Source: Candidatus Poribacteria bacterium
Lineage (GTDB): Bacteria > Poribacteria > WGA-4E > WGA-3G
DNA: 64,000 nucleotides
Assembly (NCBI GenBank): GCA_965242965.1
Contig: OZ251518.1
Span: 608,001-672,000 of the forward strand
Reading direction: 5' to 3'
Shown: piece by piece, positions 1 to 64,000 of the stretch
Numbering within the stretch: the stretch's first letter is position 1
Layout of the letters: every line of letters starts with the position of its first letter
The notes under the pieces: model-generated
Database searches by the model: none
What the model saw: only the letters and a program-made list of their open reading frames with translations
What the model was told of the DNA's origin: nothing
Position numbers and translations under genes: made by a program

Positions 1-11
1 TGAGCATTAGC

Positions 12-827
12 GTGACATGCCTTGCGGCGTTACCGCCTGCTATCGTCAATGAGAACGATGGCGGGGAGATGGTGCTGATTCCGGCAGGTGCCTATCTCAT
101 GGGAAGCACCTCGGAACAGACTGCCGCATTGGTGGCGAAAGACGCGCGCCTCTCCCCCGATTTTTTCCACGCCGAAAGTCCGCAGCATTCTGTCCAACTC
201 TCCGATTTCTACATCGACCGGCATCCGGTGACGAATGCGCAGTATGCCGCTTTTATGGCGGCGACCGGGCATCCCGCACCGAAGTATTGGACAGACGCGC
301 CTCAGATGGGTGCGGCGGAACCGTTTCCGATCGGCGCGCGGCACGGCAGTCACCCTGTTGTCGGTATCTCTTACGCCGATGCTTTGGCATATTGCAAGTG
401 GACAGGGAAACGGCTCCCGACAGAAGCGGAATGGGAGAAGGCGGCGCGCGGCGGACTCGTCAATCAGCAATATCCGTGGGGCAATGAACCCTCCCGTAAT
501 TATGCCAACACCGGCGGCGTATGGGGAAAAGATAGGTGGTTCTGGACCGCGGTTGTCGGCAGCTTCCTTCCCAATGCTTACGGCTTGTCTGACATGGCAG
601 GCAACGTGTTTGAGTGGTGCGCCGATTGGTATGCCGCCGATTACTATCCGCAGAGCCCATCTCGCAATCCGCGGGGCCCTGAAACCGGACAGACGCGCGT
701 TCTCCGCGGCGGTTCGTGGAGCAACAATATCTTGGGCATTTATCAGATGCGGTGTGCTTATCGCTTCCATGCGCGTCCTGATACTCGCAATCTGATTATT
801 GGTTTCCGCTGCGCGTTAACGCCTTAA
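12..827 (+). CDS. Formylglycine-generating enzyme (FGE-sulfatase/SUMF1) domain protein, probably 5'-truncated by the window edge
   Basis: Motifs MVLIPAGAYLMGS, HPVTNAQY, KRLPTEAEWEKAARGG, DMAGNVFEWCADWY, RVLRGGSW, IGFRCA; frame is open to the window start. Confidence 0.9.
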   Translation: MTCLAALPPAIVNENDGGEMVLIPAGAYLMGSTSEQTAALVAKDARLSPDFFHAESPQHSVQLSDFYIDRHPVTNAQYAAFMAATGHPAPKYWTDAPQMGAAEPFPIGARHGSHPVVGISYADALAYCKWTGKRLPTEAEWEKAARGGLVNQQYPWGNEPSRNYANTGGVWGKDRWFWTAVVGSFLPNAYGLSDMAGNVFEWCADWYAADYYPQSPSRNPRGPETGQTRVLRGGSWSNNILGIYQMRCAYRFHARPDTRNLIIGFRCALTP

Positions 828-829
828 TC

Positions 830-2115
830 CGGTAGGAGACCTCCTGGTCTCAATTCCCCCGCCGTATCGGGACAAGGGCCCACCTCTGTAGTTCGGGAGC
901 ACCCGCTCCCGAACAGGTCAGGATCTGTTTTTTTTCGTAGCGCGGGGGCCTGTCCCCCGCGATCGTTGCATGGCGAGGGACAGGCCCTCGCCCTACGGTG
1001 AAGGGGCGGCGTTTTTTATCGCAGCGCGGTTGCCTGTTCTCCGCGAGCGGGCGTTTTTTTTCGTAGCGCGGGGGCCTGTCCCCCGCGATCTCCATCGTCA
1101 AGAGGCCATCTTAGGTCCTTTAGGACCTACATGTCTATAGCAGCCCGTGTCGGCCCGTTTTCAAGGTCCTTTAGGACCTTAATAAAAAACACGCCGCATC
1201 TCAAAACCTATTAAGGACCTAAAGGACCTTAAGCTTCTTCGCCAGCGCGCGTGCTATAGACATTAAGGTCTTACAGACCTTTTTGTTCTCCCCTCTCTGT
1301 AGTTTGTGATCGCCTGATCACAAACGGGTGAGGATCGCTTGGTAAATATGCCAGAGCTTCAGGCGATCTTAACCTACAGAGCCTGGCGAGCCAGCGAGCG
1401 ATGGCGAGGGACAGGCCCTCGCCCCTACGTGAAAGGGTGACCTTTTTTACCGTAGCGCGGGGGCCTGTCCCCCGCGATCTCCATCGTCAAGAGTGGCGTT
1501 TTAGGTCCGTTAGGACCTACATGTCTATAGAAAAACATGCCGGCTCACGTCAAGGTCCGTTAGGACCTTAATAAAAAAAACACGCCGCATTTCAAAGCCT
1601 ATTAAGGACCTAAAGGACCTTAGCGTTTTTCACAGCCTCACGTGCTATAGACATTCAGGTCCTACGGACCTGAAGAGAACCAGAGACGTTTTTCCAGAGA
1701 GCGAACGATGGCGAGGGATGGCGTTTTTTTTCGTAGCGCGGGGGCCTGTCCCCCGCGATCTCCATCGTCAAGAGGCCATCTTAGGTCCTTTAGGACCTAC
1801 ATGTCTATAGCAGCCCGTGTCGGCCCGTTTTCAAGGTCCTTTAGGTCCTTAATAAAAAACGCGCGGACCCAGCAAAATCTATTAAGGACCTAAAGGACCT
1901 TAGGCTTCTTCGCCAGCGCGCGTGCTATAGACATTAAGGTCTTACAGACCTAAGAAGCGTTTTTTTTCGTAGCGCGTGGGCCCTCGGATGCGATACGCGC
2001 ATCCGAGCGGGTTTCCCCCGCGATCGTTACATGGCGAGGGACAGGCCCTCGCCCTACGGTGAAGGGGGCTCTCTGCCGCCCTATTGCATCGAGACCAGGA
2101 GGTCTCTCCTACCGG
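830..2115. repeat. Cluster of GTAG-headed REP-like palindromes plus three ~170-bp AGGTCC/CTATAG units
   Basis: Repeated GTAGCGCGGGGGCCTGTCCCCCGCG, GTAGGGCGAGGGCCTGTCCCTCGCC, GTAGGAGA(GA)CCTCCTGGTCTC, GTAGTTTGTGATCGCCTGATCACAAAC; AGGTCCTTTAGGACCT units at 1113-1280, 1503-1671, 1783-1951. Confidence 0.9.
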
Positions 2116-2132
2116 GGAAAACAACATCCCCC

Positions 2133-4025
2133 TCACAATTCAATCAATTCATCAACGCCTTCAACAATTTTCAAAAACCGATTCACTTTGACACCGGAAA
2201 AACGATGCACGGTGCCACTAGGCCACCGAATCTCCAATGCCACGTTATCTCTCATCCCCAAGCCGAAATGCACGCGCAGGTCGTTTTGTGAGAGATAACT
2301 TGAACCACTCCGCACCTCTCTCACTTGACGATGCTCACCAGCCGTGAGGACGACACGCGCACCGATGGATTTGCCGCGCAACGTGAGAATTAACCAATTC
2401 CCCATGCGAGCTCCGCCATCGTTCCGTAAAATATCCACGCTATCGCCGACATTGGAGACGACGATATCCAGATCTCCATCGTTATCCAGGTCCCCCACCG
2501 CGCTGCCGCGACTGGAACGAATTAACGCCAACCCTGAACCGCTCTCCTCGGCGACATCGATGAACGTGCCATCGCCTTTGTTCCAAAAAAGGTGGTTTCG
2601 CTGCGCATACGTCGTTGAACTATCGATGAGCGTGACGTTGTCGTGGATATGTCCATTCGCGACGAAAATGTCCTGAAACCCATCCTGGTCAAAGTCAAAA
2701 AAATTCACACCCCATGCTAAATAGGGGAGGCTGACGGTTGCGGTACGCGAGGCATCTGTCCTGTCCGTGAAAAACCCATCGCCGTCATTGTGATAGAGCG
2801 TGTTGGTTTGGTGCTGGAAGTTGGTAACCCCGAGGTCAAGGCGCGCGTCGTTGTCGTAATCACCGAAGGCGACACCCATGCCGTTTTCAACTAGACCGTG
2901 CTCGCTGAGCGCAACGCCCGCGAGTTGACTCTGCTCCTGAAACTTACCGTTCCCATCGTTGACATAAAGGAAATTGGCATCGGCATCGTTGGCGACGTAA
3001 AGTTCAGCATCACCATCGTTGTCAACATCGCCGAAGGTTACGCCTAAGCCGCGCGCCGCAAAAGTGCCAAACCCAGCCTCGCGCGTCGCTTCGGTAAATG
3101 TGCCATCGCCGTTATTCCGAAAGAAAACGTCTTTCACGCCGTGATATGCACGCGGACTGCAGTAGACCAGGATGCCGTTGACCCGGCACGGCGTATGCGT
3201 TTCCACTGAAAATGTAACGTAGTTCGCGACGTAAAGTTCCAGGTCTCCATCAGCGTCCACATCTGCGAAGGCACAGCCTGCGCTCCACGCCGGCACCTCA
3301 ACGCCTGCCGCCGCCGTTGTATCGGTAAACGTCCCATCACCGTTATTCCGATAAAGCACGTTCGGACCGAAGTTCGTCACGTAAATATCCAGCCAACCGT
3401 CATTATCATAATCGCCGACGCAGACCCCTACCCCGTAACCGCGATGTCCCACGCCGCTCGCTTCAGTAACATCAACGAAATGCCCGTTGCCATCGTTGCG
3501 ATAGAGACGATTCATCGCCGTAGGAGAGACCTCCCGGTCTCGATTCCCCGTAGGAGAGCCCTCCTGGTCTCGACTCCCCCCGTATCGGGACAAGGATGTC
3601 CCTCCTACCCGGACATCAGTAGGAGAGACCTCCCGGTCTCGACTCCTCCCCGTAGGAGAGCCCTCCTGGTCTCGATGTGTTTCGTATCGGGACAAGGATG
3701 TCCCTCCTACCCGGACATCGGTAGGCGCGCCCTCCTGGTCTCGATGCAACCTCCCCGTAGGAGAGACCTCCCGGTCTCGATTCCCCCCTGCATCCAAATT
3801 CGCGCCGTTAACGAGATAGATATCGACATCGTCATCGTTATCGTAATCAAACAACGCAACCCCAGAACCCAGCGTTTCAACGAAATACTTCTTGTAGCTG
3901 CGGCCATCTACGTGCGTGAAACTAACGCCGCTTTGCGCAGTTACGTCTGTGAATGTGACAGCCGGGCGCGCGTTCGCATAAGAAATAATAAGAGAGATGG
4001 AAATGAATAGGTATCCGATTTTCAT
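2133..4025 (-). CDS. CRTAC1-family (FG-GAP repeats + ASPIC/UnbV) secreted protein with a 90-aa REP-derived insertion
   Basis: Signal peptide; repeated GDYDNDGxLD motifs; C-terminal GSSYLSQNDLRVHFGLG and IRWPSG. Confidence 0.9.
   Translation of the reverse strand: MKIGYLFISISLIISYANARPAVTFTDVTAQSGVSFTHVDGRSYKKYFVETLGSGVALFDYDNDDDVDIYLVNGANLDAGGNRDREVSPTGRLHRDQEGAPTDVRVGGTSLSRYETHRDQEGSPTGRSRDREVSPTDVRVGGTSLSRYGGSRDQEGSPTGNRDREVSPTAMNRLYRNDGNGHFVDVTEASGVGHRGYGVGVCVGDYDNDGWLDIYVTNFGPNVLYRNNGDGTFTDTTAAAGVEVPAWSAGCAFADVDADGDLELYVANYVTFSVETHTPCRVNGILVYCSPRAYHGVKDVFFRNNGDGTFTEATREAGFGTFAARGLGVTFGDVDNDGDAELYVANDADANFLYVNDGNGKFQEQSQLAGVALSEHGLVENGMGVAFGDYDNDARLDLGVTNFQHQTNTLYHNDGDGFFTDRTDASRTATVSLPYLAWGVNFFDFDQDGFQDIFVANGHIHDNVTLIDSSTTYAQRNHLFWNKGDGTFIDVAEESGSGLALIRSSRGSAVGDLDNDGDLDIVVSNVGDSVDILRNDGGARMGNWLILTLRGKSIGARVVLTAGEHRQVREVRSGSSYLSQNDLRVHFGLGMRDNVALEIRWPSGTVHRFSGVKVNRFLKIVEGVDELIEL
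3519..3788. repeat. In-frame array of 8 REP-like palindromes inside the CRTAC1 gene
   Basis: 6x GTAGGAGAG(A/C)CCTCC(C/T)GGTCTCG-type and 2x GTAGGAGGGACATCCTTGTCCCG; 270 nt. Confidence 0.9.
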
Positions 4026-7000
4026 AGGCGCAGTTCCGGCAATCCCTCCACAATCCGCAACGTCTCCAAACTCACCGTAATCACCGAACCGATGAGTTCC
4101 ACGAGATACCGCGGGCGCGCCGCATCGTTCGGATCGTTGACAATGCCACTCCGTTTATCTGTCTTCACCTGATACTGATCGATCACCCACTCCAACGCTG
4201 AACGGGTGCCGAGCCGATACGCAAACGCCTCTGCCGGAATATCTGCCAACGTGAGATACTCGTTATATTTCAGTTGCGTTTTGTCCTTGGATAACCGCAT
4301 CCGTTCCACGCGCAAGTCAAGCGGCGCATCAGGTTTGGTGATGAAATTGAGCGGATACTGGGGCGATGTCTCATAATTGAGGTGCAGTTCGGCGAGTTGC
4401 GCACCGGCGTTCGCGAATGCCCAGAAGTCCTCGGCATAGGGGATGTGCGGTAAATCGCGCTTCATGTCGGCGGCGTAACGTTCGCGATATTCGGGATGGT
4501 GCAAGACAGCGTAATTATAGTGGAAAATATCCCACTTTGTGATAGTGGTATCGCCGTAATGTGCGCGGAAGTCTTGCAACGCCCAGTCGGTGATGTTTTC
4601 GCGGCGGTTAGTGCCATCTTCATCGTAAATATAGAAGGGGAAGCATTGTGAACCGCTTTGCGGCATGCTGTCGCAAATTTTGTTCGTCATGAGCGCGAAC
4701 ATGGGCCAGTCTTGCCCCGTTTTGAGCCAGATGACCTGGTTTTCTCTTTCGGTATCAAGAATGGGAAAGATAGAGGGAAATCTCCCAACCCGTTCGTTAA
4801 GCGTTCTGTCAAAATAGAGAGTTGACTTTGTAAACGGACGATAGAGGGTTGTCCGAATGTTCTCGGGCACGAATTCAATGGGCATCCCTTTTTCCAATGC
4901 CGATTTCAGTTTGGTGCTCCACTTGATTTTCGTGCCATCGGTATTCACGAAATTATCGACATCGACATCCTGAACTGTCCGCCGTTTCCATTTGCCCTCT
5001 TCTGCATGGTAGAAGTCGAGCATCTCGGTTAGTTTTTCGGTGAGAGTCTGTCGGTTGAAGTTGTAAACCCATGCATCGCGACTTGTTGTAACACCGAGGC
5101 TAAACGAGTGGAAGATCACTCCCTCTGCTTGTCCCTTCGTGCGTTTGGCTGATTTACTACCTATCGGGATGAAGGTTGTCCATTCGTCGCGGAGTCCTTC
5201 GGTGAGCCACGTGTGCCGTTCGTCAGGCGTGAGTGTTTGCCACGGGATATTCCCGAGGTTTTCGACTTGCGCGAGGAAGTCGAATTTCTGGTTTTTGTTC
5301 CACGCGTCATCGGTGCGGTAGTAGAAAATACGAGCAGAATTGTCCCTGTTACCGTAGGGCGAGGGCCTGTCCCTCGCCATGTCATGATCGCGGGGGACAG
5401 GCCCCCGCGCTACGGTAGAGAGCGGTTCTTCTGCGTCATGATCGCGGGGGACAGGATTGTCCCCGTTACCGTAGGGCGAGGGCCTGTCCCTCGCCATGTC
5501 ATGATCGCGGGGGACAGGCCCCCGCGCTACGGTAGAAAACGGTTCTTCTGCGTCGCGCTCGCGGGGGACAGGATTGTCCCCGTTACCGTAGGGCGAGGGC
5601 CTGTCCCTCGCCATGTCATGATCGCGGGGGACAGGCCCCCGCGCTACGGTAGAAAACGGTTCTTCTGCGTCATGCTCGCGGGGGACAGGCCCCCGCGCTA
5701 CGGTAGAAAACGGCTCCTTCGCCGTGTTCTTGACGAAGATGTTGATGCTTACGCCGACCTGGATGCCGAAGACGCTTGCATCGGAGACGAGTTTACCTCG
5801 CCGCGCATTTCCGCCGAGGTCGAGGATATAGATCTCGTCAAAATCGGTGGCAAGATGCTTTCGCATTCCATCAAACGCCTTTGCGTCAAGAAAACCGTTG
5901 TTCGTCACTAAGGCGACGATACCCGACTTGCCGATTCTGTCCGATGCCCAGCGAATCGATTTGACATACGTATCGTAGAGTGTATTCTTGGCACTGGCTT
6001 TTGAGTCCAAGGCGTAGGTTTCCCGCAGTCGTTTGTCCATCGCGGGATACTTCCGATTTTGGTTGTTATCGTTCGCGTTCTGCTGTCCGACGTTATAAGG
6101 CGGGTTACCGATAATCACGAACATCGGTGCAGTCTTCTGTTTCTCGACGCGCGCCGTGTTTTCGGCGGTTAAGAGGGACAGCTGCCGGTCTTCCGCCAGA
6201 TCGAACGTGTCGACAAGCGAGATGCCTTCAAACGGGAGATAGGTGTTGGTGGCACTGTAAAACTCGCGTTCGATGTTGAGGCTGGCGATGTAATACGGTA
6301 GCAACAGCACTTCGTTGCACCAGAGTTCGGAACGATATTTCGCTTCCAGTTTGAACGTGTCAATTTCGCGCATCAGGCGGACAATGAAATTGCCGGTGCC
6401 GACGAACGGATCGATGATATGAACGCCTTCATCGGAAAGCGAACGTCCGAACTCGGTTTGGAGGAGATGGTTTACGCTCTTCACCATGAAGTCAACGATA
6501 GGTTGCGGCGTATAGACGATGCCGTGCGTATCGGCAACGTCGGCGGATGCGCCTTGGAAAAATTGTTCGTAGACGGTATTGAGGAAGTGCTGCTTCTGCG
6601 AGAAATCGACGAGGGTGGCTGCCTCGCGTTCGATTTCGCGATAGAACCGGTCGAGGCTTTGGAGGAACTCGCCTCGGCTAAACGCCTGCGCTGCAAGGGC
6701 ATCGATGACCTTTTCGATTTCGCGGGCGATGATATTGCGGCGCGTGAAATCAGGATTGTTAAACACCGTGCGGAAGGTGCGTTCTGTCAAGAGATGCTGG
6801 ACGAGCATCTTCTCCACCGCCGCTTCGGAGAGGTTGGGGTTGATGGCGGTTTGGCAGAGTTGATGGAAATCGGCGAATGCGTTACGGAATTGCGGGTTCG
6901 TTTCGTGTTGCGTCCGGATGAGACCCGCGACCTCGCGCTCCAGTTCCGGCACGAGGGTTTTGAATTCGGCGACGGCGGCTTCCCACTTGGCGGCGTTTTC

Positions 7001-7450
7001 GCGTTCATAGCCGAAGAATAGTTGTAAAACATCGACGAGAGTGCCCGGGTCGGTGATGTCCGCGTCCAGCACTTCCTTGCCGTTCTGATAGAGAATGGCG
7101 CGTTCCGGCGTTTGGAAGAGGATGTTGTCCTGTGGGTAATCGGCATCGAACTTGGTTTGGATTTCGGCACGGAGGTTTCCGTGAACGCCTTTCGCCTCCC
7201 AAGTGCCGCGCGGTAACCGGTGCCGGTCGAACAGCATGCCATCTAAACGGATAGGATTTCTGCCGGGGACGCGAAGCGTTTGCTCACAGATGAGCGTCCA
7301 CTTTACCTGTCGTGCACAGGTTTCCAGCAGTGTTTGGAAGGCGGCGCGCACGGCGGTCTCGTGCGTGGCGCGCTGGTGCCGGTATTCGTCCAGCGCGGTG
7401 TAATAGGTAGTCACCACTTTGTGGTGCGGTTTGAGATTCAATGTCGGCAT
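4022..7450 (-). CDS. Single-chain restriction-modification enzyme: N-terminal PD-(D/E)xK-like nuclease, N6-adenine MTase and type ISP-like C-terminal specificity domain; no helicase
   Basis: RLDG...WEAK; GIVYTPQPIVDFMV; motif I DPFVGTGNF; motif IV GNPPY; YRPFTK, DIFHYNYAVLHHPEYRERY and RSALEWVIDQY typical of type ISP C-termini. Confidence 0.85.
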   Translation of the reverse strand: MPTLNLKPHHKVVTTYYTALDEYRHQRATHETAVRAAFQTLLETCARQVKWTLICEQTLRVPGRNPIRLDGMLFDRHRLPRGTWEAKGVHGNLRAEIQTKFDADYPQDNILFQTPERAILYQNGKEVLDADITDPGTLVDVLQLFFGYERENAAKWEAAVAEFKTLVPELEREVAGLIRTQHETNPQFRNAFADFHQLCQTAINPNLSEAAVEKMLVQHLLTERTFRTVFNNPDFTRRNIIAREIEKVIDALAAQAFSRGEFLQSLDRFYREIEREAATLVDFSQKQHFLNTVYEQFFQGASADVADTHGIVYTPQPIVDFMVKSVNHLLQTEFGRSLSDEGVHIIDPFVGTGNFIVRLMREIDTFKLEAKYRSELWCNEVLLLPYYIASLNIEREFYSATNTYLPFEGISLVDTFDLAEDRQLSLLTAENTARVEKQKTAPMFVIIGNPPYNVGQQNANDNNQNRKYPAMDKRLRETYALDSKASAKNTLYDTYVKSIRWASDRIGKSGIVALVTNNGFLDAKAFDGMRKHLATDFDEIYILDLGGNARRGKLVSDASVFGIQVGVSINIFVKNTAKEPFSTVARGPVPREHDAEEPFSTVARGPVPRDHDMARDRPSPYGNGDNPVPRERDAEEPFSTVARGPVPRDHDMARDRPSPYGNGDNPVPRDHDAEEPLSTVARGPVPRDHDMARDRPSPYGNRDNSARIFYYRTDDAWNKNQKFDFLAQVENLGNIPWQTLTPDERHTWLTEGLRDEWTTFIPIGSKSAKRTKGQAEGVIFHSFSLGVTTSRDAWVYNFNRQTLTEKLTEMLDFYHAEEGKWKRRTVQDVDVDNFVNTDGTKIKWSTKLKSALEKGMPIEFVPENIRTTLYRPFTKSTLYFDRTLNERVGRFPSIFPILDTERENQVIWLKTGQDWPMFALMTNKICDSMPQSGSQCFPFYIYDEDGTNRRENITDWALQDFRAHYGDTTITKWDIFHYNYAVLHHPEYRERYAADMKRDLPHIPYAEDFWAFANAGAQLAELHLNYETSPQYPLNFITKPDAPLDLRVERMRLSKDKTQLKYNEYLTLADIPAEAFAYRLGTRSALEWVIDQYQVKTDKRSGIVNDPNDAARPRYLVELIGSVITVSLETLRIVEGLPELRL
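5336..5716. repeat. In-frame 117-bp tandem repeat built from REP-like palindromes inside the R-M gene
   Basis: GCTACGGTAG recurs at 5409, 5526, 5643 (period 117); unit encodes EPFSTVARGPVPRDHDMARDRPSPYGNGDNPVPRxxDAE. Confidence 0.9.
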
Positions 7451-7458
7451 ATTTTCTC

Positions 7459-8235
7459 CTATGCAGCGTTCGGGAGTTGTAACGTTGTGCGGATAGCGTG
7501 GCGGACTTCAGTGCAGATATACACGGCATGTTCAACCTCCGCTTCTGTTGCATAATAGGTTTCATAGCGGACATCCATGGCGTGTGGTTTGAATCTCTCG
7601 AAGTCAAGCCGCCATGCGCGCCACTCGGGGCGCGTCGGGACGATCAGATTCAACAATTCGTTTAAATCGTGCGTCCGCGGCACCGGCAAGTTTGCCTCTT
7701 GTAGCCACGCCTTGAGGTATTTCTCGATACACATCTGCGCGTGGGACCAGATTAAGTCATAGAGTTTGGATGTCAATGCCTGTTGAAACCGCTCGATTCC
7801 TGCCCAATGTGATTCGGCTGGCCTCACTTTTTCGAGCGTCAAGGGATTGATAACCCCGTTTTCCTCCCAGATGGGCACCAAAGCATCTTCGGCGAGTTCT
7901 ATCGGCGGCAATGCGTTTTCTGTGTCGTAAAGCACGCTGCCTTTTTCGATTACCTCTCGCAGAAACCAGTCGTTGTGTGAGACGCGATACGCAATATCTG
8001 CAGGTGAACGGACGAGTAAGTCCATCGGGAACCGCTGCGGAATACGCCGCTGAATCTCGTTTCTTTTCTCTCGCCGTTCTGTCTCGGTGACATCCATCAC
8101 CACGAACAGGTCGACATCCGATTCTTCTGTCGGCGGGTTGCCATACGCGTAAGAACCGAAGAGGATAACCTGCAGCGGCGCGAATTCGCGGACAATGTCA
8201 TCGCAAGTGGCTTGAATCTGTTTTGCGGAAATCAT
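7459..8235 (-). CDS. Fused minimal nucleotidyltransferase (MNT)-HEPN protein, copy 2
   Basis: ILFGSYAYG...SDVDL (MNT); HAQMCIEKYLKAWL...PRTHDL...VRY (HEPN). Confidence 0.85.
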   Translation of the reverse strand: MISAKQIQATCDDIVREFAPLQVILFGSYAYGNPPTEESDVDLFVVMDVTETERREKRNEIQRRIPQRFPMDLLVRSPADIAYRVSHNDWFLREVIEKGSVLYDTENALPPIELAEDALVPIWEENGVINPLTLEKVRPAESHWAGIERFQQALTSKLYDLIWSHAQMCIEKYLKAWLQEANLPVPRTHDLNELLNLIVPTRPEWRAWRLDFERFKPHAMDVRYETYYATEAEVEHAVYICTEVRHAIRTTLQLPNAA

Positions 8236-9017
8236 GAGGTTGTATCTCCGTTGTTCGGGAGTTGTAGCGTTGTGCGGATAGCGTGGCGGACTTCGGTGCA
8301 GATATGCACAGCATGTTCAGCGTCTGCCTCCGTCGCGGAATAGGTTTCATAGCGGACATCCACGGCGTGTGGCTTGAATCTCTCGAAGTCAAACCGCCAT
8401 GCATGCCACTCGGGGCGCGTCCGCACAATCAGGCGCAACAACTCGTTTAAATTGTGCGTCCGAGGCACACGCAGATTCGCCTCCTGCAGCCACGCCTTCA
8501 GGTATTTTTCGACACACTGCTGCGCGTGGAAACAGATTTGATCGCGGAGAGGTCTGGGTGCCTGCTGCACCAGTGTCAGCATCGTATCCCAATCATCCTC
8601 AGCATTCTGCACTTTCTCGCGTGTCAATGGATTCATGGTCCCGTTTTCTTCCCAGACCGGCACCAAAGCATCCTCGGCGAGTGTCATCGGCGGCAATGCG
8701 TCTTCTGTCTCGTAAAGCACGTGCCCTTTTTCGATTACCTCGCGGAGGAACCAGTCGTTATGCGAGAAACGATACGCGATATCCTCCCGCGAACGAACCT
8801 GCAAATCGAGAGGGAAACGTTCGGGGATACGTTCTTTAATCTCGCATCGCTGCTGCCACGTCTCTGATTTTAGAATATCCATCACAACGAGCAGATCGAT
8901 GTCGGAGTCTTCAGTTGGCGCGCCATATGCGTAAGAACCGAAGAGGATAACCTGCAGCGGCGCGAATTCGCGAACGATGTCATCGCAGGTGGCTTGAATT
9001 TCTTTTGCGGAAATCAT
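8232..9017 (-). CDS. Fused MNT-HEPN protein, copy 1
   Basis: ILFGSYAYG...DSDIDL; FHAQQCVEKYLKAWL...PRTHNL...VRY; ATG at 9017 with GGAGA RBS, same context as copy 2. Confidence 0.85.
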   Translation of the reverse strand: MISAKEIQATCDDIVREFAPLQVILFGSYAYGAPTEDSDIDLLVVMDILKSETWQQRCEIKERIPERFPLDLQVRSREDIAYRFSHNDWFLREVIEKGHVLYETEDALPPMTLAEDALVPVWEENGTMNPLTREKVQNAEDDWDTMLTLVQQAPRPLRDQICFHAQQCVEKYLKAWLQEANLRVPRTHNLNELLRLIVRTRPEWHAWRFDFERFKPHAVDVRYETYSATEADAEHAVHICTEVRHAIRTTLQLPNNGDTTS

Positions 9018-9054
9018 GAGGTTGTGTCTCCGTTTTTTTTGGGGTTTTGATTTT

Positions 9055-9119
9055 AGTATAACATGCAAAGGTCGGAAATGTCAAGATGTTTTGCAATAAA
9101 ACGATTTTCGTGGTAAACT
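9055..9119. promoter_or_regulatory. Divergent sigma70-like promoters
   Basis: Minus strand TTGACA(9079-84)-18-TATACT(9055-60); plus strand TTGCAA(9091-96)-17-TAAACT(9114-19). Confidence 0.55.
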
Positions 9120-9355
9120 GAGGGTGTTTCATAACTCCGTTTCAGAATTTATCCCGCCTTGGAGGGCGGGCGAATACCGGCAGGCATTGGGCCCACCTCT
9201 GTAGTTCGGGATCGCCAGATCCCGAACAGGTCAGGATCAGGCGATCCTGACCTACAGAGGAGATGAGGTCTGACACCAAAACGCATGGCGAGGGACAGGC
9301 CCTCGCCCTACGGTACCGGATGCCGTTTTTTTTACGCCTCGTTTTAGGTCCTTAA
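9120..9355. mobile_element. Partial MITE-like element (one terminal repeat) with REP modules
   Basis: GAGGGTGTTTCATAACTCCGTTTC... end shared with the 38896 copy and, in reverse, with 22984, 27590 and 50871. Confidence 0.65.
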
Positions 9356-9382
9356 AATCGCCTGTGGATAGGAAAAGATACC

Positions 9383-11200
9383 ATGCGCCAACCTCAACAC
9401 ATCATTCAGATATGTCTCCTTCTCATTGCGCTGTGCGGGAACACCGCGCGAGGCGATGACATGATGTCCCTCTTTGCGCAAGGCATCGAAGAATTAAACG
9501 CCGGACAATTGGACGCTGCCCTTGAAACGTTCAAGCAGGTAACGACAACCGCGCCGAATTTTCCTGACGCGCACTATCACCTCGGGCTCGTCTATTATCA
9601 GAAGGCACAATTCCGAGAAGCAGTGGCAGCGTTCAAGGAAACCTTGAAATTCCTGCCGCGCGATGTTGAGGCACTCGTCAACCTCGGGCTGGCATATTAC
9701 AGAGCAGAGGAGGTGACGCAGGCAGTAAACGCATACCGGACCGCGCTGGAAATCCAGCCGCATAACGTTGAGGCACTCAACAACCTTGGACTTGCTTATC
9801 AGGAATTGGGACAAGTTGAAGAGGCGATTGCCGCTTATCAGGAGGCGTTGCGGCTCAGACCGGATTTGCCAGAGGTGCAGGCAAACCTCGCGACCGCGGG
9901 GGAGTTGCAACGCGGCACCTATTCGCTTGCCGCCTATCGGCATTATCGCACCGGCATGCAGTTGAAGCGCGCGGGACAAACCGAAGCAGCCGTCGCCGCA
10001 TGGAAACAGGCTATTGCCGAAAGTCCGCGCTATCGACTCGCGCACCTCCAATTGGCGGAAACTTATTTTGAGGGAGGGACATACGAACGCGCAATCTCTG
10101 CCTACTTAGCGGCACTTGAACTGCATCCGGATGCTGGGACAGCGATAGAAAGCCACTCTTACAATCGTTCAGATGATGCCGACATCTTCTACAATCTCGG
10201 CAACAGTTATCTCTACGCGGAGAAGTTGGAATCGGCGGTTTCGGCGTATCAGCGCGCCGTGGAGATAAACCCGAAGTTGGCATCTGCTTGGGCGAATATG
10301 GGGACGGTGCTTCTGGAATTAGAACGTATTGATGCCGCCATTGCGGCGTGCGAAAATGCCTTGGAAATCGTGCCCGCCGCGCACCAAATCCGAACCACAC
10401 TGATTTCCGCGCAAGGCATCAAATTGGGCCAGTGGACGATGCAGGCGTATCGCTTGTGGAAGCGCGGGGTTGCTGCCGCAAACCGCGGCGAAACGCAAAC
10501 GGCAATTGAATTGTGGAGACAGGCGGTCGCGCTGAGTCCAAACTATACCCAAGCATACGAGAATTTGGGATGGACATACTTCACTCTCCAGCGGTTTGAC
10601 GATGCTATCCAAGCGTGTCAAGCGGCGCAGACCTCTTTCTCCGCGCAGCTCATCACCTTCGCGCGAGAACTGAAGGCTGGAAAATATCCGTTCAGAGCCT
10701 ATCAACTTTGGGAACAAGGCAGGCGCGCGAGTGCCGCTGGCGAACTTGAAAAAGCAGTCGCGCTCTTGGCACAAGCGGTTGCGAAAGGACCCGAGTTTAT
10801 TGAGGCGGCCAATACGCTGGCGTGGCTCTACGCCGACAAGTTAGGCACAAACCTCGCGGAAGCAGAAAAATTAGCGCGACGTGCAATTTCGTTATCAGAG
10901 GGTGCGGATGTGCCAGACCTGCCGCATTTGCATCACACGCTGGGGTGGATTCTTTACAAGCAGGGACGCTATGTGGAAGCACGCAATGCCTTTGCTGTTG
11001 CACTGCGCTATTCCCCGAACAACGCCGAATATCTGTATCATGCCAGTTTAGCGGCGGTGAAAAATGGCGCGACACCGCAGGCGTTGGAATATCTCGCGCA
11101 AGCCATTAAACAGGATGCGCGTTGGATAGAGATGGCGCGAACGCAATCGGAGTTTGATGCGATTCGTTTTCAGGCGCGGTTTCGGGCTCTGGTCCCATAA
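9383..11200 (+). CDS. Tetratricopeptide repeat protein with signal peptide
   Basis: Many TPR motifs (AHYHLGLVYY, ALVNLGLAYY, ALNNLGLAY, FYNLGNSY, AWANMG). Confidence 0.9.
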   Translation: MRQPQHIIQICLLLIALCGNTARGDDMMSLFAQGIEELNAGQLDAALETFKQVTTTAPNFPDAHYHLGLVYYQKAQFREAVAAFKETLKFLPRDVEALVNLGLAYYRAEEVTQAVNAYRTALEIQPHNVEALNNLGLAYQELGQVEEAIAAYQEALRLRPDLPEVQANLATAGELQRGTYSLAAYRHYRTGMQLKRAGQTEAAVAAWKQAIAESPRYRLAHLQLAETYFEGGTYERAISAYLAALELHPDAGTAIESHSYNRSDDADIFYNLGNSYLYAEKLESAVSAYQRAVEINPKLASAWANMGTVLLELERIDAAIAACENALEIVPAAHQIRTTLISAQGIKLGQWTMQAYRLWKRGVAAANRGETQTAIELWRQAVALSPNYTQAYENLGWTYFTLQRFDDAIQACQAAQTSFSAQLITFARELKAGKYPFRAYQLWEQGRRASAAGELEKAVALLAQAVAKGPEFIEAANTLAWLYADKLGTNLAEAEKLARRAISLSEGADVPDLPHLHHTLGWILYKQGRYVEARNAFAVALRYSPNNAEYLYHASLAAVKNGATPQALEYLAQAIKQDARWIEMARTQSEFDAIRFQARFRALVP

Positions 11201-11204
11201 AAGC

Positions 11205-11990
11205 GTAGGACAAGCGTAGGAGAGACCTCCTGGTCTCGATGCAATAGGGCGGCGGAAAGCCTCCCTTCATCGTAGGGCGAGGGCCTGTCCCTCGCCATCG
11301 TCCGCGTAATCCAACGATCGCGGGGGACAGGCCCCCGCGCTACGATAAAAAACGCCCCCCCTTCACCGTAGGGCGAGGGCCTGTCCCTCGCCATCGTTCA
11401 CGCGCCAGGCTCTGTAGGTCAAGAGCACCTGCTCTTGACCCGTTTGTGATCAGGCGATCACAAACTACAGAGGAGGAAACACACATCATGACGATGGGGA
11501 TCGCGGGGGACAGGCCCCCGCGCTACGATAAAAAAACGGTTCCCGAACCATCGCGGGGGAAACCCGCTCGGATGCGCGTGTGGCATCCGAGGGCCCCCGC
11601 GCTGCGATAAAAACGTCCCCCTCACCGTAGGGCGAGGGCCTGTCCCTCGCCATGTGTTTTTGTGTCAGAGCGCATCACACCTGTAGGTCAGGATCGCCTG
11701 ATCCTGACCCGTTTGTGATCAGGCGATCACAAACTACAGAGGGGGAAACACACATCATGACGATGGAGATCGCGGGGGCAACCCTCTCGGATGCGCGTGT
11801 GGCATCCGAGGGCCCCCGCGCTACGATAAAAAACGTCCCGCTCACCGTAGGGCGAGGGCCTGTCCCTCGCCATCGTTCACGCGCCGGGCTCTGTAGGTCA
11901 AGAGTGCCTGCTCTTGACCCGTTCGGGAGCGGGCGCTCCCGAACTACTTTCATGTTCGTAGTGCGGGGGCCTGTCCCCCGCGCTCGGTGC
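11205..11990. repeat. REP-like palindrome cluster between convergent genes
   Basis: Multiple doublets of the same palindrome families. Confidence 0.9.
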
Positions 11991-12004
11991 GTGAGGAGGG
12001 ACAT

Positions 12005-14959
12005 CTATTCCTCCTCTTCTGTCGTCTCCTTCGGCTCAATCAGCTCCATACCGTTGTTTTGCCAATTGTCCGCCTTCTCTTTCAACTTCTCGATGTCCCC
12101 CGGATTCTTGATGTCCACGATGTGCGGCGTGATGATAATCACAATCTCCGCGTTCTCAATTTTGGTGTCTGTCTTCTTGAAAAAGCGGCCGATAAGCGGA
12201 ATATCACCCAGAATCGGGAGTTTCACCTCAACGTTAGTCTGCTTCTGGCGGATAATGCCGCCGACGACAATTTGCTGTCCATCTTCAACATCAATATAGC
12301 TGCTGATGGAGTTGTCCTCGGTGATCGGCGCGTTGAAATCCGTGAACTCCACGAAGTTGCTAGCACTGATATTGGCAATGTCCAAGCCAATCGTGCGGGT
12401 GCCATCTTCGCTCGCCTGCGATTTGGCGATGTACGGCGTGATATCGATGTTGATGCCGACAGGCGGATCGATGAAATCGTAGTTGAAAAGCGGCTGCGAG
12501 ACTCCCTCGCCGAGGATGCTGTTCGTATCAACGCTTTGCAGATAGGGGATGCGCCGCCCACTGCTCCATGTAGCTGGCTGGCTATCGCGCGTCAGCAGCG
12601 ACGGTGTGGAGAGCGTCCGCACCTTGTTCTCACGAATCATCGCGTGGAGCAGTGCCATATACTCATTCGTCGCCAAACTGATATTAAAACCCGAGACTTC
12701 TCGTTCAAGTGCCAACTCCGGTGTCAGTTCCCCGACGAGGGGGTTGCCGCGGCGCGGTTCAATGCCGAAAATTCTATTCTCCTCTACCGTCAATTCAATG
12801 CCGAGTTTCGTGGTATCGTCAAGCGTGACCTCAAGGATGCGGATGTCTATCCACACCTGCCCGCGCACGAAATCTAATTTGGCGATGAGGGCTCGGACAT
12901 CGGGGAGATACCGCTGCAGTGTGGTGACAACCAGCGTGTTTGTGTCCTCGTCGGCGTGAACCGTGACTTTGCCGCGCAGCGAGTTAATGTCTTTCTGCTC
13001 CATGCGGCCGCCGGTGGCGAAGAACCGGCTAAAACTGAAGCGGTTTTGACTGTCATCGCCTTCCCAAACGTCTTCAAGCACATCCTCAAGTTCTTCGGCG
13101 TTGGCGTATTCCAACCGAATCGTCTCTGTCACCTCTTTTTGGCCCTGCGGTGTCGGCACATCTAAGTCCTTGATGAACTGCGTAATGAGGTCGAAGTTAC
13201 GCTGTGTGGAGGTAGAAATGATGACAGCGTTCAGCGTGATGTAGGGCTCTGCCGTAACATTGCCGGCGAGTGAACCTTGCGTCTGGTTGCGCTGCCGTTC
13301 CGCGAGAAAGAAGAAAAAGTTGCCGCTGTCCCCTGAACCCCCTTGGTAAGTATTGTTAATGATATTTGCGATGTTTTCTGCATCGGCGTATTGGAGTTTA
13401 AATATCTCAGTGCCCCATTCCTGGTCTGGCATGGCGACATCCACTTTGCTGAGGAGGTCATCGATAACCTCAAAGTTTTGCGCGGAGGTGGATACCATGA
13501 GCGCGTTGAGGCGGGCATCGGGGACAATGTGGACTTCGCCCTGGATGCCGAATCCGGTGCTACCACTCGGTTCGCGTCGTGCTCTGGCCCACCAAGGTCT
13601 TTCCCTGTCTGCGCCAGCACTGCCGCCTTCAAAAAGGTCTTGAAGACTCGGCGCGAGGGTATCCGCAATGGCATACTTCAGGTAATAGATTTTGATTTCT
13701 GTCTGCGTTTGCTCCTGGTCCAGCGCGTTGATAACTTTGTCAATGATAGAGAAATTCCTCGGGTCTGATGCAACGACGACAACGTTCAGCCTGTCATCCC
13801 GCGAGACTCTCACGTCACCGACGATGCCTTGATTTTCAACGCCTTGTTCCCGCCGAAACGCGCGGATTTTCGCCCGGTCCCACGGGTCTGCCCTGCCGGT
13901 GTTCCGACTGCTTTCGCCGGTGATTACCTCCTGCAATACGCTTGCAACATCTTCGGCGGTGGCGTTCTTGAGACGAAATATCCGAATCTCGGTGCGCAAG
14001 GTCGGCGAGATGTCTAACTGACGGATGAGCTCTCGGAGGAGGACCAGGTTCGCTTCAGATGCCTTCACGACAAGCGAGTTGGAGTTGGCATCGGCATAGA
14101 TTTGCACGGTGCCTTGGAACATTTCAAAATCAGTCCCTTGTTCGATGGCTAGCCGTGCGTCGTCTGCATCGCCGATTCTTTTACCACCGCTCGTCTTCTG
14201 CTCGTCTTCCTCTTCCTGAAAGACTCGCGTGAGCATTTGCGCGAGTTCGGTTGCATCGGCGTAAGTTAGCGGGATAATCGCGATGCGCAACGGGAACCGT
14301 TCCCCTTCATCGGCGATTTGCAAGATAGAGACGATTCTGCGGATATTGGAGGCAACGTCGGTGATGACGAGCGCGTTCGTGGTAGCCTCCGCGAAAATGA
14401 CAGCCTGTTTGTTGAGCAAGGGCCGCAACGCTTCCACTTGTTCGGAAGCGACAGCGTTCTCCAGTTGCACAACATAAGTCTGGATTTCGTCTGTCTCCTC
14501 CACTTGTGCCGGATCGGCGAAGATGTGGTTAAACGGCACTTTCATCACCATCGCCTTCTCAAAAGTGGTGATGAGGAGCGTGCTGTCAGTGCGAATGAGC
14601 GTCAGGTTATACTGCGCGAGGATAGTTTTGATTCTTTCGATGACCTGGTCCAACGTGACGTTTTTGAGATTAATCAGTGAGAACCGTTTATCGCGGAGGT
14701 CCTCTTCACTCGCGATGATGGTGAGTTCTGTTTCACGTGACAGCCATTCCAAGAGCCCTTTGAGTTCTTGTCCGGTGAAGTTAAAGTCAAAGCGGATGGC
14801 GCGTCCTTCGTCATCAGTTTCGGCGACGCGCATCGGCGGTTCTTGCTGGTTCTGAGCGGGGAGCTCCGCGAGTAGCCCGAGCAGCAGCCCCACACAAACA
14901 AGTGAGATGAATATTTTTCTATGTCGCAATGCGTTTGATAACGTCTCTGGTGCAATCAT
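12005..14959 (-). CDS. gspD: Type II secretion secretin with expanded N-domain repeats
   Basis: C-terminal secretin domain (QVWIDIRILEV, LSTPSLLT, VGGII...KLPILGDIPLIGRFFK, IIITPHI); six NolW-like repeats (LxYAxA). Confidence 0.9.
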   Translation of the reverse strand: MIAPETLSNALRHRKIFISLVCVGLLLGLLAELPAQNQQEPPMRVAETDDEGRAIRFDFNFTGQELKGLLEWLSRETELTIIASEEDLRDKRFSLINLKNVTLDQVIERIKTILAQYNLTLIRTDSTLLITTFEKAMVMKVPFNHIFADPAQVEETDEIQTYVVQLENAVASEQVEALRPLLNKQAVIFAEATTNALVITDVASNIRRIVSILQIADEGERFPLRIAIIPLTYADATELAQMLTRVFQEEEDEQKTSGGKRIGDADDARLAIEQGTDFEMFQGTVQIYADANSNSLVVKASEANLVLLRELIRQLDISPTLRTEIRIFRLKNATAEDVASVLQEVITGESSRNTGRADPWDRAKIRAFRREQGVENQGIVGDVRVSRDDRLNVVVVASDPRNFSIIDKVINALDQEQTQTEIKIYYLKYAIADTLAPSLQDLFEGGSAGADRERPWWARARREPSGSTGFGIQGEVHIVPDARLNALMVSTSAQNFEVIDDLLSKVDVAMPDQEWGTEIFKLQYADAENIANIINNTYQGGSGDSGNFFFFLAERQRNQTQGSLAGNVTAEPYITLNAVIISTSTQRNFDLITQFIKDLDVPTPQGQKEVTETIRLEYANAEELEDVLEDVWEGDDSQNRFSFSRFFATGGRMEQKDINSLRGKVTVHADEDTNTLVVTTLQRYLPDVRALIAKLDFVRGQVWIDIRILEVTLDDTTKLGIELTVEENRIFGIEPRRGNPLVGELTPELALEREVSGFNISLATNEYMALLHAMIRENKVRTLSTPSLLTRDSQPATWSSGRRIPYLQSVDTNSILGEGVSQPLFNYDFIDPPVGINIDITPYIAKSQASEDGTRTIGLDIANISASNFVEFTDFNAPITEDNSISSYIDVEDGQQIVVGGIIRQKQTNVEVKLPILGDIPLIGRFFKKTDTKIENAEIVIIITPHIVDIKNPGDIEKLKEKADNWQNNGMELIEPKETTEEEE

Positions 14960-15054
14960 GTTTCTCTCCGTATATCTGTCATCAAGGGTGTTGATGACTC
15001 CGTTTTTGGTTTATTTACGTCTTGACACGGTGCGGAACAAGTTTTCCTCGCTCT

Positions 15055-15185
15055 ACACTTTGACATGGCGCAGGACAGGCCCGCGCCCTACGAAATGAAG
15101 GTGCCCCTCTCTGTAGGGCAAGATCGCCTGATCTTGACTCCTGACACTTTGACATGGCGCGGGACAGGCCCGCGCCCTACGGACT
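15055..15185. repeat. REP-like palindromes inside the secretion operon
   Basis: 2x ACACTTTGACATGGCGC(A/G)GGACAGGCCCGCGCCCTACG flanking GTAGGGCAAGATCGCCTGATCTTGAC. Confidence 0.75.
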
Positions 15186-15198
15186 AACGGCGAATCTG

Positions 15199-16431
15199 TC
15201 AAAAAATACGTGCGATCATCTGCACATTTACGCTCAATGTAGCTTCACGCTGCTGCCTGGGCGCGCCCGGCCGCCCGGGCCTCGCGCCTGTCTCACGCTG
15301 CTTTTCCACAGCGATCCTTAAATCTTTGACAGACAACCATTTCGTGCTGGTTTCGATGAGGTGGTTGAGCCGCACCAACTTTTCCATATCGGTTTTGAAT
15401 TTCATCTCGACGATGTAAGTCTCGGACTGATACGTCGCGGGTGCGAGAGCCAGCTGCTCTACTAGTCTTCTCCGCTGTTCCAGAATTGCCTCAACGTATT
15501 CTAACGTCGCCAAAATGAGATTTTCCTCATTGAACGGCATGGTGGGAATGCTAGGCACATTCTCTCCAGCCTCCGCCGCGTGTTGCTGTTGTTGCGCGGT
15601 GTAAGCCGCCGCGGCTTTCACTAGCAATTCCAATAGCGTGCTATCCTCTAGGAACTGCACTTCAACCGATGCCGGTGTTCCGCCGATGCCGAAAATGCCG
15701 GGGCTCGCAACCGTAGTTCGTTCGTGAATCTGTGACGCAAAGAAACCGCGCTTCTGATTTGCCGCGCCACGCAATTCTTGGACAACCATCGCATGGATGA
15801 AAGTGGCGAGTTGAACGCGGATATCCACGGGTATCATCTCCGGCAACGAGGCGAACGTCTGCGGCTTTTTCGCCTTCGCAGTTGCTGTGGCATCTTTTTC
15901 GGGTTCATCTTCTCCGAGCCATGCCGACATCATCTTGCCGAACATGTCCTCGCCTGCTGTTAACTCTTTCTCAAGTGCCGCTTTCTCCGCCTCCAAGTGT
16001 TTCAGGTAGAGGTAAAGGACGAGATGTTCTCGCGTTTGCATGGAGAGGTTCGTCGTCTGTTTGCCGGGTGCAGGCTTCGTCTGAATCTGATAATTTTGTT
16101 GCACGCCAGCGCGTTTGACAAGCGCGTCGATGCGCCGCCGGATTACCGTTTCCGGATGCTCCCGTTTGAAAATGGTGGCAACATTCGGCCGATTCTGAAC
16201 GGCTAACCCGGTATCCTTGTAGATTTCGGCTTCGACCTTTTCCAGCAGTTTCGCAGCCGCAATCAAATTTTCAGTTTTCTGCAGCTGCGCCTCTTTCGCA
16301 TCCATGTTGCTGATGGAAAAGATGCCCAAGAACGCCGGTCCGACTTGCATCGCGAGCGCAGCCAAGAGGACGACACCTAAGACGATAAGCAAGACTCGGG
16401 TCATCGGGGTTAATTGGATATTGACATCCAT
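15199..16431 (-). CDS. Membrane-anchored coiled-coil protein, putative PilO/GspM-like assembly component
   Basis: N-terminal TM, coiled coil, C-terminal ferredoxin-like pattern; operon position between pilM-like and gspD. Confidence 0.55.
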   Translation of the reverse strand: MDVNIQLTPMTRVLLIVLGVVLLAALAMQVGPAFLGIFSISNMDAKEAQLQKTENLIAAAKLLEKVEAEIYKDTGLAVQNRPNVATIFKREHPETVIRRRIDALVKRAGVQQNYQIQTKPAPGKQTTNLSMQTREHLVLYLYLKHLEAEKAALEKELTAGEDMFGKMMSAWLGEDEPEKDATATAKAKKPQTFASLPEMIPVDIRVQLATFIHAMVVQELRGAANQKRGFFASQIHERTTVASPGIFGIGGTPASVEVQFLEDSTLLELLVKAAAAYTAQQQQHAAEAGENVPSIPTMPFNEENLILATLEYVEAILEQRRRLVEQLALAPATYQSETYIVEMKFKTDMEKLVRLNHLIETSTKWLSVKDLRIAVEKQRETGARPGRPGAPRQQREATLSVNVQMIARIF

Positions 16432-16437
16432 GTTGTG

Positions 16438-18273
16438 TTATTTTTTCTCCTGCTGAGGCGTGTCCTCTTTTTTTTCGGGAGTTGGCGCAACTTCCGTTTC
16501 CGCCTTTTCCGCTTTTTTCGTGGGTGCGGCTTTCTCGTCCGCCTTGTCTTCATCCGGTTTGTCTTCTTCCAGCGTTGATGTAGGCGGTTCAATGTCCAAT
16601 TCCGCTTCCACGTTGGGGTCCAACTCCGCTTCCGCGTTGGGTTCCGCCTCTTCAAATGTTGGAAGTTCCGGTGTCGGATACCGTTTTTGCGCGAACGCTT
16701 TCACCGCCGATGCAGAGAGTCCACAGCGCACCTGCACCTGAAAGACGGTTTTCCGATTTTCAGATGCCGATGTGACTTCTCCCAGTTGCACGTTCGTAAA
16801 TACGGAGGAACGGTTGAGCGCGCTGAACAGGGAGTTGATAGCGTTATGAGAGGCGGCTTCTAGGTTAAAAGTGATACGCGCTTGCCCCGGGTCGTTCAGG
16901 TTTGTTACGTTGAGGTTAGTCCAGGCCACCTGCGTCCGGTCGGCGAATGTCGCACTGAGCGCGTGCAAAATGTCCAGCGGCGATGCGTGATGCACCAGCA
17001 TATCCGTGAGTGCCAATTCGCGCGCGAGCTGTGTTTGGACAGTATCCATTGAGCGGGTGAAATCCGTGAGGCGGATATCCATGGATTCAGCCCGATGCTG
17101 ATGCAATCGCTGTAGGGTAAGTCCTCCGAAAAGGATGCCGACTGCCATCGCGCCGCCGAAAGCACTTGCAACCAGCACCTGCCGTTTGCGCGTCGTTTGC
17201 GTGAGCGTCTGCTCCGCTTCTTTCGGTAGAAGTGAGACGCGCGCGTCCGCGTCTAGCGCGTTGAGCGCGACACCGAACGGGACAGCAAACATATCCCCGT
17301 GTTCCTCAAGTCCATCGGCAGACGCGACATCCATCTCCGCGCGCATCGCGCCGAACGGATTCCACAAGCGCGTTGGCATGTTCAGTGCTTCTTCACACAC
17401 TTCGGCGAGTTCGGGCACTCGCGCGCCGCCGCCACACAGCCAGAGTTCCGGAGTCGCAGGGTGTCCTGCTCCTTCTGTCATCTCGCGTTGCGCTGCTGCG
17501 ATAGAACGTTGGATTTCACCGATGAACCGCGCTGTCCAGCCTTGCATCGGTGCATCTCGTGCGGAGAGGTGCCGTTTTTCCTCTTCCGCCGTTTCAAAAT
17601 CAACGTTCTGTGCCTCCATGACGTTTTCTGTTAGGTGGTTGCCGCCGATGCGGAAACTCCGTGAGAAACGCAAGGAGTCGTTCTGCATGAGGCAGAAGTC
17701 TGTCTGTCCGGCACCGATGTCAACGATGATTCTGTCCGGCGAACGGGTTTCTTCTAATCGGGACACTTCCGCGATTGCCACCATTGATGGAATCACCGCC
17801 GTGGGCAACGCGCCCTTCTGTTTCAACGGTTCCATATACTGCTCAACTGCCTGCCGCCGGGCTGATACCAGTTCCACCGACGTTGCTTCCCCGTTCCGCT
17901 GCACGTTGTGATAGGTGAAGATGGCTTCCTCTACCCGGAACGGGAGTTCTGTTTCCGCTGCGAGCGCGACGACGTTCGCGAGCTGCGCATCTGTCGCCGC
18001 CGGCAAATTGACGAGGCGTTTGGTGTTCACCAAATGCCGCGGCAGTGCCACGCCGACTTCGGTTTTCTGCCTGCTGAAAATCGCTTGGATGCCGGTGGGC
18101 GCGCGGTAAGATAAGCGTGCCCACAGCGCGGCAACCGACTGCATCTTATCTCCGCCTGCATGCGCAATGAGACTGGCATGGACGAGGCGGAGTCCTGCCG
18201 CGGTCCGCTCTAATTGAACGATTTTCGCTGTGTTTGTGCCGATGTCTATCGCCACTACCTGATTTTTCGCCAT
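16438..18273 (-). CDS. pilM: PilM-like actin-fold protein fused to a TM and PilN/GspL-like periplasmic domain
   Basis: VAIDIGTNTAKIV, IVDIGAGQT, IGGNHLT, LWLCGGGARV; TM followed by periplasmic domain. Confidence 0.75.
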   Translation of the reverse strand: MAKNQVVAIDIGTNTAKIVQLERTAAGLRLVHASLIAHAGGDKMQSVAALWARLSYRAPTGIQAIFSRQKTEVGVALPRHLVNTKRLVNLPAATDAQLANVVALAAETELPFRVEEAIFTYHNVQRNGEATSVELVSARRQAVEQYMEPLKQKGALPTAVIPSMVAIAEVSRLEETRSPDRIIVDIGAGQTDFCLMQNDSLRFSRSFRIGGNHLTENVMEAQNVDFETAEEEKRHLSARDAPMQGWTARFIGEIQRSIAAAQREMTEGAGHPATPELWLCGGGARVPELAEVCEEALNMPTRLWNPFGAMRAEMDVASADGLEEHGDMFAVPFGVALNALDADARVSLLPKEAEQTLTQTTRKRQVLVASAFGGAMAVGILFGGLTLQRLHQHRAESMDIRLTDFTRSMDTVQTQLARELALTDMLVHHASPLDILHALSATFADRTQVAWTNLNVTNLNDPGQARITFNLEAASHNAINSLFSALNRSSVFTNVQLGEVTSASENRKTVFQVQVRCGLSASAVKAFAQKRYPTPELPTFEEAEPNAEAELDPNVEAELDIEPPTSTLEEDKPDEDKADEKAAPTKKAEKAETEVAPTPEKKEDTPQQEKK

Positions 18274-18306
18274 TTTGTCCCTTTAGGGCTTGCGTAAGTC
18301 CTATCC

Positions 18307-19800
18307 TCAGTCCTGCCGCCAATATTGCACGGTTACCGGGTCGCGGCTTCTGTCAAGGATGCCGACGCACGTCGCTATGACTTTGTTGTTCATATCGATG
18401 CCGGATGCCTCAATGCGATACCCGTGTGAACGATACGTCACCCAATCCACCATTTCGCGGAACGTGCCAAAATCGATTTCCTGCAACTCCATCAGTTGTG
18501 CAATGTCCGTAAAAGGGTTGCCTTGGATACCTTGTTCCGCTAAATCTTGTGCCTGCTGGCTGTCAGCGGGTGGCTCTTCTCGGCGCGCCACGATGGCTTG
18601 CGCCTTTGTGTCGTCCATCCCCGGTAACAAAGCCAGCGTTTCCTGCGATGCAGTATTGATGTTAATTAAACCGCTGAGCGTCTCTCCATCTTTTACAGTC
18701 AATTTATCAACGATGTTGACGAACTCCTCCTGCGTCAACAACTTTACCTCTTTGAGCGCATCGACGTTTTGGAATGTGCCTTGCGTGTCGCGATGATTCA
18801 CGATGCGTTCCGCAATGCCTTCGTCAATGCCATCTAACGATTGTAACTCCCCCCTATCGGCAGTGTTGATATTCACCTGTCCGCCGCCTGACTGCTCTTC
18901 TTTTCCTTCCTCAGCGTTGCCGCCCTGGCCGCCTTCTACCGTGATTCGTTCTCGGATGTTATTGAAACGTTCGTCGGAAACGGCTTGGATATCTGCTAGT
19001 GCAGAGAGCGTCTCAAATTCACGTTGCTGGATGAGCGATTCCGCCTCGGCTTGCGAAAAGACCGGTTGCTCCTCTTTCGTCCGAATCCCGGTGAGTTGCC
19101 CTGCATCTGCCGTGTTCACATTGACGCGCGCTTCCCCGTTCGCATCGGTGTTCGCATCTACCGAGTAGACGGTTGCTAAATGAACGAGCCCTGTCGGCGC
19201 AAGTGCTTCCTGTGTTCCAAAAGATGTCGGCTGCGATAGCTCTTGTTCTGGCGAGACTGGAAGACTGCTCGCCGGTTGCTGTTCTCCTTCTCCATACAGC
19301 AGCTCCTCTGTCATCCCCTCTATTCTGGCGAGATCGCCCACGGTGCGATAAGGTTGTCCCTCCTGAATCTGGTTAGCCAACGTCTGAGTGAGACTATCGT
19401 CCGGGGGCGCGCCCGCCAAAGCGAGTAGGTTGAGGATAAGTCCAGCATCTGCCGTATTGACGTTAACTTTTGCCGATTCGTCCGTGACTGCGACGTGATA
19501 GGCGATTAGATTTCCCTGTTGGATGCCGTCTTCCACCTGTCCCTCACGCGGTTCTGCCCACTCCTCACCGAGTGAGTCAAACGGTGTCTGGTCTTCACGT
19601 AGCACGGCGAGTGTCCATTCAAACCCGGCTTTAGCGGCGTAGTGATACTTGGCGCGTTCCAAAAAGTTCCGCTGCGCGCGCTGTTCCAAGTGAATGGAAT
19701 AGAGCATCTGCATCGCGAGGATAGAGAGGATAGTCAATATCCACAGGGTTGAGATGAGAGAGAGTCCTTCATCATTCAAGCGGCTTTTTCGCGATGTCAT
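18307..19800 (-). CDS. gspK: GspK-like minor pseudopilin with ComEA-like helix-hairpin-helix repeats
   Basis: G|LSLISTLWIL hydrophobic N-terminus, DESAKVNVNTA, DSLGEEWA; four N(V/I)NTA repeats. Confidence 0.75.
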   Translation of the reverse strand: MTSRKSRLNDEGLSLISTLWILTILSILAMQMLYSIHLEQRAQRNFLERAKYHYAAKAGFEWTLAVLREDQTPFDSLGEEWAEPREGQVEDGIQQGNLIAYHVAVTDESAKVNVNTADAGLILNLLALAGAPPDDSLTQTLANQIQEGQPYRTVGDLARIEGMTEELLYGEGEQQPASSLPVSPEQELSQPTSFGTQEALAPTGLVHLATVYSVDANTDANGEARVNVNTADAGQLTGIRTKEEQPVFSQAEAESLIQQREFETLSALADIQAVSDERFNNIRERITVEGGQGGNAEEGKEEQSGGGQVNINTADRGELQSLDGIDEGIAERIVNHRDTQGTFQNVDALKEVKLLTQEEFVNIVDKLTVKDGETLSGLININTASQETLALLPGMDDTKAQAIVARREEPPADSQQAQDLAEQGIQGNPFTDIAQLMELQEIDFGTFREMVDWVTYRSHGYRIEASGIDMNNKVIATCVGILDRSRDPVTVQYWRQD

Positions 19801-20678
19801 TGCGGTGGCCCTCCCTGTCCTTCTTGTGCGGGTGGAGCTTGCGGCAAAGCAACCATCGTCGTCTGGCTCATCGTGTTGGGCGGCGTTCCCGTTTGCATCT
19901 GCGTTGTCTCAACGCTTTGAGGACGCGAATCTTCCCCTTTCACGGTGATTAAAACGCGCACGGCATAAGGGTTGCTGTCTTCCTGTTCCCATGAATCATA
20001 CCAAGTCCCTTCGTCACCGAGGTATTTCAGATCGAAGTTGACAATTCCGGTGACGAGTGTTGCACTCTGAAAGTAGACAGGCTCGCCGTTTTCGTCGGTT
20101 TGTGGGACCGTGCCGGTATCCATCAAGGAACCGATAACCACTTCCGGATTAAGCGCAGTAGTTGTCACCCGGTAAAGTGCTAGTTCCTCTGTCTCTGTTG
20201 CGGCGTTCGGGAGTTGGAAGTTGTTCCCGCCGGTGCCTCCCGGCGGCATCTCTGCCCGAACGAAATAGGCGACGCGCTGAACATCGCTCATCAACGGCGG
20301 CACAGCCAAACTGCTGCTCGTTTGTTGGCGACTGGCGTTGAGTTGCGCCAAAAACGGATCTGGGGCTGTCCTCACCAACGTGACGAAACTGAGCATATCC
20401 CGTTCTCCCGAATCAGAAGGCACGTCTTGTGTGTATAGCACAAAATCGGGCTCTTCCGGTGCGGCTTGGAAGTGCTTCAGATCGGTCGCGAGCGTATCTA
20501 ACGCTACCCGAGTCCGCTGAGCGGCGAGTATCTTCGCCCCAGTCTGGTGATAGGCATCAAGCGAGGTTTTGAATACGGCATAGGCTGCACCGGCGATAAT
20601 GGCGAGCACGCTCACAGAGACGAGCATCTCGACGAGGGTAAAGCCGCTTTCATGGGGTGCTGTGTAACGCGTATGCAT
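19797..20678 (-). CDS. gspJ: GspJ-like minor pseudopilin
   Basis: Prepilin motif G|FTLVEML; C-terminal WYDSW...PYAVRV. Confidence 0.7.
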   Translation of the reverse strand: MHTRYTAPHESGFTLVEMLVSVSVLAIIAGAAYAVFKTSLDAYHQTGAKILAAQRTRVALDTLATDLKHFQAAPEEPDFVLYTQDVPSDSGERDMLSFVTLVRTAPDPFLAQLNASRQQTSSSLAVPPLMSDVQRVAYFVRAEMPPGGTGGNNFQLPNAATETEELALYRVTTTALNPEVVIGSLMDTGTVPQTDENGEPVYFQSATLVTGIVNFDLKYLGDEGTWYDSWEQEDSNPYAVRVLITVKGEDSRPQSVETTQMQTGTPPNTMSQTTMVALPQAPPAQEGQGGPPQ

Positions 20679-20743
20679 CCGATGTTCCTCGCTCAGTGGA
20701 CAGTGGACAGTGGACGCAGTTTTTAACCGCGCCCACCGGTTTT

Positions 20744-21136
20744 TTATTGCCCCTGCTGTTTCTGCCTATCCGCCACGTATGTGTGCATAGACATTGAACG
20801 TTCCTTGCCGAGGTGCTGCCATGATACTGTCATCTGAACCCGCCGCACGCCTTGCACCTCTTCGGATTGGACATCTTCCACGATAGACTGCCACTGATAG
20901 CGCGAGTTTTCCCCGAATTCGCCGCTCTCTTCACCCACCTCCGGATAGCCGTTCACCTCAATATCCTCCAGCCGAAATTTGATGAGGTAGAGGGCTGTCG
21001 TCTGATTATCGGAGAGTGCCTGATTTCGGGCTGTTGAGGAGAAAACTTGCAACAGCGCGGGTAGCACGGCGGACAAAATCGCCAGGGTTACCAAGATTTC
21101 AACGAGCGTAAACCCGTGTTCGTTGGAAGTGTGCAT
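20744..21136 (-). CDS. gspI: GspI-like minor pseudopilin
   Basis: MHTSNEHG|FTLVEIL; about 130 aa; start trimmed to ATG 21136 because the upstream frame is repeat-derived. Confidence 0.7.
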   Translation of the reverse strand: MHTSNEHGFTLVEILVTLAILSAVLPALLQVFSSTARNQALSDNQTTALYLIKFRLEDIEVNGYPEVGEESGEFGENSRYQWQSIVEDVQSEEVQGVRRVQMTVSWQHLGKERSMSMHTYVADRQKQQGQ

Positions 21137-21159
21137 GGTTTTTATTTTGCTTCCGCACA

Positions 21160-21305
21160 GCGAGGGACAGGCCCTCGCCCTACGGGACAGGTGCCCAGAG
21201 ACCGTAGTTCGGGATCGCCTGATCCCGAACGGGTACCGTCGCACGGCGAGGGAAACCCGCTCGCATGCGCGTGTGGCATGCGAGGGCCCTCGCCCTACGG
21301 GACGG
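21160..21305. repeat. REP-like palindromes between gspH and gspI
   Basis: GCGAGGGACAGGCCCTCGCCCTAC; GTAGTTCGGGATCGCCTGATCCCGAAC. Confidence 0.8.
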
Positions 21306-21333
21306 GTACCGTGTGTTGTGGAATGCAGTTGGT

Positions 21334-22287
21334 TTATTGAGAACGTTCATTATCTTCAAACCCCAGTTCTGCAACTTCTTCATTCGTAAGTTGTCGGACG
21401 CTGACGCGCCCACTCGCCGCCTCAACGGTGACAGACATCACCCGATTTTGACGATTACGAAGATAAATCTGTGTATCCTCAGAAGACGCAGTCGGCGAGA
21501 AGTAGACATACTCCACTCCCGAATTGGCGTGCGCTGTCTGTCCGTTATGGTTCGTTATCACTGCTTCAAGCGTCACCTGCTGTTCCAACGCCTGCGGCAC
21601 GCCGAGGATGCCGCCCGTGCGCGTTAATCCCTGTTGGACAGTTTCCGCTGCGGTGGTGTTTTGTCGAAAAGTCGTTCCCTCTGTCAGCACCGAAGCCAGC
21701 GGTTCTTGCGGATTGAACGTTTCGCTGGAGGCGAGCCAGCACTGCTCCCTGTCCAGGTCTAACACGACGAGATGCCCTGTCCGTTCCGTGATGGCCATAT
21801 CTCGCGCGAAAACGAGCAGGTTGCGGACAGTTTGCGCCGATGCCTTCAATCGGCGTGTCGAAGCAAAGCCTTTCAGCGCGGGCATGGAAATCGCGGACAG
21901 CACGGCGATGATTGCCATGACGAGGAGTAGTTCCATCATCGTGAAGCCGTGCGCGGAAACGTTTTTGGTTTCTGTCGGGCGATCGCGAGGGACAGGCCCT
22001 CGCGCTACGGCAGCCGGAGCGGTTTTTGTCTTAAACTGGCGATCGCGAGGGACAGGCCCTCGCGCTACGGTGTCCGGAGCGGCTTTCGTCTTAAGCGGAT
22101 GTTCGCGAGGGACAGGCCCTCGCGCTACGGTGTCCGGAGCGGTTTTTGTTTCAAGCGGGCGATCGCGAGGGACAGGCCCTCGCGCTACGGTAGCCGGATA
22201 GACGGTATCCGGATAGGACGAGTGTGCGTCAGTTGTTCGCCTGCTGCCCTGACTGCCAATTGGTAATGTCCGCGTCAAAATTCTCAC
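21334..22287 (-). CDS. gspH: GspH/FimT-like pseudopilin with a REP-expanded leader; start codon uncertain
   Basis: G|FTMMELLLVMAII; the only in-frame start upstream of the cleavage site is GTG 22287. Confidence 0.65.
   Translation of the reverse strand: MRILTRTLPIGSQGSRRTTDAHSSYPDTVYPATVARGPVPRDRPLETKTAPDTVARGPVPREHPLKTKAAPDTVARGPVPRDRQFKTKTAPAAVARGPVPRDRPTETKNVSAHGFTMMELLLVMAIIAVLSAISMPALKGFASTRRLKASAQTVRNLLVFARDMAITERTGHLVVLDLDREQCWLASSETFNPQEPLASVLTEGTTFRQNTTAAETVQQGLTRTGGILGVPQALEQQVTLEAVITNHNGQTAHANSGVEYVYFSPTASSEDTQIYLRNRQNRVMSVTVEAASGRVSVRQLTNEEVAELGFEDNERSQ
21961..22200. repeat. Four 60-bp tandem units, each carrying a REP-like palindrome
   Basis: TCGCGAGGGACAGGCCCTCGCGCTACGG at period 60. 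Confidence 0.9.
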
Positions 22288-22717
22288 CCCCTACTCTGCC
22301 ATCTTTGCCGAGGGAATAAAGATCATAGTCGTAGCCAGGGTGTGTGCCTGGATAACGATAGACATAGGCGTTGTTCCAAGGGTCCAGAAAACTCTCGCTT
22401 TTGATATAAGGCCCAGACCAGTTTTGCGGTGTGGGGCTCGGTGCCCGCCACAACGCATCCAAGCCTTGCTCAGTCGACGGGTAATCGCCAATTTGCACGG
22501 CGTAGAGGTCCAAGGCGGTTTTGAGGTTTCCGATTTCAAGCCGTGCTTTTGAGACGCGCGCCCGTTGCGGTGCATCCATGATGCGCGGCGCGATGAACGT
22601 CGCCAAAATGCCTAAAATCACGATAACGATGGTAAGTTCAATCAGGGTTAACCCTGATTCATCCGCAAGGAGAGCATTCCGCTTGCGGGAATTGGCTGTT
22701 CTGCGTTGCGTTTGCAT
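22229..22717 (-). CDS. gspG: Major pseudopilin
   Basis: G|LTLIEL; YPSTEQGLDAL, WSGPY, DPWNNAYVYRYPG, DLYSLGKDG, DITNW. Confidence 0.92.
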   Translation of the reverse strand: MQTQRRTANSRKRNALLADESGLTLIELTIVIVILGILATFIAPRIMDAPQRARVSKARLEIGNLKTALDLYAVQIGDYPSTEQGLDALWRAPSPTPQNWSGPYIKSESFLDPWNNAYVYRYPGTHPGYDYDLYSLGKDGRVGGENFDADITNWQSGQQANN

Positions 22718-22814
22718 GTCAATCTCCTATAACAGTGGCAATCCTCACGGACTGCTGTTGGACTTTAGACCCGGTTAAGGGTAGAAGGTTCTTTTTTTTT
22801 AGGGCTTGCGATTT

Positions 22815-22984
22815 CCGTGAGCGCGTTTTCAAACCGCGCCTAACCTCTGTAGTTCAGGATCGCCTGATCCTGATCCGTTCGGGAGCGGGCACTCCCGAAC
22901 TACAGAAGTGGGCCCGATGCTTTCCGGTATTCGCCCGCCCTCCACGGCGGGATAAATACCGAAACGGAGTTATGAAACACTCTC
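22815..22984. mobile_element. Partial MITE-like element end with REP modules
   Basis: Ends ...GAAACGGAGTTATGAAACACTCTC (22970-22984). Confidence 0.65.
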
Positions 22985-22997
22985 ACCTAAATCCTTT

Positions 22998-24221
22998 TCA
23001 ACCGCTGAGCAATTGCTGCGCCTCGAAAATCGGCAGAATCATCGCCACAGCGATGAAGCCGATAATGAGCCCCATCAGCAAGATGACGAGTGGGCCGATT
23101 GAACCTGTCAACCGTTCCAGACTCTTCTTAATTTCCAGATCGTAGTATTCCGATAGTTTTGTGAGCATGTGCGCCGGCTCACCGGATTCCTCGCCTACGG
23201 CTACCATGTGCGTGACAAAGGGTGGAAAATCGCTGTTCCTGCTGAGTTCACGGGAGAGCGTGGAGCCTTGTTCGACCTCTTTCTCTGCGGCGGCAACGGC
23301 GTTGCTATACACCTTATTCCCGATTGTATCCTTGGCGACCTGGAGTGCTGGCAGCATGCGCACACCGTTTTCCAAAAGCGTTGCCATCGTGCGCGTAAAG
23401 CGAACAATCGCGAAGGTGCTGAAAATCGAACCGATGAGGGGCAGTTTAATCTTGAATTTATCGAACCAGACCTGGCCTGCCTCCATCTGCATCGCGCGCC
23501 GGACTGCGAAAACGGTGGCAATCACGGCGAGGAGCCCTACCCACCAATATTGCCGAAACGCCCCGGTCGTGCTGATCAGCACTTGTGTGGGGAGCGGCAG
23601 TGCAACGCCTAAGTCGGTAAACATTGCGGCGAACTGCGGCACGACAACAACCATCAGCACTGCGACGGCGGTGATGCTGAGTGTCAACAGAATCGCGGGA
23701 TAGAAGAGCGCGGAGATAACATCGTTTTTGAGGAGGCGCTGCCGTTCGGCGAATTCCGCTAAACGTTCCAGGACTAGCCCAAGCACACCGCCGCTCTCGC
23801 CTGCCTTCACCATGTTAATGTAAAGGTTCGAGAATACCTTCGGATGTTGATTCAGCGCGTCGTGAAACGTCGCGCCGTGCTCGACATCGTGCTTGACTTG
23901 CGAGACGATGCGGCGCAGCGCGGGGCTGTGAATCTGTCCCAGCGTCACCTCCAACGCCCGCGGCAGCGCGACGTGCGCGCTCACCAAGGTAGCGAGTTGG
24001 TAGGTAAAGAACTCGACATCGGCCGATTTGACTTTGCCTTGCCCAATGCGCATCCACCGCGTCACATCGGTTTTCGCATCTTCACCCTCCTCCACAATTT
24101 GCGTGGGCCAGTAGCCCATCTGCCTTAATCGGGAGATGAGTTCGGCTTTGGAGTCCGCCTCCAACGTATTTTTAACGGTACCGCCCCCATGCGTGAGGGC
24201 CTCATATCGGAATCGTGGCAT
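22998..24221 (-). CDS. gspF: T2SS/T4P inner-membrane platform protein
   Basis: HPKVFSNLYINMVKAGESGG, ALFYPAILL, MVAVGEESG, AMILPIF. Confidence 0.92.
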   Translation of the reverse strand: MPRFRYEALTHGGGTVKNTLEADSKAELISRLRQMGYWPTQIVEEGEDAKTDVTRWMRIGQGKVKSADVEFFTYQLATLVSAHVALPRALEVTLGQIHSPALRRIVSQVKHDVEHGATFHDALNQHPKVFSNLYINMVKAGESGGVLGLVLERLAEFAERQRLLKNDVISALFYPAILLTLSITAVAVLMVVVVPQFAAMFTDLGVALPLPTQVLISTTGAFRQYWWVGLLAVIATVFAVRRAMQMEAGQVWFDKFKIKLPLIGSIFSTFAIVRFTRTMATLLENGVRMLPALQVAKDTIGNKVYSNAVAAAEKEVEQGSTLSRELSRNSDFPPFVTHMVAVGEESGEPAHMLTKLSEYYDLEIKKSLERLTGSIGPLVILLMGLIIGFIAVAMILPIFEAQQLLSG

Positions 24222-24320
24222 TTTTTGTTGTTCCTCTCGCTATTGGGACGGACACAAATTCCATACTTGCTCGTTAGTAGACGCGGTTTGCAACCGAAGG
24301 TGCCCTGCGTGAGTCCTCCG

Positions 24321-26078
24321 CTAAACAACGTCCCCCAGGTCGATCTCTTCTTCCTGTGTCAACCGAACGATTTCATCGACGGTAGTCAAGCCAGCGGCAA
24401 CTTTGCGCCAGCCATCTTCGCGGAGGCTCTTCATCCCGAGTTGGATTGCCAGTCGGCGGATCTCGCTCGTTGATGCTTGTTTGAGTGCCAATCCCCGAAT
24501 TTCTTCGTTCATGAACAGCACTTCAAAAATGCCGATTCTGCCTCTGTAACCTCTGCCGCGGCATTCTTGGCATCCTACCGCGCGCGGAATCAGCTGGTCT
24601 GCCGCCACACGCGTTCCGTTATGTCCATTGAAAATGCTGGCGATTTCGTGCATATCGGGTTGATACATTTCACAACACGCGCTGCAGACGCGCCGCGCCA
24701 GCCGCTGCGCGATGATACCTTCTACCGTCGACGAAACGAGATACGGTTCAACCTTCATATCAACGAGCCGCGTGATGGCACCCGGTGCATCGTTGGTGTG
24801 CAGCGTGCTGAAGACGAGGTGTCCTGTCAGCGACGTATGAATCGCCATCTCCGCTGTTTCATAATCGCGAATTTCGCCGACTAGCACCTTGTCCGGGTCT
24901 TGACGTAAGATGTGTCTCAATCCCTCGGCGAAGGTGAAGTCAATATCCGGATTAACTTGGATCTGGTTAATCCCCTCCAACTCGTATTCCACCGGGTCTT
25001 CCAGCGTGATAATTTTGACATCGGGTGTGTTGATTTCTTTCAGGCAGGCGTAAAGCGAAGTGGTTTTCCCACTCCCGGTCGGTCCCGTGGCGAGGATAAT
25101 GCCGTGCGGTTTGCGAATCATTCTGTGAAAAAGCGCGAGGTTATCCTCAGTCAAACCGAGTTCGGCGAGCCCGAATTCAATGGACTGCCGGTCGAGGATA
25201 CGGAGGACGACGCTCTCGCCGTGAAGCGTTGCAACAGTAGGGACTGTCGATACACGCAGGTCGATCTGCCGGTTCCCGACGCTGCCGATTTGTCGGCTAA
25301 TTTTGCCATCCTGCGGCCGCCGACGTTCGGCGACATCCATCCCCGCCATAATTTTGATACGCGAGGTAATGGCGGATTGCAGATACGCGGGCGGTTGCGG
25401 CTGGTCCTCCAAGACACCGTCCACTCGAAACCGAATCTTGAGTTGCGTCGGATAGGGCTCAATGTGGATGTCGCTCGCGCCCATGCGGACAGCATCAATG
25501 ATCATCTGGTCTACGGCGTTAATCACCGTCGGATCTTGACTGAGGTCCTTCTCATCAATGCCGAAGTCATCAATAGTCTCGCGTTCAAAGGTATCGGTTG
25601 CGCCGACAGGGCCTTTGATACCGGCACTCAGCAGGCTTTCTGCTGTTCTGCCGTAAAGTCGGACAATTGCCTCATCAATTTCCGCTTCATCGGCGAGGAG
25701 CGGGGTGATTTGGCAATCAGTGACGAGTTGGATTTCGTCAATGAGCACCACGTTCAGCACATCTGCCATTGCGATGGTGAGGACATCGCCGTCTAACCGC
25801 ACTGGCACGATTTTATTGCGATAGGCGAATCCGGGGGAGACCTTCTCGAGTGCCTCCGGTTCCGGTGTTACGCCTTCCAATTGGATGCACGGTGTGCTGT
25901 ATTCAATGCTTTTCTTGGCGAGTGCGAGTGCTTCGGGCGGCACGTGCTTGGCTAGCACCGCGCTCTCCGATGCCCCGGTCTGCTGCATTTCCGCTAAGAT
26001 TTCCTCGGAGGCTTGTTCCGAGATAAGGGCTGCTTGCCGCATTGTATCAACGATGGAATTATTCAAGTTATGTTGCAT
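24321..26078 (-). CDS. gspE: GspE/PilB-family secretion ATPase
   Basis: ASDIHIEP, Walker A GPTGSGKTT, TLEDPVEY, LRQDPD, TGHLVFSTLHTN, CxxC-CxxC; start taken at ATG 26078. Confidence 0.92.
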   Translation of the reverse strand: MQHNLNNSIVDTMRQAALISEQASEEILAEMQQTGASESAVLAKHVPPEALALAKKSIEYSTPCIQLEGVTPEPEALEKVSPGFAYRNKIVPVRLDGDVLTIAMADVLNVVLIDEIQLVTDCQITPLLADEAEIDEAIVRLYGRTAESLLSAGIKGPVGATDTFERETIDDFGIDEKDLSQDPTVINAVDQMIIDAVRMGASDIHIEPYPTQLKIRFRVDGVLEDQPQPPAYLQSAITSRIKIMAGMDVAERRRPQDGKISRQIGSVGNRQIDLRVSTVPTVATLHGESVVLRILDRQSIEFGLAELGLTEDNLALFHRMIRKPHGIILATGPTGSGKTTSLYACLKEINTPDVKIITLEDPVEYELEGINQIQVNPDIDFTFAEGLRHILRQDPDKVLVGEIRDYETAEMAIHTSLTGHLVFSTLHTNDAPGAITRLVDMKVEPYLVSSTVEGIIAQRLARRVCSACCEMYQPDMHEIASIFNGHNGTRVAADQLIPRAVGCQECRGRGYRGRIGIFEVLFMNEEIRGLALKQASTSEIRRLAIQLGMKSLREDGWRKVAAGLTTVDEIVRLTQEEEIDLGDVV

Positions 26079-26290
26079 TTTAGTGAGTCCTGCTGGCAAT
26101 CTATCAGCCAACATTGCTTGTGTATTTTTACCGATGCGCGGGTCTATTATATGATTTTGACGTGAATAGGAGCAAATAGGTTTAATAAAAATGCAGGACG
26201 ATTCAGTTTCAGAGGAATTGTTGGGACAAATTTCTGTTTGTGCCGAGTGTGAGGCGGATATAGAAATCCGCCCTAACCCATTATTTGATA

Positions 26291-27124
26291 TTATTGGCTC
26301 GCCTTCTCAATCCGCCGGATTGCCTTTTGCGCGGCGCGTCGAACAGATTTGGAAGAATCGGTGAGCGCGCCTCTCAAAGCGGCGAGAGTTTCATCTGAGT
26401 TATCGTGCATATCAGACAATTCTTCTATCGCATTGGTTCGGACTTTCGAGGAATTGTCGGTGAGGCTTGCGATGAGCGCGTCACGGATAGTGGCGGTAGG
26501 TTGTCCCTTTTCCGCCAACTTCTCGCCGATACGTCCTAACGCGTCAAGGACATCAGAACGTTCGCGTGAAGAGCCGATGGTTCGCCTTGCGATGAGCGCG
26601 GGGACGACAACAGCGAGGGATTCCGGGGATGTCGGGCGCACATCCTTGAGTTCTTCGAGTGCCTCGCGCCGGACCCTTTCGGCAGGATCGCTGAGGGCTG
26701 CCGCCAAGCCGCTGGCGATAGCATCCGTATTCTGTCCCGCTTTCCGCGCGTCTTCTCCGATTTCGCCTAACGCTTCTACGACTTTCTCGCGCACGCGTTC
26801 AGACGAGTCGTTGAGCATCTCGATAAGGGCGGCGGTGGCAGGTGTTCCGAGTTCTTTGAGGAAATCGAGGAATTGCTGTTTCACCGCTCTGGATTCATCG
26901 GCTAGCGTTGGCGCGAGTTGCGCGAGCAATTCTGCCTGCCAGGTTGCCTTGAGCGTTTCGTGCTCGGCTTTAATCGCGTTGAATTTTTCGGTAAGTTGGG
27001 CGAATTCCTCGCCGCGTGCCTCCGCTGTGCCGGTGTGGAATTGCGACATTTGGCTCATGCCTACGCCGATGGACAGGACGCTGGCGAGTATGACTATGAA
27101 CCATGTTGAGGGTCTGAGTCTCAT
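26291..27124 (-). CDS. HEAT-repeat protein with N-terminal membrane anchor or signal peptide
   Basis: Repeated LxDxxxxVRxxAxxxL motifs. Confidence 0.8.
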   Translation of the reverse strand: MRLRPSTWFIVILASVLSIGVGMSQMSQFHTGTAEARGEEFAQLTEKFNAIKAEHETLKATWQAELLAQLAPTLADESRAVKQQFLDFLKELGTPATAALIEMLNDSSERVREKVVEALGEIGEDARKAGQNTDAIASGLAAALSDPAERVRREALEELKDVRPTSPESLAVVVPALIARRTIGSSRERSDVLDALGRIGEKLAEKGQPTATIRDALIASLTDNSSKVRTNAIEELSDMHDNSDETLAALRGALTDSSKSVRRAAQKAIRRIEKASQ

Positions 27125-27209
27125 GTTGTTTTCCTCCTAGCGTGATTCGTGATTAACTTCGGGGATTATCATTTTAACATGAATGCCGAAGTTTTTGCCA
27201 CATTAACTT

Positions 27210-27590
27210 GAGGGTGCTTCATAAATCGCTCAACGCGCGCGGGGACATGCCTTCGCGATACGGTAAAAAACGCCTTCTTTCACGTAGGGCGAGGGCCTGT
27301 CCCTCGCCATGCCTCGCGCAATCCAGCGATCGCGGGTGAAACCCTCTCGGATGCGCGTGTGGCATCCGAGGGCCCCCGCGCTCCGATGAAAATAACGCCT
27401 TCCCTTTACGTAGGGCGAGGGCCTGTCCCTCGCCATCGTTCACGCGCCAGGCCCTGTAGGTCAAGATCGCCTGATCTTGACCCGTTCGGGAGCGGGTGCT
27501 CCCGAACTACAGAAGTGGGCCCGATGCCTGCTGGTATTCGTCCTTCCCCAAGGCGGGATAAATTCCGAAACGGAGTTATGAAACACCCGC
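27210..27590. mobile_element. MITE-like element, complete (381 bp), carrying REP modules
   Basis: Terminal inverted repeats GAGGGTGCTTCATAA / TTATGAAACACCCGC; no ORF of note. Confidence 0.75.
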
Positions 27591-27592
27591 AA

Positions 27593-29500
27593 TTATTCTC
27601 CATAAAATGCGCGGTTCAAAACTTTATCCTCATCGCCGACTCGGAAATCCTCATCCTCCATCTCCGAGAGGTTGACGTAGAGCTGATTCTTATCTAGCAG
27701 CTCCATCAGCAGTGCCCGCTGCTTTTCTATGTCCCCAATGGCGATGAAATCTGCCACCGCCTCTTCGGGAACCTCAGGATTGACATACCAATTCAGGAAC
27801 GACTCTCGTGCCATATCGCGCCAGAGTTGCACCAGTTCGTCGCTGGTGCGCGCCGCTTGAATGCGCGCAACAAAAATGGCGTTGTAGGGCATCAGTTCAC
27901 AAGAAAGAAAATCTGTTTTGACAAGTCCCTCTTGCGCGAGGACCTTTTCAAGCCGCTCTCTGCAGACAGCGACATGCTCTTCCAATTGTTCGACGAGGAT
28001 AAACTGCCTTTTACCCCCCCCTTTACATCTATTAAGTTCAACTACGGCGTGGCCTGTTGTGCCAGAGCCTGCGAAGAAATCCACGATGATGTCGCCAGCA
28101 TTCGTCGTGAGTTTCAGGATGTCCATGACGGTATAGAGGGATTTGGGATAACTAAACAAGTTTCTCCCATCGAACATCTTTTTTAAGAGTCCAGTCCCGT
28201 GATGGTTCGCATCATACCGTGCGTCTGTCCACATGGTTTTCGCCTTGTTCTTTTTGCGGACGATTTTCCGATAAACCTTGTATTCGCTCCCGACTTTTCG
28301 CACGTAGATTTTCCCCTCGTTCAGTTCCTCCAGAAAGGATTCTCTGATCAACTTCCACGTTCGCATCCCATTTTTCCCCATCGGCAAGAGTTTCACGAAG
28401 TCTTCGCCGCCATCTTTCAAGGTAATTTCTTGAGTTGTGGGGTTGTAAAAAATAGGATAATAGAGTGACGGGCGTGTGTCAGGAGTTGCGTCTTCTCTGG
28501 CACGGACGAAAGATTCCTCTTCGATTTCGTCAGTCGTTTCAAATCGGAAATCTTCTTGAATCCTTTTCGCGTCTTTGGCGTAAATGAGCGCGTACTCATG
28601 AACCGTGGAGAAAAAACGGCTTTGAGTTGTTCCCCTCGGATGATGCCTAATGCAAAGAACACCGATTTTGTTCTCTCTGCCGAAAACCTCATCCAAAAGC
28701 ACTCCCAAGTAAAATAATTCGGCATCATTAATTGCAACGGTAATCATGCCATCGTCTCTCAACAATTCCTTCGCCACCTCTAATCGGTTCCTCATGAAGG
28801 TTAACCACGTGGAATGATTAAAGGTGTTGTTGTAGGTAAAGCTGTCCGCTGCACCGCCGGTGTTATACGGCGGATCGATGTAGACACACTTCACCTTACT
28901 CCGGAACTGCAACTTCAGACTATGAAGTGCCAACAGATTGTTCCCCTTGACAAGTAGGTTTTCACGAATCGTGCCGGTTGTGTCGCGTCTGATAGCAGAT
29001 ACTGGCTGTGCGCCGGCGGCCGTGTGCCGTTTCCAATTCGTGAGCACCTTCGGCGCGAGGAGCCGGTTAATCTCATCAGGCGCAAGGAGTTCGTTGAAGA
29101 ATATCTCGGTGCGTTTCTCTTCTTCGCGCGTTTGGCCGCCTTCTAAGACGCAGTCCTTGTAAGGCCAGACGAGTGCGACTTCGCCGCGTTCAGGTAGAAA
29201 CTTCTCGTCAATGTTTAAGCCGATCTTGTTGCGGAATCGGGTATATGCATCGGCGAGGAAGTTTTTGTCGGAGAGGTAGGTAATGAAGGCGTTGTAGTTG
29301 AAAATCCAGTGTCCATCGATTTCGGTGAAAAACTTCGCCTTGCATTCGGGTTCGCTGAGGAGGTGTTTGATGAGTGCGGTGTCCAGTTTCCACGCGCTAT
29401 CTTTAGCGGCGGCGGGGATGAATTCACCTGCGTTATCAACGAAACGTCTGTCGGTTTTCAGGCGTGCGATGAGTTTTTGGTTGAAGTTATCTGTTGGCAT
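27593..29500 (-). CDS. mod: Type III R-M Mod-like adenine DNA methyltransferase (no adjacent res)
   Basis: NLLVKGNNLLAL, YIDPPYNTG, HSTWLTFMRNRL, DFFAGSGTTG; N-terminus LVWPYKDCVLEGGQT. Confidence 0.85.
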   Translation of the reverse strand: MPTDNFNQKLIARLKTDRRFVDNAGEFIPAAAKDSAWKLDTALIKHLLSEPECKAKFFTEIDGHWIFNYNAFITYLSDKNFLADAYTRFRNKIGLNIDEKFLPERGEVALVWPYKDCVLEGGQTREEEKRTEIFFNELLAPDEINRLLAPKVLTNWKRHTAAGAQPVSAIRRDTTGTIRENLLVKGNNLLALHSLKLQFRSKVKCVYIDPPYNTGGAADSFTYNNTFNHSTWLTFMRNRLEVAKELLRDDGMITVAINDAELFYLGVLLDEVFGRENKIGVLCIRHHPRGTTQSRFFSTVHEYALIYAKDAKRIQEDFRFETTDEIEEESFVRAREDATPDTRPSLYYPIFYNPTTQEITLKDGGEDFVKLLPMGKNGMRTWKLIRESFLEELNEGKIYVRKVGSEYKVYRKIVRKKNKAKTMWTDARYDANHHGTGLLKKMFDGRNLFSYPKSLYTVMDILKLTTNAGDIIVDFFAGSGTTGHAVVELNRCKGGGKRQFILVEQLEEHVAVCRERLEKVLAQEGLVKTDFLSCELMPYNAIFVARIQAARTSDELVQLWRDMARESFLNWYVNPEVPEEAVADFIAIGDIEKQRALLMELLDKNQLYVNLSEMEDEDFRVGDEDKVLNRAFYGE

Positions 29501-29554
29501 AGTGGTTTCCTTTGCGGCGGTTCAACGTTCGCCGAGATGTTGTCGATGAATACT

Positions 29555-29583
29555 ATTTTACCCGAAATTGCGATTTGTGTCAA
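29555..29583 (-). promoter_or_regulatory. sigma70-like promoter for mod
   Basis: TTGACA-17-TAAAAT. Confidence 0.55.
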
Positions 29584-29599
29584 CTATTTTTCTACTATG

Positions 29600-30160
29600 T
29601 CAAGACCGGGAGGTCTTGATATCGTCTGCGCAATCCAACGCTCGCGGGGGAAACCCGCTCGGATGCGCGTGTGGCATCCGAGGGCCCCCGCGCTACGAAA
29701 AAAATAACGCCTGCCTTTCACCGTAGGGCGAGGGCCTGTCCCTCGCCATCGTTCATGCACGCGTCATTTGACGCTCGCGGAGGACAGGCCCCCGCGCTAC
29801 GGGGAAAAAAACGGCACTTCACCGTAGGGCGAGGGCCTGTCCCTCGCCATCGTGCGTGCGCCAGGCTCTGTAAGTCAGGATCGCCTGATCCTGACCCGTT
29901 TGTGATCAGGCGATCACAAACTACAGAGGTGGAAACACACATCGTGACAATGGAGATCGCGGGGGACAGGCCCCCGCGCTACGATGAAAAAACGGTTCTT
30001 GAACCATCGCGGGGGACAGGCCCCCGCGCTACGATAAAAACGCCCCCCCCTCACCGTAGGGCGAGGGCCTGTCCCTCGCCATCGTGCGTGCACCCCAACG
30101 CTCGCGGGAGACAGGCCCCCGCGCTACGGAACATCGAGACCAGGAGGTCTCTCCTACCGG
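29600..30160. repeat. REP-like palindrome cluster
   Basis: Same modules as 11205-11990, with long near-identical blocks. Confidence 0.9.
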
Positions 30161-30192
30161 AGCATCTGTCGATTTCCGAATACTGAATTGTC

Positions 30193-31413
30193 CTATCTCA
30201 AATCAAATGCGGTTTTAACTGATGCAGACTGCCCCGTGTTTAGCGCAGTCTGGATGGCGCGCTTGTAATCCGGCAGCGAAAAGAGGGGCCCTACTAATGG
30301 ACGCAATGTATCCCCTATCTGCTGTAAAAGCCGCATGCCGAGGGCAAAAGTGTGAATTTTTTCGCCGAGATGCGTTTCGATGCCATACGTATAGGCACCT
30401 TTAACCCTCAGCTGCTTATACCAGATCGAGTTCCAATCGACATTTTTCGGGATGCCCGGCATGCCGAGCAGGACTACCTCGCCGCCAGCGCGGGTGAAAC
30501 GGAGTGCATCGTCAATAGTCGTGCTAGAACCGATGCAGTCGAAGGTGACATCTACGCCGCCGAGCAAGACCTGTTGTCCTAACTCCGGTTGATACGCTGT
30601 CGCGCCTGTCAATCGGCAAAATTCTGCATATCTACCGGCATTCGGTGATAACACTTCATCTGCACCGAGTTCCCGCGCGAGTTGCTGTTGGTGCGGATGT
30701 TTGGCGAAGATGAGGACGCGGTTCCGGTGCCCGAGTCCGCGAAGCGCGGCGACGGTTAGCAATCCGATGCTCCCGCCGCCGATGACGACGATGTCATCTG
30801 TTTTTTTCAGTTCTGCCTTCAACACACCGTGCAGCGCGCAGGCGAACGGTTCAAGAAGCACCGCGCTCTCATCTGAAATAGCGTCAGGAACGACGTGCAG
30901 TTGCGTCCGATGCGCCACGAGGTATTCGCTCCAACCGCCGCCAGTATCGCGACAATATCCGGTTTGGACACCCTCCGAAATGCTCCCCTTTGTGATATTT
31001 TCACAATTGGAGAAGGAAGCGTTTTGGCATTGATGGCACGGCGGCGTAATCCCTCGCACTTCGCAAGATAGTGCCGGTTCGACCACCACTCGCGTGCCGA
31101 TATGCATATCGTCCACTGCTGCACCTACTTCCACCACATTCCCGACGATTTCGTGTCCCAGCACGAATGGGAAGGAGGTGAAGGGTGAAAAGTAGGGGCT
31201 TCCCTTCGCCGTGATCGTCGCCAGATCTGAGCCGCAGATGCCGCTGACTCGGGTCTGGATTTTCACCCATTCGGGTGTTGGCAGTTGCGGCGCGTCCATC
31301 TGAACGCGCCGCACGCTGGAAACGGGTGACGTATAGATGCTACGCCACCGGTTTCCAAGGTAGCGCGCGGCTAAGTAGCGAGGGATGCTTTTGGTGTATT
31401 GGATGGCTTGCAC
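30193..31413 (-). CDS. Zinc-binding alcohol dehydrogenase (MDR family)
   Basis: GICGSD, LGHEIVG, GGGSIG, FDCIGS; GTG start at 31413. Confidence 0.88.
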   Translation of the reverse strand: MQAIQYTKSIPRYLAARYLGNRWRSIYTSPVSSVRRVQMDAPQLPTPEWVKIQTRVSGICGSDLATITAKGSPYFSPFTSFPFVLGHEIVGNVVEVGAAVDDMHIGTRVVVEPALSCEVRGITPPCHQCQNASFSNCENITKGSISEGVQTGYCRDTGGGWSEYLVAHRTQLHVVPDAISDESAVLLEPFACALHGVLKAELKKTDDIVVIGGGSIGLLTVAALRGLGHRNRVLIFAKHPHQQQLARELGADEVLSPNAGRYAEFCRLTGATAYQPELGQQVLLGGVDVTFDCIGSSTTIDDALRFTRAGGEVVLLGMPGIPKNVDWNSIWYKQLRVKGAYTYGIETHLGEKIHTFALGMRLLQQIGDTLRPLVGPLFSLPDYKRAIQTALNTGQSASVKTAFDLR

Positions 31414-31498
31414 GGTGATGCTTGTGAGGGCGGATTTCTGTATCCGCCCGTTTCCTTCCTTCGGACAGAGCGTGTAGAAATGCGCGCGAACCGCTATG

Positions 31499-32692
31499 CT
31501 AACTCGCCTCATTCTGATAATACGCCATCAGAATCTCCGCCACTTCGGGACGGGCGATTTCCGGGGGCAACGGTTCGCCCGCTGCGAGAATCTCACGCTG
31601 CTTCGTGCCAGAAATGGAGAAGTAGTCATCGCCGCCATGAGCGCAATCGCGCATCATGACGATTTCGTTGCACTCGTTGCACCATACCGTGAAATCACCG
31701 CGGAAAATCTCTATCTCCAGTGCATCCACCGGAATCTCATCGAAGATGGCTTGCGCGTCAAACGGGCCGTAATAATCACCTGCACCGGCGTGGTCCCGGC
31801 CGACGATGAAGTGGGTGCAACCGCAGTTTTGACGGAAAACGGCGTGGAGCAATGCCTCCCGCGGTCCGGCGTAAAGCATGTCAAACCCGTAACCGGTGAT
31901 GGATACCGTGTTTTCGGGGAAATAGTGCTTCACCATGGCACGGATGGAAGCATCGCGAACGGCGGCGGGGATATCGCCCGGCTTGAGTTTGCCGAGCAGC
32001 ATGTGGATCAGCACCCCATCCGCGTTTACCTCTCGCTGCGCGATTTTACAGAGCTCTTCATGCGCGCGATGCATCGGGTTGCGCGTCTGGAAAGCGACGA
32101 TTTTCTCCCAGCCTCGCGATGCAATGTCCTCGCGAATTTCCACTGCAGTGCGGAATGTTTCTGGGAAATCTGTCCGAAAATAGGAGTAATTTAGCACCTG
32201 TATCGGGCCGGAGAGGACGTTATATCCGACATTCTCGAACGCTGAGACACCAGGATGCTCCGAGTCGGTTGTCCCGAATGTTTTCTCAATGATAAAGTTC
32301 TTCTGTCCCCAGGTGAATGTCTCAATTGCCGAAACCTCCATCACGGCGATAGGCGGATTGCCTTCAACGTTCGGGTCGCGGAGGGCAACGCGGTCTGCAA
32401 GTTTCACGGCATCCGTGAGCTGCTCGTCATGGACGAGGTTCATCACCGGCACCGGCCAGAAGAGCCCGTTCGGCAACTTCATCTCGGCGGCGACGCTCGT
32501 CGCTTCGGCGATGTTCATGTAGCCCATCAGCGGCGTAAAATAACCTGACCCGAGCATGACTGCCGATGCGGCAGCACCGGAGGAAATGAGGACAGAAGGA
32601 AGGGTTTCCGCCTCTTTTGTCAGTGCCGCGCGTTGCGCATCGTCTGCAACGTAGAGCGGCGTTAAGGTTTCGGCTCCATGTGGTTTAATCAT
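31499..32692 (-). CDS. sat: Sulfate adenylyltransferase
   Basis: AFQTRNPMHRAHE, YAGPREA, IVGRDHAG, ISGT. Confidence 0.95.
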   Translation of the reverse strand: MIKPHGAETLTPLYVADDAQRAALTKEAETLPSVLISSGAAASAVMLGSGYFTPLMGYMNIAEATSVAAEMKLPNGLFWPVPVMNLVHDEQLTDAVKLADRVALRDPNVEGNPPIAVMEVSAIETFTWGQKNFIIEKTFGTTDSEHPGVSAFENVGYNVLSGPIQVLNYSYFRTDFPETFRTAVEIREDIASRGWEKIVAFQTRNPMHRAHEELCKIAQREVNADGVLIHMLLGKLKPGDIPAAVRDASIRAMVKHYFPENTVSITGYGFDMLYAGPREALLHAVFRQNCGCTHFIVGRDHAGAGDYYGPFDAQAIFDEIPVDALEIEIFRGDFTVWCNECNEIVMMRDCAHGGDDYFSISGTKQREILAAGEPLPPEIARPEVAEILMAYYQNEAS

Positions 32693-32722
32693 TATTTCTC
32701 CTTTTCAGGATTTATTCTGGGT

Positions 32723-34849
32723 TTATTTGTTTAACTGTTTAACTATGCAACTATTCCAGATCCAATAATGGTTTTTGATATCCCAATCATCTTCCAAACG
32801 CACCCGTTTTTGAGGCGAGGAAATCACTTGGGTGAGATACCCCTCGGTTACCGTTACGCGATAGGAATGCTCAATTGCATCTCCATCGCCGGACACGGTG
32901 AGTTCTTTCAGAACCTGTTTTCCGTTCGCCGCCAGATTGACGGTATGCGTCAGCTCTTCTGATGCACAGAAGGTGTTGGTGACGCTATAGATTCCGTTGG
33001 GAAGATCGAGTTTGAAGGCTGCCTCCTCGTTGCTCCAAACGGCATCTTGAGCGTATTTCTCTTGCTCTGGAATGCGATAGTGACTTTTTTGAACATGATG
33101 TCCGGCGTGCGGGGCGCGCGTATCCCAACCGAACTTTCCGCTGACATATAACGTATCGGGACCGAGGGCGTGATAACCCGGCGCAGTTTCGGCACCATTC
33201 GGTTGCATATCAAAGCGGATGATGGGCTTACCCTCCTCAGTTTTGTCCCACAAATCCAATTGCGGCTTGGTGGCACGCTTTTTCCTGAAGAGTTGGAGGT
33301 GTTTCGTCTCGTGGATAACCTCATAATCCTTTGCCCCGAGGTCTGCCTCCGCTCCCGGGTCGTGCCAAGAGACAACATAGTCCACAGAACTAATAGCGCG
33401 CCGCCAAAGCGTGCCTTCCCGAAGATCTTCTCGCTCAGTGTTGCGATTGACTGGGAAGTAATAGAAAACCGACTCGTAGTTGGCCAGATGCACGACATCA
33501 TCGGCATATACGCCGTAATAGGCGGTGGAATGCACGAACGGCGTGACGTATTCGATCCGGCCCAATGCCTCCGATTTATGCCAGCCATCCTCGCCTGCCC
33601 GAATCTCGAACACGGTGTGTGGCTCTATGAGATGCGTGCCGGAGACTAATTCTTCAATCTCTGGCGCGATACGCCCGTGGTCATACGCAGTTCTACCGCA
33701 GTGGAGAAGACTGAATACAATCAGGCATGTCGCGATGGAGTAGCGAACGACTTTGTCCATGTTTGTGATGAACCACGGAGCCAACATCAGCAAAATGTAG
33801 ATATGAATCCGGTCGTTGATCCAACCCCCGGGTCCGTAACTCCAAGGAGCCCTGATGAACATCGCGGTGAACAGAATAGCGATGAGGAGGAACGCATCGG
33901 TTTGCTTCACCCACTCTTCGCGGCGGATGCGGTAAACGATAGCGATAACGATGGCTGCACCTAACACCACCAATAAGCCTTGGTTGACAGGAACGTGCCA
34001 ATCGGTGAAATAGACGATGGATTTGATACCTATGAAATACTCCCAGATCCACTCCATGCCGCGGTGGTTGCCTGTTGGATGCTCCTTGATACTGAACAGA
34101 TAGTAGTCGACTAGCACAAAATACATCGGCACCATGTAAAGTCCGAAGCGGACGAGCGGTTTGAGGCTATACCAGAGTTGTTGCATCCATCCGGCGTTTC
34201 GTTCGCGCCAAGTTGCCGCTAACGCATTCCCTCCCCACAAGCATCCGGCGGCGACAGACATCCCCAACACGACGAGTCCATAAGAGGCGATATGCGAGAG
34301 ATACGTCAACAGCAATAGCACATAGAGTCCGCCGAGGTGTTGCACCTGCATGTCGTCCTTGTGTTTCCACCAGAACCCGAAGCTGAAGAAGAAAAACGCG
34401 ATGCTCAGCGTGAAGTTGTAAAACCCCATGTAGAGCAGGTAGTTATAGGCGAACGGGAAACCGAGCCAAGCGAACGTGTGCCAACTCCCGCTGTCCTCTT
34501 CCTTCGGTTTTCCGTGAATGGCGTGCAGGAAATAGAAGAAGGCTATCGGTATCATCCCGATGGCTATTGTGAGGAAAACCTTTTCGGCGATGACTGGCGG
34601 AAACACATAGAGCAACAGCATCAATGCGATATGCGACAGCCAGTTCGGAAAGACGGTGATGTTGAGTTCCCATGCGTCGCGCAGTTTATAGTTTTCGGGT
34701 TTCGCGTAGTCCTTCAGCACCAAGCCGTTGTAAACGTGACTCGCTCCGTCTTGCGAGGGGAAGTAGGCGAAAATCCAGATAGGGATGAGGTGTAATACCA
34801 GCAACGCTACAAAGAGATGTTTCCATGTCCAGTTTCTCCAATTCAACAC
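32723..34849 (-). CDS. Polytopic membrane protein with C-terminal soluble beta domain (possible GT-C-like glycosyltransferase)
   Basis: About 10 TM segments; PSQDGASHVYN luminal motif; GGAGG RBS before GTG. Confidence 0.6.
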   Translation of the reverse strand: MLNWRNWTWKHLFVALLVLHLIPIWIFAYFPSQDGASHVYNGLVLKDYAKPENYKLRDAWELNITVFPNWLSHIALMLLLYVFPPVIAEKVFLTIAIGMIPIAFFYFLHAIHGKPKEEDSGSWHTFAWLGFPFAYNYLLYMGFYNFTLSIAFFFFSFGFWWKHKDDMQVQHLGGLYVLLLLTYLSHIASYGLVVLGMSVAAGCLWGGNALAATWRERNAGWMQQLWYSLKPLVRFGLYMVPMYFVLVDYYLFSIKEHPTGNHRGMEWIWEYFIGIKSIVYFTDWHVPVNQGLLVVLGAAIVIAIVYRIRREEWVKQTDAFLLIAILFTAMFIRAPWSYGPGGWINDRIHIYILLMLAPWFITNMDKVVRYSIATCLIVFSLLHCGRTAYDHGRIAPEIEELVSGTHLIEPHTVFEIRAGEDGWHKSEALGRIEYVTPFVHSTAYYGVYADDVVHLANYESVFYYFPVNRNTEREDLREGTLWRRAISSVDYVVSWHDPGAEADLGAKDYEVIHETKHLQLFRKKRATKPQLDLWDKTEEGKPIIRFDMQPNGAETAPGYHALGPDTLYVSGKFGWDTRAPHAGHHVQKSHYRIPEQEKYAQDAVWSNEEAAFKLDLPNGIYSVTNTFCASEELTHTVNLAANGKQVLKELTVSGDGDAIEHSYRVTVTEGYLTQVISSPQKRVRLEDDWDIKNHYWIWNSCIVKQLNK

Positions 34850-34882
34850 GTTTTTCCTCCTTTTGCGCGGCTCCGATTCCTT

Positions 34883-35141
34883 GGTAGGTGCGGTTTTTAA
34901 TCGAGCCGAGTTTGCGGGGGACAGGCCCCCGCGCTACGGTTTTCCCTTTCATTTGAGTTCGCGGGGGACAGGCCCCCGCGCTACGGTTTCCTTTCCTTCA
35001 AGTTCGCGGGGGACAGGCCCCCGCGCTACGGTTTCCCTTGATTTTTGTCTCGCCCGGTAGCGGTATTGCATCGAGACCGGGAGGTCTCTCCTACGGTTTC
35101 CCTTCCTTCAAGTTCGCGGGGGACAGGCCCCCGCGCTACGG
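34883..35141. repeat. Tandem REP-like palindromes
   Basis: 4x GCGGGGGACAGGCCCCCGCGCTACGGTT plus one GAGACCGGGAGGTCTCTCCTAC. Confidence 0.9.
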
Positions 35142-35798
35142 TTGCGAAGCGAAATAGAGGCACTGCGCTGTCAGCGGGCATTTTTCGCAGAGCGGCTTGC
35201 GCGCGTTGCAAATCTGTCTGCCGAAGTAGATAAGGTTCATGTGGAACGGATACGCCTTCCCTTCCGGCACGATGGGCGGCAACAGTTGATGTGCTTTCTC
35301 CGCGCTACAATTCTGCGGAACGAGCCCGAGCCGTTTGGAAATCCGCAGGATGTGCGTATCCACCGGAAAAACCTCTCTGCCGCAAGCGAAGGAAAGCACC
35401 ACCGAGGCAGTTTTGATGCCGATGCCTTTGTGCTGACACAGCAGTGCTAACGCCGCCTCCGTTTCCATGTCGTGGATAAATTCCAAGGATAATTCGCCGT
35501 ATTCTTCCTTGAGCCATGTCAGGAAGTTTTTAATAGTGCGGCTTTTCTGTTTCGAGAGCCCGGCGATGCGAATCGCGTCGATGATGTCTGCCTCATTGGC
35601 GTGTAGCACAGCTTCCCACGTTGGAAAGCGTTCGCGAAGGCGTGCGTAGCCTTTGTCGCGGCTCACATCTGTCGTGTTTTGCGACAACACCGTTAAGATG
35701 AGGCTATCCAGCACGTTTTCAGTGCCACCCCGTGTCGGCACGCCGAGCAATTCCTCTAGCGCATTGGATATGATTTCGGCTTTTTGCTTCAACTCCAA
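35136..35798 (-). CDS. nth: Endonuclease III (HhH-GPD, 4Fe-4S)
   Basis: VLSQNTTD, GIGIKTA, FPVDTHILR, CNARKPLCEKCPLTAQC. Confidence 0.88.
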   Translation of the reverse strand: MELKQKAEIISNALEELLGVPTRGGTENVLDSLILTVLSQNTTDVSRDKGYARLRERFPTWEAVLHANEADIIDAIRIAGLSKQKSRTIKNFLTWLKEEYGELSLEFIHDMETEAALALLCQHKGIGIKTASVVLSFACGREVFPVDTHILRISKRLGLVPQNCSAEKAHQLLPPIVPEGKAYPFHMNLIYFGRQICNARKPLCEKCPLTAQCLYFASQP

Positions 35799-35899
35799 TT
35801 GTTTTCTTCCTCTCCTGCGATTTTAAGATAGTATAACATGCATTCGGAAAAATTGTGCAGAAAAAATCGTTCCGTTTTCCATTTTGTTGAAAATGAAAG

Positions 35900-37789
35900 T
35901 TAGAACAAGAACCGATACATCGGTTTATCCAGCACAACCGCGAGAAGGCTCCAGAACGAACCTATCGCAAATTCACCGAGCACGATGCCCAAGAAGAACG
36001 GAATTGCCTTACGGTGCAGACGGATGCCGCCGTATTTTAGCACCAACCATTTGAGCAACCATCCGACAAAAATCGAACCTATCATGGGGTTAATTGCCCA
36101 ACTGCCGGAGATGGCGTAGCCGACAGGGTGCAAATTCCACCACAAAAAACGCATCCGCATGGCGGCGAGGAGGAGCGTCAGTCCGAACCCGAACGATGCA
36201 AAGCCTATTGCGGGGACATCTGGCGGCGCGGCGTAAGTTAACCACGTCTCCAGCCGATTGAAAGATTCTCTGCCGAACCCGGCGAAACCTCCTTCGGCGT
36301 AATACATAGAGAGATACGCCCAGAACGAACCGAGCGCGCCGAGCGCGGAGGCGAGCATCATCAGCATTGCGAACCGCCGAATCGGGATGTTCGCGCCCTC
36401 CGCCAATTTGAAGCCTTCAAGTTGATGCGGCATCGCGTGTGAACGGTGCGCGCGATTGAGGCAGTAAAGATAGGCAAACCCGGTAAGGTTTACTGCACCG
36501 AGTCTACGAATGCCGAACAGCCGCGGCAACATCTCATCGGGCCCGATGAAGTGCAAATCATGCACGGGTGAACCGAGTTCGGCGCGCAGACGCGTAATCG
36601 CCATCGCAATCGCAAACCAAACGGCGAAATAGAGCACGATAACCCAAAACGTCATCCCCATCTTCAGGCAGAACATGACGATGAACGTTGCCGCGCCGAG
36701 CAGTGCTATCAACGTGACTCGATGCGAGACAGGTTCGTCTGGGCGCGGCGATACGATTTGACGCGCCACCTGCTTCAGGTAACGCCGACTCATCCAGATA
36801 GCTAAGACACAAAGTCCCAGATATGCGCCGTGCGACTGCTCGGCTTCATAAGGGAATCGCGGCAGCCCGCGCCAGCCGGCGATGACTCCCAGGAGCCGTT
36901 CTGCACGCCATATAAGCCAAAATGCCCAGCACGAAAAGGAAAGATCGAGGGGAATAAAAAACGAAAGCCCAACGCCGAACGGAAACACACCAAGCGGACT
37001 CCACCCGATGCCACTCCAGGGACGTTCCGTGAAAATCTGCCGTAGATCATACAATTTTCCGCCGAGACTCGGCACAACAGGATAGAGAAAGTTGAGCCCG
37101 TTGATAATGTCGATGGTAATGCCGATTGTCAGCCCTACCCACATCCACGGCGAACGGAAAAACTTACCGCCGGGTGCAGTCATCTCGAACGGTAGTTGGA
37201 TGATGGGATAACTGAGTCGTTCCGATTCTACCCACTGCTTCCGAAAAATCAGGCTCAGGCAGAGCATCACGAGGTGGACAGCAACGATAAAGAGCGTCCA
37301 CCAAAAGATGGGAGATAGCCATGCGGTGAAGTGCGGCTGTTCATAAATGCTTGAAAACCCGCGGTAGTAACCCTCCAGCGCGTGTTTATCGCTGACTGCC
37401 AGCCATTGCGGGATGTGCAGATGAAACAGGTTGAGCCAGTCATTTTCCGGTGTGGCGAACCAGTGTGCATGCCCGATGATAGGCATTAGCACCAGAAATC
37501 TGTCCACGCCTGCGAGCCCTGCACCTACTGAAATGCAGGTATAGATTACCAGCAATTCTGCGCGGTTAAGCATGAGCGCGTGGTGGAGCCCGCGGAGTAG
37601 CAACCCGATTCCCAGTAAAATCAGAATTGTGATAACGGCGTTGTAAAAGAGGGATACCTGTGTCGGACTTCCGCCGCCACGGATGATAGACGCGGATACC
37701 CACCAGCAGTTCAGCGGAACGAGCACACAGATAAGAAAAATCGAGAAGGGCCGAATTCGGAGGTTTTTTCTTTGAACCTTATTCACCAT
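35900..37789 (-). CDS. Polytopic membrane protein (DUF6785/DUF6784-like putative transporter)
   Basis: About 15 TM segments; RKQWVESERLSYPI; WWNLHPVGY; PFFLGIVLGE. Confidence 0.65.
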   Translation of the reverse strand: MVNKVQRKNLRIRPFSIFLICVLVPLNCWWVSASIIRGGGSPTQVSLFYNAVITILILLGIGLLLRGLHHALMLNRAELLVIYTCISVGAGLAGVDRFLVLMPIIGHAHWFATPENDWLNLFHLHIPQWLAVSDKHALEGYYRGFSSIYEQPHFTAWLSPIFWWTLFIVAVHLVMLCLSLIFRKQWVESERLSYPIIQLPFEMTAPGGKFFRSPWMWVGLTIGITIDIINGLNFLYPVVPSLGGKLYDLRQIFTERPWSGIGWSPLGVFPFGVGLSFFIPLDLSFSCWAFWLIWRAERLLGVIAGWRGLPRFPYEAEQSHGAYLGLCVLAIWMSRRYLKQVARQIVSPRPDEPVSHRVTLIALLGAATFIVMFCLKMGMTFWVIVLYFAVWFAIAMAITRLRAELGSPVHDLHFIGPDEMLPRLFGIRRLGAVNLTGFAYLYCLNRAHRSHAMPHQLEGFKLAEGANIPIRRFAMLMMLASALGALGSFWAYLSMYYAEGGFAGFGRESFNRLETWLTYAAPPDVPAIGFASFGFGLTLLLAAMRMRFLWWNLHPVGYAISGSWAINPMIGSIFVGWLLKWLVLKYGGIRLHRKAIPFFLGIVLGEFAIGSFWSLLAVVLDKPMYRFLF

Positions 37790-37856
37790 CTTTCCTCACA
37801 AAAGTAGTGTTATTATCCTATCACATTTCCACTTTTTACGGCAAGGATTTTTTCGG

Positions 37857-37886
37857 TTGACAAACAAGGTGAGGATTTGGTATACT
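37857..37886 (+). promoter_or_regulatory. sigma70-like promoter
   Basis: TTGACA-18-TATACT upstream of the Uma2 gene. Confidence 0.55.
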
Positions 37887-37937
37887 ATTTATTGGATGCT
37901 AATTCTATATTTTTAATCATGGTGGGGTGCGGAAACA

Positions 37938-38507
37938 ATGAATCTGCTAGAACTGAACCAATTCGCGCGGGAAGGCATCCTCCCCGAAAACGTCGCGATG
38001 ACGTTGGAGGAATTCCTCGCGCACGATGTAGAAGGATATGAATACGTTAAAGGAGAATTGATACCTATGCCCGGGACATCACTGGAGCACGGTTCGATCG
38101 GCGCGAATGTCTTTCGATATTTAGACAGGTGTGTATACGAGAAGCAAATCGGCAAAGTGTATTTCTCGGAAACGGGTTTCCAAGTCGGCGAGCGTGTCCT
38201 CAAACCTGACATCGCGTTTCTCTCTAACGGGCGAATTCCCGAAGACAGGCGCAAAGCATCCCCAGTTCCGCCAGACCTGGCGGTTGAGGTAGTGTCCCCG
38301 TCAGACGCGTTGGATAGCGTTGAAGAAAAGGCATTTGCCTATCTGGAGGCTGGCACCCGGATGGTATGGGTTCTCAAACCTATCTCGCGGACTGTGACGG
38401 TGTATCGTTCCAGAACCGATATCAAGTTGCTCACTTGCAATGACACGCTCACCGGTGAGGATGTTGTTGAAGGCTTTTCTTGTCAAGTAGCGCAGCTTTT
38501 TGAATAG
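37938..38507 (+). CDS. Uma2-family (DUF820) endonuclease
   Basis: YEYVKGEL, KPDIAF, PDLAVEVVSPSD, YLEAGTRMVWV. Confidence 0.9.
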   Translation: MNLLELNQFAREGILPENVAMTLEEFLAHDVEGYEYVKGELIPMPGTSLEHGSIGANVFRYLDRCVYEKQIGKVYFSETGFQVGERVLKPDIAFLSNGRIPEDRRKASPVPPDLAVEVVSPSDALDSVEEKAFAYLEAGTRMVWVLKPISRTVTVYRSRTDIKLLTCNDTLTGEDVVEGFSCQVAQLFE

Positions 38508-38694
38508 CGGCGGCATCGCCATATTTGTGGAGCATTCTCGAAAAATGGACAACACGAAAGAACGGAAGGTCGCGAACCGAAAGGAAAAAGAGGCGCAACG
38601 CGGCAAACACTATTACGCCGATAACCACAATTTTCAATTGTGAGGGAGGCTGTCGTTCATGTCCATTCGTGTTGATTCCTCCTATTGTTCTGAA

Positions 38695-38760
38695 GCAGGA
38701 TTTCCAGGATTTCCAAGATTAGCAGGATTTCTAGGATTAGCAGGATTTTCAGGATTAGAG
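38695..38760. repeat. Degenerate ~9-bp tandem repeat (AGGATTxxx)
   Basis: gcaggattttccaggatttccaagattagcaggatttctaggattagcaggattttcaggattag. Confidence 0.75.
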
Positions 38761-38895
38761 GTATCCAAGTTATCAAAACCTTTCTTAAGGTCCTTTAGGT
38801 CCTTAATGTCTATAGCATGTCGGTTTGCGAAGAGCCCTAAGGTCCTTTAGGTCCTTAATGTGGCTTTACGCCACGTGCCTTTGATTCAATTAGGA

Positions 38896-39223
38896 GAGGG
38901 GGTTTCATAACTCCGTTTCGGTATTTATCCCGCCTTGGAGGGCGGTCGAATACCGGCAGGCATCGGGCCCACCGCTGTAGTTCGGGAGCACCTGCTCCCG
39001 AACGGTTCAGGATTGCTTGGCAAACATGGCAGAGCTTCAGACGATCTTGAACTACAGGGGGAACGCGGTCTGACAGCCAAACGCGTGGCGAGGGACAGGC
39101 CCTCGCCCTACGTGAAGGGGAGGGCGTTCTTTTCGTGGTTTCTTCCCCACCTTTGGCGGGGTAAAACCTTACCGTAGCGCGGGGCCTGTCACCGCAACGT
39201 TGAGCGATTTATGAAACGTCCTC
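38896..39223. mobile_element. MITE-like element, complete (328 bp), carrying REP modules
   Basis: TIRs GAGGGGGTTTCATAA / TTATGAAACGTCCTC. Confidence 0.75.
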
Positions 39224-39330
39224 ATTTTAACTTGATTTTTTGCATCGGGATGTGGTAGATTTAACGTGTTGACTTTAACACGAGTCAGACGGGATGTTTA
39301 CGCATGCAAACCCTATAGGAGATAACTCAA

Positions 39331-39540
39331 ATGAAACTGAAACCCGATAAAAAGCGGCTTGAAGAAATTCAGGACGTTTATCGCACGTTGGGACTGGATT
39401 CTGAAGAGTTCCAGAAATACCTTGTTTCTCTAGCAGCTCCATCCCTAGAACCGCCTCGCCGCGTGGTTTACATAGAGTGTGGAAGCACATCCGAACTTCA
39501 AGGAGAATTTAAAGATGCCGGACTGGAATCAAATCCTTGA
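39331..39540 (+). CDS. Small hypothetical protein (69 aa)
   Basis: AGGAGA RBS upstream; non-repeat composition. Confidence 0.55.
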   Translation: MKLKPDKKRLEEIQDVYRTLGLDSEEFQKYLVSLAAPSLEPPRRVVYIECGSTSELQGEFKDAGLESNP

Positions 39541-39558
39541 CGAGATTAACGAAAACTC

Positions 39559-41142
39559 ATGCGAATTTCCAAAAAAAAGTTCATCACCATAATCCTCATC
39601 GCGCTCATCGGAGTTATTATCTTGCTAGCCGCTATTTACCACCACACCGCGCTCTGGAAACCTGAACAAAGCCTCATCACGCTACTGCCAGAGGCACCAA
39701 TCTGTTATCTTACCTTGAAAGACCTGGGTTCTCTCGTCAAGACGTTCACACGGAGCGAGTTCGGGAAACAGGTGGCAGAGATGCCTCTCCTCGCCGAGAT
39801 TCAGGGGCAACGCTGGTGGAAAGAACTCGCCTATCAGAAGGCACTCTGGGAACACGAAATGGGCGGCAAACTCGATTTGGCAACCGTCAAGGCTTATTTC
39901 GGTGAGGAGACTATCCTCGCGCTTTACGAACGGGACGATGAACTCTCGTTCCTGCTCATCAGCGTCGTCGGTGGCGCAGAGAAATTAAGCATTGAAGCAC
40001 TCACCGCCACCGATGTCATAAATCCGCAATATCAGCGCATCCAAACGGAGCATAACGGGCTCACGGTGAATACGATAATCGGTTACCCGCGCGATTTCAG
40101 TTATGCCTTCATTGGCAAAGTCGGGGTGCTGAGTCTCAGCTATCCCTTGTTAACGGAGACGCTTGATATCTATACCGGGAAAAAGGCGGGTTTCCTTGCG
40201 CGCCATCCGATGCAGGGTGACTACGAAAGCGACAAAAATACCGGGTATGTGGATATGCCACGACTGGCGGCCGCGCTAAAAGAGACGGTGCCTCAGTTGC
40301 GCAGTATTGTTGAACTGAGTGCGTCGCTGCTTGGAGATGCAACACCCTGGTCCTTCGGAAATCGGTATGAAGATGGGGTGGTGATTTCGCGGCATTTGAT
40401 ACGGCATCGAGAGCGGGAAGGCGCGCCGACAGGAAGAAATCGAGACCGGGCGGTCTCTCCTACGGGGAGGTTGCATCGAGACCGGGCGGTCTCTCCTACG
40501 GGGTTGCCGGAACGAACTGCGTTTGTTTCTGTCTTGCCAACGCCGCGCCAGATGCAGGAGCTCTTGCCAAATAGCGATTTGTCCCGGCACCTCACGGTAG
40601 GGTTCATCGCACCGAATCCGGAGGAGGTATCTGTCGTGCCATCGATAGTTTTGTTGATAAAGGGCAGCGAATTGGAAACCGATTTGGAACGTCTCAAAAC
40701 GCGAGAGATTTCTATTGCCGGCAAACCATTAGCATTCCTCGCGCCGCAGGATTATCTCGGGAGTGTCATCCAACCCTTCCAGTTGCGTTTCAATTTTCTG
40801 TTGGCACTTACCGGCGGCTATGCGATTGTCAACGATACGCTCGTCTTCAGCACAACGCTGCCGGGTTTAAAATCAGTAATTGACACGGCATCTGGGAATG
40901 CACCGGCGTTAGAGCTCGGTGAGGTGCAGATGTTCCTTGAACCGTCGCTATTCGTGCCGGAGGTGAAGCGGTTTTTGCCGTTGGTGACGCTGCTCGCCTC
41001 CGAACAACTCGTGGATGCGGCGTTGATAGAGCAGGTTAAGGAGAATCTGTTTCCGCTTGCATCCCTTGGCCCCATTTCTGTGAAAATTGTGGAACAGGCG
41101 GAAGCAACGGAGGCGGAGATTCGGGTGGTTTTAGAGAAGTGA
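39559..41142 (+). CDS. Membrane-anchored hypothetical protein with a REP-derived insertion
   Basis: N-terminal TM; 527 aa; RDRAVSPTG repeats at 40405-40503. Confidence 0.75.
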   Translation: MRISKKKFITIILIALIGVIILLAAIYHHTALWKPEQSLITLLPEAPICYLTLKDLGSLVKTFTRSEFGKQVAEMPLLAEIQGQRWWKELAYQKALWEHEMGGKLDLATVKAYFGEETILALYERDDELSFLLISVVGGAEKLSIEALTATDVINPQYQRIQTEHNGLTVNTIIGYPRDFSYAFIGKVGVLSLSYPLLTETLDIYTGKKAGFLARHPMQGDYESDKNTGYVDMPRLAAALKETVPQLRSIVELSASLLGDATPWSFGNRYEDGVVISRHLIRHREREGAPTGRNRDRAVSPTGRLHRDRAVSPTGLPERTAFVSVLPTPRQMQELLPNSDLSRHLTVGFIAPNPEEVSVVPSIVLLIKGSELETDLERLKTREISIAGKPLAFLAPQDYLGSVIQPFQLRFNFLLALTGGYAIVNDTLVFSTTLPGLKSVIDTASGNAPALELGEVQMFLEPSLFVPEVKRFLPLVTLLASEQLVDAALIEQVKENLFPLASLGPISVKIVEQAEATEAEIRVVLEK

Positions 41143-41276
41143 TAGGCGCAAGGGTGTATAAGCAGCTTGTGTGAAACATGTCTTCAGGTAGGCGAGACCT
41201 CCTGGTCTTGATGCCTCTCCTACCGGGGAGAACGATTTATGGGACACCCTCATATAGGATAGGGAGGAACACTATT

Positions 41277-42329
41277 ATGAAAACAGCAATTGGCATGGGG
41301 ATTATCAGTTTCGCGCATGGGCACGCGAACGCCTACTGCAACCAGATGCAAACGTTTGACGACGCTAAACTTGTCACTTGTTGGGACGATAACGCCGAGC
41401 GCGGCGAAGCCGCCGCTACGCAGTTTGGGATGAACTATTCGCCGCACCTTGAAGACGTGATTTACCATCCGCAAATCGATGCCGTTATCGTGACATGCGA
41501 GACAAATCGGCACGCGGAGATGGTGGAAGCAGCAGCGGCGGCAGGCAAGGATATCCTCTGCCAAAAGCCGATGGCTCTCACGTTGGCGGATTGCGACAGG
41601 ATTGAGACAGCGGTGCAAAAAACCGGTGTAAAGTTTATGATGGGCTATCAGATGCGGCGCGACCCGGCGAATATTGAGATGAAGCGGCTCATCGACAGCG
41701 GGGTGCTCGGAAAAATCGGTGTGCTACGCCGCCGGCATTGCATCAACGCGCTTTTCAGTGAGGCGTTCGTCACGGGCACGAGTCGTTGGCACATTGAGCC
41801 GGAGAAGAACATGGGGATGTTCATGGACGATGCCTCGCACGCAACCGATTTTATCCACTGGATGCTCGGCAAACCTACCAGCGTCATCGCCGAGATTGAT
41901 AACATCTTAACCGATGTCGCGCCTGATGATACCGGGTTGGCTGTCTACCGGTTTCCGTGCGGCGCGATGGCGATTCTGCTGAATACCTCTGTCACACTCG
42001 CTGGCGAAAATACCACCGAGATTTACGGCGACGAAGGCGTAGTTATCCAAAACTACGGCGATGCTCCGTCGTGTAACATACCGCGCTCGGCGGATGCAGT
42101 TGCGCTCAAACTCTACACGCGAGACGCGCCATCGTGGAAGGATTTGGGCATCGCAATTCCGAACGGCCACGGTGAACGCATCGCGGCAGTGCCGCGTCCG
42201 TTTATTGACTGTCTAAAGAACGACACGGAACCCGATGTGACGGTGGAAGATGGACGCGTTTCGGTGGAGATGATTTTGGGCGCGTATCAGTCAGCGCGCG
42301 AAGGAAAACGCGTTACGTTTCCGCTCTAA
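41277..42329 (+). CDS. Gfo/Idh/MocA oxidoreductase
   Basis: ILCQKPMALT, DDASHATD; GGAGG RBS before ATG 41277. Confidence 0.9.
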   Translation: MKTAIGMGIISFAHGHANAYCNQMQTFDDAKLVTCWDDNAERGEAAATQFGMNYSPHLEDVIYHPQIDAVIVTCETNRHAEMVEAAAAAGKDILCQKPMALTLADCDRIETAVQKTGVKFMMGYQMRRDPANIEMKRLIDSGVLGKIGVLRRRHCINALFSEAFVTGTSRWHIEPEKNMGMFMDDASHATDFIHWMLGKPTSVIAEIDNILTDVAPDDTGLAVYRFPCGAMAILLNTSVTLAGENTTEIYGDEGVVIQNYGDAPSCNIPRSADAVALKLYTRDAPSWKDLGIAIPNGHGERIAAVPRPFIDCLKNDTEPDVTVEDGRVSVEMILGAYQSAREGKRVTFPL

Positions 42330-42339
42330 ATCGGGAGAT

Positions 42340-43074
42340 TCACGGGCTATTCCTGCGCATGATGCTGAGAATCTGTCCTGTCATGCCGCTGCCAGTCGGT
42401 TGGGTTGCAAGGAAAAGTGCGGACGCAACAACCTGCTCGGGTTCCTTCCACGGGTCACTTTGAGCCCGGAACGTAGTCTGGCCTTGCCATGCTGATTTCG
42501 ATAACTCTGTCTTGACGGGACCGGGGATAAGCACATTGGCGATGATGCCATATTGCCACATCTCTTCGGCGATGGCTTGCGTTAACCCGTGCAGTGCCGC
42601 TTTGGAAGCGCAATAAATGCTGAGGTTCGCGTGTCCAACTTGTCCCATCCCGGAACCGATGTTGATGATATTCCCCGTTCCCTGGCGTTGCATGATAGGC
42701 AACACCGCGCGGCAGCAATGGACAACCCCCATGACGTTCGTCTGCCAGGTCTGCTCCCACTGCGCATCCGTGGTGTCTAAAAAGAGTCCCCTCGGATTAA
42801 TGCCGGCGTTGTTCACGAGAATATCTATCTTCCCAAACCGCTCAACCGTTTTCTGAACGAGGGTTTCAACATCGGCGCGGACTTGCAAATCGGTTGGCAC
42901 TGCGAGGACTTCGCCGCCTTGTGCCGTGATTTCATCGGCCACTTCGTTCAGCTGCGCTACACTTCGCGCGGCGATGACGATGCTCGCGCCTTCAGCGGCG
43001 TAAGCAATCGCAATCGCCCTGCCGATGCCGCGTCCCCCTCCCGTGATGATAGCGACTTTGTCTTGGAGTTGCAT
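42340..43074 (-). CDS. Short-chain dehydrogenase/reductase
   Basis: TGGGRGIG, NNAG, YCASK. Confidence 0.92.
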   Translation of the reverse strand: MQLQDKVAIITGGGRGIGRAIAIAYAAEGASIVIAARSVAQLNEVADEITAQGGEVLAVPTDLQVRADVETLVQKTVERFGKIDILVNNAGINPRGLFLDTTDAQWEQTWQTNVMGVVHCCRAVLPIMQRQGTGNIINIGSGMGQVGHANLSIYCASKAALHGLTQAIAEEMWQYGIIANVLIPGPVKTELSKSAWQGQTTFRAQSDPWKEPEQVVASALFLATQPTGSGMTGQILSIMRRNSP

Positions 43075-43085
43075 GGTTGATTCCT

Positions 43086-43901
43086 TTATGAAGTTATTGC
43101 GCGGTGCCACATCTCCATTAACCGCGCCAACTGCCCCCGGCGCGCCGTAAGTTTCCGTTCCAAGTCTTTGGCGAGTGCAGAAAGCAGTTCTGTGCCGTTC
43201 TCCTTCGCGTTCTCTACCTGCTGCTTGAGTTGATAGGCGTGGCCCGCCTTGAGTCGATTCATCTCTAATCGCAATTCACCCGTTGCCCGGTTGAGGTGCC
43301 GCAGTTCCGCCTGCAGTCTGGCGTGTTTCTCGGCATTCGTTTCCTCGCGATGCGCTTCCGTGTCAAGTTCCCCGATGCTTAATCGTTCCAGCGTCTGGAT
43401 ATCCTGCTCCTGATAGGCGCGATTGATGAGCGGCATGAGCTGCTGCCGCCGTTGCTGTTCGGCGGCATCAACAGTCTTGTCCGGATGATACTGCTTCGCG
43501 AGTTTCCGATAGAGCGTCTGCAGGTGCTTCGCCTTTTCAACGGGAAGTTCGTCCGTCGCTTCTTCCGTTTCCGCTTCCTCGGAATCAGCGATGCACTCGC
43601 GATTTTCCGGAAAGCACGATGTAACGCGCGCTTCGATTTCTGCCTTGCTCACTTTCTCGCGATGCAGTTGCAAGCGGAGCCGATACGCCTTCGTCTCTAG
43701 TTCAACCTTATCTAACTCCACGTAGTAGCGGCCGACATGTGCGTGATATTGGTGCTGAAACGCATCAACGTCTTCCTTGAGCTGCTCAATATCCACGGTA
43801 AATTCGGCTACCTGCCGCCGTTTTGCTTCAATGGCCTGAAGTAGCCGGGAAACGTGTTTTTCATCGGTACTATAGACAGAAACTAACGTGGCAGGCTTCA
43901 T
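43086..43901 (-). CDS. Coiled-coil protein with a J-domain-like HPD motif
   Basis: LYRKLAKQYHPDK...INRAY. Confidence 0.75.
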   Translation of the reverse strand: MKPATLVSVYSTDEKHVSRLLQAIEAKRRQVAEFTVDIEQLKEDVDAFQHQYHAHVGRYYVELDKVELETKAYRLRLQLHREKVSKAEIEARVTSCFPENRECIADSEEAETEEATDELPVEKAKHLQTLYRKLAKQYHPDKTVDAAEQQRRQQLMPLINRAYQEQDIQTLERLSIGELDTEAHREETNAEKHARLQAELRHLNRATGELRLEMNRLKAGHAYQLKQQVENAKENGTELLSALAKDLERKLTARRGQLARLMEMWHRAITS

Positions 43902-43995
43902 GTTTCGTCTCCGTAAGTGGAGTTACGTGCGCGGTTACAAACCGCGCCGCCGGGATACGCGGAAGACGCGGAAAACATGGGGCACCCGATGTGCC

Positions 43996-44376
43996 CTATT
44001 TCTTCCGGTAGGTGATGCGTCCCCGCGTCAAATCGTAGGGGGACAACTCCACGGTAACCTTATCGCCCGGCAGAATCTTGATGAAGAACTTCCGCATTCT
44101 GCCGGAAATGTGCGCGAGGATCTGGTGCTTGTTGTCCAATTCCACGCGGAACATCGCGTTCGGAAGTGGCTCAACGACGACACCTTCTACCTCAATCTTA
44201 TTGCTCTTGGCGGCTGCGCGTTTCCCTTCCTGCTCCTGCGCTTCCTGCTCAGGAGTGGTGGGAGTGGTTTTGCGCTTATCGCGCCGCTTCTTTGACTGCG
44301 GTTTCCGCTTTGGACGGCTCGCGTTTGTGTAGCGCGTCTGCGGCTTCCGCTTGTTACCAGCTGGTCTTCGGTTCAA
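43996..44376 (-). CDS. infA: Translation initiation factor IF-1 with a 55-aa N-terminal extension
   Basis: [22 protein letters not shown]...AHISGRMR...[24 protein letters not shown]; AGGAG RBS before TTG 44376. Confidence 0.9.
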
Positions 44377-44392
44377 AATGACTCTCCTTATT

Positions 44393-45187
44393 TTATGATT
44401 CCTCTTCAAGACTGAAGAGGTTTCCGGTTTCAGCGACGAGTTCGCGAAAATAATCAATTGCGCGTTGGAGTTGCGCTTCGGCATCCGCGCCATCGTGGCT
44501 TGTTGAAACCATATCTACCGGCATCGTGTCCCCATCCGCTTTTCGGAGGGAGACATACGCCTTTAAATAGACGTTCGGGTGGCGTTCCATCACTTTTTGC
44601 ATCAGTGGTGAGACTGCCGCCTCAAACATCGTTACATAAACACGCGCAGTAGCAACCTCTGCGCTGTATCGTTCGGCAATCAACGGTGCAACGTGCGCCT
44701 CAAAGATTGCCTTCATCTCACGCGGCGGCCCGGGCATCAGCATGAGGGTAGACTGCTCATGCGTCACCCGAATGCACGGTGCCCATCCCGCCGGATTCTG
44801 AAAGACATCCGCTGTTTCCGGCATCGTCGCCATTTTCAGCAGTGCCTCGTTGAGTTCCTCGTTTGCCGGCATGTTTCGGCGTTCCCGAAAATGCGCGACG
44901 GTTTCCTCACTGACGACAACTTTTTTGCCGATGAGTTCGGCAACAACGGTTACCGTCATATCGTCCGGCGTGGGGCCGAGGCCCCCAGTCATCAGGATGA
45001 GCGATGTCTCTCTGTCAACGGCAGAACTTAACGCCTCGTGCATTTCGTCAAAATCGTCGCGAAGCATCGTTACCCGCCGTAACTCGCCGCCGAGTTGCAG
45101 CAGCTGCTGCGCGAGCCAGTGCGCGTTCGTATCCTGAATCTGCCCAATGACTAATTCTGTGCCTATTGAGAAGAGTTCAATTGCCAC
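44393..45187 (-). CDS. CinA N-terminal-like molybdopterin-binding protein
   Basis: [38 protein letters not shown]; GTG start with AAGGAG RBS. Confidence 0.85.
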
Positions 45188-45257
45188 ATTATTCTCCTTG
45201 TGTGCCGCCGTGGGCACGATAGTACCGTGGTCTTCCGCTGCGCGTAGCCTCGCGAGG

Positions 45258-45557
45258 GACAGGCCCTCGCGCTACGGTGCTGCGAAGCGGTAGGAGAGCC
45301 CTCCCGGTCTCGATGCATCGGTTTCCAGGCCCTCGCGCTACGGTGATGCGAGCCAGCTGCGAAACTCACCTGCTGCGCGTTTTTGGCTTTGCGACAGACA
45401 GGCCCTCGCGCTACGGTGCTGCGAAGCGGTAGGAGAGCCCTCCCGGTCTCGATGCATCGGTTTCCAGGCCCTCGCGCTACGGTGATGCGAGCCAGCTGCG
45501 AAACTCACCTGCTGCGCGTTTTTGGCTTTGCGACAGACAGGCCCTCGCGCTACGGTA
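45258..45557. repeat. 139-bp tandem duplication of REP-derived sequence
   Basis: GACAGGCCCTCGCGCTACGGT at 45258, 45397, 45536. Confidence 0.9.
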
Positions 45558-45567
45558 TAATCGGGTA

Positions 45568-46602
45568 TTACAGCACCTCGTTAAGGAACTGAAACGCACC
45601 GATGCCGTGGAAACTATGCCCGGCTTCAAACGCCTCAAACCCCAATTTATCGTCAGCACCGAAGACACCGAAAATCTCCCTCGCGCGATTCACGGCGAAA
45701 CGGGTGGCTTCAATGGGGAAAATGGTATCTTCCGTGCCGGATTCCACGAACATCGCCCGCGGGGCAATTAATCCTGCAATATCAAACATCTCTGCGTATT
45801 TTAGCACAGATGGGATATAATTGTCCATACAATGGCTCAGACTGAGGATGCTATCGCGGAACGTGTTGAAATAGCCGCTCACGACTGCCGCTTTGAATCG
45901 CGTATCAAGGGCAGCTGCAAAGAAGGTTGTCGTCCCGCCACCGGAAATACCCATGATGCCGATGCGCCGGCTGTCTATTTCTGGGCGCGTTGCAAGATAG
46001 TCCAATGCGCGCATGGCATCGTAAACGCGCCATCCTACCATGGTTTGCCCAAGCAGGAAGGCGGCACCCGCGCTCGGTTGGCATGAGGAATTCCCTGCAC
46101 CCCTCTGTCGTGCCGCATTATCGCGCCGATGCCCAAATCCGAACTGCTCAATGGCAAGGACGGCGTAGCCGTGTTCAACACACTGCAGCGCGAAATCGTT
46201 CTGATAACCGCCGTATTCTGTTCGCATGCAGCCATCTTCTTCGATGCCGACGATGTCATCTACACCACGGCCGTGCCCTGCTAAACAGAGCATCGCGGGC
46301 CCCGGCGACGAAAAGTCTTTCGGCAACAGCAAATAGCCGAAGACTGTCATGTTCTGCCGACTCTGAAACTGGACGGTTTCACGGGTATAGTTATCGAATT
46401 CGTGCGATGCCAACACTTGAGGGTGGAGGATGCAGGAGTGTTGCGGAAAGCCGCCCACTAACTGGGTGAGTTTGCGCCGCAATGCACCCTGCCATCTCTC
46501 TGCTTCTTCGCGCGTCGTCGCCTGAAACGCGAATTGGCGCGGTGTTTCATCGTAGAGTGCATGAGAAAATGCTAATGTGTCCAGATGTTGTTCGTGATTC
46601 AT
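45568..46602 (-). CDS. Alpha/beta hydrolase (dienelactone hydrolase/acetyl-xylan esterase-like)
   Basis: GHGRG, nucleophile GISGGG, LIAPR, GHSF. Confidence 0.85.
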   Translation of the reverse strand: MNHEQHLDTLAFSHALYDETPRQFAFQATTREEAERWQGALRRKLTQLVGGFPQHSCILHPQVLASHEFDNYTRETVQFQSRQNMTVFGYLLLPKDFSSPGPAMLCLAGHGRGVDDIVGIEEDGCMRTEYGGYQNDFALQCVEHGYAVLAIEQFGFGHRRDNAARQRGAGNSSCQPSAGAAFLLGQTMVGWRVYDAMRALDYLATRPEIDSRRIGIMGISGGGTTTFFAAALDTRFKAAVVSGYFNTFRDSILSLSHCMDNYIPSVLKYAEMFDIAGLIAPRAMFVESGTEDTIFPIEATRFAVNRAREIFGVFGADDKLGFEAFEAGHSFHGIGAFQFLNEVL

Positions 46603-46606
46603 CGCC

Positions 46607-47857
46607 TCAATCCCTCAACATATTCAAGACGAACCCTGTCGCCATTTTCGGATAAAAATAGGTGGACTTCTGCGGCATTGTCTGTCCCGCCATCGCCACG
46701 TCCAAGACTTCCGAAACGGGTGTCGGGTTCATCAACAGCGCAACGCGGTCGGCGCTGCCTTTGACGTATGTGACAGCATCTGTCGCATCTGCTGTGTAAC
46801 TGATGTATTCCGGCGTTGTCTCAATGCCGAACTGCTTGTCAATGAGGAGGTTGTGGAGGAGCGTTACGTCTAACCGTTCATAGCCGGCAGTTTCGGAAGT
46901 TAACTTGGGGATTAACAGCCGGTAGGTATCGTCAGGGGTGTAAAGTCCGAACGCGGGGTGTTTTCCGCGCTGCGCGGCGAGGCGTTCCATCAGCGATGCG
47001 AGGCTATCCACTTTTTGAACCTCAAACGCTTCGGGGAGTTTCGCGACGACGTGCGCGATTTTATCAGGAGACAACCGTTGGATGAGACGATGAATGGCGA
47101 GCACCGCCAAGCCGGGTGATTCCATGCGCACCAGATTCATCATCATGTAGTTGTAGCCGGTGAGTTGCGGGGTGCGTGCCTGCATCTCGGTGCGGAAAGC
47201 GAGAGCCGTCTCGTAACGGTGATGCCCATCCGCGATGAGGAGCGGTTTGTCAGCGAAGAGTGCTTGGATTTCACGTGTCCGACTCTCCATGCGCCACAAT
47301 TGATGCGTGCTACCGAAAGCTTCATCAATGCTGACAAGCGGTTCAGTTACATCAGTGAAAGCCTCCGTGATTCCTTCAATGTCGCCCGCTTCATCGGAAT
47401 AGAGCATGAAGATGGGGCTCAGGTTCGCGTGGCATGCGCGCATCAGGTTGAGCCTGTCTGCCTTAGGGCCCGCATGCGTTTTTTCGTGCGGGAAAATGAC
47501 GCGGTTCTCAAAAGGTTCCAATTTCACCTTTGCAATGAGGGCGCGGCGCGTATAGGTGATGCCATCGGGTGCAGTGAACGCCTGGGCATAAATGTAATAA
47601 CTCGGTGTTTTGTCCTGCAAGAACGTCCCGTCGCGCCTCCACGTCTTCATCAGCGCGGCGGCGTGCGTATACCTATCTTCGTCCTCACGCGGTTGACTCA
47701 AGATAAGGTGGATGATGTTTGCCGGATGTCGTGCTTCCAGTGCCACGCGTTCATCGGGTTTGATGACATCATACGGTGGCGCGATAACATCGGCGATGTC
47801 GCCCACTTTGTTCGGATTGTAGCGCAGTCCGCGAAACGGAATAACTGTCGTCTCCAT
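46607..47857 (-). CDS. DUF1015 family protein
   Basis: PFRGLRY, APPYDVI, PHEKT, IADGHHRYETA, MPQKSTYFYPK; start could also be 47890. Confidence 0.88.
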   Translation of the reverse strand: METTVIPFRGLRYNPNKVGDIADVIAPPYDVIKPDERVALEARHPANIIHLILSQPREDEDRYTHAAALMKTWRRDGTFLQDKTPSYYIYAQAFTAPDGITYTRRALIAKVKLEPFENRVIFPHEKTHAGPKADRLNLMRACHANLSPIFMLYSDEAGDIEGITEAFTDVTEPLVSIDEAFGSTHQLWRMESRTREIQALFADKPLLIADGHHRYETALAFRTEMQARTPQLTGYNYMMMNLVRMESPGLAVLAIHRLIQRLSPDKIAHVVAKLPEAFEVQKVDSLASLMERLAAQRGKHPAFGLYTPDDTYRLLIPKLTSETAGYERLDVTLLHNLLIDKQFGIETTPEYISYTADATDAVTYVKGSADRVALLMNPTPVSEVLDVAMAGQTMPQKSTYFYPKMATGFVLNMLRD

Positions 47858-47945
47858 AGTTTTTCGTATCCTGTAAGGGAGGATTTCCATATCCTCCTGT
47901 CTTCTCTTGTGGCGGCCAGGTATAGACATCCGCCTTGACAAGCGT

Positions 47946-48863
47946 CTAATCCCACAACCTCGTGCTAAAATAGCGTTCGCCCAAGTCATTAAAGACGGTG
48001 ACGATAACCCCTTCCTGAATTTGTTGTGCGACTTTGTATGCGCCGTAGAGATACCCACCGGACGATTGCCCGACGAACCAGCCGTGTCGCGCGAGCCGGC
48101 TGCACATCTCATGCGCGTGCTCAATCGTCGCATGAACGCGGCAATCGATGATGCTCTCATCCAGAATTTCTGGCACGATGTCGTCAGGGTGCCCAAGCGG
48201 TTTTAACCCCTCAATGCCCGGAAACGCCTCCGGTGAGATGGTGCATATCTGAATGTCAGGGTTATAGCTTTTCAATCGCCTGCCGACACCGGTAATCGTG
48301 CCGCCGGTGCCGACACCGGCGACGAAATGGGTGACTTTTCCGCCAGTCTGCTCCCAGATTTCGACACCCGTGGTCTCGTAGTGCGCGCGCCAGTTGTTCT
48401 CGTTTTCGTATTGTGATTTGAAAAAATACCGATTCGGTGCCGCTTCATAACGCCGTTCCACCTCGCGCAATGCCTCGTCGTAACCGAGGAGCGCATCGGT
48501 GTAGATAACCCGCGCGCCGTGCGAGTGAATGCGTTTTTTGCGTTCGTCACTGGCGTTCTCTGGAATGACGAGTTCGACTTGATACCCTAGCACCGCGCCA
48601 ATCATCGCATAGGCGATACCGGCGTTGCCGGAACTAGAATCCAAAATCACCTTGTCGCGCGTGAGTTCTCCGGATGCAATCGCCTCGGTGAGCATGCGCA
48701 AGACCGGCCGGTCTTTGATAGAACCGCCCGGGTTGTAGGTTTCTACCTTCGCGTAGATTTCCACATTCGGCAGCTCATCCTCAAAAAGAGCGAGTTTGGC
48801 GAGCGGTGTCTGTCCGATGAGTTGAAGCAGTGGATAGTCTGCTGGAATAGTTCGGTTGCTCAT
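47946..48863 (-). CDS. PLP-dependent cysteine synthase family protein
   Basis: NPGGSIKDR, SSGNAG, GVGTGGT, GQSSG. Confidence 0.9.
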   Translation of the reverse strand: MSNRTIPADYPLLQLIGQTPLAKLALFEDELPNVEIYAKVETYNPGGSIKDRPVLRMLTEAIASGELTRDKVILDSSSGNAGIAYAMIGAVLGYQVELVIPENASDERKKRIHSHGARVIYTDALLGYDEALREVERRYEAAPNRYFFKSQYENENNWRAHYETTGVEIWEQTGGKVTHFVAGVGTGGTITGVGRRLKSYNPDIQICTISPEAFPGIEGLKPLGHPDDIVPEILDESIIDCRVHATIEHAHEMCSRLARHGWFVGQSSGGYLYGAYKVAQQIQEGVIVTVFNDLGERYFSTRLWD

Positions 48864-48890
48864 GTAAACTGATTTATCCTGTCGTTTCTG

Positions 48891-49505
48891 TTAGGTGCGC
48901 CGCGTGCTATTCTTGCGAAGGAGTTGCGCCATGTAATCCTTCGCGGCATCTGTCGTTAATTCGCCGTTGAGGATGGGCTTCACCTCAAATTCTGCTAACC
49001 GCACCGTTGGATTGAGTCCGTGCATTGGGGGCAGCCAATCCCGAAACGTATCAAAAAATGCCCGTTGCGCTGCGCGCCCATTTTCATAAGGAAAGTCCGC
49101 TGTCGGGCGGCGGAACCGCGCCGTTCCTTTCGCTAGTGCCGCTGCATGATGTTGCCGGCAAAACCGCCGATACGTCTCCAATTCATACGCGAGAGGCACA
49201 TCTGCCGTATAAAACCGCAACGTTTGTTCCCGATAGTGCGTGAAGTGTTGCAATTCGTCAAACTCAAAGATGAAGTGGTAAGGTGCCGGAAAATAGGCAT
49301 CGGGAATCAGGTATCCGTCTGCCTTCGCCGTTGTGCCTTCCCAATCGCCTTCTAGTTCGGCATAGAGTGCCATGATGTCAACGTAAGCGTCGCCGAAGTG
49401 TTCGGGCTGCGGTTTGTTGCGGAGCCATTCAAATTGCGCGCGTCGCTCTGCGGGTATTCCCAAAACTTGTTCGACGATGGCGATGATACCGACTTCTAGG
49501 CGCAT
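48891..49505 (-). CDS. Hypothetical protein, possible PD-(D/E)xK/Vsr-like nuclease
   Basis: LIPDAYF...IFEFDELQHF. Confidence 0.55.
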   Translation of the reverse strand: MRLEVGIIAIVEQVLGIPAERRAQFEWLRNKPQPEHFGDAYVDIMALYAELEGDWEGTTAKADGYLIPDAYFPAPYHFIFEFDELQHFTHYREQTLRFYTADVPLAYELETYRRFCRQHHAAALAKGTARFRRPTADFPYENGRAAQRAFFDTFRDWLPPMHGLNPTVRLAEFEVKPILNGELTTDAAKDYMAQLLRKNSTRRT

Positions 49506-49560
49506 TTTTCCCTCTAAAGAGGTGCGCGCTTGGAACGCGCGTTTACCGACAATAAGGGTG

Positions 49561-50367
49561 CTACACCGGTGCGATGTCTAGGTTTTTCAGTGCCTCACCG
49601 GTAGTTGAGCCGATTAAGCTCGCCAAATAGTCCCTGTCGCGTTGCAACGCCTCCAACTTGTCGTCACCGTGGAGGAACTCCACCTCAAGGTAGCCGGCGT
49701 ATCCTGCATTGCTGAGAATTTCAACGATGCGCGCGTAATCCACGACACCCTCTGCGATAGGGCACGCTTTCCCCTGTTCGTCAAAATTTTGCGCGTGCAC
49801 ATTGACAATGTGCTGCACGAGTTGTTGCGCGGCGGTGTGCGGCTCATCGGCATCTGTCCGCGCCAGCGGCTGATAGTAGGTTCGGAGAGATGGCACGTTC
49901 ACTCCTTCGATTACCTCCAAGATAGTCGCGACGCTATCGGTGAGGTTGTTGTTGTGCATCTCCAGTCCGAGTTTCATACTGCGGAAATTCGCCCACTGCG
50001 CCATGCTGACGAGTCGGAAGAGAATCAACCTTTTGTCCGCGGGCGCAATAGATTTAGACGGGCCACCGCCAGACCAGATTCTCACCAAGTCTGTGCCGAG
50101 TTCCTTCGCGATTTCAAACGCCTCTTCAAAATGCTTCTGATAGAGCGGCATCATAGGGTTGACGTAGGAGCCGAACGCCGAGATAGCCAAGCCTCGGCGG
50201 TGCGCGGTATCCCTGATGTTTCTGATGTAAGCCGCGTCGTAGTCCGCGGGTATATGCGGCGGCTTGCCCCAGATTTCGATGCCGTGAAACCCGTAATCCG
50301 CCGCGATGTCTATTACCTCTTCCAGCGGTTTTTCTTGAAACGCGATAGTGCATAAGCCGATTTTCAT
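49561..50367 (-). CDS. Sugar phosphate isomerase/epimerase (xylose isomerase-like TIM barrel)
   Basis: GFHGIEIW, LEMH, VHAQ, GYAGYLEVE. Confidence 0.85.
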   Translation of the reverse strand: MKIGLCTIAFQEKPLEEVIDIAADYGFHGIEIWGKPPHIPADYDAAYIRNIRDTAHRRGLAISAFGSYVNPMMPLYQKHFEEAFEIAKELGTDLVRIWSGGGPSKSIAPADKRLILFRLVSMAQWANFRSMKLGLEMHNNNLTDSVATILEVIEGVNVPSLRTYYQPLARTDADEPHTAAQQLVQHIVNVHAQNFDEQGKACPIAEGVVDYARIVEILSNAGYAGYLEVEFLHGDDKLEALQRDRDYLASLIGSTTGEALKNLDIAPV

Positions 50368-50459
50368 TGCGTTGTTCTCCCCGACTTTGTCTATTTATAC
50401 AAATAGGATACCACAAAAACAAAAAAATTGCAAGAAAAGTTTTTATTTTTTCTCTATTC

Positions 50460-50488
50460 TTGACATTAATGCACAGATACGTTATTAT
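50460..50488 (+). promoter_or_regulatory. sigma70-like promoter upstream of modABC
   Basis: TTGACA-17-TATTAT. Confidence 0.5.
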
Positions 50489-50575
50489 TTCCTCACATTC
50501 CGGTAGGCGGGTGCTCCTACTGGGAAACGGAATCGTTTTTGACAACAACGATTTATGAAACACCTTCCGTGAATT

Positions 50576-50871
50576 GAGAGTGTTTCATAAATCGTTCAAC
50601 GTGGCGGGGACAGGCCCCGCGCTACCGTGAAAAAAACGCCGCCCCTTCACGTAGGGCGAGGGTCCTCGGATACCACACGCGCATGCGAGCGGGTTTCCCT
50701 CTCCATGCGTTTTGGTGTCAGACCGCGTCACCCCTGTAGGTCAAGATCGCCTGATCTTGACTCGTTCGGGAGCGGGCGCTCCCGAACTACAGAGGTGGGG
50801 CCGAGGCCTGCCGGTATTCGCCTGCCCGCCAAGGCAGGATAAATACCGAAACGGAATTATGAAACACCCTC
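50576..50871. mobile_element. MITE-like element, complete (296 bp), carrying REP modules
   Basis: TIRs GAGAGTGTTTCATAA / TTATGAAACACCCTC. Confidence 0.78.
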
Positions 50872-50897
50872 ACTGACATTGTTCTGGATTTCAGGAG

Positions 50898-51659
50898 ATG
50901 AGCGTGCGTCAAAGGATTCAATTTGCACAAATAGCGTTAATCTGCTGCCTTTTGCTGTGCCTCGGGCTTTTCGGATGTGCACAAGAGGCGGAACTCACCG
51001 TTTTCGGGGCGATGAGTTTAACCGATGCACTCACCGAAATCGGCGAGGAGTTTACTGAGACGCATGACGTTAAAGTCTATTTTAGTTTTGCCGCGTCGGC
51101 AACGCTACAACGTCAACTTGAAAAAGGCGCGTCGGCAGATGTCTTTATCTCGGCAAGCCCAAAGCAGGTGGACATGCTCGCCGAACGGGATATGGTTTTA
51201 ACAGAGAGCCGCTACGATATGCTAACCAATCGGTTAGTGTTGGTAGCGCATACCTCTTCGCCGCTAAAGAATCTGACGAGTGATGGCATCTCACGAATTG
51301 CAATTGGCCAGCCGGAAATCGTGCCTGCCGGCACTTACGCAAAAGAGGCGTTGATAACCTTAGACATCTGGGACGCGCTCCAGCCGAAACTCATCTACGG
51401 CGTTGATGTCCGCGCCACCCTCGCTTATATCGCTGCCGGCAACGTTGATGTCGCGATTGTCTATCAGACTGATGCAACCCTGCGTCGCGATGTCAAGGTG
51501 CTTTACCAATTCCCGGATGAAACGCATGCGCCGATTGTTTACCCGGCTGTCATCATGAAGGGGAGCCGACAAAAGCGGCACGCGCAACGGTTTATTGACT
51601 ACCTGAAATCTGTCCGCGCCACCCAAATTTTTAAGAGGCACGGGTTCACGCGTCTATAA
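50898..51659 (+). CDS. modA: Molybdate ABC transporter substrate-binding lipoprotein
   Basis: AMSLTDAL, FAASATL, DVFISA, VPAGTYA, IVYQTDA. Confidence 0.92.
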   Translation: MSVRQRIQFAQIALICCLLLCLGLFGCAQEAELTVFGAMSLTDALTEIGEEFTETHDVKVYFSFAASATLQRQLEKGASADVFISASPKQVDMLAERDMVLTESRYDMLTNRLVLVAHTSSPLKNLTSDGISRIAIGQPEIVPAGTYAKEALITLDIWDALQPKLIYGVDVRATLAYIAAGNVDVAIVYQTDATLRRDVKVLYQFPDETHAPIVYPAVIMKGSRQKRHAQRFIDYLKSVRATQIFKRHGFTRL

Positions 51660-51669
51660 TGGAAATGCA

Positions 51670-52338
51670 ATGAGGATAACCGCCGCAGAAATTACGGCAC
51701 TCACCTTAACAATAAAGGTTGCGTTGCTGAGTCTCATCGTCATGTTTCCGCCTGGGCTTTTTGTTGGATGGCTCCTTGCAAAACGAACGTTCCCCGGGAG
51801 GACGCTTCTCAACACGTGCGTCATGCTTCCCCTCGTGCTGCCGCCGGTGGTGAGCGGGTATCTGCTCTTAATGTTGTTGAGCAAACACGGACTTGTCGGC
51901 GGGTTTCTCTTCAAGACTTTCGGGATAGAGCTGGTCTTCACAGAATTCGCGGTTGTTATCGCGCTGTCGGTTATCTCTTTTCCGCTTCTGGTGCGCGGCA
52001 TCATGACAGGCATGTCAGCCGTGCCAGAGAGACTTGAAAACGTCGCGCGAACGCTGGGCGCGTCGCCGATGAGAGTCTTTTTCACGGTGACCTTACCGCT
52101 TGCCGCGCGCGGTATCGTCGGCGGTGTCATCCTCGGTTTCTCCAAGAGCCTCGGCGAATTCGGCGCGACTATCATGGTGGCAGGCAACATTCCCGGCAAA
52201 ACCCAGACGATGGCACTCGCTATTTTCAACGCGGTGCAACTCGGCCGCGATGCCTCTGTCTATCGGTTGGTGTTTATTTCGACTGTCGTCGCCTTTGTCG
52301 CGCTATGGCTGGCGGAACGCTCACTCGCCAGAACGTAA
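51670..52338 (+). CDS. modB: Molybdate ABC transporter permease
   Basis: LPLVLPPVVSGY, SLGEFGATIMVAGNIPGKTQT. Confidence 0.93.
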   Translation: MRITAAEITALTLTIKVALLSLIVMFPPGLFVGWLLAKRTFPGRTLLNTCVMLPLVLPPVVSGYLLLMLLSKHGLVGGFLFKTFGIELVFTEFAVVIALSVISFPLLVRGIMTGMSAVPERLENVARTLGASPMRVFFTVTLPLAARGIVGGVILGFSKSLGEFGATIMVAGNIPGKTQTMALAIFNAVQLGRDASVYRLVFISTVVAFVALWLAERSLART

Positions 52339-52376
52339 ACAGGGATGTCTCTATTCGTCCGTTCCAAAAGAGAAAA

Positions 52377-53471
52377 ATGATCCGTCTCAATTTCCGCAAA
52401 CGCCTCGGCAATTTCACGCTAAGTCTTGATTGCACGCTCGCCCAAAAGGTTACGGCATTTCTCGGCGAATCCGGTAGCGGCAAAAGCACTCTCCTCAACT
52501 GCATCAGCGGCATTCTCACCCCGGACGAAGGCGAACTCGCCTTCGGCGATGAAGTGCTGGACGATGCGAAAGCACGTATCCATCAGCCGCCAGAGAAGCG
52601 CAGATTCGGATGCGTGTTCCAGGAGGGAAACCTGTTTCCGCATCTCACCGTTGAACAGAATATCCGTTATGGTGAACCGTCTCGGAAGCGCGAGGCGCGT
52701 TTAAAAAACGCGCCCACGGATCTGGGTAAAGTCATTGATACGCTTGAAATCGGGATGTTGCTGAAACGATACCCACACCAACTTTCAGGCGGCCAACGTC
52801 AACGCGTCGCGATTGCACGCGCCCTCGCGATGGAGCCGCGGCTGTTGCTCATGGACGAACCCCTTGCATCGCTGGACACCGGTTTAAAAAACCGCATCTT
52901 GCCCTACCTCCGCCACGTGAAAGAGGCGTTTGACGTGCCGATGCTCTATGTCACACACGCAATTTCAGAGGCCATGGCGATTGCTGACGAAGCATTCCTC
53001 CTCGCCGATGGAGAAATTACCGCCAGCGGCGAACCGCATCAACTGCTCACTGCGCCAGCCGCGCTCCCTATTGCGCAATTAACAGGCGTAGAAAATATGT
53101 TATCCTTACCGATTGCCTTTTCAGACAAAGCGAGTGGGATAACGGCATTGCAAATCGGGGGACAGCGGATTGTAGTGCCTTACGCAGACCAGGGGCAAGG
53201 CATGAGTCAAGACGTGCCGATTGCCATCCGTGCAGAAGACATTATTATCTCGCTGGAACCGAATCTCCCTATCAGCGCGCGCAACATTTTAAAAGGGATT
53301 ATTCGCGAAATTCGCCGAGTTGGCGATAGAACGCTTTTGACTATTGACGTTGAGGGACATCCGCTGTCCGTGAAAATCACGCACGATGCGCGCGAACAAC
53401 TTCAGTTGCGTGAGGGGATGTCATGTTATTGTGTTATCAAGGCGAATGCGATTAATCTTCTGTGGAATTGA
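52377..53471 (+). CDS. modC: Molybdate ABC transporter ATP-binding protein with TOBE domains
   Basis: GESGSGKST, LSGGQRQR, LLMDEP, SARNIL. Confidence 0.92.
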   Translation: MIRLNFRKRLGNFTLSLDCTLAQKVTAFLGESGSGKSTLLNCISGILTPDEGELAFGDEVLDDAKARIHQPPEKRRFGCVFQEGNLFPHLTVEQNIRYGEPSRKREARLKNAPTDLGKVIDTLEIGMLLKRYPHQLSGGQRQRVAIARALAMEPRLLLMDEPLASLDTGLKNRILPYLRHVKEAFDVPMLYVTHAISEAMAIADEAFLLADGEITASGEPHQLLTAPAALPIAQLTGVENMLSLPIAFSDKASGITALQIGGQRIVVPYADQGQGMSQDVPIAIRAEDIIISLEPNLPISARNILKGIIREIRRVGDRTLLTIDVEGHPLSVKITHDAREQLQLREGMSCYCVIKANAINLLWN

Positions 53472-53489
53472 GTGTTGAGATTGAGAATG

Positions 53490-54123
53490 CATCGAGACTC
53501 CCTGGTCTCGATGTTCCCGTAGCGCGGGGGCCCTCGGAGGTTCCATACGCGCATCCGAGCGGGTTTCCCCCGCGCGCGCCATCGTCACGATGCTGTCTTA
53601 GGTCCTTTAGGACCTTAATGTCTATAGCAGCACGTGTCGTACCGTTTTCAAGGTCCTTTAGGTCCTTAATAAAAACACGCGCGGATCTGGCAAAAGCTAT
53701 TAAGGACCTAAAGGACCTTAGGGTGCGCTGCGATGCAGGATGCTATAGACATTAAGGTCTTACAGACCTTAGGCATGGCGAGGAACAGGCCCTCACCCTA
53801 CGGGTGAACGGGAACGATTTCTTAGTTGTTCCCGTAGCGCGGGGGCCTGTCCCCCGCGAGTTCCATCGTCCCGATGTGTGCTTCCCCTCTGTAGTTTGTG
53901 ATCGCCTGATCACAAACAGGTCAGGATCAGGCGATCCTGACCTACAGGGGGGGGATGCGATCTGACAGTAAGACGCATGGCGAGGGACAGGCCCTCGCCC
54001 TACGGTGCAAGCGGCAATCAAGCATGACGAGGGACAGGCCCTCGCCCTACGTGAAGGGGAGGCGTTTTTGCACCGGAGCAGGGGCCTGTCCCTGCGACGT
54101 TGAGCGAGTTATGAAACACTCTC
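53490..54123. repeat. REP-like cluster with one ~170-bp AGGTCC unit and a MITE terminal repeat
   Basis: AGGTCC unit 53600-53769; TTATGAAACACTCTC at 54109-54123. Confidence 0.88.
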
Positions 54124-54126
54124 AAG

Positions 54127-54765
54127 TTACCCGTGAAGTCTGTCCCAAAATTCATCCACCTGTCTACGAAGTTCCTCCAGCGTCCCCTCATTTTCGATGA
54201 CAACGTCCGCGTAATTTATTTTTTCTGCCAGCGGCATTTGTGCATCGATGCGCGCTTCCACCTCGCTTTCAGTAAGCGTTCTGCCTTGCGCACGACTCCG
54301 TTCCAGCGTCCGGCGCAACTGCGTTTCCGATGAAGCAGTCACGACAACAATCAGATCGACGGTGTCATAAGCCCCTGCCTCAATCAGGAGTGGTGCGTCA
54401 AGCAAGACGACGGTACTCGGGTCTGCCGTAACAATCTGCCTTGCGCGCGCGCGGGAACGTTTGATAATCAACGGATGCAGAATGGCATTTAACCGCTCGC
54501 GCGCGGCTTTATCGGCAAAGACAATCGTGCCCAGTTTTTTTCGGCTGACATCGCCGGATACGTCAAGGATATCCTCTCCAAACGCTTTGACGAGTTCGTC
54601 GATAATAGGACTATCGGCTTTCAGGAGTTGATGTCCAATTTCGTCAGCATTAATAGGAATCGCGCCTTTTTCTGCGAGGAGTTCGGATACCGTGGTCTTC
54701 CCGCATGCGATGCCGCCCGTAATTCCGATGATGGTGCCGCGGTCGGCGGGTTTTTGTGTGTTCAT
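54127..54765 (-). CDS. coaE: Dephospho-CoA kinase
   Basis: GITGGIACGKTT, LNAILHP, DAPLLIEAG, RIDAQMP. Confidence 0.93.
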   Translation of the reverse strand: MNTQKPADRGTIIGITGGIACGKTTVSELLAEKGAIPINADEIGHQLLKADSPIIDELVKAFGEDILDVSGDVSRKKLGTIVFADKAARERLNAILHPLIIKRSRARARQIVTADPSTVVLLDAPLLIEAGAYDTVDLIVVVTASSETQLRRTLERSRAQGRTLTESEVEARIDAQMPLAEKINYADVVIENEGTLEELRRQVDEFWDRLHG

Positions 54766-54872
54766 GCTAAGGGGGTTTTCTCCTACCGTAGCGCGGGGGC
54801 CTGTCCCCCGCGATCGTTGCATGGCGAGGGGAACCCGCTCGCATGCGCGTGTGGCATGCGAGGGCCCAAGCC

Positions 54873-55838
54873 CTACGAATTGAGAGCGTCTTTCATCAAC
54901 GCATCATAATCGGCATTCACCAACTCAATTCCGTAAAACGCCAGCCGCTCCATGATTATCCGGATGGCAGGGAGGTTATTATCTACCAGAATCGATGAGC
55001 GTCCGTGCAATGCCGCCGCTTCGCCGAGGGTACCGCTACCGGCAAAGAAATCCAACAACGTGTCGCCCGGCGACGAATGCACCTTAACAATGCGATTTAA
55101 GATACCGAGCGGTTTCTGCGTCGGATACCCCGTCTTTTCACCGCTGCTTGTGCCGACGATGGTGTGCCACCAAACGTCTGTCGGCGTTTTGCCGCGCGCC
55201 GCCTTCTCCTTGCCGACGAGCCCCGGTGCCATATACGGAATCCTGTCCATCTCGTCAAAATTGAAGGTGTAATGCTTCGGGTTTTTGGCATACCACAAGA
55301 TGTTATCGTGCTTTGCGGGCCAGCGCGATTTCGGGCGGCCGCCGTAATCATAAGCCCAAATAATCTCGTTCATGAACCCCGCGCGCCCGAAGATTTCATC
55401 CAGCATCACCTTACAGTAATGCACTTCGCGATAATCGATATGCAGAAAAAAACTGCCGTGCGGATGCAACACCCGATATGCCTCTTCAAAACGCGGACGC
55501 AAAAACTGCAAGTAGGCATCGGAACTCTCGAATTTATCGGAATAATGAATTCGGGACAGGGATGTCCCTCCTACCGATTCATCGGAATTCTCGAATTTAT
55601 CTGAGTCATGAGGCCCGGACAGGGATGTCCCTCCTACCGGTTTAATGGTGCGGTAAGTCTTGCCTTGGAAACCGACTCTGTCGCCTTGCGCATCCTGAAA
55701 CACCTGAATTTCGTCGCGCTGTTGGATTTTGCCGGTGTTGAAAGGCGGATCGATGTAAACGGCATTAACGCTCTCATCTGCGACATGTTCCCGCAAGATC
55801 TTCAGGTTATCGCCGTAATAGAGTTGATGGGTAGACAT
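54873..55838 (-). CDS. Site-specific N4/N6 DNA methyltransferase (beta class), orphan
   Basis: YIDPPFNTG, YPTQKP, LDFFAGSGT; AAGGAG RBS before ATG 55838. Confidence 0.9.
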   Translation of the reverse strand: MSTHQLYYGDNLKILREHVADESVNAVYIDPPFNTGKIQQRDEIQVFQDAQGDRVGFQGKTYRTIKPVGGTSLSGPHDSDKFENSDESVGGTSLSRIHYSDKFESSDAYLQFLRPRFEEAYRVLHPHGSFFLHIDYREVHYCKVMLDEIFGRAGFMNEIIWAYDYGGRPKSRWPAKHDNILWYAKNPKHYTFNFDEMDRIPYMAPGLVGKEKAARGKTPTDVWWHTIVGTSSGEKTGYPTQKPLGILNRIVKVHSSPGDTLLDFFAGSGTLGEAAALHGRSSILVDNNLPAIRIIMERLAFYGIELVNADYDALMKDALNS

Positions 55839-56065
55839 AGTTCTCCTTCTGTTTTGAGATACGTTCATTATACAGAAATTCCTATATTCATGCAAGCGCG
55901 GTGCCACGAAAAAAACGCTTGACATCATTATCCAATTTTTGTTACAATAATTAACGCGACGACATAGAGGAGAGTTACGCAAATGTAGGTTGCGCTGTTT
56001 GAAACCGCGCCTACGGAGCTCGATTTGCGTAAATTCCACGAAAAAAAATCAAAGGAGCATCAAAT

Positions 56066-57097
56066 ATGGCGCAAGAAATTATCAGAGTCGGCATCATTGG
56101 GGCCGGCGGGAATACCACCTCACGGCACATTCCAGGGTTACAAGCAATCGATGGCGTTGAAATTGTCGGAGTTTGCAATCGCAGTCAGGAATCTTCGCAG
56201 CGCGTGGCAGACAAGTTCGGCATTCCCAAAACATACCGAAATTGGCAGGATGCCATCGCCGATGCGGATACAAACGCGATTGTCATCGGCACCTGGCCCT
56301 ATATGCACTGCCGCGCGACGGTGGCGGCACTCGCCGCAGATAAACACGTCATGTGCGAGGCGCGGATGGCGATGAACGCCCGCGAAGCGTATACGATGCG
56401 CGATGTCGCACGCCAGAAAACAGCATGCATAGCGCAGATTGTCCCCTCGCCGATGACGCTGCGGGTGGACAACACGATAAAACGGCTCATTGCCGAAGGA
56501 TACCTCGGTGAAGTGCTTGCCGTTGATGTGCGCGCAGGCGGCGCATTCCTTGAACGCGAAGCACCGCTCACGTGGCGACAAGACTTTGACTTCAGCGGGC
56601 TCAACATCATGAGCATGGGCATCTGGTATGAGGCACTCATGCGCTGGGTAGGCGAAGCCACGCGGATTATGGCGATGGGCAAAACGTTCGTCAAAATGCG
56701 TCCCGATGCCGAGGGCACCATGCGCGCCGTGCGGATTCCGGAACATATTGATGTCATCGGAGAACTGGGATGCGGCGCGCAACTCCACGTCCAAGTCTCG
56801 AATATCGCCGGATTGGCGGGCGCGCCGGAAGTCTTTCTCTTTGGAAGTAACGGCACGTTGCGTTTTTCTGGGAACCGACTCTACGGTGGACAAAAAGGCG
56901 ATGCCGAACTCAGCGAGATTGACATCCCTGACGCAGAAGCAGGCGCGTGGCGCGTCGAAGAAGAATTTGTAAACGCCATCCGCGGCACCGAAATCATCAC
57001 GCACACCGATTTTGAGACCGGGGTGAAGTATATGGAATTCACGGAGGCTGTCACGCGGAGCATGCAGTGCGGCGCGGCGATTCCGTTACCGCTGTAA
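56066..57097 (+). CDS. Gfo/Idh/MocA oxidoreductase
   Basis: VGIIGAGG, HVMCEARMA; AAGGAG RBS. Confidence 0.9.
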   Translation: MAQEIIRVGIIGAGGNTTSRHIPGLQAIDGVEIVGVCNRSQESSQRVADKFGIPKTYRNWQDAIADADTNAIVIGTWPYMHCRATVAALAADKHVMCEARMAMNAREAYTMRDVARQKTACIAQIVPSPMTLRVDNTIKRLIAEGYLGEVLAVDVRAGGAFLEREAPLTWRQDFDFSGLNIMSMGIWYEALMRWVGEATRIMAMGKTFVKMRPDAEGTMRAVRIPEHIDVIGELGCGAQLHVQVSNIAGLAGAPEVFLFGSNGTLRFSGNRLYGGQKGDAELSEIDIPDAEAGAWRVEEEFVNAIRGTEIITHTDFETGVKYMEFTEAVTRSMQCGAAIPLPL

Positions 57098-57108
57098 AAG
57101 GAGGAACA

Positions 57109-57681
57109 TTGACACTAGGAAAACTCTTTAACCTTTGCCAAGACATTGAACTCCGGCAAGCCAAACTGTACGCCTCCCTCTCGTTACTTTTGGGAGGAGT
57201 TGATGAACGAATCGCGCGATTTTGGGAACGGATGAGCACCGAAGAGTGGCAACACTACATCCTCGTCGATTTCGGACGTTCCTTATGCGCTGAGACTTTC
57301 GGCACCGATTTGCAGGTGATGGAACTGCCGGATGTAGCGCGCCGATTGCCAGCGAATATCGGGAAGACAATCCAGCAGATTACCGAGGCGTTGGATGTGC
57401 ATGAGCGGAAGGTGAATAGCGGACAGATCACGCTGGACGAGGCGTTCGCTATTGCCGTCGCTATTGAAGGGAGCGAGGCGGATACCCTCTATATGTATCT
57501 GCTCGCCATCATCAGAAAGGCGATTCATCAGAGTGACCAGCCGTATTTGATGAGCCGTGTCGTGCAGGTTGAAAAAGACATGGTATCGCATGTAGACGGC
57601 CTCGTGCAGGCGACGCAGCGGTTCTCGAAAGATGCTAGTCTGATCCGTAGGGCGCATCGGCTCAAAGCGCATCATAACTAA
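57109..57681 (+). CDS. Ferritin-like/rubrerythrin-like protein
   Basis: E...LY...FWERMSTEEWQH...AVAIEGSE...H; AGGAGG RBS before TTG. Confidence 0.6.
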   Translation: MTLGKLFNLCQDIELRQAKLYASLSLLLGGVDERIARFWERMSTEEWQHYILVDFGRSLCAETFGTDLQVMELPDVARRLPANIGKTIQQITEALDVHERKVNSGQITLDEAFAIAVAIEGSEADTLYMYLLAIIRKAIHQSDQPYLMSRVVQVEKDMVSHVDGLVQATQRFSKDASLIRRAHRLKAHHN

Positions 57682-57685
57682 GGGG

Positions 57686-57906
57686 GGTAGACGTAGGCGA
57701 GACCTCCTGGTCTCGATGTCCCCGTAGCGCGGGGGCCTGTCCCCCGCGAGCGTTGCGAGAAATGCGGCTGACACCGTAGCGCGGGGGCCTGTCCCCCGCG
57801 ATCGTTGCATGGCGAGGGACAGGCCCCCGCCCTACGTTGAAGAGGCCGTTTTTTCCGTGGCGCGGGGGCTGTCACCGCGCCGTTGAACAAGTTATGAAAC
57901 ACCCTC
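57686..57906. repeat. REP-like cluster ending in a MITE terminal repeat
   Basis: GTAG palindromes; TTATGAAACACCCTC at 57892-57906. Confidence 0.85.
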
Positions 57907-58027
57907 CGATAAGAAGGCATTTGAGCAGGCGATTTCTCTATTTCTTCTCCGATTTGCGTTGCCTTTGAGGACAAGGTTTTGGCGGAAGCAAATTCATGCC
58001 ATCGCAAGACCTGGCAGGTCCCTCAAA

Positions 58028-58116
58028 AACGTAGAAACCGACAACGCCGATTTCGGAGAGATGGAGAGACATGATTGCACAGCAACCGTTATCAAACGCC
58101 TTGCGAACGACGAAAA
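58028..58116 (+). repeat. Copy of the ~90-bp element also present at 63626-63720 (-) and 63898-63990 (+)
   Basis: ATCAAACGCCTTGCGAACGACGAAAA matches 63965-63990 at 24/26; shared 9-bp-stem hairpin. Confidence 0.75.
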
Positions 58117-58223
58117 AATCGTTCTGCATCGGACATTTTTTGTTGCGAAATGTTAGGGGTTGTGGTATTCTATCTGAAGGCGTTAGGTGCCTCAAACGTA
58201 ACTCACACCACGAGGGAATTCAG

Positions 58224-58517
58224 ATGAACACACCCACCGAAGTTGAAGTCCGTTTCACGCTCGCGATTTCCGAAGGTATCCTGCGACACAAAGGGGCTGC
58301 GGAGCAGAAAGCAAAGACAGCGTATGTGCTGGAACTGCTCCGACAGGGCGACATTAGCGCGGGCCGCGCCGCGACCCTGCTCAGCATTTCGCGATGGGAA
58401 CTCTCCGACTTGATGTCTGAATCAGGCATCTCCCCTTTTGATGACAGTCTCACCGCCGAAACGCTCGCTTCGGAAGTGGAGACAGCCTTGGAAGTGTTGG
58501 ATGGCCGGAAACGATGA
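58224..58517 (+). CDS. UPF0175-family putative antitoxin
   Basis: LLRQGDISAGRAATLLSISRWEL; overlaps the PIN gene at ATGA. Confidence 0.8.
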   Translation: MNTPTEVEVRFTLAISEGILRHKGAAEQKAKTAYVLELLRQGDISAGRAATLLSISRWELSDLMSESGISPFDDSLTAETLASEVETALEVLDGRKR

Positions 58518-59014
58518 TTGTTTCAAACAGCACTCCATTGATTGAACTCTCGAAAATTCGGCGATTGGAATTGCTGCGGGATGTCTATGGCTCTCTCGTC
58601 ATTCCAAAGGCGGTTTATACCGAAGTCGTCATTAATGGGGAAGGAAAACCGGGTGCCGCCGAAGTCAAAGAGGCACCGTGGATTTACCCACACGCCGTGA
58701 CACATCGCAGTAAGGTTCAAAGCCTTTACGCCCGTCCCTCACTAGATTTAGGCGAATGTGAGGCGATAGTGCTAGCTGAAGAAATATCTGCAGCCCAGGT
58801 GATTCTCGATGACCGCGTTGCGCGGGAAGTCGCCGTATCTCGGGGGCTGCCTGTGATTGGCACGTTCGGCGTGTTGCTTGTCGCCAAAGCCGAAGGTATC
58901 ATTCCCACCGTGGAACCGATACTCACTGCGCTTCGGGCGCACGGGACACGCATCAGCCAACCCCTCTATCGTCTGATTCTTACTGCCGCCGGAGAATCAG
59001 ACGACGCGGCGTGA
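58514..59014 (+). CDS. DUF3368 PIN-domain (VapC-like) toxin
   Basis: IVSNSTPLI, IPKAVYTE, LDLGECEAIVLA, ILDDRVAR, GTFGVL. Confidence 0.88.
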   Translation: MIVSNSTPLIELSKIRRLELLRDVYGSLVIPKAVYTEVVINGEGKPGAAEVKEAPWIYPHAVTHRSKVQSLYARPSLDLGECEAIVLAEEISAAQVILDDRVAREVAVSRGLPVIGTFGVLLVAKAEGIIPTVEPILTALRAHGTRISQPLYRLILTAAGESDDAA

Positions 59015-59147
59015 TTCGCTCCTGTTGCAGAACTGCAGAGAGGTGATGTTGCACGTTTGCATGCAAAGTCCCCGGCGATGCGAAAGAAAGGAAGCGGCTC
59101 GCCGGCAACAGTGTCGGCGAGCCGCTTTTGTTGGACAGCTTTTACGC

Positions 59148-60737
59148 CTACCGCCGTGGGTAGAACACATCGCGGTCGCGGGCAAAAAACCGCCAATCTA
59201 ACGACAGGCACCATTGCAAGAACGCCTCTGCGATGGGTGTCGTCGCGTCTGTGCCGAACCACACCTCGGCCAATTCCCGTGCTGTGAACGGCCGCGTGTA
59301 CCCGATTTGAAGGAGAAGGGCAGCCAACTCCGCCAGAATCCTGTCATTGGCGAGATGTCTCCCGCGTGAAATCCCGGGGTGGTTCCTGACAGGATACGCA
59401 CGGCCATTTTCGGGGCGTGTCACACCCACGTTTGGAACCGCGCTGCGCACGGATGCGGCTAACGCTTCTCGCGCCGCATCATCCCCGTGGACTAGAAACA
59501 ACTTGCCGGGTTGCACTTGCTGAACCAACCTCGTCAGTTCCTGGTTGTCCGCGTGTGCAGAGAGTGAGTAAGATGTCACTTTGCACGCAACGTTCACGGA
59601 CGTTCCATCGTCCAATGTCCACACCCGTTCTCGTGCCAGTGCGCGGCCAGGAGTCCCTTCTGCCTGATAGCCCGTGATTGCAATCAGGTTTTTCGCATCT
59701 TGGACGAGGTGTTCGGCATAATAACTCGACATGCCGCCTACCAGCATCCCAGACGATGCTACGATGCAACACGGCTCTCCCGACAGAACCCTATCGCTTT
59801 CTTCACGTGAGGAGACCTGTTGTATCTTCTCCGAATAAAAGAGATCTTCACCGCGTTCAACGTTGCGGCGCAGGGACGACGTGAGTTCAGCGGAAAAGTC
59901 CGAGTACACCTGATTGACTTTCCGCACCATCCCATCAACATATACGGGGAACTCCGGCACCCGGTTGCGCTGCATCGCGCGCTTTAAAACGAGAAGGACT
60001 TCTTGGGAACGCCCTACGGCAAAGGTAGGAATAAGCACTTTGCCGCCCTTGGCAATCGTTTCGGCTACATCCTGCGCGAGCGCGCGTTCTTGCGCCTCGC
60101 GCGTCTCGTGCCGGCGGTTGCCATAGGTTGACTCCATCACCATCACATCAGGTTTGCACCACGTTGGCACATTGAGGTTGGGCAACGTCCGCTGATTGGC
60201 AACGGATACATCGCCTGTCATCAAGAGGCTTTCTTGCTTTCCCTCAATGTAAATCATCGCCGCACCAAGAATGTGACCGGCGGGAATCCATGTCGCCCTC
60301 AAGGCACCGCCACAAATCGGGACGGGTAGTAGCCAGGGCACATCTGTCACCATGCGTTCCAGGGCCGCGGGTACCGCTTCGGGAGGATACAGGGGTTCCG
60401 GGCTCTGCTGTTTTCCGCCGCGACGTTGCCGTTTCACAGCATCTTCCAGCAAGACGCGTGTAATCGCTTTTGTTGCCGGTGTGCAATACGTAGGCACCCC
60501 GGCAGGCAGCATGCACTCCAATGCTGGCAACGCGCCCGTGTGATCGGTGTGTGCGTGCGTCAGGAGAACTGCATCCGGCATGCCAAGCCCCTCTAACGCT
60601 GTCAAATCGGGCAACGGTGAAATCCGACCGGGGCCCATCCGGATACCTACATCCACGAGGATGTGAGTGCCTTCAATTTCAATTGACGTGCTGGAGGCAC
60701 CAACTTCGTTGGCACCACCGCAAAAAGTCATCATCAT
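59148..60737 (-). CDS. Metallo-beta-lactamase/beta-CASP nuclease with a short C-terminal wHTH-like tail
   Basis: GGANEVGAS, THAHTDH, AGHILG, TGD, MESTYG, FAVGRSQE, SAHAD, VHG. Confidence 0.9.
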   Translation of the reverse strand: MMMTFCGGANEVGASSTSIEIEGTHILVDVGIRMGPGRISPLPDLTALEGLGMPDAVLLTHAHTDHTGALPALECMLPAGVPTYCTPATKAITRVLLEDAVKRQRRGGKQQSPEPLYPPEAVPAALERMVTDVPWLLPVPICGGALRATWIPAGHILGAAMIYIEGKQESLLMTGDVSVANQRTLPNLNVPTWCKPDVMVMESTYGNRRHETREAQERALAQDVAETIAKGGKVLIPTFAVGRSQEVLLVLKRAMQRNRVPEFPVYVDGMVRKVNQVYSDFSAELTSSLRRNVERGEDLFYSEKIQQVSSREESDRVLSGEPCCIVASSGMLVGGMSSYYAEHLVQDAKNLIAITGYQAEGTPGRALARERVWTLDDGTSVNVACKVTSYSLSAHADNQELTRLVQQVQPGKLFLVHGDDAAREALAASVRSAVPNVGVTRPENGRAYPVRNHPGISRGRHLANDRILAELAALLLQIGYTRPFTARELAEVWFGTDATTPIAEAFLQWCLSLDWRFFARDRDVFYPRR

Positions 60738-60914
60738 TATGGTTTCCTCTCACGATTGACAACAGAACTCTCTTCTGTGTCGGATACGGATGTGCGCAAT
60801 CCCAAAGGAATCCGCGTGAGGCTATTGAGCCTCCAAGCGTTCAGCGCATCCACTCATAACAATAGCGGTAGGTATTACGCCGATAAAACCTACCGACGCA
60901 ATACCTAGCACCTT

Positions 60915-61076
60915 TTATTTACCCTTTCCGCCTTTGGCAGGGGCGTTAGTTCTTCCGCCACCAGAGGGCTTGCCGGTTTTGCTCGGCCAGCCGCCGGCTC
61001 CTCTGCCTCGGCCGCCTTTACCGCCGCTTTGGTGACTACTTCTCCCTCCACCGCGGTTACTTTGTGATTTCGCCAT
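60915..61076 (-). CDS. 53-aa Gly/Lys/Arg-rich micro-protein
   Basis: RBS AGGAGGTGAT (61081-61090) before ATG; 18 Gly, 12 K/R, no acidic residue. Confidence 0.7.
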   Translation of the reverse strand: MAKSQSNRGGGRSSHQSGGKGGRGRGAGGWPSKTGKPSGGGRTNAPAKGGKGK

Positions 61077-61605
61077 TTTTATCACCTCCTTCCTTGTAGG
61101 AATTCCTCGCCTCACCGGACCACAACGCTCTCCGATAGAAGCGATTGAACTGATGTTACCTGCGAAAGAACGCGTCATGGAAACCCGATGCCCGAAGGAT
61201 ACTGGGTACCACCCGCGATCTACGAAAGGCGACGCACCCGCAAATAAAATGTCGCGAGGTGTTTACTGTTACGCCCACAGAAAACGTGCGCGTGGAAACC
61301 CCTGCTAAAGCACGCTACCTTTCTTATATTGTTACCTATCCCTAGCAAAAACAAACCTTGAAACTTCGGCTTTGCAAGTGAAGTGCTCCATTTTACGGCA
61401 GCAGCAAAACTATATCCCATGAACATCCGATTGCCTCGGATACCAACCGTTAGGAGTCCCAACGCGGGAAACGTCAGGACCGGAAGAGCGGCAGACTGCC
61501 TCAAAGCAACGCAGTTGGTTTTTTTTGCACCACGGAGTAGGGTTTCTCAACGCTTTGTCTTCAGACTTTGTGAGAATTCCCTCTTCCAGAGTTGCATTGA
61601 TACTA

Positions 61606-61634
61606 ATTATATCACAAAAAATGGCAAATGTCAA
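61606..61634 (-). promoter_or_regulatory. Consensus sigma70 promoter with extended -10
   Basis: TTGACA-17-TATAAT, preceded by TGn. Confidence 0.75.
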
Positions 61635-61644
61635 ATTAAAATGA

Positions 61645-61686
61645 AAAAAAGTCGCCGCGGTTTGTATCGGTTACGCCGATACAAAA
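61645..61686 (-). terminator. Putative intrinsic terminator of the 585-aa gene
   Basis: 10-bp stem TTTGTATCGG/CCGATACAAA; T7 tract nearby on the minus strand. Confidence 0.5.
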
Positions 61687-61713
61687 GTGAAAGCGTCGGC
61701 CGGTGTCAACTTT

Positions 61714-63471
61714 CTACCACCGCCGATCTTCTTTATCGCGTGTCCGGTGCAACTCTTTTCGACGTGTGCGCATCGCACCGGCTTTATCGATGGGTATCTC
61801 AAGCGTTAAAAGATGTGCCTGCCGGAGCCACCAAAACGCCTCAAACAACGGACGGCGAGGCGACGCGCCCGTGTCGACATTGGCTTTGCGCCGGTCCAAC
61901 CGCCGAATCTGTTTGTGCGCCTTTTTCGCGACATCGCGGACGGTCGCGTCCGGATCCTTCTGGGAGAGCCAGAACAAGGTGCGATGGGCCCGTCCACCGG
62001 GATTCACGCGCAGTGCCGCCACTGCCTGCACATAACTCTGTCTCCATAGGCGGCGCGGTTCAACAAAATCGGTGTCGGTGTAAGTTGCCGTTTCTCGTTT
62101 CGTCCGGGTTTGGAGTCGACTGAGGCAGAACGTGGCGAATTCTTCGCGCAGGTCTCGCAAATGCGGGTCCCGCGCCAATTCGCGCTGCAAGTTCTGCGGA
62201 TACATGGAGATAGCAATCCAGTGTGGCACCACCGCGTAAGGATAAGGCGGTGGTTCGTCTCTACCGTATTCGGGCCACGCGCGCAGATCCGAGGTAACGG
62301 CTGGCTTTTTCATCTCGCTGAAGGCCAGTAATAACGGTTTCAGCCGCTGCCACGGTGGTGCCAACACTAGCAGAACGTAAAACGCCTTCTCATAAAAGTC
62401 ATGGACAGGTATGCCGGGAGAATCTTCCCTCTCAAAGCAAGCCGGTTCATCCCGCAAGAGCGAACGCAAGATGCCGATATGTCGCGAGGCACTCTGGACA
62501 AGCCTCCCTCTGAGTTCTTCAGAAAGTTCTGCTTCCAGCCCGCCCATGTGTCTCCCGTAAAGGATTCTGGCTAAGTGCCACCATGCTTTGAGCAAGGCAG
62601 AACGTCCGGGCTGCAATTCGGGCTGTTTCTCACTGAGCAACGCCAAAAATGGCATTAACTCGCGGGCAACAAGTTGCCATCCTTCGTTCAAGGCGGGTCC
62701 GGGGCCGAGTGCTTGACTCAAGGCGTAACCGATTGCATGGAGGAGCCCAAGGATTTTGTCCCCTAAATCGGGTTCTGGGACATTGGAAAAATCGGATAGC
62801 AACGTCTGCAGACGCACCGTATTACAACGTTCGGTGTTCGCTTGGAAACGCCATATTAACCAGAATTCCAGTTCGCCCGGGTCTTGGAAATCGTTGCTGC
62901 CCCAACTTTGGCGTTGGACGGGATTCAAGTGTCCCATGTCAACAATTTGGTTGAGCGGCACGCCTTCTGGAAAAATGAAGGGGAGCAACTGATCGAAATA
63001 GAAAACGCCGTTGTTGGTGTCCCTTATCTCAATGAGTTTGTGCACATTTGGGGCCGCTGTGCTGAAGTTGGCGTGCCGTTGGAATTCACCTACCCACGCC
63101 GGTATCTCTTGGGAGTCCTTCAGTTGGATGTTGGGTAAAAACCACGTATCGACTCTAGGGCCAAAGTCAAGCAGCTTGCTGAAGAGGAGGGCCAGGTGGG
63201 TTTGCCGGTCTGCCGCAACAGGCACCAGTTCTTTCAATGCTTTCAGGACAGTTTCAAGCCCCATCTCAAAGTCATCAAAATCGTCTTTGAACCGAGAGCT
63301 GTCCTCAGGGTTTCCAAAGCAGTCCGGGCGGAGAAAGAGGCGAACGAGCCAGCCCTGGTCTGCCGCGGAAAACCCCGCGGACTGAAGAGACTCTTTGACA
63401 GCGAAGACTTCCTCGGCAGAAGAATCTTCGGTTGGAAAAACGAGTGTTGCGGAGCGTTCAGTTTGGCTCAT
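61714..63471 (-). CDS. Hypothetical helical protein (585 aa) with a C-terminal HEAT-like motif
   Basis: Long ORF; AAGGA RBS; DPDATVRDVA motif; own promoter. Confidence 0.75.
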   Translation of the reverse strand: MSQTERSATLVFPTEDSSAEEVFAVKESLQSAGFSAADQGWLVRLFLRPDCFGNPEDSSRFKDDFDDFEMGLETVLKALKELVPVAADRQTHLALLFSKLLDFGPRVDTWFLPNIQLKDSQEIPAWVGEFQRHANFSTAAPNVHKLIEIRDTNNGVFYFDQLLPFIFPEGVPLNQIVDMGHLNPVQRQSWGSNDFQDPGELEFWLIWRFQANTERCNTVRLQTLLSDFSNVPEPDLGDKILGLLHAIGYALSQALGPGPALNEGWQLVARELMPFLALLSEKQPELQPGRSALLKAWWHLARILYGRHMGGLEAELSEELRGRLVQSASRHIGILRSLLRDEPACFEREDSPGIPVHDFYEKAFYVLLVLAPPWQRLKPLLLAFSEMKKPAVTSDLRAWPEYGRDEPPPYPYAVVPHWIAISMYPQNLQRELARDPHLRDLREEFATFCLSRLQTRTKRETATYTDTDFVEPRRLWRQSYVQAVAALRVNPGGRAHRTLFWLSQKDPDATVRDVAKKAHKQIRRLDRRKANVDTGASPRRPLFEAFWWLRQAHLLTLEIPIDKAGAMRTRRKELHRTRDKEDRRW

Positions 63472-63595
63472 GAAATGTTCCTTACTTCTTAACCGTCAGC
63501 AGTGGACGAGATGCGTCCGGGACCCAGTTGACGGGTTAGGGTTAACGGTTGACTTCGGGTGTGCGTTCCTGCGCCGATTCGCACAGCCATGATAA

Positions 63596-63624
63596 AGTAT
63601 ATCACAAAAAAGCGGCGATGTCAA
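63596..63624 (-). promoter_or_regulatory. Near-consensus sigma70 promoter
   Basis: TTGACA-17-TATACT with the same TTTTTTGTGA spacer end as the 61606 promoter. Confidence 0.65.
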
Positions 63625-63625
63625 T

Positions 63626-63990
63626 TTTTCGTTGTTCGCAAGGCGTTCGATTAGATGGGTTTGTAATTATAATCCCTCGGCGTAATCCGCAATCAACGTT
63701 GTTGATTGCTAGGGTTCTGGTGCTAATTTTTGTCATCGGCAAGTCTGCACGTAGGTGATTCTGCAGTTCTGCACTTTTTTTGTAACCACCACCGAAAAGA
63801 GCCGTTTTTATCCCCAAGATGCCCACGATGTATTTATGCACTTCTGCACTGATGCATTTCAGGGAATCTGCACATAAACCGTTACCTCTTGCTCCAATAA
63901 CGTAGATATCGACAACGTCGATATCGGATAAACGGAGAGAAACGTTGTTAAACGAGAAACCTTTATCGAACGCCTTGCGAACAACGAAAA
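63626..63990. repeat. 365-bp segment bounded by a perfect 26-bp inverted repeat
   Basis: TTTTCGTTGTTCGCAAGGCGTTCGAT (63626-51) / ATCGAACGCCTTGCGAACAACGAAAA (63965-90). Confidence 0.8.
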
Positions 63991-64000
63991 CGCGACTGAC

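Follow-up and report, generated by a model that had tools for sequence, protein, structure and literature searches.

In-frame REP hairpins in the genes of a sponge-associated Candidatus Poribacteria genome: extent, host genes and probable mode of spread

Background

Short palindromes headed by the tetranucleotide GTAG fill many of the intergenic spaces in a 64,000-nt stretch of DNA (hereafter the window) from a Candidatus Poribacteria genome, a sponge symbiont of a sponge-associated lineage, and also occur within several of its genes. The locus thereby raises the question of how repeats of the REP class come to lie in frame inside protein-coding sequences, and of what becomes of the host genes. 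An earlier, sequence-only reading took the palindromic elements of Rickettsia as the precedent for in-frame insertion. As a sole precedent these do not stand: Di Nocera, De Gregorio and Rocco had already catalogued, in 2013, intragenic GTAG-tagged REPs that are in frame in many unrelated genes and associated with RAYT transposases (PMC3733652). In the accessible part of that survey, Opitutus terrae contributes 70 rows in 62 ORFs (our count from Additional file 3), including 6 ASPIC/UnbV proteins, UvrA and an N-6 methylase, and the intragenic clusters of Thauera encode 43-64 aa. Hence, the system described here is a larger example of a known phenomenon rather than a new class.

Results and discussion

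The REP population of the genome

A perfect hairpin follows GTAG at 7,893 of 32,869 sites (24%), as against 1.1-1.4% for seven control tetramers; the palindromes are genuine repeats, well beyond chance. The genome-wide count reached 9,524 GTAG-headed hairpin units of 22-24 bp (23 in the reversed control), at a density of 1,682 units per Mb. Family A is the largest, with 4,528 units, and one pattern alone matches 3,670 copies; among copies with the top stem of their family, those headed by GTAG number 3,663 in family A, 1,184 in B and 588 in C. The units fall into 2,033 clusters, 360 of them single units, and 4,257 of 7,491 neighbouring units are inverted, with tandem arrays and mosaics also present. 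The features of the REP class are thus displayed together, namely a 5' GTAG (or GTGG) at the foot of the hairpin, high and mostly extragenic copy number, and inverted pairs and arrays. Within the window there are 106 units in 22 clusters (Table 1).

In all, 94% of the units (8,959) are wholly intergenic. Internal units number 283, within 136 of 4,104 called genes, a count that sets aside units at the N-terminus (101) or C-terminus (26), units overlapping a gene end (140) and dubious ones (15), and that treats REP-containing N-termini of long ORFs (coaE at 54788, an oxidoreductase at 41188) as likely extragenic. They constitute only 3.0% of all units, in a genome that is 80% coding. Two other identities were rejected. 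Hairpins at CGTC sites occur at the background rate of 1.1% and the genome has a RAYT, unlike what defines Rickettsia palindromic elements; the units themselves, as single hairpins with an unpaired head and with flanking duplications that are long and variable (17-32 bp, 10th-90th percentile), do not match MITEs, which have terminal inverted repeats and a short target duplication of fixed length. The Rickettsia element RPE-1 is also longer than the units seen here.

Host genes in the window

The sequence-only reading named six genes with internal repeats and a recurrent peptide vocabulary, TVARGPVPR, MARDRPSPY, RDREVSPT and VGGTSLS, all of which is present in the named ORFs. Clear internal arrays, lacking or different in relatives, are seen in four of the six (CRTAC1, the restriction-modification enzyme, the 527-aa protein and the DNA methylase), but in gspH the array is part of a leader, and in modC the copy is decayed and old rather than freshly inserted. 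Alignment with orthologues, a check which that reading had proposed, uncovered empty sites, for CRTAC1 in both congeners, G001 and G002 (in a separate alignment), and for the methylase in 7 orthologues from other genera.

Table 1. Host genes, in-frame repeats and intergenic REP clusters of the window.
Feature	Position	Strand	Description
CRTAC1/ASPIC-UnbV FG-GAP protein, 630 aa, host	2133..4025	-	Pfam FG-GAP_3, UnbV_ASPIC; homologues in Ca. Poribacteria annotated as CRTAC1 family protein
CRTAC1 in-frame array	3520..3778	.	8 units (6 family B, 2 family B2); +258 nt, +86 aa
Type ISP restriction-modification enzyme, 1142 aa, host	4022..7450	-	Pfam Type_ISP_C, ISP_coupler, N6_Mtase; PDB 7LO5 E=1.2e-189
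Type ISP in-frame array	5354..5701	.	7 family-A units; three inverted pairs, 117-bp period; loop after methylase part
GspH-like pseudopilin frame, long leader before Gly-Phe-Thr motif	21334..22287	-	Within type II secretion gene cluster
gspH leader array	21985..22188	-	Four tandem family-A units, 60-bp period, upstream of Gly-Phe-Thr prepilin motif
Conserved Poribacteria 527-aa protein, host	39559..41142	+	Without Pfam match; orthologue in 19/20 other genomes searched
527-aa protein array	40442..40499	-	Two family-B units, 36-bp period, after decayed unit; in-frame linker replacement
ModC-like ABC ATPase with TOBE domain, host	52377..53471	+	Pfam ABC_tran, TOBE
modC repeat copy	about 52694..52717	-	Single decayed GTGG-headed family-F-like hairpin in variable loop
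N6/N4 DNA methylase, 321 aa, host	54873..55838	-	Pfam N6_N4_Mtase; start by gene caller and protein collection
DNA methylase insert	55553..55637	-	Two family-B2 units 63 bp apart; 27 aa longer than 7 orthologues from other genera
Intergenic mosaic cluster	888..2112	.	12 units, families A, A2, B, C, D
Largest intergenic cluster of the window	11216..11981	.	15 units
Intergenic cluster	29675..30157	.	10 units
Intergenic cluster	53519..54050	.	7 units
Final intergenic cluster of the finding	57693..57835	.	4 units
Twelve more small window clusters			1-5 units each; between genes or at gene ends

The CRTAC1 array encodes residues about 80-167, and since residues 79-167 have pLDDT values below 50 and no secondary structure in the model, the insert is predicted to be disordered. 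Alleles of this gene encode 562, 574, 574, 579, 585, 598 and 630 aa, a list that leaves out one possible shorter allele (joint 3518-3791, side 29 nt). In the Type ISP enzyme, residues 577-702 align opposite residues 580-584 of PDB 7LO5, and an inverted pair of the array folds at -31.4 kcal/mol (z -8.4). At the site where the window gene has family A, the G002 enzyme has three family-B units. Across 122 homologues, retrieved with a query that contained the insert and hence biased toward long loops, this loop ranges from 9 to 133 residues in all 122, of which 29 have no more than 16 aa; in the window enzyme it has 132 aa. Inspected by eye, the loops are made up of several REP families and frames.

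The gspH frame is open, the upstream GTG/TTG is kept in both congeners and no start codon lies between the array and the prepilin motif. Because the only upstream starts thus precede the array, it belongs to the leader and not to the mature protein, and this leader is predicted to be cleaved off. Four alleles contain 4, 4, 5 and 5 units, and G001 a single one. In the 527-aa protein the linker is unrelated in sequence in 7 other-genus orthologues and 12 aa longer than in G002, and contigs of two other runs carry variants with a net -66 and -33 nt (short sides 27 nt). In the methylase, about 30 bp of host coding DNA are duplicated on both sides of the second unit, and the layout of the insert is identical in 3 other full-length alleles. 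The modC hairpin, which is common to G002 and lies in a loop that varies in other genera too, folds at -11.5 kcal/mol (z -4.2) and is outside the family patterns used for the genome count.

Reading frame, selection and integrity of the host genes

The assertion that the repeats always avoid the frame in which G-TAG yields a stop is true (0 of 283 internal units) but trivially so, because the units counted lie in ORFs; the other five frames are all occupied, though unevenly. Tandem periods are divisible by three for 91 of 92 intragenic neighbours as against 488 of 1,251 others, and all length alleles are in frame. G002 was compared over 2.4 of 5.0 Mb, encompassing 1,673 proteins with a length of at least 120 aa, of which 1,465 had an orthologue. 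Of its 64 REP-bearing orthologue pairs (62 distinct genes of the present genome, some paired with paralogues; the window CRTAC1 and ISP genes are outside this set), 59 are open throughout, and in four of the remaining five the stops or frameshift lie away from the REP. For host genes, dN/dS has a median of 0.121 and a maximum of 0.23 (59 pairs); other genes have a slightly lower value (0.100, P=0.003), and the host genes are also longer. Among the hosts are ClpB, DapF, alanine racemase and ribokinase, each present once in the genome. From their sequences, the host genes are evolving under purifying selection and not as pseudogenes, so on this score the earlier reading stands.

The inserts themselves bear marks that suggest translation. 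A loop position of family B shows the variants C and T at 818:795 outside genes, 40:4 where T would produce Trp and 20:3 where it would produce Leu, and the ratio in sense frames differs from that in antisense frames (60:7 vs 45:26, P=3e-4). The rarity of the Trp- and Leu-coding variants inside genes therefore suggests that REP inserts are translated, though the test is confounded by age, because in G002 the C variant prevails in all frames (59:1).

RAYT transposases and the REP families beside them

The genome encodes one intact RAYT (G000:C1:3147526-3147930; NF047646 at 120.6 bits against a cut-off of 80), a single-copy gene without stops, with HUH and Tyr motifs and an uninterrupted core. 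As the sequence-only reading had expected of such a gene, it is bordered by palindromes, in this case 17 family-C-type hairpins. A second Y1 match proved to be a broken IS200/IS605 TnpA beside TnpB and was rejected as a RAYT. The RAYT of G002 is flanked by families B/B2, so that the RAYT of family B resides in the congener and is absent from the present genome, and RAYT genes across the order adjoin their own genome-specific GTAG families. G001, an 86% complete genome, gave no RAYT match. Among 30 RAYT-type loci inspected in relatives, no cognate RAYT was found for families A, D and F, and family A was the main flanking repeat at none; a second search of the own genome did not find a family-A RAYT, nor did a metagenome scan, which gave 116 pattern matches, none confirmed. 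Family C, the one with the resident RAYT, supplies only 5 of the 283 internal units.

Turnover, empty sites and flanking duplications

G002 is shorter at 27 of 72 intragenic clusters, and at 44 of the 72 there is a REP call or a stretch of similar length at the matching site. Much of the change is therefore turnover in place, and much insert length is tandem growth at a restricted set of permissive sites, many of them common to a congener. Different REP families may occupy one site in the two genomes, and some inserts have been retained since the two species split. The proposal that an active system is adding loops to proteins is thus upheld insofar as length alleles show ongoing change and empty sites exist, but to say that the repeats colonise genes is too strong, given how few of them are internal.

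Duplications of host DNA of about 29 bp surround 43 of the 360 isolated copies, and in 13 of the 43 the duplication ends at the GTAG head (distance 0). Swapped flanks gave none at each of three thresholds, and at score 15 random sites gave 9 of 360, compared with 39 for REPs. Only 6 of 77 isolated intragenic copies have such a duplication. Among 51 same-strand family-A doublets, four had a spacer matching the 3' flank and three had one matching the 5' flank, which shows no polarity. Our search of the open (non-subscription) literature found no long target duplications at REPs.

Proposed mechanism and alternative explanations

Taken together, these observations make it probable that GTAG REP hairpins, which have multiplied massively in this genus of Poribacteria, have been copied by RAYTs, and that the few per cent that lie in frame in genes are translated as tolerated, disordered loops. 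The following steps are envisaged: 1) By analogy with the RAYT literature, a RAYT would bind a single-stranded hairpin and nick nearby, and a copy would be placed at a new site. 2) Many isolated copies would thereby gain the host duplication, often ending at the GTAG head; the footprint is observed, and this cause is the presumed one. 3) In genes, the copies that survive are those that keep the frame and are stop-free, in loops, linkers and leaders, as observed. 4) Direct repeats would seed tandem arrays, whose growth, shrinkage and uptake of other REP families at one site are seen as outcomes, with slippage or unequal recombination as the putative cause. 5) Selection may further favour frames and variants without Trp, Leu and Cys, as the statistics suggest.

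It appears unlikely that a RAYT is not the current agent, and that the units spread instead by gene conversion of native sequence that resembles them, by slippage during replication, or carried within miniature transposons. The single RAYT for seven families, not cognate to family A, and the many sites shared with G002 would suit such a course, as would the empty CRTAC1 site of G001, which has a 9-mer that agrees with the family-B stem in all but one base. However, slippage cannot create a first copy, the order-wide association of RAYT genes with their own GTAG families points to these enzymes, and so do the long, head-bounded duplications around isolated copies; moreover, only the first two steps above would be altered. 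Assembly artefacts at repeats are barely credible: short-read contigs do end at the arrays, with none spanning, but in-frame arrays exist at these sites in other assemblies, including multi-megabase contigs, contigs of run X10 (records 2 and 3) enter the CRTAC1 array from unique flank on both sides, and errors would not preserve periods divisible by three. That selection has relaxed in this symbiont and that the hosts are pseudogenes in decay might be read from their slightly higher dN/dS, the sponge-associated lineage and the very high repeat load; it is nevertheless very improbable in view of the uniformly low dN/dS, the frame preserved across alleles and arrays, and the single-copy housekeeping hosts.

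The inserts might on the other hand be adaptive, with REP arrays diversifying protein loops such as the one that links the methylase part of Type ISP enzymes to their specificity part. The great range of this loop and its varied REP families and frames accord with the idea, as do the different families at one site in the two species and the inserts that predate their split. We consider it decidedly improbable all the same, as units are strongly depleted in genes, loop length and sequence are unconserved, short forms are common, the insert-containing query favours long loops, and a permissive loop predicts the same pattern. An elaboration of it, also improbable, is that REP/RAYT constitutes a built-in generator of loop diversity, in which insertion with duplication of about 30 bp seeds arrays that are re-colonised by other families, and a hypervariable loop by the specificity part of multi-copy Type ISP enzymes tunes activity or phage defence. 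We prefer RAYT-mediated copying with subsequent tolerance in genes, and most likely the inserted loops are near-neutral passengers.

Comparison with known systems

Like the intragenic REPs of the 2013 survey, the units have a GTAG head and a short hairpin, occur as singles, dimers and clusters, and are linked to RAYTs (PMC3733652). They are intragenic in the sense used there, each lying wholly in an ORF with coding sequence on both sides, and shorter homologues exist. As far as the accessible part of the survey goes, the Poribacteria case differs in its scale (at least 136 genes, 283 units, arrays to about 130 aa) and sequence families, and adds allele series, empty sites and selection tests. 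With the REP/REPIN-RAYT systems (REPtrons) of E. coli, Pseudomonas and Stenotrophomonas it shares a single-copy HUH/Y1 RAYT with cognate hairpins, genome-wide extragenic copies and lineage-specific families (PMC3686654, PMC8266576, PMC6006769, bioRxiv 10.1101/2021.07.10.451892). In the sections of these papers compared, each class of REP in a REPtron numbers some hundreds of copies and at the most exceeds a thousand, whereas a single family-A pattern has 3,670 matches here, and no counterpart of the 29-bp flanking duplication was found.

The Rickettsia elements RPE-1, RPE-4 and RPE-6 are likewise in-frame palindromes in many unrelated proteins; as reported in the 2013 survey, proteins bearing RPE-1 are expressed, and RPE-4/6 are CGTC-tagged with no known transposase (PMC3733652). 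The Poribacteria units differ in being GTAG REPs, in forming tandem arrays and in having a RAYT in the genome. In TnpA-REP subclass 2.4, in-frame REPs also give rise to a variable peripheral loop (Quentin et al. 2018, PMC6006769), but there the host is the transposase gene itself, whereas here other genes are hosts and the RAYT core is intact. Our search of the non-subscription literature found no paper on REPs in Poribacteria.

Conclusions

In-frame insertion of REPs is in itself already known; in this genome it is unusually frequent, and insert lengths are still changing between strains. The system probably ranks with the densest REP systems on record, and its invaded genes are about twice as many as in the largest case in the accessible part of the 2013 survey (PMC3733652). 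The natural allele series, from 0 to 86 aa in CRTAC1 and from 9 to 133 aa in the Type ISP enzymes, offer a map of permissive protein sites and make it possible to measure selection on sequence that has newly become coding, while the duplication of about 29 bp by the GTAG head is a footprint relevant to how RAYTs copy REPs. For genome annotation, REP-derived peptides inflate protein lengths and produce false N-terminal extensions in Poribacteria.

Repeat load and taxonomic spread

In this 5.70-Mb, two-contig genome, GTAG-headed hairpins are the commonest 16-mers, each with more than 2,000 occurrences, and a perfect hairpin lies 3' of 7,893 of the 32,869 GTAG sites, as against 1.1–1.4% for seven other tetramers. 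Searching the chromosome contig C1 with seven family patterns (at most 3 mismatches) recovered 9,524 units, that is, single hairpins, compared with 23 on the reversed chromosome. They fall into families A (4,528), B (1,828), C (1,753), A2 (562), B2 (399), D (237) and F (217); the REP literature consulted gives hundreds of copies for each class, in some cases more than a thousand. Altogether, 15-mers occurring at least 25 times cover 8.1% of the chromosome.

For comparison we used two congeners, G001 and G002, plus 38 further genomes from the order. Family-A matches number 3,670 in the genome under study, 700 in G001, 378 in G002 and none in the other 38, and the corresponding family-B counts are 1,321, 27 and 186, with 3 in a further genus and zero in the remaining 37 genomes. 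By these pattern counts, and within the set of genomes searched, the expansion is confined to the genus and reaches its peak in the species under study. Several sequencing runs containing the stretch are labelled "sponge metagenome", and the closest named homologues of its CRTAC1 protein come from Candidatus Poribacteria. C1 also harbors two distinct 37-nt CRISPR-repeat-like repeats, one of them in 26 exact copies.

Features located during the analysis; the window is C1:608001-672000
Feature	Location	Strand	Observation
Twin-motif module, ~170 bp, non-GTAG	window 1100-1955 and 53537-53772		three copies near the window start, one near 53.6 kb; its k-mers occur >400 times genome-wide
Type ISP gene, multi-copy	window 4022-7450; C1 773531, 1095918, 3227360		REP-derived sequence in the same loop of each; further REPs near residue 60 in two
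Two tandem nucleotidyltransferase-HEPN fusion genes	window 7459-9068		258 and 261-278 aa, DNA 74-86% alike; immediately upstream of the Type ISP gene; they resemble a duplicated toxin-antitoxin-type module of the MNT-HEPN kind
Type II secretion/pilus-like cluster	window 12005-26114	minus	secretin, PilM-like, GspK, pseudopilins, GspF, GspE
IS200/IS605 element (L001)	C1:3123891-3127127		TnpB of 408 aa, intact-looking; TnpA broken
Intact RAYT	C1:3147526-3147930		
CopA-like P-type ATPase gene	C1 ~5,193,130		carries a frameshift close to an A-run and distant from its REPs, possibly through an assembly error
modC of G001	G001:C197:2-823		matches as two pieces with ~30 query residues of overlap, in one open frame
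Distant Poribacteria CRTAC1 homologue (P0056)	columns 418-456 of the CRTAC1 alignment		different 39-aa repetitive insert in another loop

Units within protein-coding genes

A purpose-built dicodon gene caller identified 4,104 genes, amounting to 80% coding sequence. Since 8,959 of the 9,524 units are intergenic and 283 are internal, genes are strongly depleted of REPs rather than preferred. The internal set requires coding signal on both sides of the unit and excludes 282 terminal or doubtful cases. The sequence-only reading had described such palindromes lying in frame within otherwise intact genes; this holds overall, with the internal units distributed over 136 genes in 151 clusters, 37 of which span at least 30 aa. 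Four of the six genes it named stand as described, while gspH and modC have to be qualified.

The CRTAC1 gene contains 8 units (+258 nt) at a site that is empty in both congeners. Seven insert-bearing alleles encode 562–630 aa and are 94–97% identical outside the insert, as against 544–545 aa for the empty forms. In the structural model, residues 79–167 have pLDDT below 50 and no secondary structure, within a fold that is mostly confident elsewhere (mean 73.8). To judge from the insert of the more distant homologue P0056, other Poribacteria genera may likewise fill protein loops with their own repeats.

In the Type ISP restriction-modification enzyme, 7 family-A units occupy a position that is filled by about four residues in PDB 7LO5; the G002 counterpart has three family-B units at that site. 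The loop measures 9–133 aa in all 122 homologues (at most 16 aa in 29, 17–30 aa in 50 and longer in 43), recovered with an insert-containing query that biases the set toward long loops; by eye, these loops are assignable to REP peptides from several families and frames. In the 527-aa protein REPs take the place of a linker about as long, and in the DNA methylase, which is 27 aa longer than seven orthologues from other genera, two units border a duplicated segment of host coding sequence.

In gspH the array precedes the Gly-Phe-Thr motif; the sole upstream start codons precede the array and are conserved in both congeners, and the frame is retained in four alleles of 4–5 units. Type IV prepilin processing cleaves the leader and would accordingly remove the REP-bearing leader of this protein. 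The copy in modC has a GTGG head, is decayed and occurs in both the genome under study and G002; the two-piece match in G001 suggests that this loop contains a longer insert there.

Integrity of the host genes

Comparison with G002 covered 2.4 of 5.0 Mb and provided orthologues for 1,465 of 1,673 proteins. The alternative that the hosts are pseudogenes, raised in the sequence-only reading, is contradicted by their reading frames and substitution rates. Of 64 pairs with a REP in the homologous span, 59 are open throughout, as are 1,372 of 1,401 pairs without one; among the five exceptions, three have a stop at a terminus of the alignment, in one a frameshift precedes the REP by about 950 nt, and in the last the REPs lie in an N-terminus that is itself doubtful. 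Outside the inserts, dN/dS has a median of 0.121 and a maximum of 0.23 (n=59), against 0.100 in other genes (n=1,368; P=0.003), the hosts being longer genes. Tandem periods are divisible by three for 91 of 92 intragenic neighbours, versus 488 of 1,251 others. Host orthologues in G002 (55 proteins scanned) include ClpB, DapF, alanine racemase and ribokinase, each encoded at one locus, and UvrA and HisC, for which a second homologue exists.

Turnover, the transposase and a probable insertion footprint

Of 72 intragenic clusters, 33 have a REP call at the corresponding site in G002; at 27 G002 is shorter, and at 12 it is of similar length, the last often with a decayed REP peptide. Several of the shared sites are occupied by different families in the two species. 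Old insertions are therefore retained and remodelled, with permissive loops as hot spots.

Profile searches, a check proposed in the sequence-only reading, uncovered a palindrome-flanked RAYT, the only intact one in this genome (NF047646, 120.6 bits; cut-off 80). It contains the HUH and Tyr motifs and has 17 family-C-type hairpins within 1.5 kb. RAYTs above cut-off occur in 22 of 41 genomes: that of G002 is 59% identical to it and has families B and B2 on its flanks. Those of other Poribacteria genera (loci L056–L079) have their own distinct GTAG families alongside, as many as 22 hairpins lying inside 1.5 kb. Among the RAYT loci inspected in this genome and its relatives, none had family A as main flanking repeat.

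Direct repeats of host DNA border 43 of 360 isolated copies (32 of 127 in family B). They have a median of 29 bp, most with periods of 63–69 bp, and 13 terminate precisely at the GTAG head. No such repeats were seen with swapped flanks; at score 15, random sites gave 9 of 360 versus 39 for REPs. The period is divisible by three in all 6 intragenic cases and in 14 of the 37 extragenic ones. According to PMC8266576, which describes the mechanism of dissemination as unresolved, TnpA-REP introduces a nick in single-stranded DNA on the 5' or 3' side of the hairpin, and the 3'-OH might then serve as a primer for replication or as the attacking group in strand transfer. Our own proposal is that copying primed at such a nick may duplicate the adjacent ~30 bp.

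Probable selection on the inserted peptides

Indirect signs suggest that the inserts are translated. Use of the five stop-free frames, counted by gene and inflated by paralogues, is uneven in family A (29, 4, 10, 3, 14; P=2e-5), where the Cys-containing frame is rare, and in family B (26, 14, 8, 9, 22; P=1e-3). A C/T loop variant of family B stands at 818:795 outside genes; inside them, C:T is 40:4 where T gives Trp, 20:3 where it gives Leu and 45:26 in antisense frames (sense versus antisense, P=3e-4 by unit and 0.008 by gene). Countering the Trp/Leu reading, older copies may simply carry C, because 59 of 60 intragenic family-B units in G002 have C in all frames. Taken together with frame use, these patterns point to selection probably acting on the peptide content of the inserts.

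Conclusions

Every feature testable here places these elements in the GTAG REP class, apart from each family having its own cognate RAYT; in-frame residence is an already known property of this class. GTAG REPs inside genes were described in PMC3733652, with the most in Opitutus terrae, for which Additional file 3 lists 70 rows in 62 ORFs by our count; that study argues that intragenic REPs fall in flexible loops and that N-terminal cases are possibly misannotated. In-frame REPs also occur inside RAYT genes (PMC6006769). Our literature searches turned up nothing on REPs in Poribacteria. What the present analysis adds is the scale of the phenomenon, the allele series, re-colonization of the same loops and the long flanking duplication, together with evidence that selection acts on frame and probably also on peptide content.

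Follow-up and report, generated by a model that had tools for sequence, protein, structure and literature searches.

The beta-CASP nuclease gene and the micro-ORF, leader and spacer that accompany it make up the cargo half of an accessory locus of modular build. This gene cluster of sponge-associated bacteria has swappable cassettes, and its constant component is a gene for a 585-aa alpha-solenoid protein (hereafter big). The locus has a conserved anatomy, contains two covarying structured RNAs (R1 and R2), exchanges its cargo and is patchily distributed. Its function is probably anti-phage, and the interpretation that we favour, with a probability of roughly 0.55, is that of an anti-phage module whose interchangeable effectors are controlled by RNA acting in cis. 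The analysis started from a stretch of 64,000 nucleotides of a Candidatus Poribacteria genome (the window), whose relevant features are listed in Table 1.

Table 1. Features of the locus and its borders; positions are counted from the first nucleotide of the window
Feature	Position	Strand	Basis
UPF0175 antitoxin-like and DUF3368 PIN-like genes	58224..59014	+	Pfam; convergent with nuclease
GC-rich inverted repeat (pair I1, 16-nt arms, 94% complementary)	59092..59127	.	between convergent nuclease and PIN genes
beta-CASP metallo-nuclease, CPSF73/aCPSF1 type, 529 aa	59148..60737	-	Pfam, PDB relatives, invariant residues
C-terminal winged-helix-like domain of nuclease (residues ~442-529)	59151-59414	-	model pLDDT 81, topology H-H-H-beta-beta
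Hairpin GACACAGAA...UUCUGUUGUC, then nuclease Shine-Dalgarno GAGAGGA	60745..60781	-	spacer fold, sequence read
R1, three-way-junction RNA, ~76 nt (P1, P1b, hairpins P2 and P3)	60779..60855	-	CM 56.2 bits, E 6e-16
P0, 21-pair hairpin beginning 2 nt after micro-ORF stop	60864..60912	-	-28.8 kcal/mol, z -6.4
Micro-ORF, type A, 53 aa, Gly/Lys/Arg-rich	60915..61076	-	ORF; GGAGG 8 nt before ATG; codon-position test
Weak R1-like stretch	61165..61243	-	CM R1 13.2 bits, E 0.9; own fold z -0.8, unremarkable
Relic ORF, 19 codons; counterpart of the ribosome-binding site and initial codons of big in other loci	61332..61391	-	alignment to regions upstream of big
R2, pseudoknotted RNA: long-range helix, three hairpins, candidate pseudoknot AUCCUA/UAGGAU	61405..61525	-	CM 104.6 bits, E 1.5e-18
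Sigma-70-type promoter, TTGACA-17 nt-TATAAT, TG before -10	61606..61634	-	12/12 consensus positions
big	61714..63471	-	ORF; 585 aa, all-alpha ARM/HEAT-like solenoid
Promoter-like site upstream of big, TTGACA-17-TATACT and TG	63596..63624	-	11/12 consensus positions

Layout, cargo and distribution of the locus

A preliminary description of this DNA had listed a consensus promoter, a 53-aa ORF with a strong ribosome-binding site, a 177-nt hairpin-rich spacer and a beta-CASP nuclease with intact metal motifs, and all of these were recovered (Table 1). It had also called the region free of dispersed repeats, and indeed the two dispersed repeat families have no copy within 59148-61634; they flank the module in the window. 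As neighbours it had named a PIN toxin-antitoxin pair, which Pfam identified as UPF0175 and DUF3368 genes, and a 585-aa protein. The pair is not conserved beside the module in other loci. The 585-aa protein, in contrast, proved to be an invariant component of the module rather than a mere neighbour. The remaining neighbours in the window are a methylase and housekeeping genes, and the inverted repeat where the nuclease and PIN genes converge is likely a terminator. The DNA contigs of two runs agree with the assembly across 58000-64000. A joint 58119->63961, considered as a deletion allele, was rejected: its shorter side measures only 29 nt and lies within a dispersed repeat.

A search of species-representative genomes yielded 41 loci with relatives of big, which is present in all 42 loci, the window included. 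It is followed on its 3' side by one or two cargo genes from three families, namely the beta-CASP nuclease in 25 loci, a prokaryotic viperin plus kinase in 14 and a B12-radical-SAM enzyme in 8. The layouts comprise nuclease only (19 loci), viperin with or without kinase (11), B12 enzyme (5), viperin plus nuclease (3) and B12 enzyme plus nuclease (3), while one locus reaches a contig end. In the window the nuclease is the whole cargo, the viperin having been lost or never present; the closest relative carries an intact R1, a viperin gene (pVip) and a kinase gene between R2 and the micro-ORF. Cargo type does not cluster on a quick tree of big (21 label changes vs. 20.6 in shuffles). Of 27 distant metagenome loci, where the identity of big to the query is 27-45%, 14 carry cargo of these three families immediately downstream.

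The gene big occurs in 31/176 genomes of the phylum and in 6/31 genera, and the phylum genome survey did not find it in the other two species of the window's own genus. No relative of big was found in the viral contigs searched. The flanking genes differ between loci, the largest flank cluster comprising 9 of the 42. Alternatively, big might be unlinked to its cargo and border an integration or recombination hotspot of independent defence genes, with the leader units acting as recombination substrates or cassette boundaries. Consistent with this, cargo order and content vary between very close relatives of big (L036 and L039, branch lengths 0.04 and 0.026), leader units are repeated within L036, L056, L027, L037 and L040, and dispersed repeats lie at both sides of the module in the window. 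However, distant lineages in which neither R1 nor R2 was found still have big next to the three cargo families, in the same orientation and at times with overlap (L088, L089); the flanks of big itself are not conserved; and the compensatory changes in R1 preserve RNA helices, which is not required of a DNA recombination site. We therefore consider a hotspot quite unlikely.

PADLOC defence models recognise two of the three cargo families. In the related loci, the viperins match pVip models (1e-80 to 1e-116), the B12-radical-SAM enzymes match PDC-M51A (1e-87), and the kinase, which is Tmk-like, matches the VakA/PDC-M51B model (1e-14 to 1e-27). The nuclease, micro-protein and big of the window match no PADLOC-DB 2.0 family at E<=0.1. 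A role in defence is plausible for the module, and is suggested by the cargo that it carries elsewhere.

Structured RNAs in the leaders

The statement that some 520 nt behind the promoter lack a convincing ORF stood in so far as no ORF conserved in relatives was found in the leader (61605-61077, about 530 nt), but this segment holds R2, the 19-codon relic and the weak R1-like stretch, which may be what is left of the leader of a viperin cassette since lost. That the leader derives from a lost coding gene was rejected, its similarity being limited to non-coding leaders and the first codons of big. Between 58900 and 63700 there are five promoter-like sites, against a mean of 2.4 in shuffles; the one upstream of big is 79% identical to the promoter at 61605-61637, the two being family D3. 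R2 is located directly behind the consensus promoter, and a homologous promoter precedes it in other loci. In this genome and in the closest relative, the promoter-plus-R2 block is located after big, at the head of the predicted cargo transcript.

In an alignment of 20 R2 sequences (A6), 90% of the cells were paired and 21/37 pairs had changed on both sides (0/500 shuffles); slid controls reached at most 51%, a comparison that is biased by the structure having been derived from the same sequences. The anti-Shine-Dalgarno helix was 77% paired in A6, with double changes in 4/6 pairs, and 94.6% of the cells were paired over 44 model-aligned copies. The covariance model matches 41/42 sources, and in 37/40 loci the RNA ends within about 210 nt upstream of big. 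In other loci R2 would be the 5' UTR of big and would pair with the Shine-Dalgarno sequence of this gene. It was found in 29/151 genomes of the phylum, always beside big, has many invariant unpaired nucleotides and is present in a single copy in this genome. The fold of the window copy is unremarkable (z -1.0; helices 1 and 2 are missing from the minimum free energy structure), and its role here is uncertain, given that it precedes the relic and not a gene. A further 80 loci fetched with a loose R2 pattern were chance matches, with no covariance-model hit.

The spacer between micro-ORF and nuclease (60738-60914, minus strand, 177 nt) folds with -67.8 kcal/mol (z -4.7), a value that none of 200 shuffles attained. 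The signal comes mostly from P0, and 47/48 copies of R1 have a hairpin of 8 or more pairs upstream. R1 itself was supported by a seed alignment of 26 sequences (A3) in which 83% of the cells were paired and 15/23 pairs had changed on both sides (0/500 shuffles), compared with 30-46% of cells paired in slid controls, again with the bias of a structure tested on the sequences that gave it. This structure was named by hand and tested by pair counting, and RNAalifold applied to the raw MAFFT alignment A3 gave only 3 pairs. At E<=3.4e-4 the covariance model retrieved 44 copies from the window and 40 loci; 15 of these loci were outside the seed, and all copies were on the strand of big. Over 48 model-aligned copies, 87.6% of the cells were paired. 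Two alignments, A4 and A8, were fitted to the models. In a whole-genome search at E<=1 the window copy was the sole one; its minimum free energy fold yields the junction, with an unremarkable z of -1.4. Since the single-sequence folds of R1 and R2 are both unremarkable, the case for the two RNAs rests on covariation among related, non-independent sequences. Folding lent no support to the idea that the R1 region occludes the Shine-Dalgarno sequence of the cargo (mean unpaired probability 0.33 vs. 0.34 in shuffles, Wilcoxon p 0.51, n 48).

The view that the region is RNA-centred was borne out by these two covarying RNAs. Likewise, the micro-ORF and leader do co-occur with homologues of the nuclease: 22 beta-CASP orthologues have an R1 leader, and 20 of the 22 also have a small ORF upstream. 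Specificity of RNA and peptide for the nuclease did not hold up: the unit of small ORF, hairpin and R1 is also found ahead of viperin genes in 13 copies and ahead of B12-radical-SAM genes in 8, often in loci without a nuclease. The distance from the end of R1 to the start codon of the cargo is always 22-99 nt (mostly 35-61 nt), and this short distance on the coding strand agrees with a leader of the mRNA that acts in cis and not with a guide RNA.

These observations bear directly on the idea of a ribonucleoprotein, in which the basic micro-protein and RNA from the leader or spacer would guide or gate the nuclease in trans, in the manner of crRNA-Cas14 or of a regulatory RNP. Between two genera, identity is about 94% in the spacer and 83% in the nuclease, i.e. 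the spacer is more conserved than the enzyme; the micro-protein is basic and disordered; the nuclease scores 283 bits on the Cas14 model; and its winged-helix-like tail has among its weak fold neighbours the RNA-hairpin binders SelB and Egalitarian. Against this stand the occurrence of the same unit before the other two cargo types, the fixed sense-strand position of R1 before start codons, the Cas14 score being far under the 800-bit cut-off, a micro-ORF type that is independent of cargo, and a search of 45000-64000 that found no repeat array. We regard such a ribonucleoprotein as very improbable.

In Rfam 15, nothing overlaps the leader, micro-ORF or spacer; in the window segment 57000-64000 that was searched, the three matches at E<=1 lie elsewhere and far below gathering scores, and five related loci (68.7 kb in total) gave zero matches. 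R1 and R2 are conserved structures with compensatory changes in 5' UTRs on the sense strand, as is generally the case for cis-regulatory RNAs. Neither was found in the distant loci L074-L096, and the RNA layer may be lineage-specific.

Proteins encoded by the module

Among 44 leaders in the 42 loci, the small ORF upstream of R1 is of type A in 27, type B in 8 and type C in 2, and is lacking in 7; the type is independent of cargo. Type A, to which the micro-ORF of the window belongs, has the conserved stretch GWPSKTGKPSGGGRxNAP. Pairwise differences by codon position (0.30, 0.24 and 0.54) show a third-position excess, a pattern that indicates purifying selection on the small ORFs and a genuine gene in the micro-ORF. 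Only 9 relatives of the micro-protein, none of them named, were found among 5.8 billion proteins, while the type-B protein has 94 relatives, some outside the phylum. The micro-proteins are hydrophilin-like; Pfam and NCBIfam, searched up to E 10, gave no family for them, and the PDB gave no match. Their role may be that of RNA ligands, as considered below. Leader-peptide attenuation would require a short ORF and, behind it, alternative terminator and antiterminator hairpins. Here a short ORF has a hairpin 2 nt past its stop, no U-tract follows the full hairpin, the only terminator-like call sits inside P0, and the amino-acid sequence of the ORF is under selection.

The nuclease exceeds the Pfam cut-offs for Beta-Casp (100.6 bits vs. 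27.7), RMMBL (49.6 vs. 21.6) and Lactamase_B (38.0 vs. 22.7). All metal and beta-CASP residues are conserved: an alignment of 18 homologues shows no variation at D29, H61, H63, D65, H66, H155, D176, E202, H395 and H417, which correspond to MBL motifs 1-4 (D, HxHxDH, H, D) and beta-CASP motifs A (D/E), B (H) and C (H). Its closest solved relatives are RNA endonucleases, i.e. aCPSF1/FttA (3e-59), CPSF73 and IntS11 (3e-59 to 5e-51), together with Cas14 (3e-49), and its substrate is presumably RNA. Foldseek gave weak matches for the C-terminal domain, nearly all to winged-helix domains. The proposal that this domain is a docking domain shared by the cargo was discarded, as it has no match in the viperin or B12 cargo. 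Assignment to RNase J was also rejected (TIGR00649, 28.9 bits vs. a cut-off of 400, over the N-terminal 94 residues only).

The product of big has no family in Pfam, PADLOC or NCBIfam, and its own family comprises 470 cluster representatives at E<=1e-3. The AlphaFold model is wholly helical (pLDDT 87.8, pTM 0.83). Its fold matches are generic (Foldseek best E 4e-3, TM at most 0.28), a VIA-wide search gave Z values of at most 8.9, within the helical-repeat background, an Atlas search returned HEAT-like leads only (0.88-0.90), and the PDB profile search remained at chance level. Prediction of a complex between big and the micro-protein scored 0.00, which is uninformative either way.

A solenoid encoded beside a CPSF73-like RNase recalls the pairs symplekin-CPSF73 and IntS4-IntS11. 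The locus might then be a non-immune operon of stress or of RNA and nucleotide metabolism, with big as a scaffold, the small proteins as stress proteins and R1 and R2 as metabolite riboswitches. The HEAT/ARM-like nature of big, the relation of the nuclease to mRNA 3'-end processing enzymes and the hydrophilin-like micro-proteins, with type-B relatives reaching beyond the phylum, all agree with this. Yet the locus is found in 31/176 genomes only, in varying genomic contexts, with freely exchanged cargo of which two families out of three match defence models, and R2 occurs only beside big, unlike usual metabolite riboswitches. We assign this explanation a low probability.

Proposed working and comparison with known systems

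In the anti-phage module that we favour, R2 and R1 would be cis-acting RNA switches, bound by a small molecule, by big or by the micro-protein, and would set the amounts of regulator and effector made. In the leader unit placed before most cargo genes, the small hydrophilic ORF, which is followed by P0 and then R1, would be strongly translated. The nuclease would cut RNA once expressed or activated. The defence role, the switching, its trigger, the RNA substrate of the nuclease and any contact between big and cargo are inferences. A bolder version, which we hold to be unlikely, is that R2 and R1 represent two new RNA-switch classes that would prevent translation of an antiviral regulator and interchangeable effectors until infection occurs. 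The RNA-binding sensor that opens both would be the alpha-solenoid, maybe with the small basic proteins as partners, and the repeated leader units of this leader-gated immune locus would also allow cassettes to be swapped by recombination.

If the favoured reading holds, the widespread, unnamed big family would be the conserved partner of viperins and of two other effector types, and big and its cargo would point to a defence family with several effectors that has not yet been described. Two RNA motifs that covariation supports and Rfam lacks would be tied to immune genes, the small-ORF families A, B and C would be candidate functional micro-proteins, and the locus, in which cargo is freely exchanged while the partner stays fixed and the leader unit is repeated, would be a compact natural case of effector modularity. 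To our knowledge, the mechanism by which viperin-type effectors are restrained in bacteria is not known, and the leaders would make their control directly testable. Our literature search found nothing on an association of big, RNA leader and cargo.

With aCPSF1/FttA, CPSF73 and IntS11 the nuclease shares the MBL, beta-CASP and RMMBL domains. It differs in its additional C-terminal winged-helix-like domain and in being encoded by an accessory gene beside big, not by a core gene. It scores 305.2 bits on the aCPSF1/FttA model (TIGR03675), below the equivalog cut-off of 580, and lacks the N-terminal KH domains of aCPSF1: the match covers model positions 177-624 only, and the PDB alignments begin at chain residues 182-191. 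Cas14, which serves in defence, is also a beta-CASP nuclease with a C-terminal extension past the catalytic core, and is described as the type VII CRISPR-Cas effector recruited to a Cas5-Cas7-crRNA complex (PMC13069675). On its model (NF045584) the nuclease reaches 283.2 bits, against an equivalog cut-off of 800; no CRISPR repeat array was found in 45000-64000, Pfam found no Cas-like families among the neighbouring genes, and the RNA elements are mRNA leaders, not repeat-spacer units.

R1 and R2 resemble riboswitches and protein-binding mRNA leaders, such as those of ribosomal proteins, in being conserved, covarying 5' UTR structures. R2 further resembles riboswitches in its invariant unpaired nucleotides, candidate pseudoknot and putative anti-Shine-Dalgarno helix. 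Metabolite riboswitches usually control several gene families, whereas R1 and R2 are each tied to a single gene module and have no match in Rfam 15.

The C-terminal domain of DSR2 is reported to be an alpha-solenoid sensor that recognises a phage tail tube protein (PMC11850899). The likeness is that big is also an all-alpha HEAT/ARM-like solenoid encoded beside effectors, and by this analogy one might speculate on a sensing role; the difference is that big is encoded as a protein of its own and has neither detectable sequence similarity nor a specific fold relation to DSR2.

Prokaryotic viperin (pVip), reportedly the subject of work by Bernheim and colleagues in 2021, is the cargo behind big in 14/42 loci, mostly together with the Tmk-like kinase. 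We know of no conserved alpha-solenoid partner, leader ORF or structured 5' leader in pVip systems, and none was found for pVip in the literature searched. The candidate system PDC-M51 of PADLOC (A, B12-binding radical SAM; B, kinase), of which the literature searched made no mention, is represented by the PDC-M51A cargo of 8 loci (E 1e-87), with the difference that here PDC-M51A follows big and an R1 leader.

A constant gene with interchangeable cargo

Scanning of species-representative genomes gave 41 loci with a relative of big, the gene for the 585-aa protein of the window, all of them in Poribacteria-type MAGs, some of whose records are labelled with other phyla. In these loci and in the window (42 in total), big is the constant gene of the module, and the genes behind it, here called the cargo, vary. 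The cargo was a beta-CASP nuclease only in 19 loci, a viperin with or without a kinase in 11, viperin, kinase and beta-CASP nuclease together in 3, a B12-binding radical-SAM enzyme only in 5, and the B12 enzyme and a beta-CASP nuclease in 3; the remaining contig ended before any cargo. PADLOC models matched both the viperins (pVip, 1e-80 to 1e-116) and the B12 enzymes (PDC-M51A, from a candidate system, 1e-87). Different cargo was observed behind nearly identical big genes, and in a quickly built ML tree of the big sequences cargo type is not clustered beyond chance: it changes 21 times, as compared to 20.6 in shuffles, and 148 of 200 shuffles gave a value no higher. The genes flanking the module showed no conservation across loci. 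At one locus (L056) the nuclease gene is interrupted by a reverse-strand gene for a putative transposase-like protein of 375 aa.

Within the phylum, big was found in 31 of 176 genomes (27 of the 133 of high quality) and in 6 of 31 genera; the two remaining species of the genus to which the window belongs gave no hit. The protein gave no family match in Pfam, PADLOC or NCBIfam. A profile search (E ≤ 1e-3) extended the family far beyond the phylum, to 470 cluster representatives, and the ten clusters looked up carried no label beyond "hypothetical protein". In 14 of 27 distant metagenome loci a known cargo family lay directly 3' of the big homologue (viperin in 7, beta-CASP in 4, B12 enzyme in 2, B12 enzyme and beta-CASP in 1), in some cases with overlapping genes. 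Since the cargo families adjoin big homologues in distant loci too, the association between big and its cargo is old and no local accident. The predicted structure of big is a confident alpha-solenoid (pLDDT 87.8), whose fold matches were ARM/HEAT repeats and karyopherins, with scores at background level. Two metagenome proteins of 1195 aa (P0010 and P0163) consist of two big units fused in tandem. In three distant loci (L081, L086 and L093) a 111-aa DUF4258 protein comes next after the big homologue; it sits between big and the B12 radical-SAM cargo in L086 and L093, and L081 ends soon after it.

The preliminary description had listed, from promoter to nuclease, a series of elements on the minus strand, and all of them are present there (see the table). 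Its reading of the last one holds: the nuclease belongs to the beta-CASP family, and its metal motifs are intact, with catalytic residues invariant across 18 homologues. The neighbours are also as described, a UPF0175 and DUF3368 (PIN-like) pair and big. The nearest solved structures are aCPSF1/FttA (3e-59), CPSF73, IntS11, Cas14 (3e-49) and TTHA0252. Assignment to aCPSF1, Cas14 or RNase J is ruled out by the cut-offs of those families (scores of 305 against the 580 required for the aCPSF1 equivalog and of 283 against 800 for Cas14); moreover, the KH domains of aCPSF1 are absent from the window nuclease. Its last 88 residues are modelled as H-H-H-beta-beta (pLDDT 81), and winged-helix domains make up nearly all of their weak Foldseek matches (E 0.13-0.5); this C-terminal domain is not common to the other cargo families.

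Features of the module and its surroundings in the window
Feature	Position	Strand	Description or basis
N6/N4 DNA methylase gene	54873-56039	-	PF01555, 2e-45
Tandem duplication in methylase gene	55517-55639		63 nt, 2 copies, 86% matches
Dispersed repeat ATCRAACGCCTTGCGAACRACGAAAA	58081-58116, 63626-63651, 63955-63990		26-36 nt
Inverted pair of repeat copies	63626-63651 and 63965-63990		perfect over 26 nt, 313 nt apart
Beta-CASP nuclease gene	59148-60737	-	529 aa; Beta-Casp, RMMBL and Lactamase_B domains (Pfam)
R1, window copy	60779-60855	-	covariance model; own MFE reproduces junction
Hairpin P0	60864-60912	-	21 pairs, z -6.4
Micro-ORF	60915-61076	-	53 aa; GGAGG 8 nt 5' of start
R1-like stretch, weak	61165-61243	-	13 bits; fold z -0.8
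Relic of RBS and first codons of big	61391-61332	-	19 codons; leader alignment
Consensus promoter	61634-61606	-	sigma-70 consensus at 12/12 positions, plus TG extension
Promoter before R2, as compared	61605-61637		79% identical over 33 nt to site before big
Promoter-like site before big	63595-63627
Hairpin UUUUGUAUCGG-CGUAA-CCGAUACAAA	61661-61686	-	directly after big stop codon; T-run 10 nt on
Other copies of its 14-nt arm TTACGCCGATAAAA	60875 and 61269

Two structured RNAs

Regardless of the cargo, the spacers 3' of the micro-ORFs, small ORFs upstream of the cargo, contain a common motif. This RNA, R1, is a three-way junction made of P1, P1b and the hairpins P2 and P3, the last being absent from some copies. 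In its seed alignment A3 (26 copies), 83% of cells were paired and 15 of 23 pairs vary in both partners, in related sequences from which the structure itself was derived, as is also the case for R2 (A4 and A8, the further alignments of R1 and R2, are fitted to the covariance models). None of 500 shuffles matched the pairing, and slid controls were 30-46% paired. At E ≤ 1 the covariance model gave 48 matches, 44 of them with E ≤ 3.4e-4; these 44 lie, all on the strand of big, in the window and in 40 of the 41 loci, and 15 of the loci as well as 3 second copies were not part of the seed. In the genome of the window R1 is present in a single copy (whole-genome search, E ≤ 1). Its 3' end lies 22-99 nt, mostly 35-61 nt, upstream of the cargo start codon. 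A hairpin with 8 or more pairs, frequently with the core GGUUGAYC...GRUCAACC, precedes R1 in 47 of 48 copies. In the window this is P0, which accounts for most of the fold signal of the 177-nt spacer, rightly called hairpin-rich from the beginning (z -4.7 against shuffles). Occlusion of the SD by the R1 region was unsupported (unpaired 0.33 vs. 0.34 in shuffles, p 0.51). Thermodynamically, the folds of the window copies of R1 and R2 do not stand out. Two complete leader units (small ORF, hairpin and R1), one per cargo gene, were observed in L036, L056, L027, L037 and L040.

The 520-nt leader reported behind the consensus promoter is indeed there, but it is not empty, as it contains a second conserved RNA, R2, and a 19-codon relic of big. 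Over 238 nt it shares 88% identity with sequence 3' of big in the closest relative (nuclease 83% identical), and it is 70-74% identical to the region immediately 5' of big in many other loci, where the aligned order is conserved promoter, R2 (about 125-165 nt), RBS and the beginning of the big coding sequence. Downstream of R2 the window has the relic and not a gene. The order in the closest relative is big, promoter, R2, relic, R1, viperin, kinase, micro-ORF, P0, R1 and nuclease. With respect to it the window lacks the viperin-kinase segment, of whose surroundings just the weak R1-like stretch at 61165-61243 is left.

R2 comprises a long-range helix, three hairpins, a candidate pseudoknot (AUCCUA/UAGGAU) and an anti-SD helix, in which 4 of 6 pairs show double changes. 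In the seed alignment A6 (20 sequences) 90% of cells were paired and, of the 37 pairs, 21 vary in both partners; the pairing was matched by 0 of 500 shuffles, and slid controls reached at most 51%. Many unpaired nucleotides are invariant. The model matches 41 of 42 sources; the one without a match is a contig with no more than 43 nt in front of big. In 37 of 40 loci, all but L034, L042 and the closest relative, the match lies upstream of big, with at most about 210 nt between its end and the gene. The genome of the window has a single copy of R2, and R2 was found in 29 of 151 genomes of the phylum, always beside big. Because this link is exclusive and one-to-one, a dedicated sensor or an autoregulatory protein-binding site is favoured over a general metabolite riboswitch. 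Neither R1 nor R2 was detected in the distant loci.

Both RNAs are motifs new to Rfam. No Rfam 15 match in positions 57000-64000 of the window overlaps leader, micro-ORF or spacer; the three matches at E ≤ 1 lie elsewhere in this region, far under their gathering scores, and five related loci (68.7 kb in total) gave none.

Extra copies of R2 were observed in L038 (5623-5731), L042 (4733-4841) and L066 (9904-10043), the last upstream of a 132-aa fragment of a second big and a 497-aa protein without Pfam family. The first 37 nt of the R2 promoter region match two other places of the genome at 88-89%.

Small ORFs and surroundings of the module

Small ORFs are found upstream of 37 of the 44 R1 copies and belong to three types, which share RBS context and the N-terminal MAKS and are independent of the cargo. 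Type A (27 copies) is Gly/Lys/Arg-rich with the conserved GWPSKTGKPSGGGRxNAP, and includes the micro-ORF of the window, whose basic character and strong RBS were correctly noted at first sight. Type B (8 copies) has the motif DNRANQLNPNNDAYW, and type C (2 copies) is a type-A ORF with an insertion and an internal stop. In type A, sequence pairs differ by 0.30, 0.24 and 0.54 at the three codon positions (0.19, 0.20 and 0.54 within the conserved motif), which shows purifying selection at the protein level. A collection of 5.8 billion proteins contained only 9 relatives of type A. For type B there are 94 relatives (E ≤ 0.01), some in unrelated bacteria outside the phylum, and those with a label are annotated as "hypothetical protein". 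Type B takes the place of the Gly-rich micro-protein at L053:7778-7948 and in 9 other loci. Type C, in L029 and L035, lies between big and R1, and its insert (MTPKAAARIQ...AARAQRAA) is followed by an in-frame stop ahead of the usual C-terminal motif.

The dispersed repeat listed in the table brackets the module from the TA pair to big and has 53 copies in the genome (up to 3 mismatches) vs. 0 for a reversed control; the inverted pair near big looks like a MITE. The methylase gene is 3 kb from the module. In L097, a stretch of the same genome just past the window end and upstream of big, a 106-aa ORF (546-866) with a KGGAGKTT P-loop resembles a fragment of a ParA/Soj-type ATPase, and is followed by a 245-aa Glu/Arg/Ala-rich protein.

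Proposed role and comparison with known systems

The locus combines a constant protein and swappable cargo with covarying RNAs in cis and small ORFs under selection, and it is distributed as an accessory element. The module is probably anti-phage, and R2 and R1 might act as switches for the mRNAs of big and cargo, at the level of translation or of stability. Four observations argue against a simple scheme: the unsupported SD occlusion by R1, the inconspicuous R1 and R2 folds of the window, the relic ORF behind R2 there, and the lack of R1 and R2 matches in the distant loci. A literature search gave nothing that links viperins, beta-CASP nucleases or PDC-M51 to a big-like partner, leader ORFs or RNA leaders. 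Defence proteins with alpha-solenoid sensors have been described, DSR2 being one example (PMC11850899). Modular defence systems have interchangeable effectors, and so does this locus, for which we infer a role in defence.
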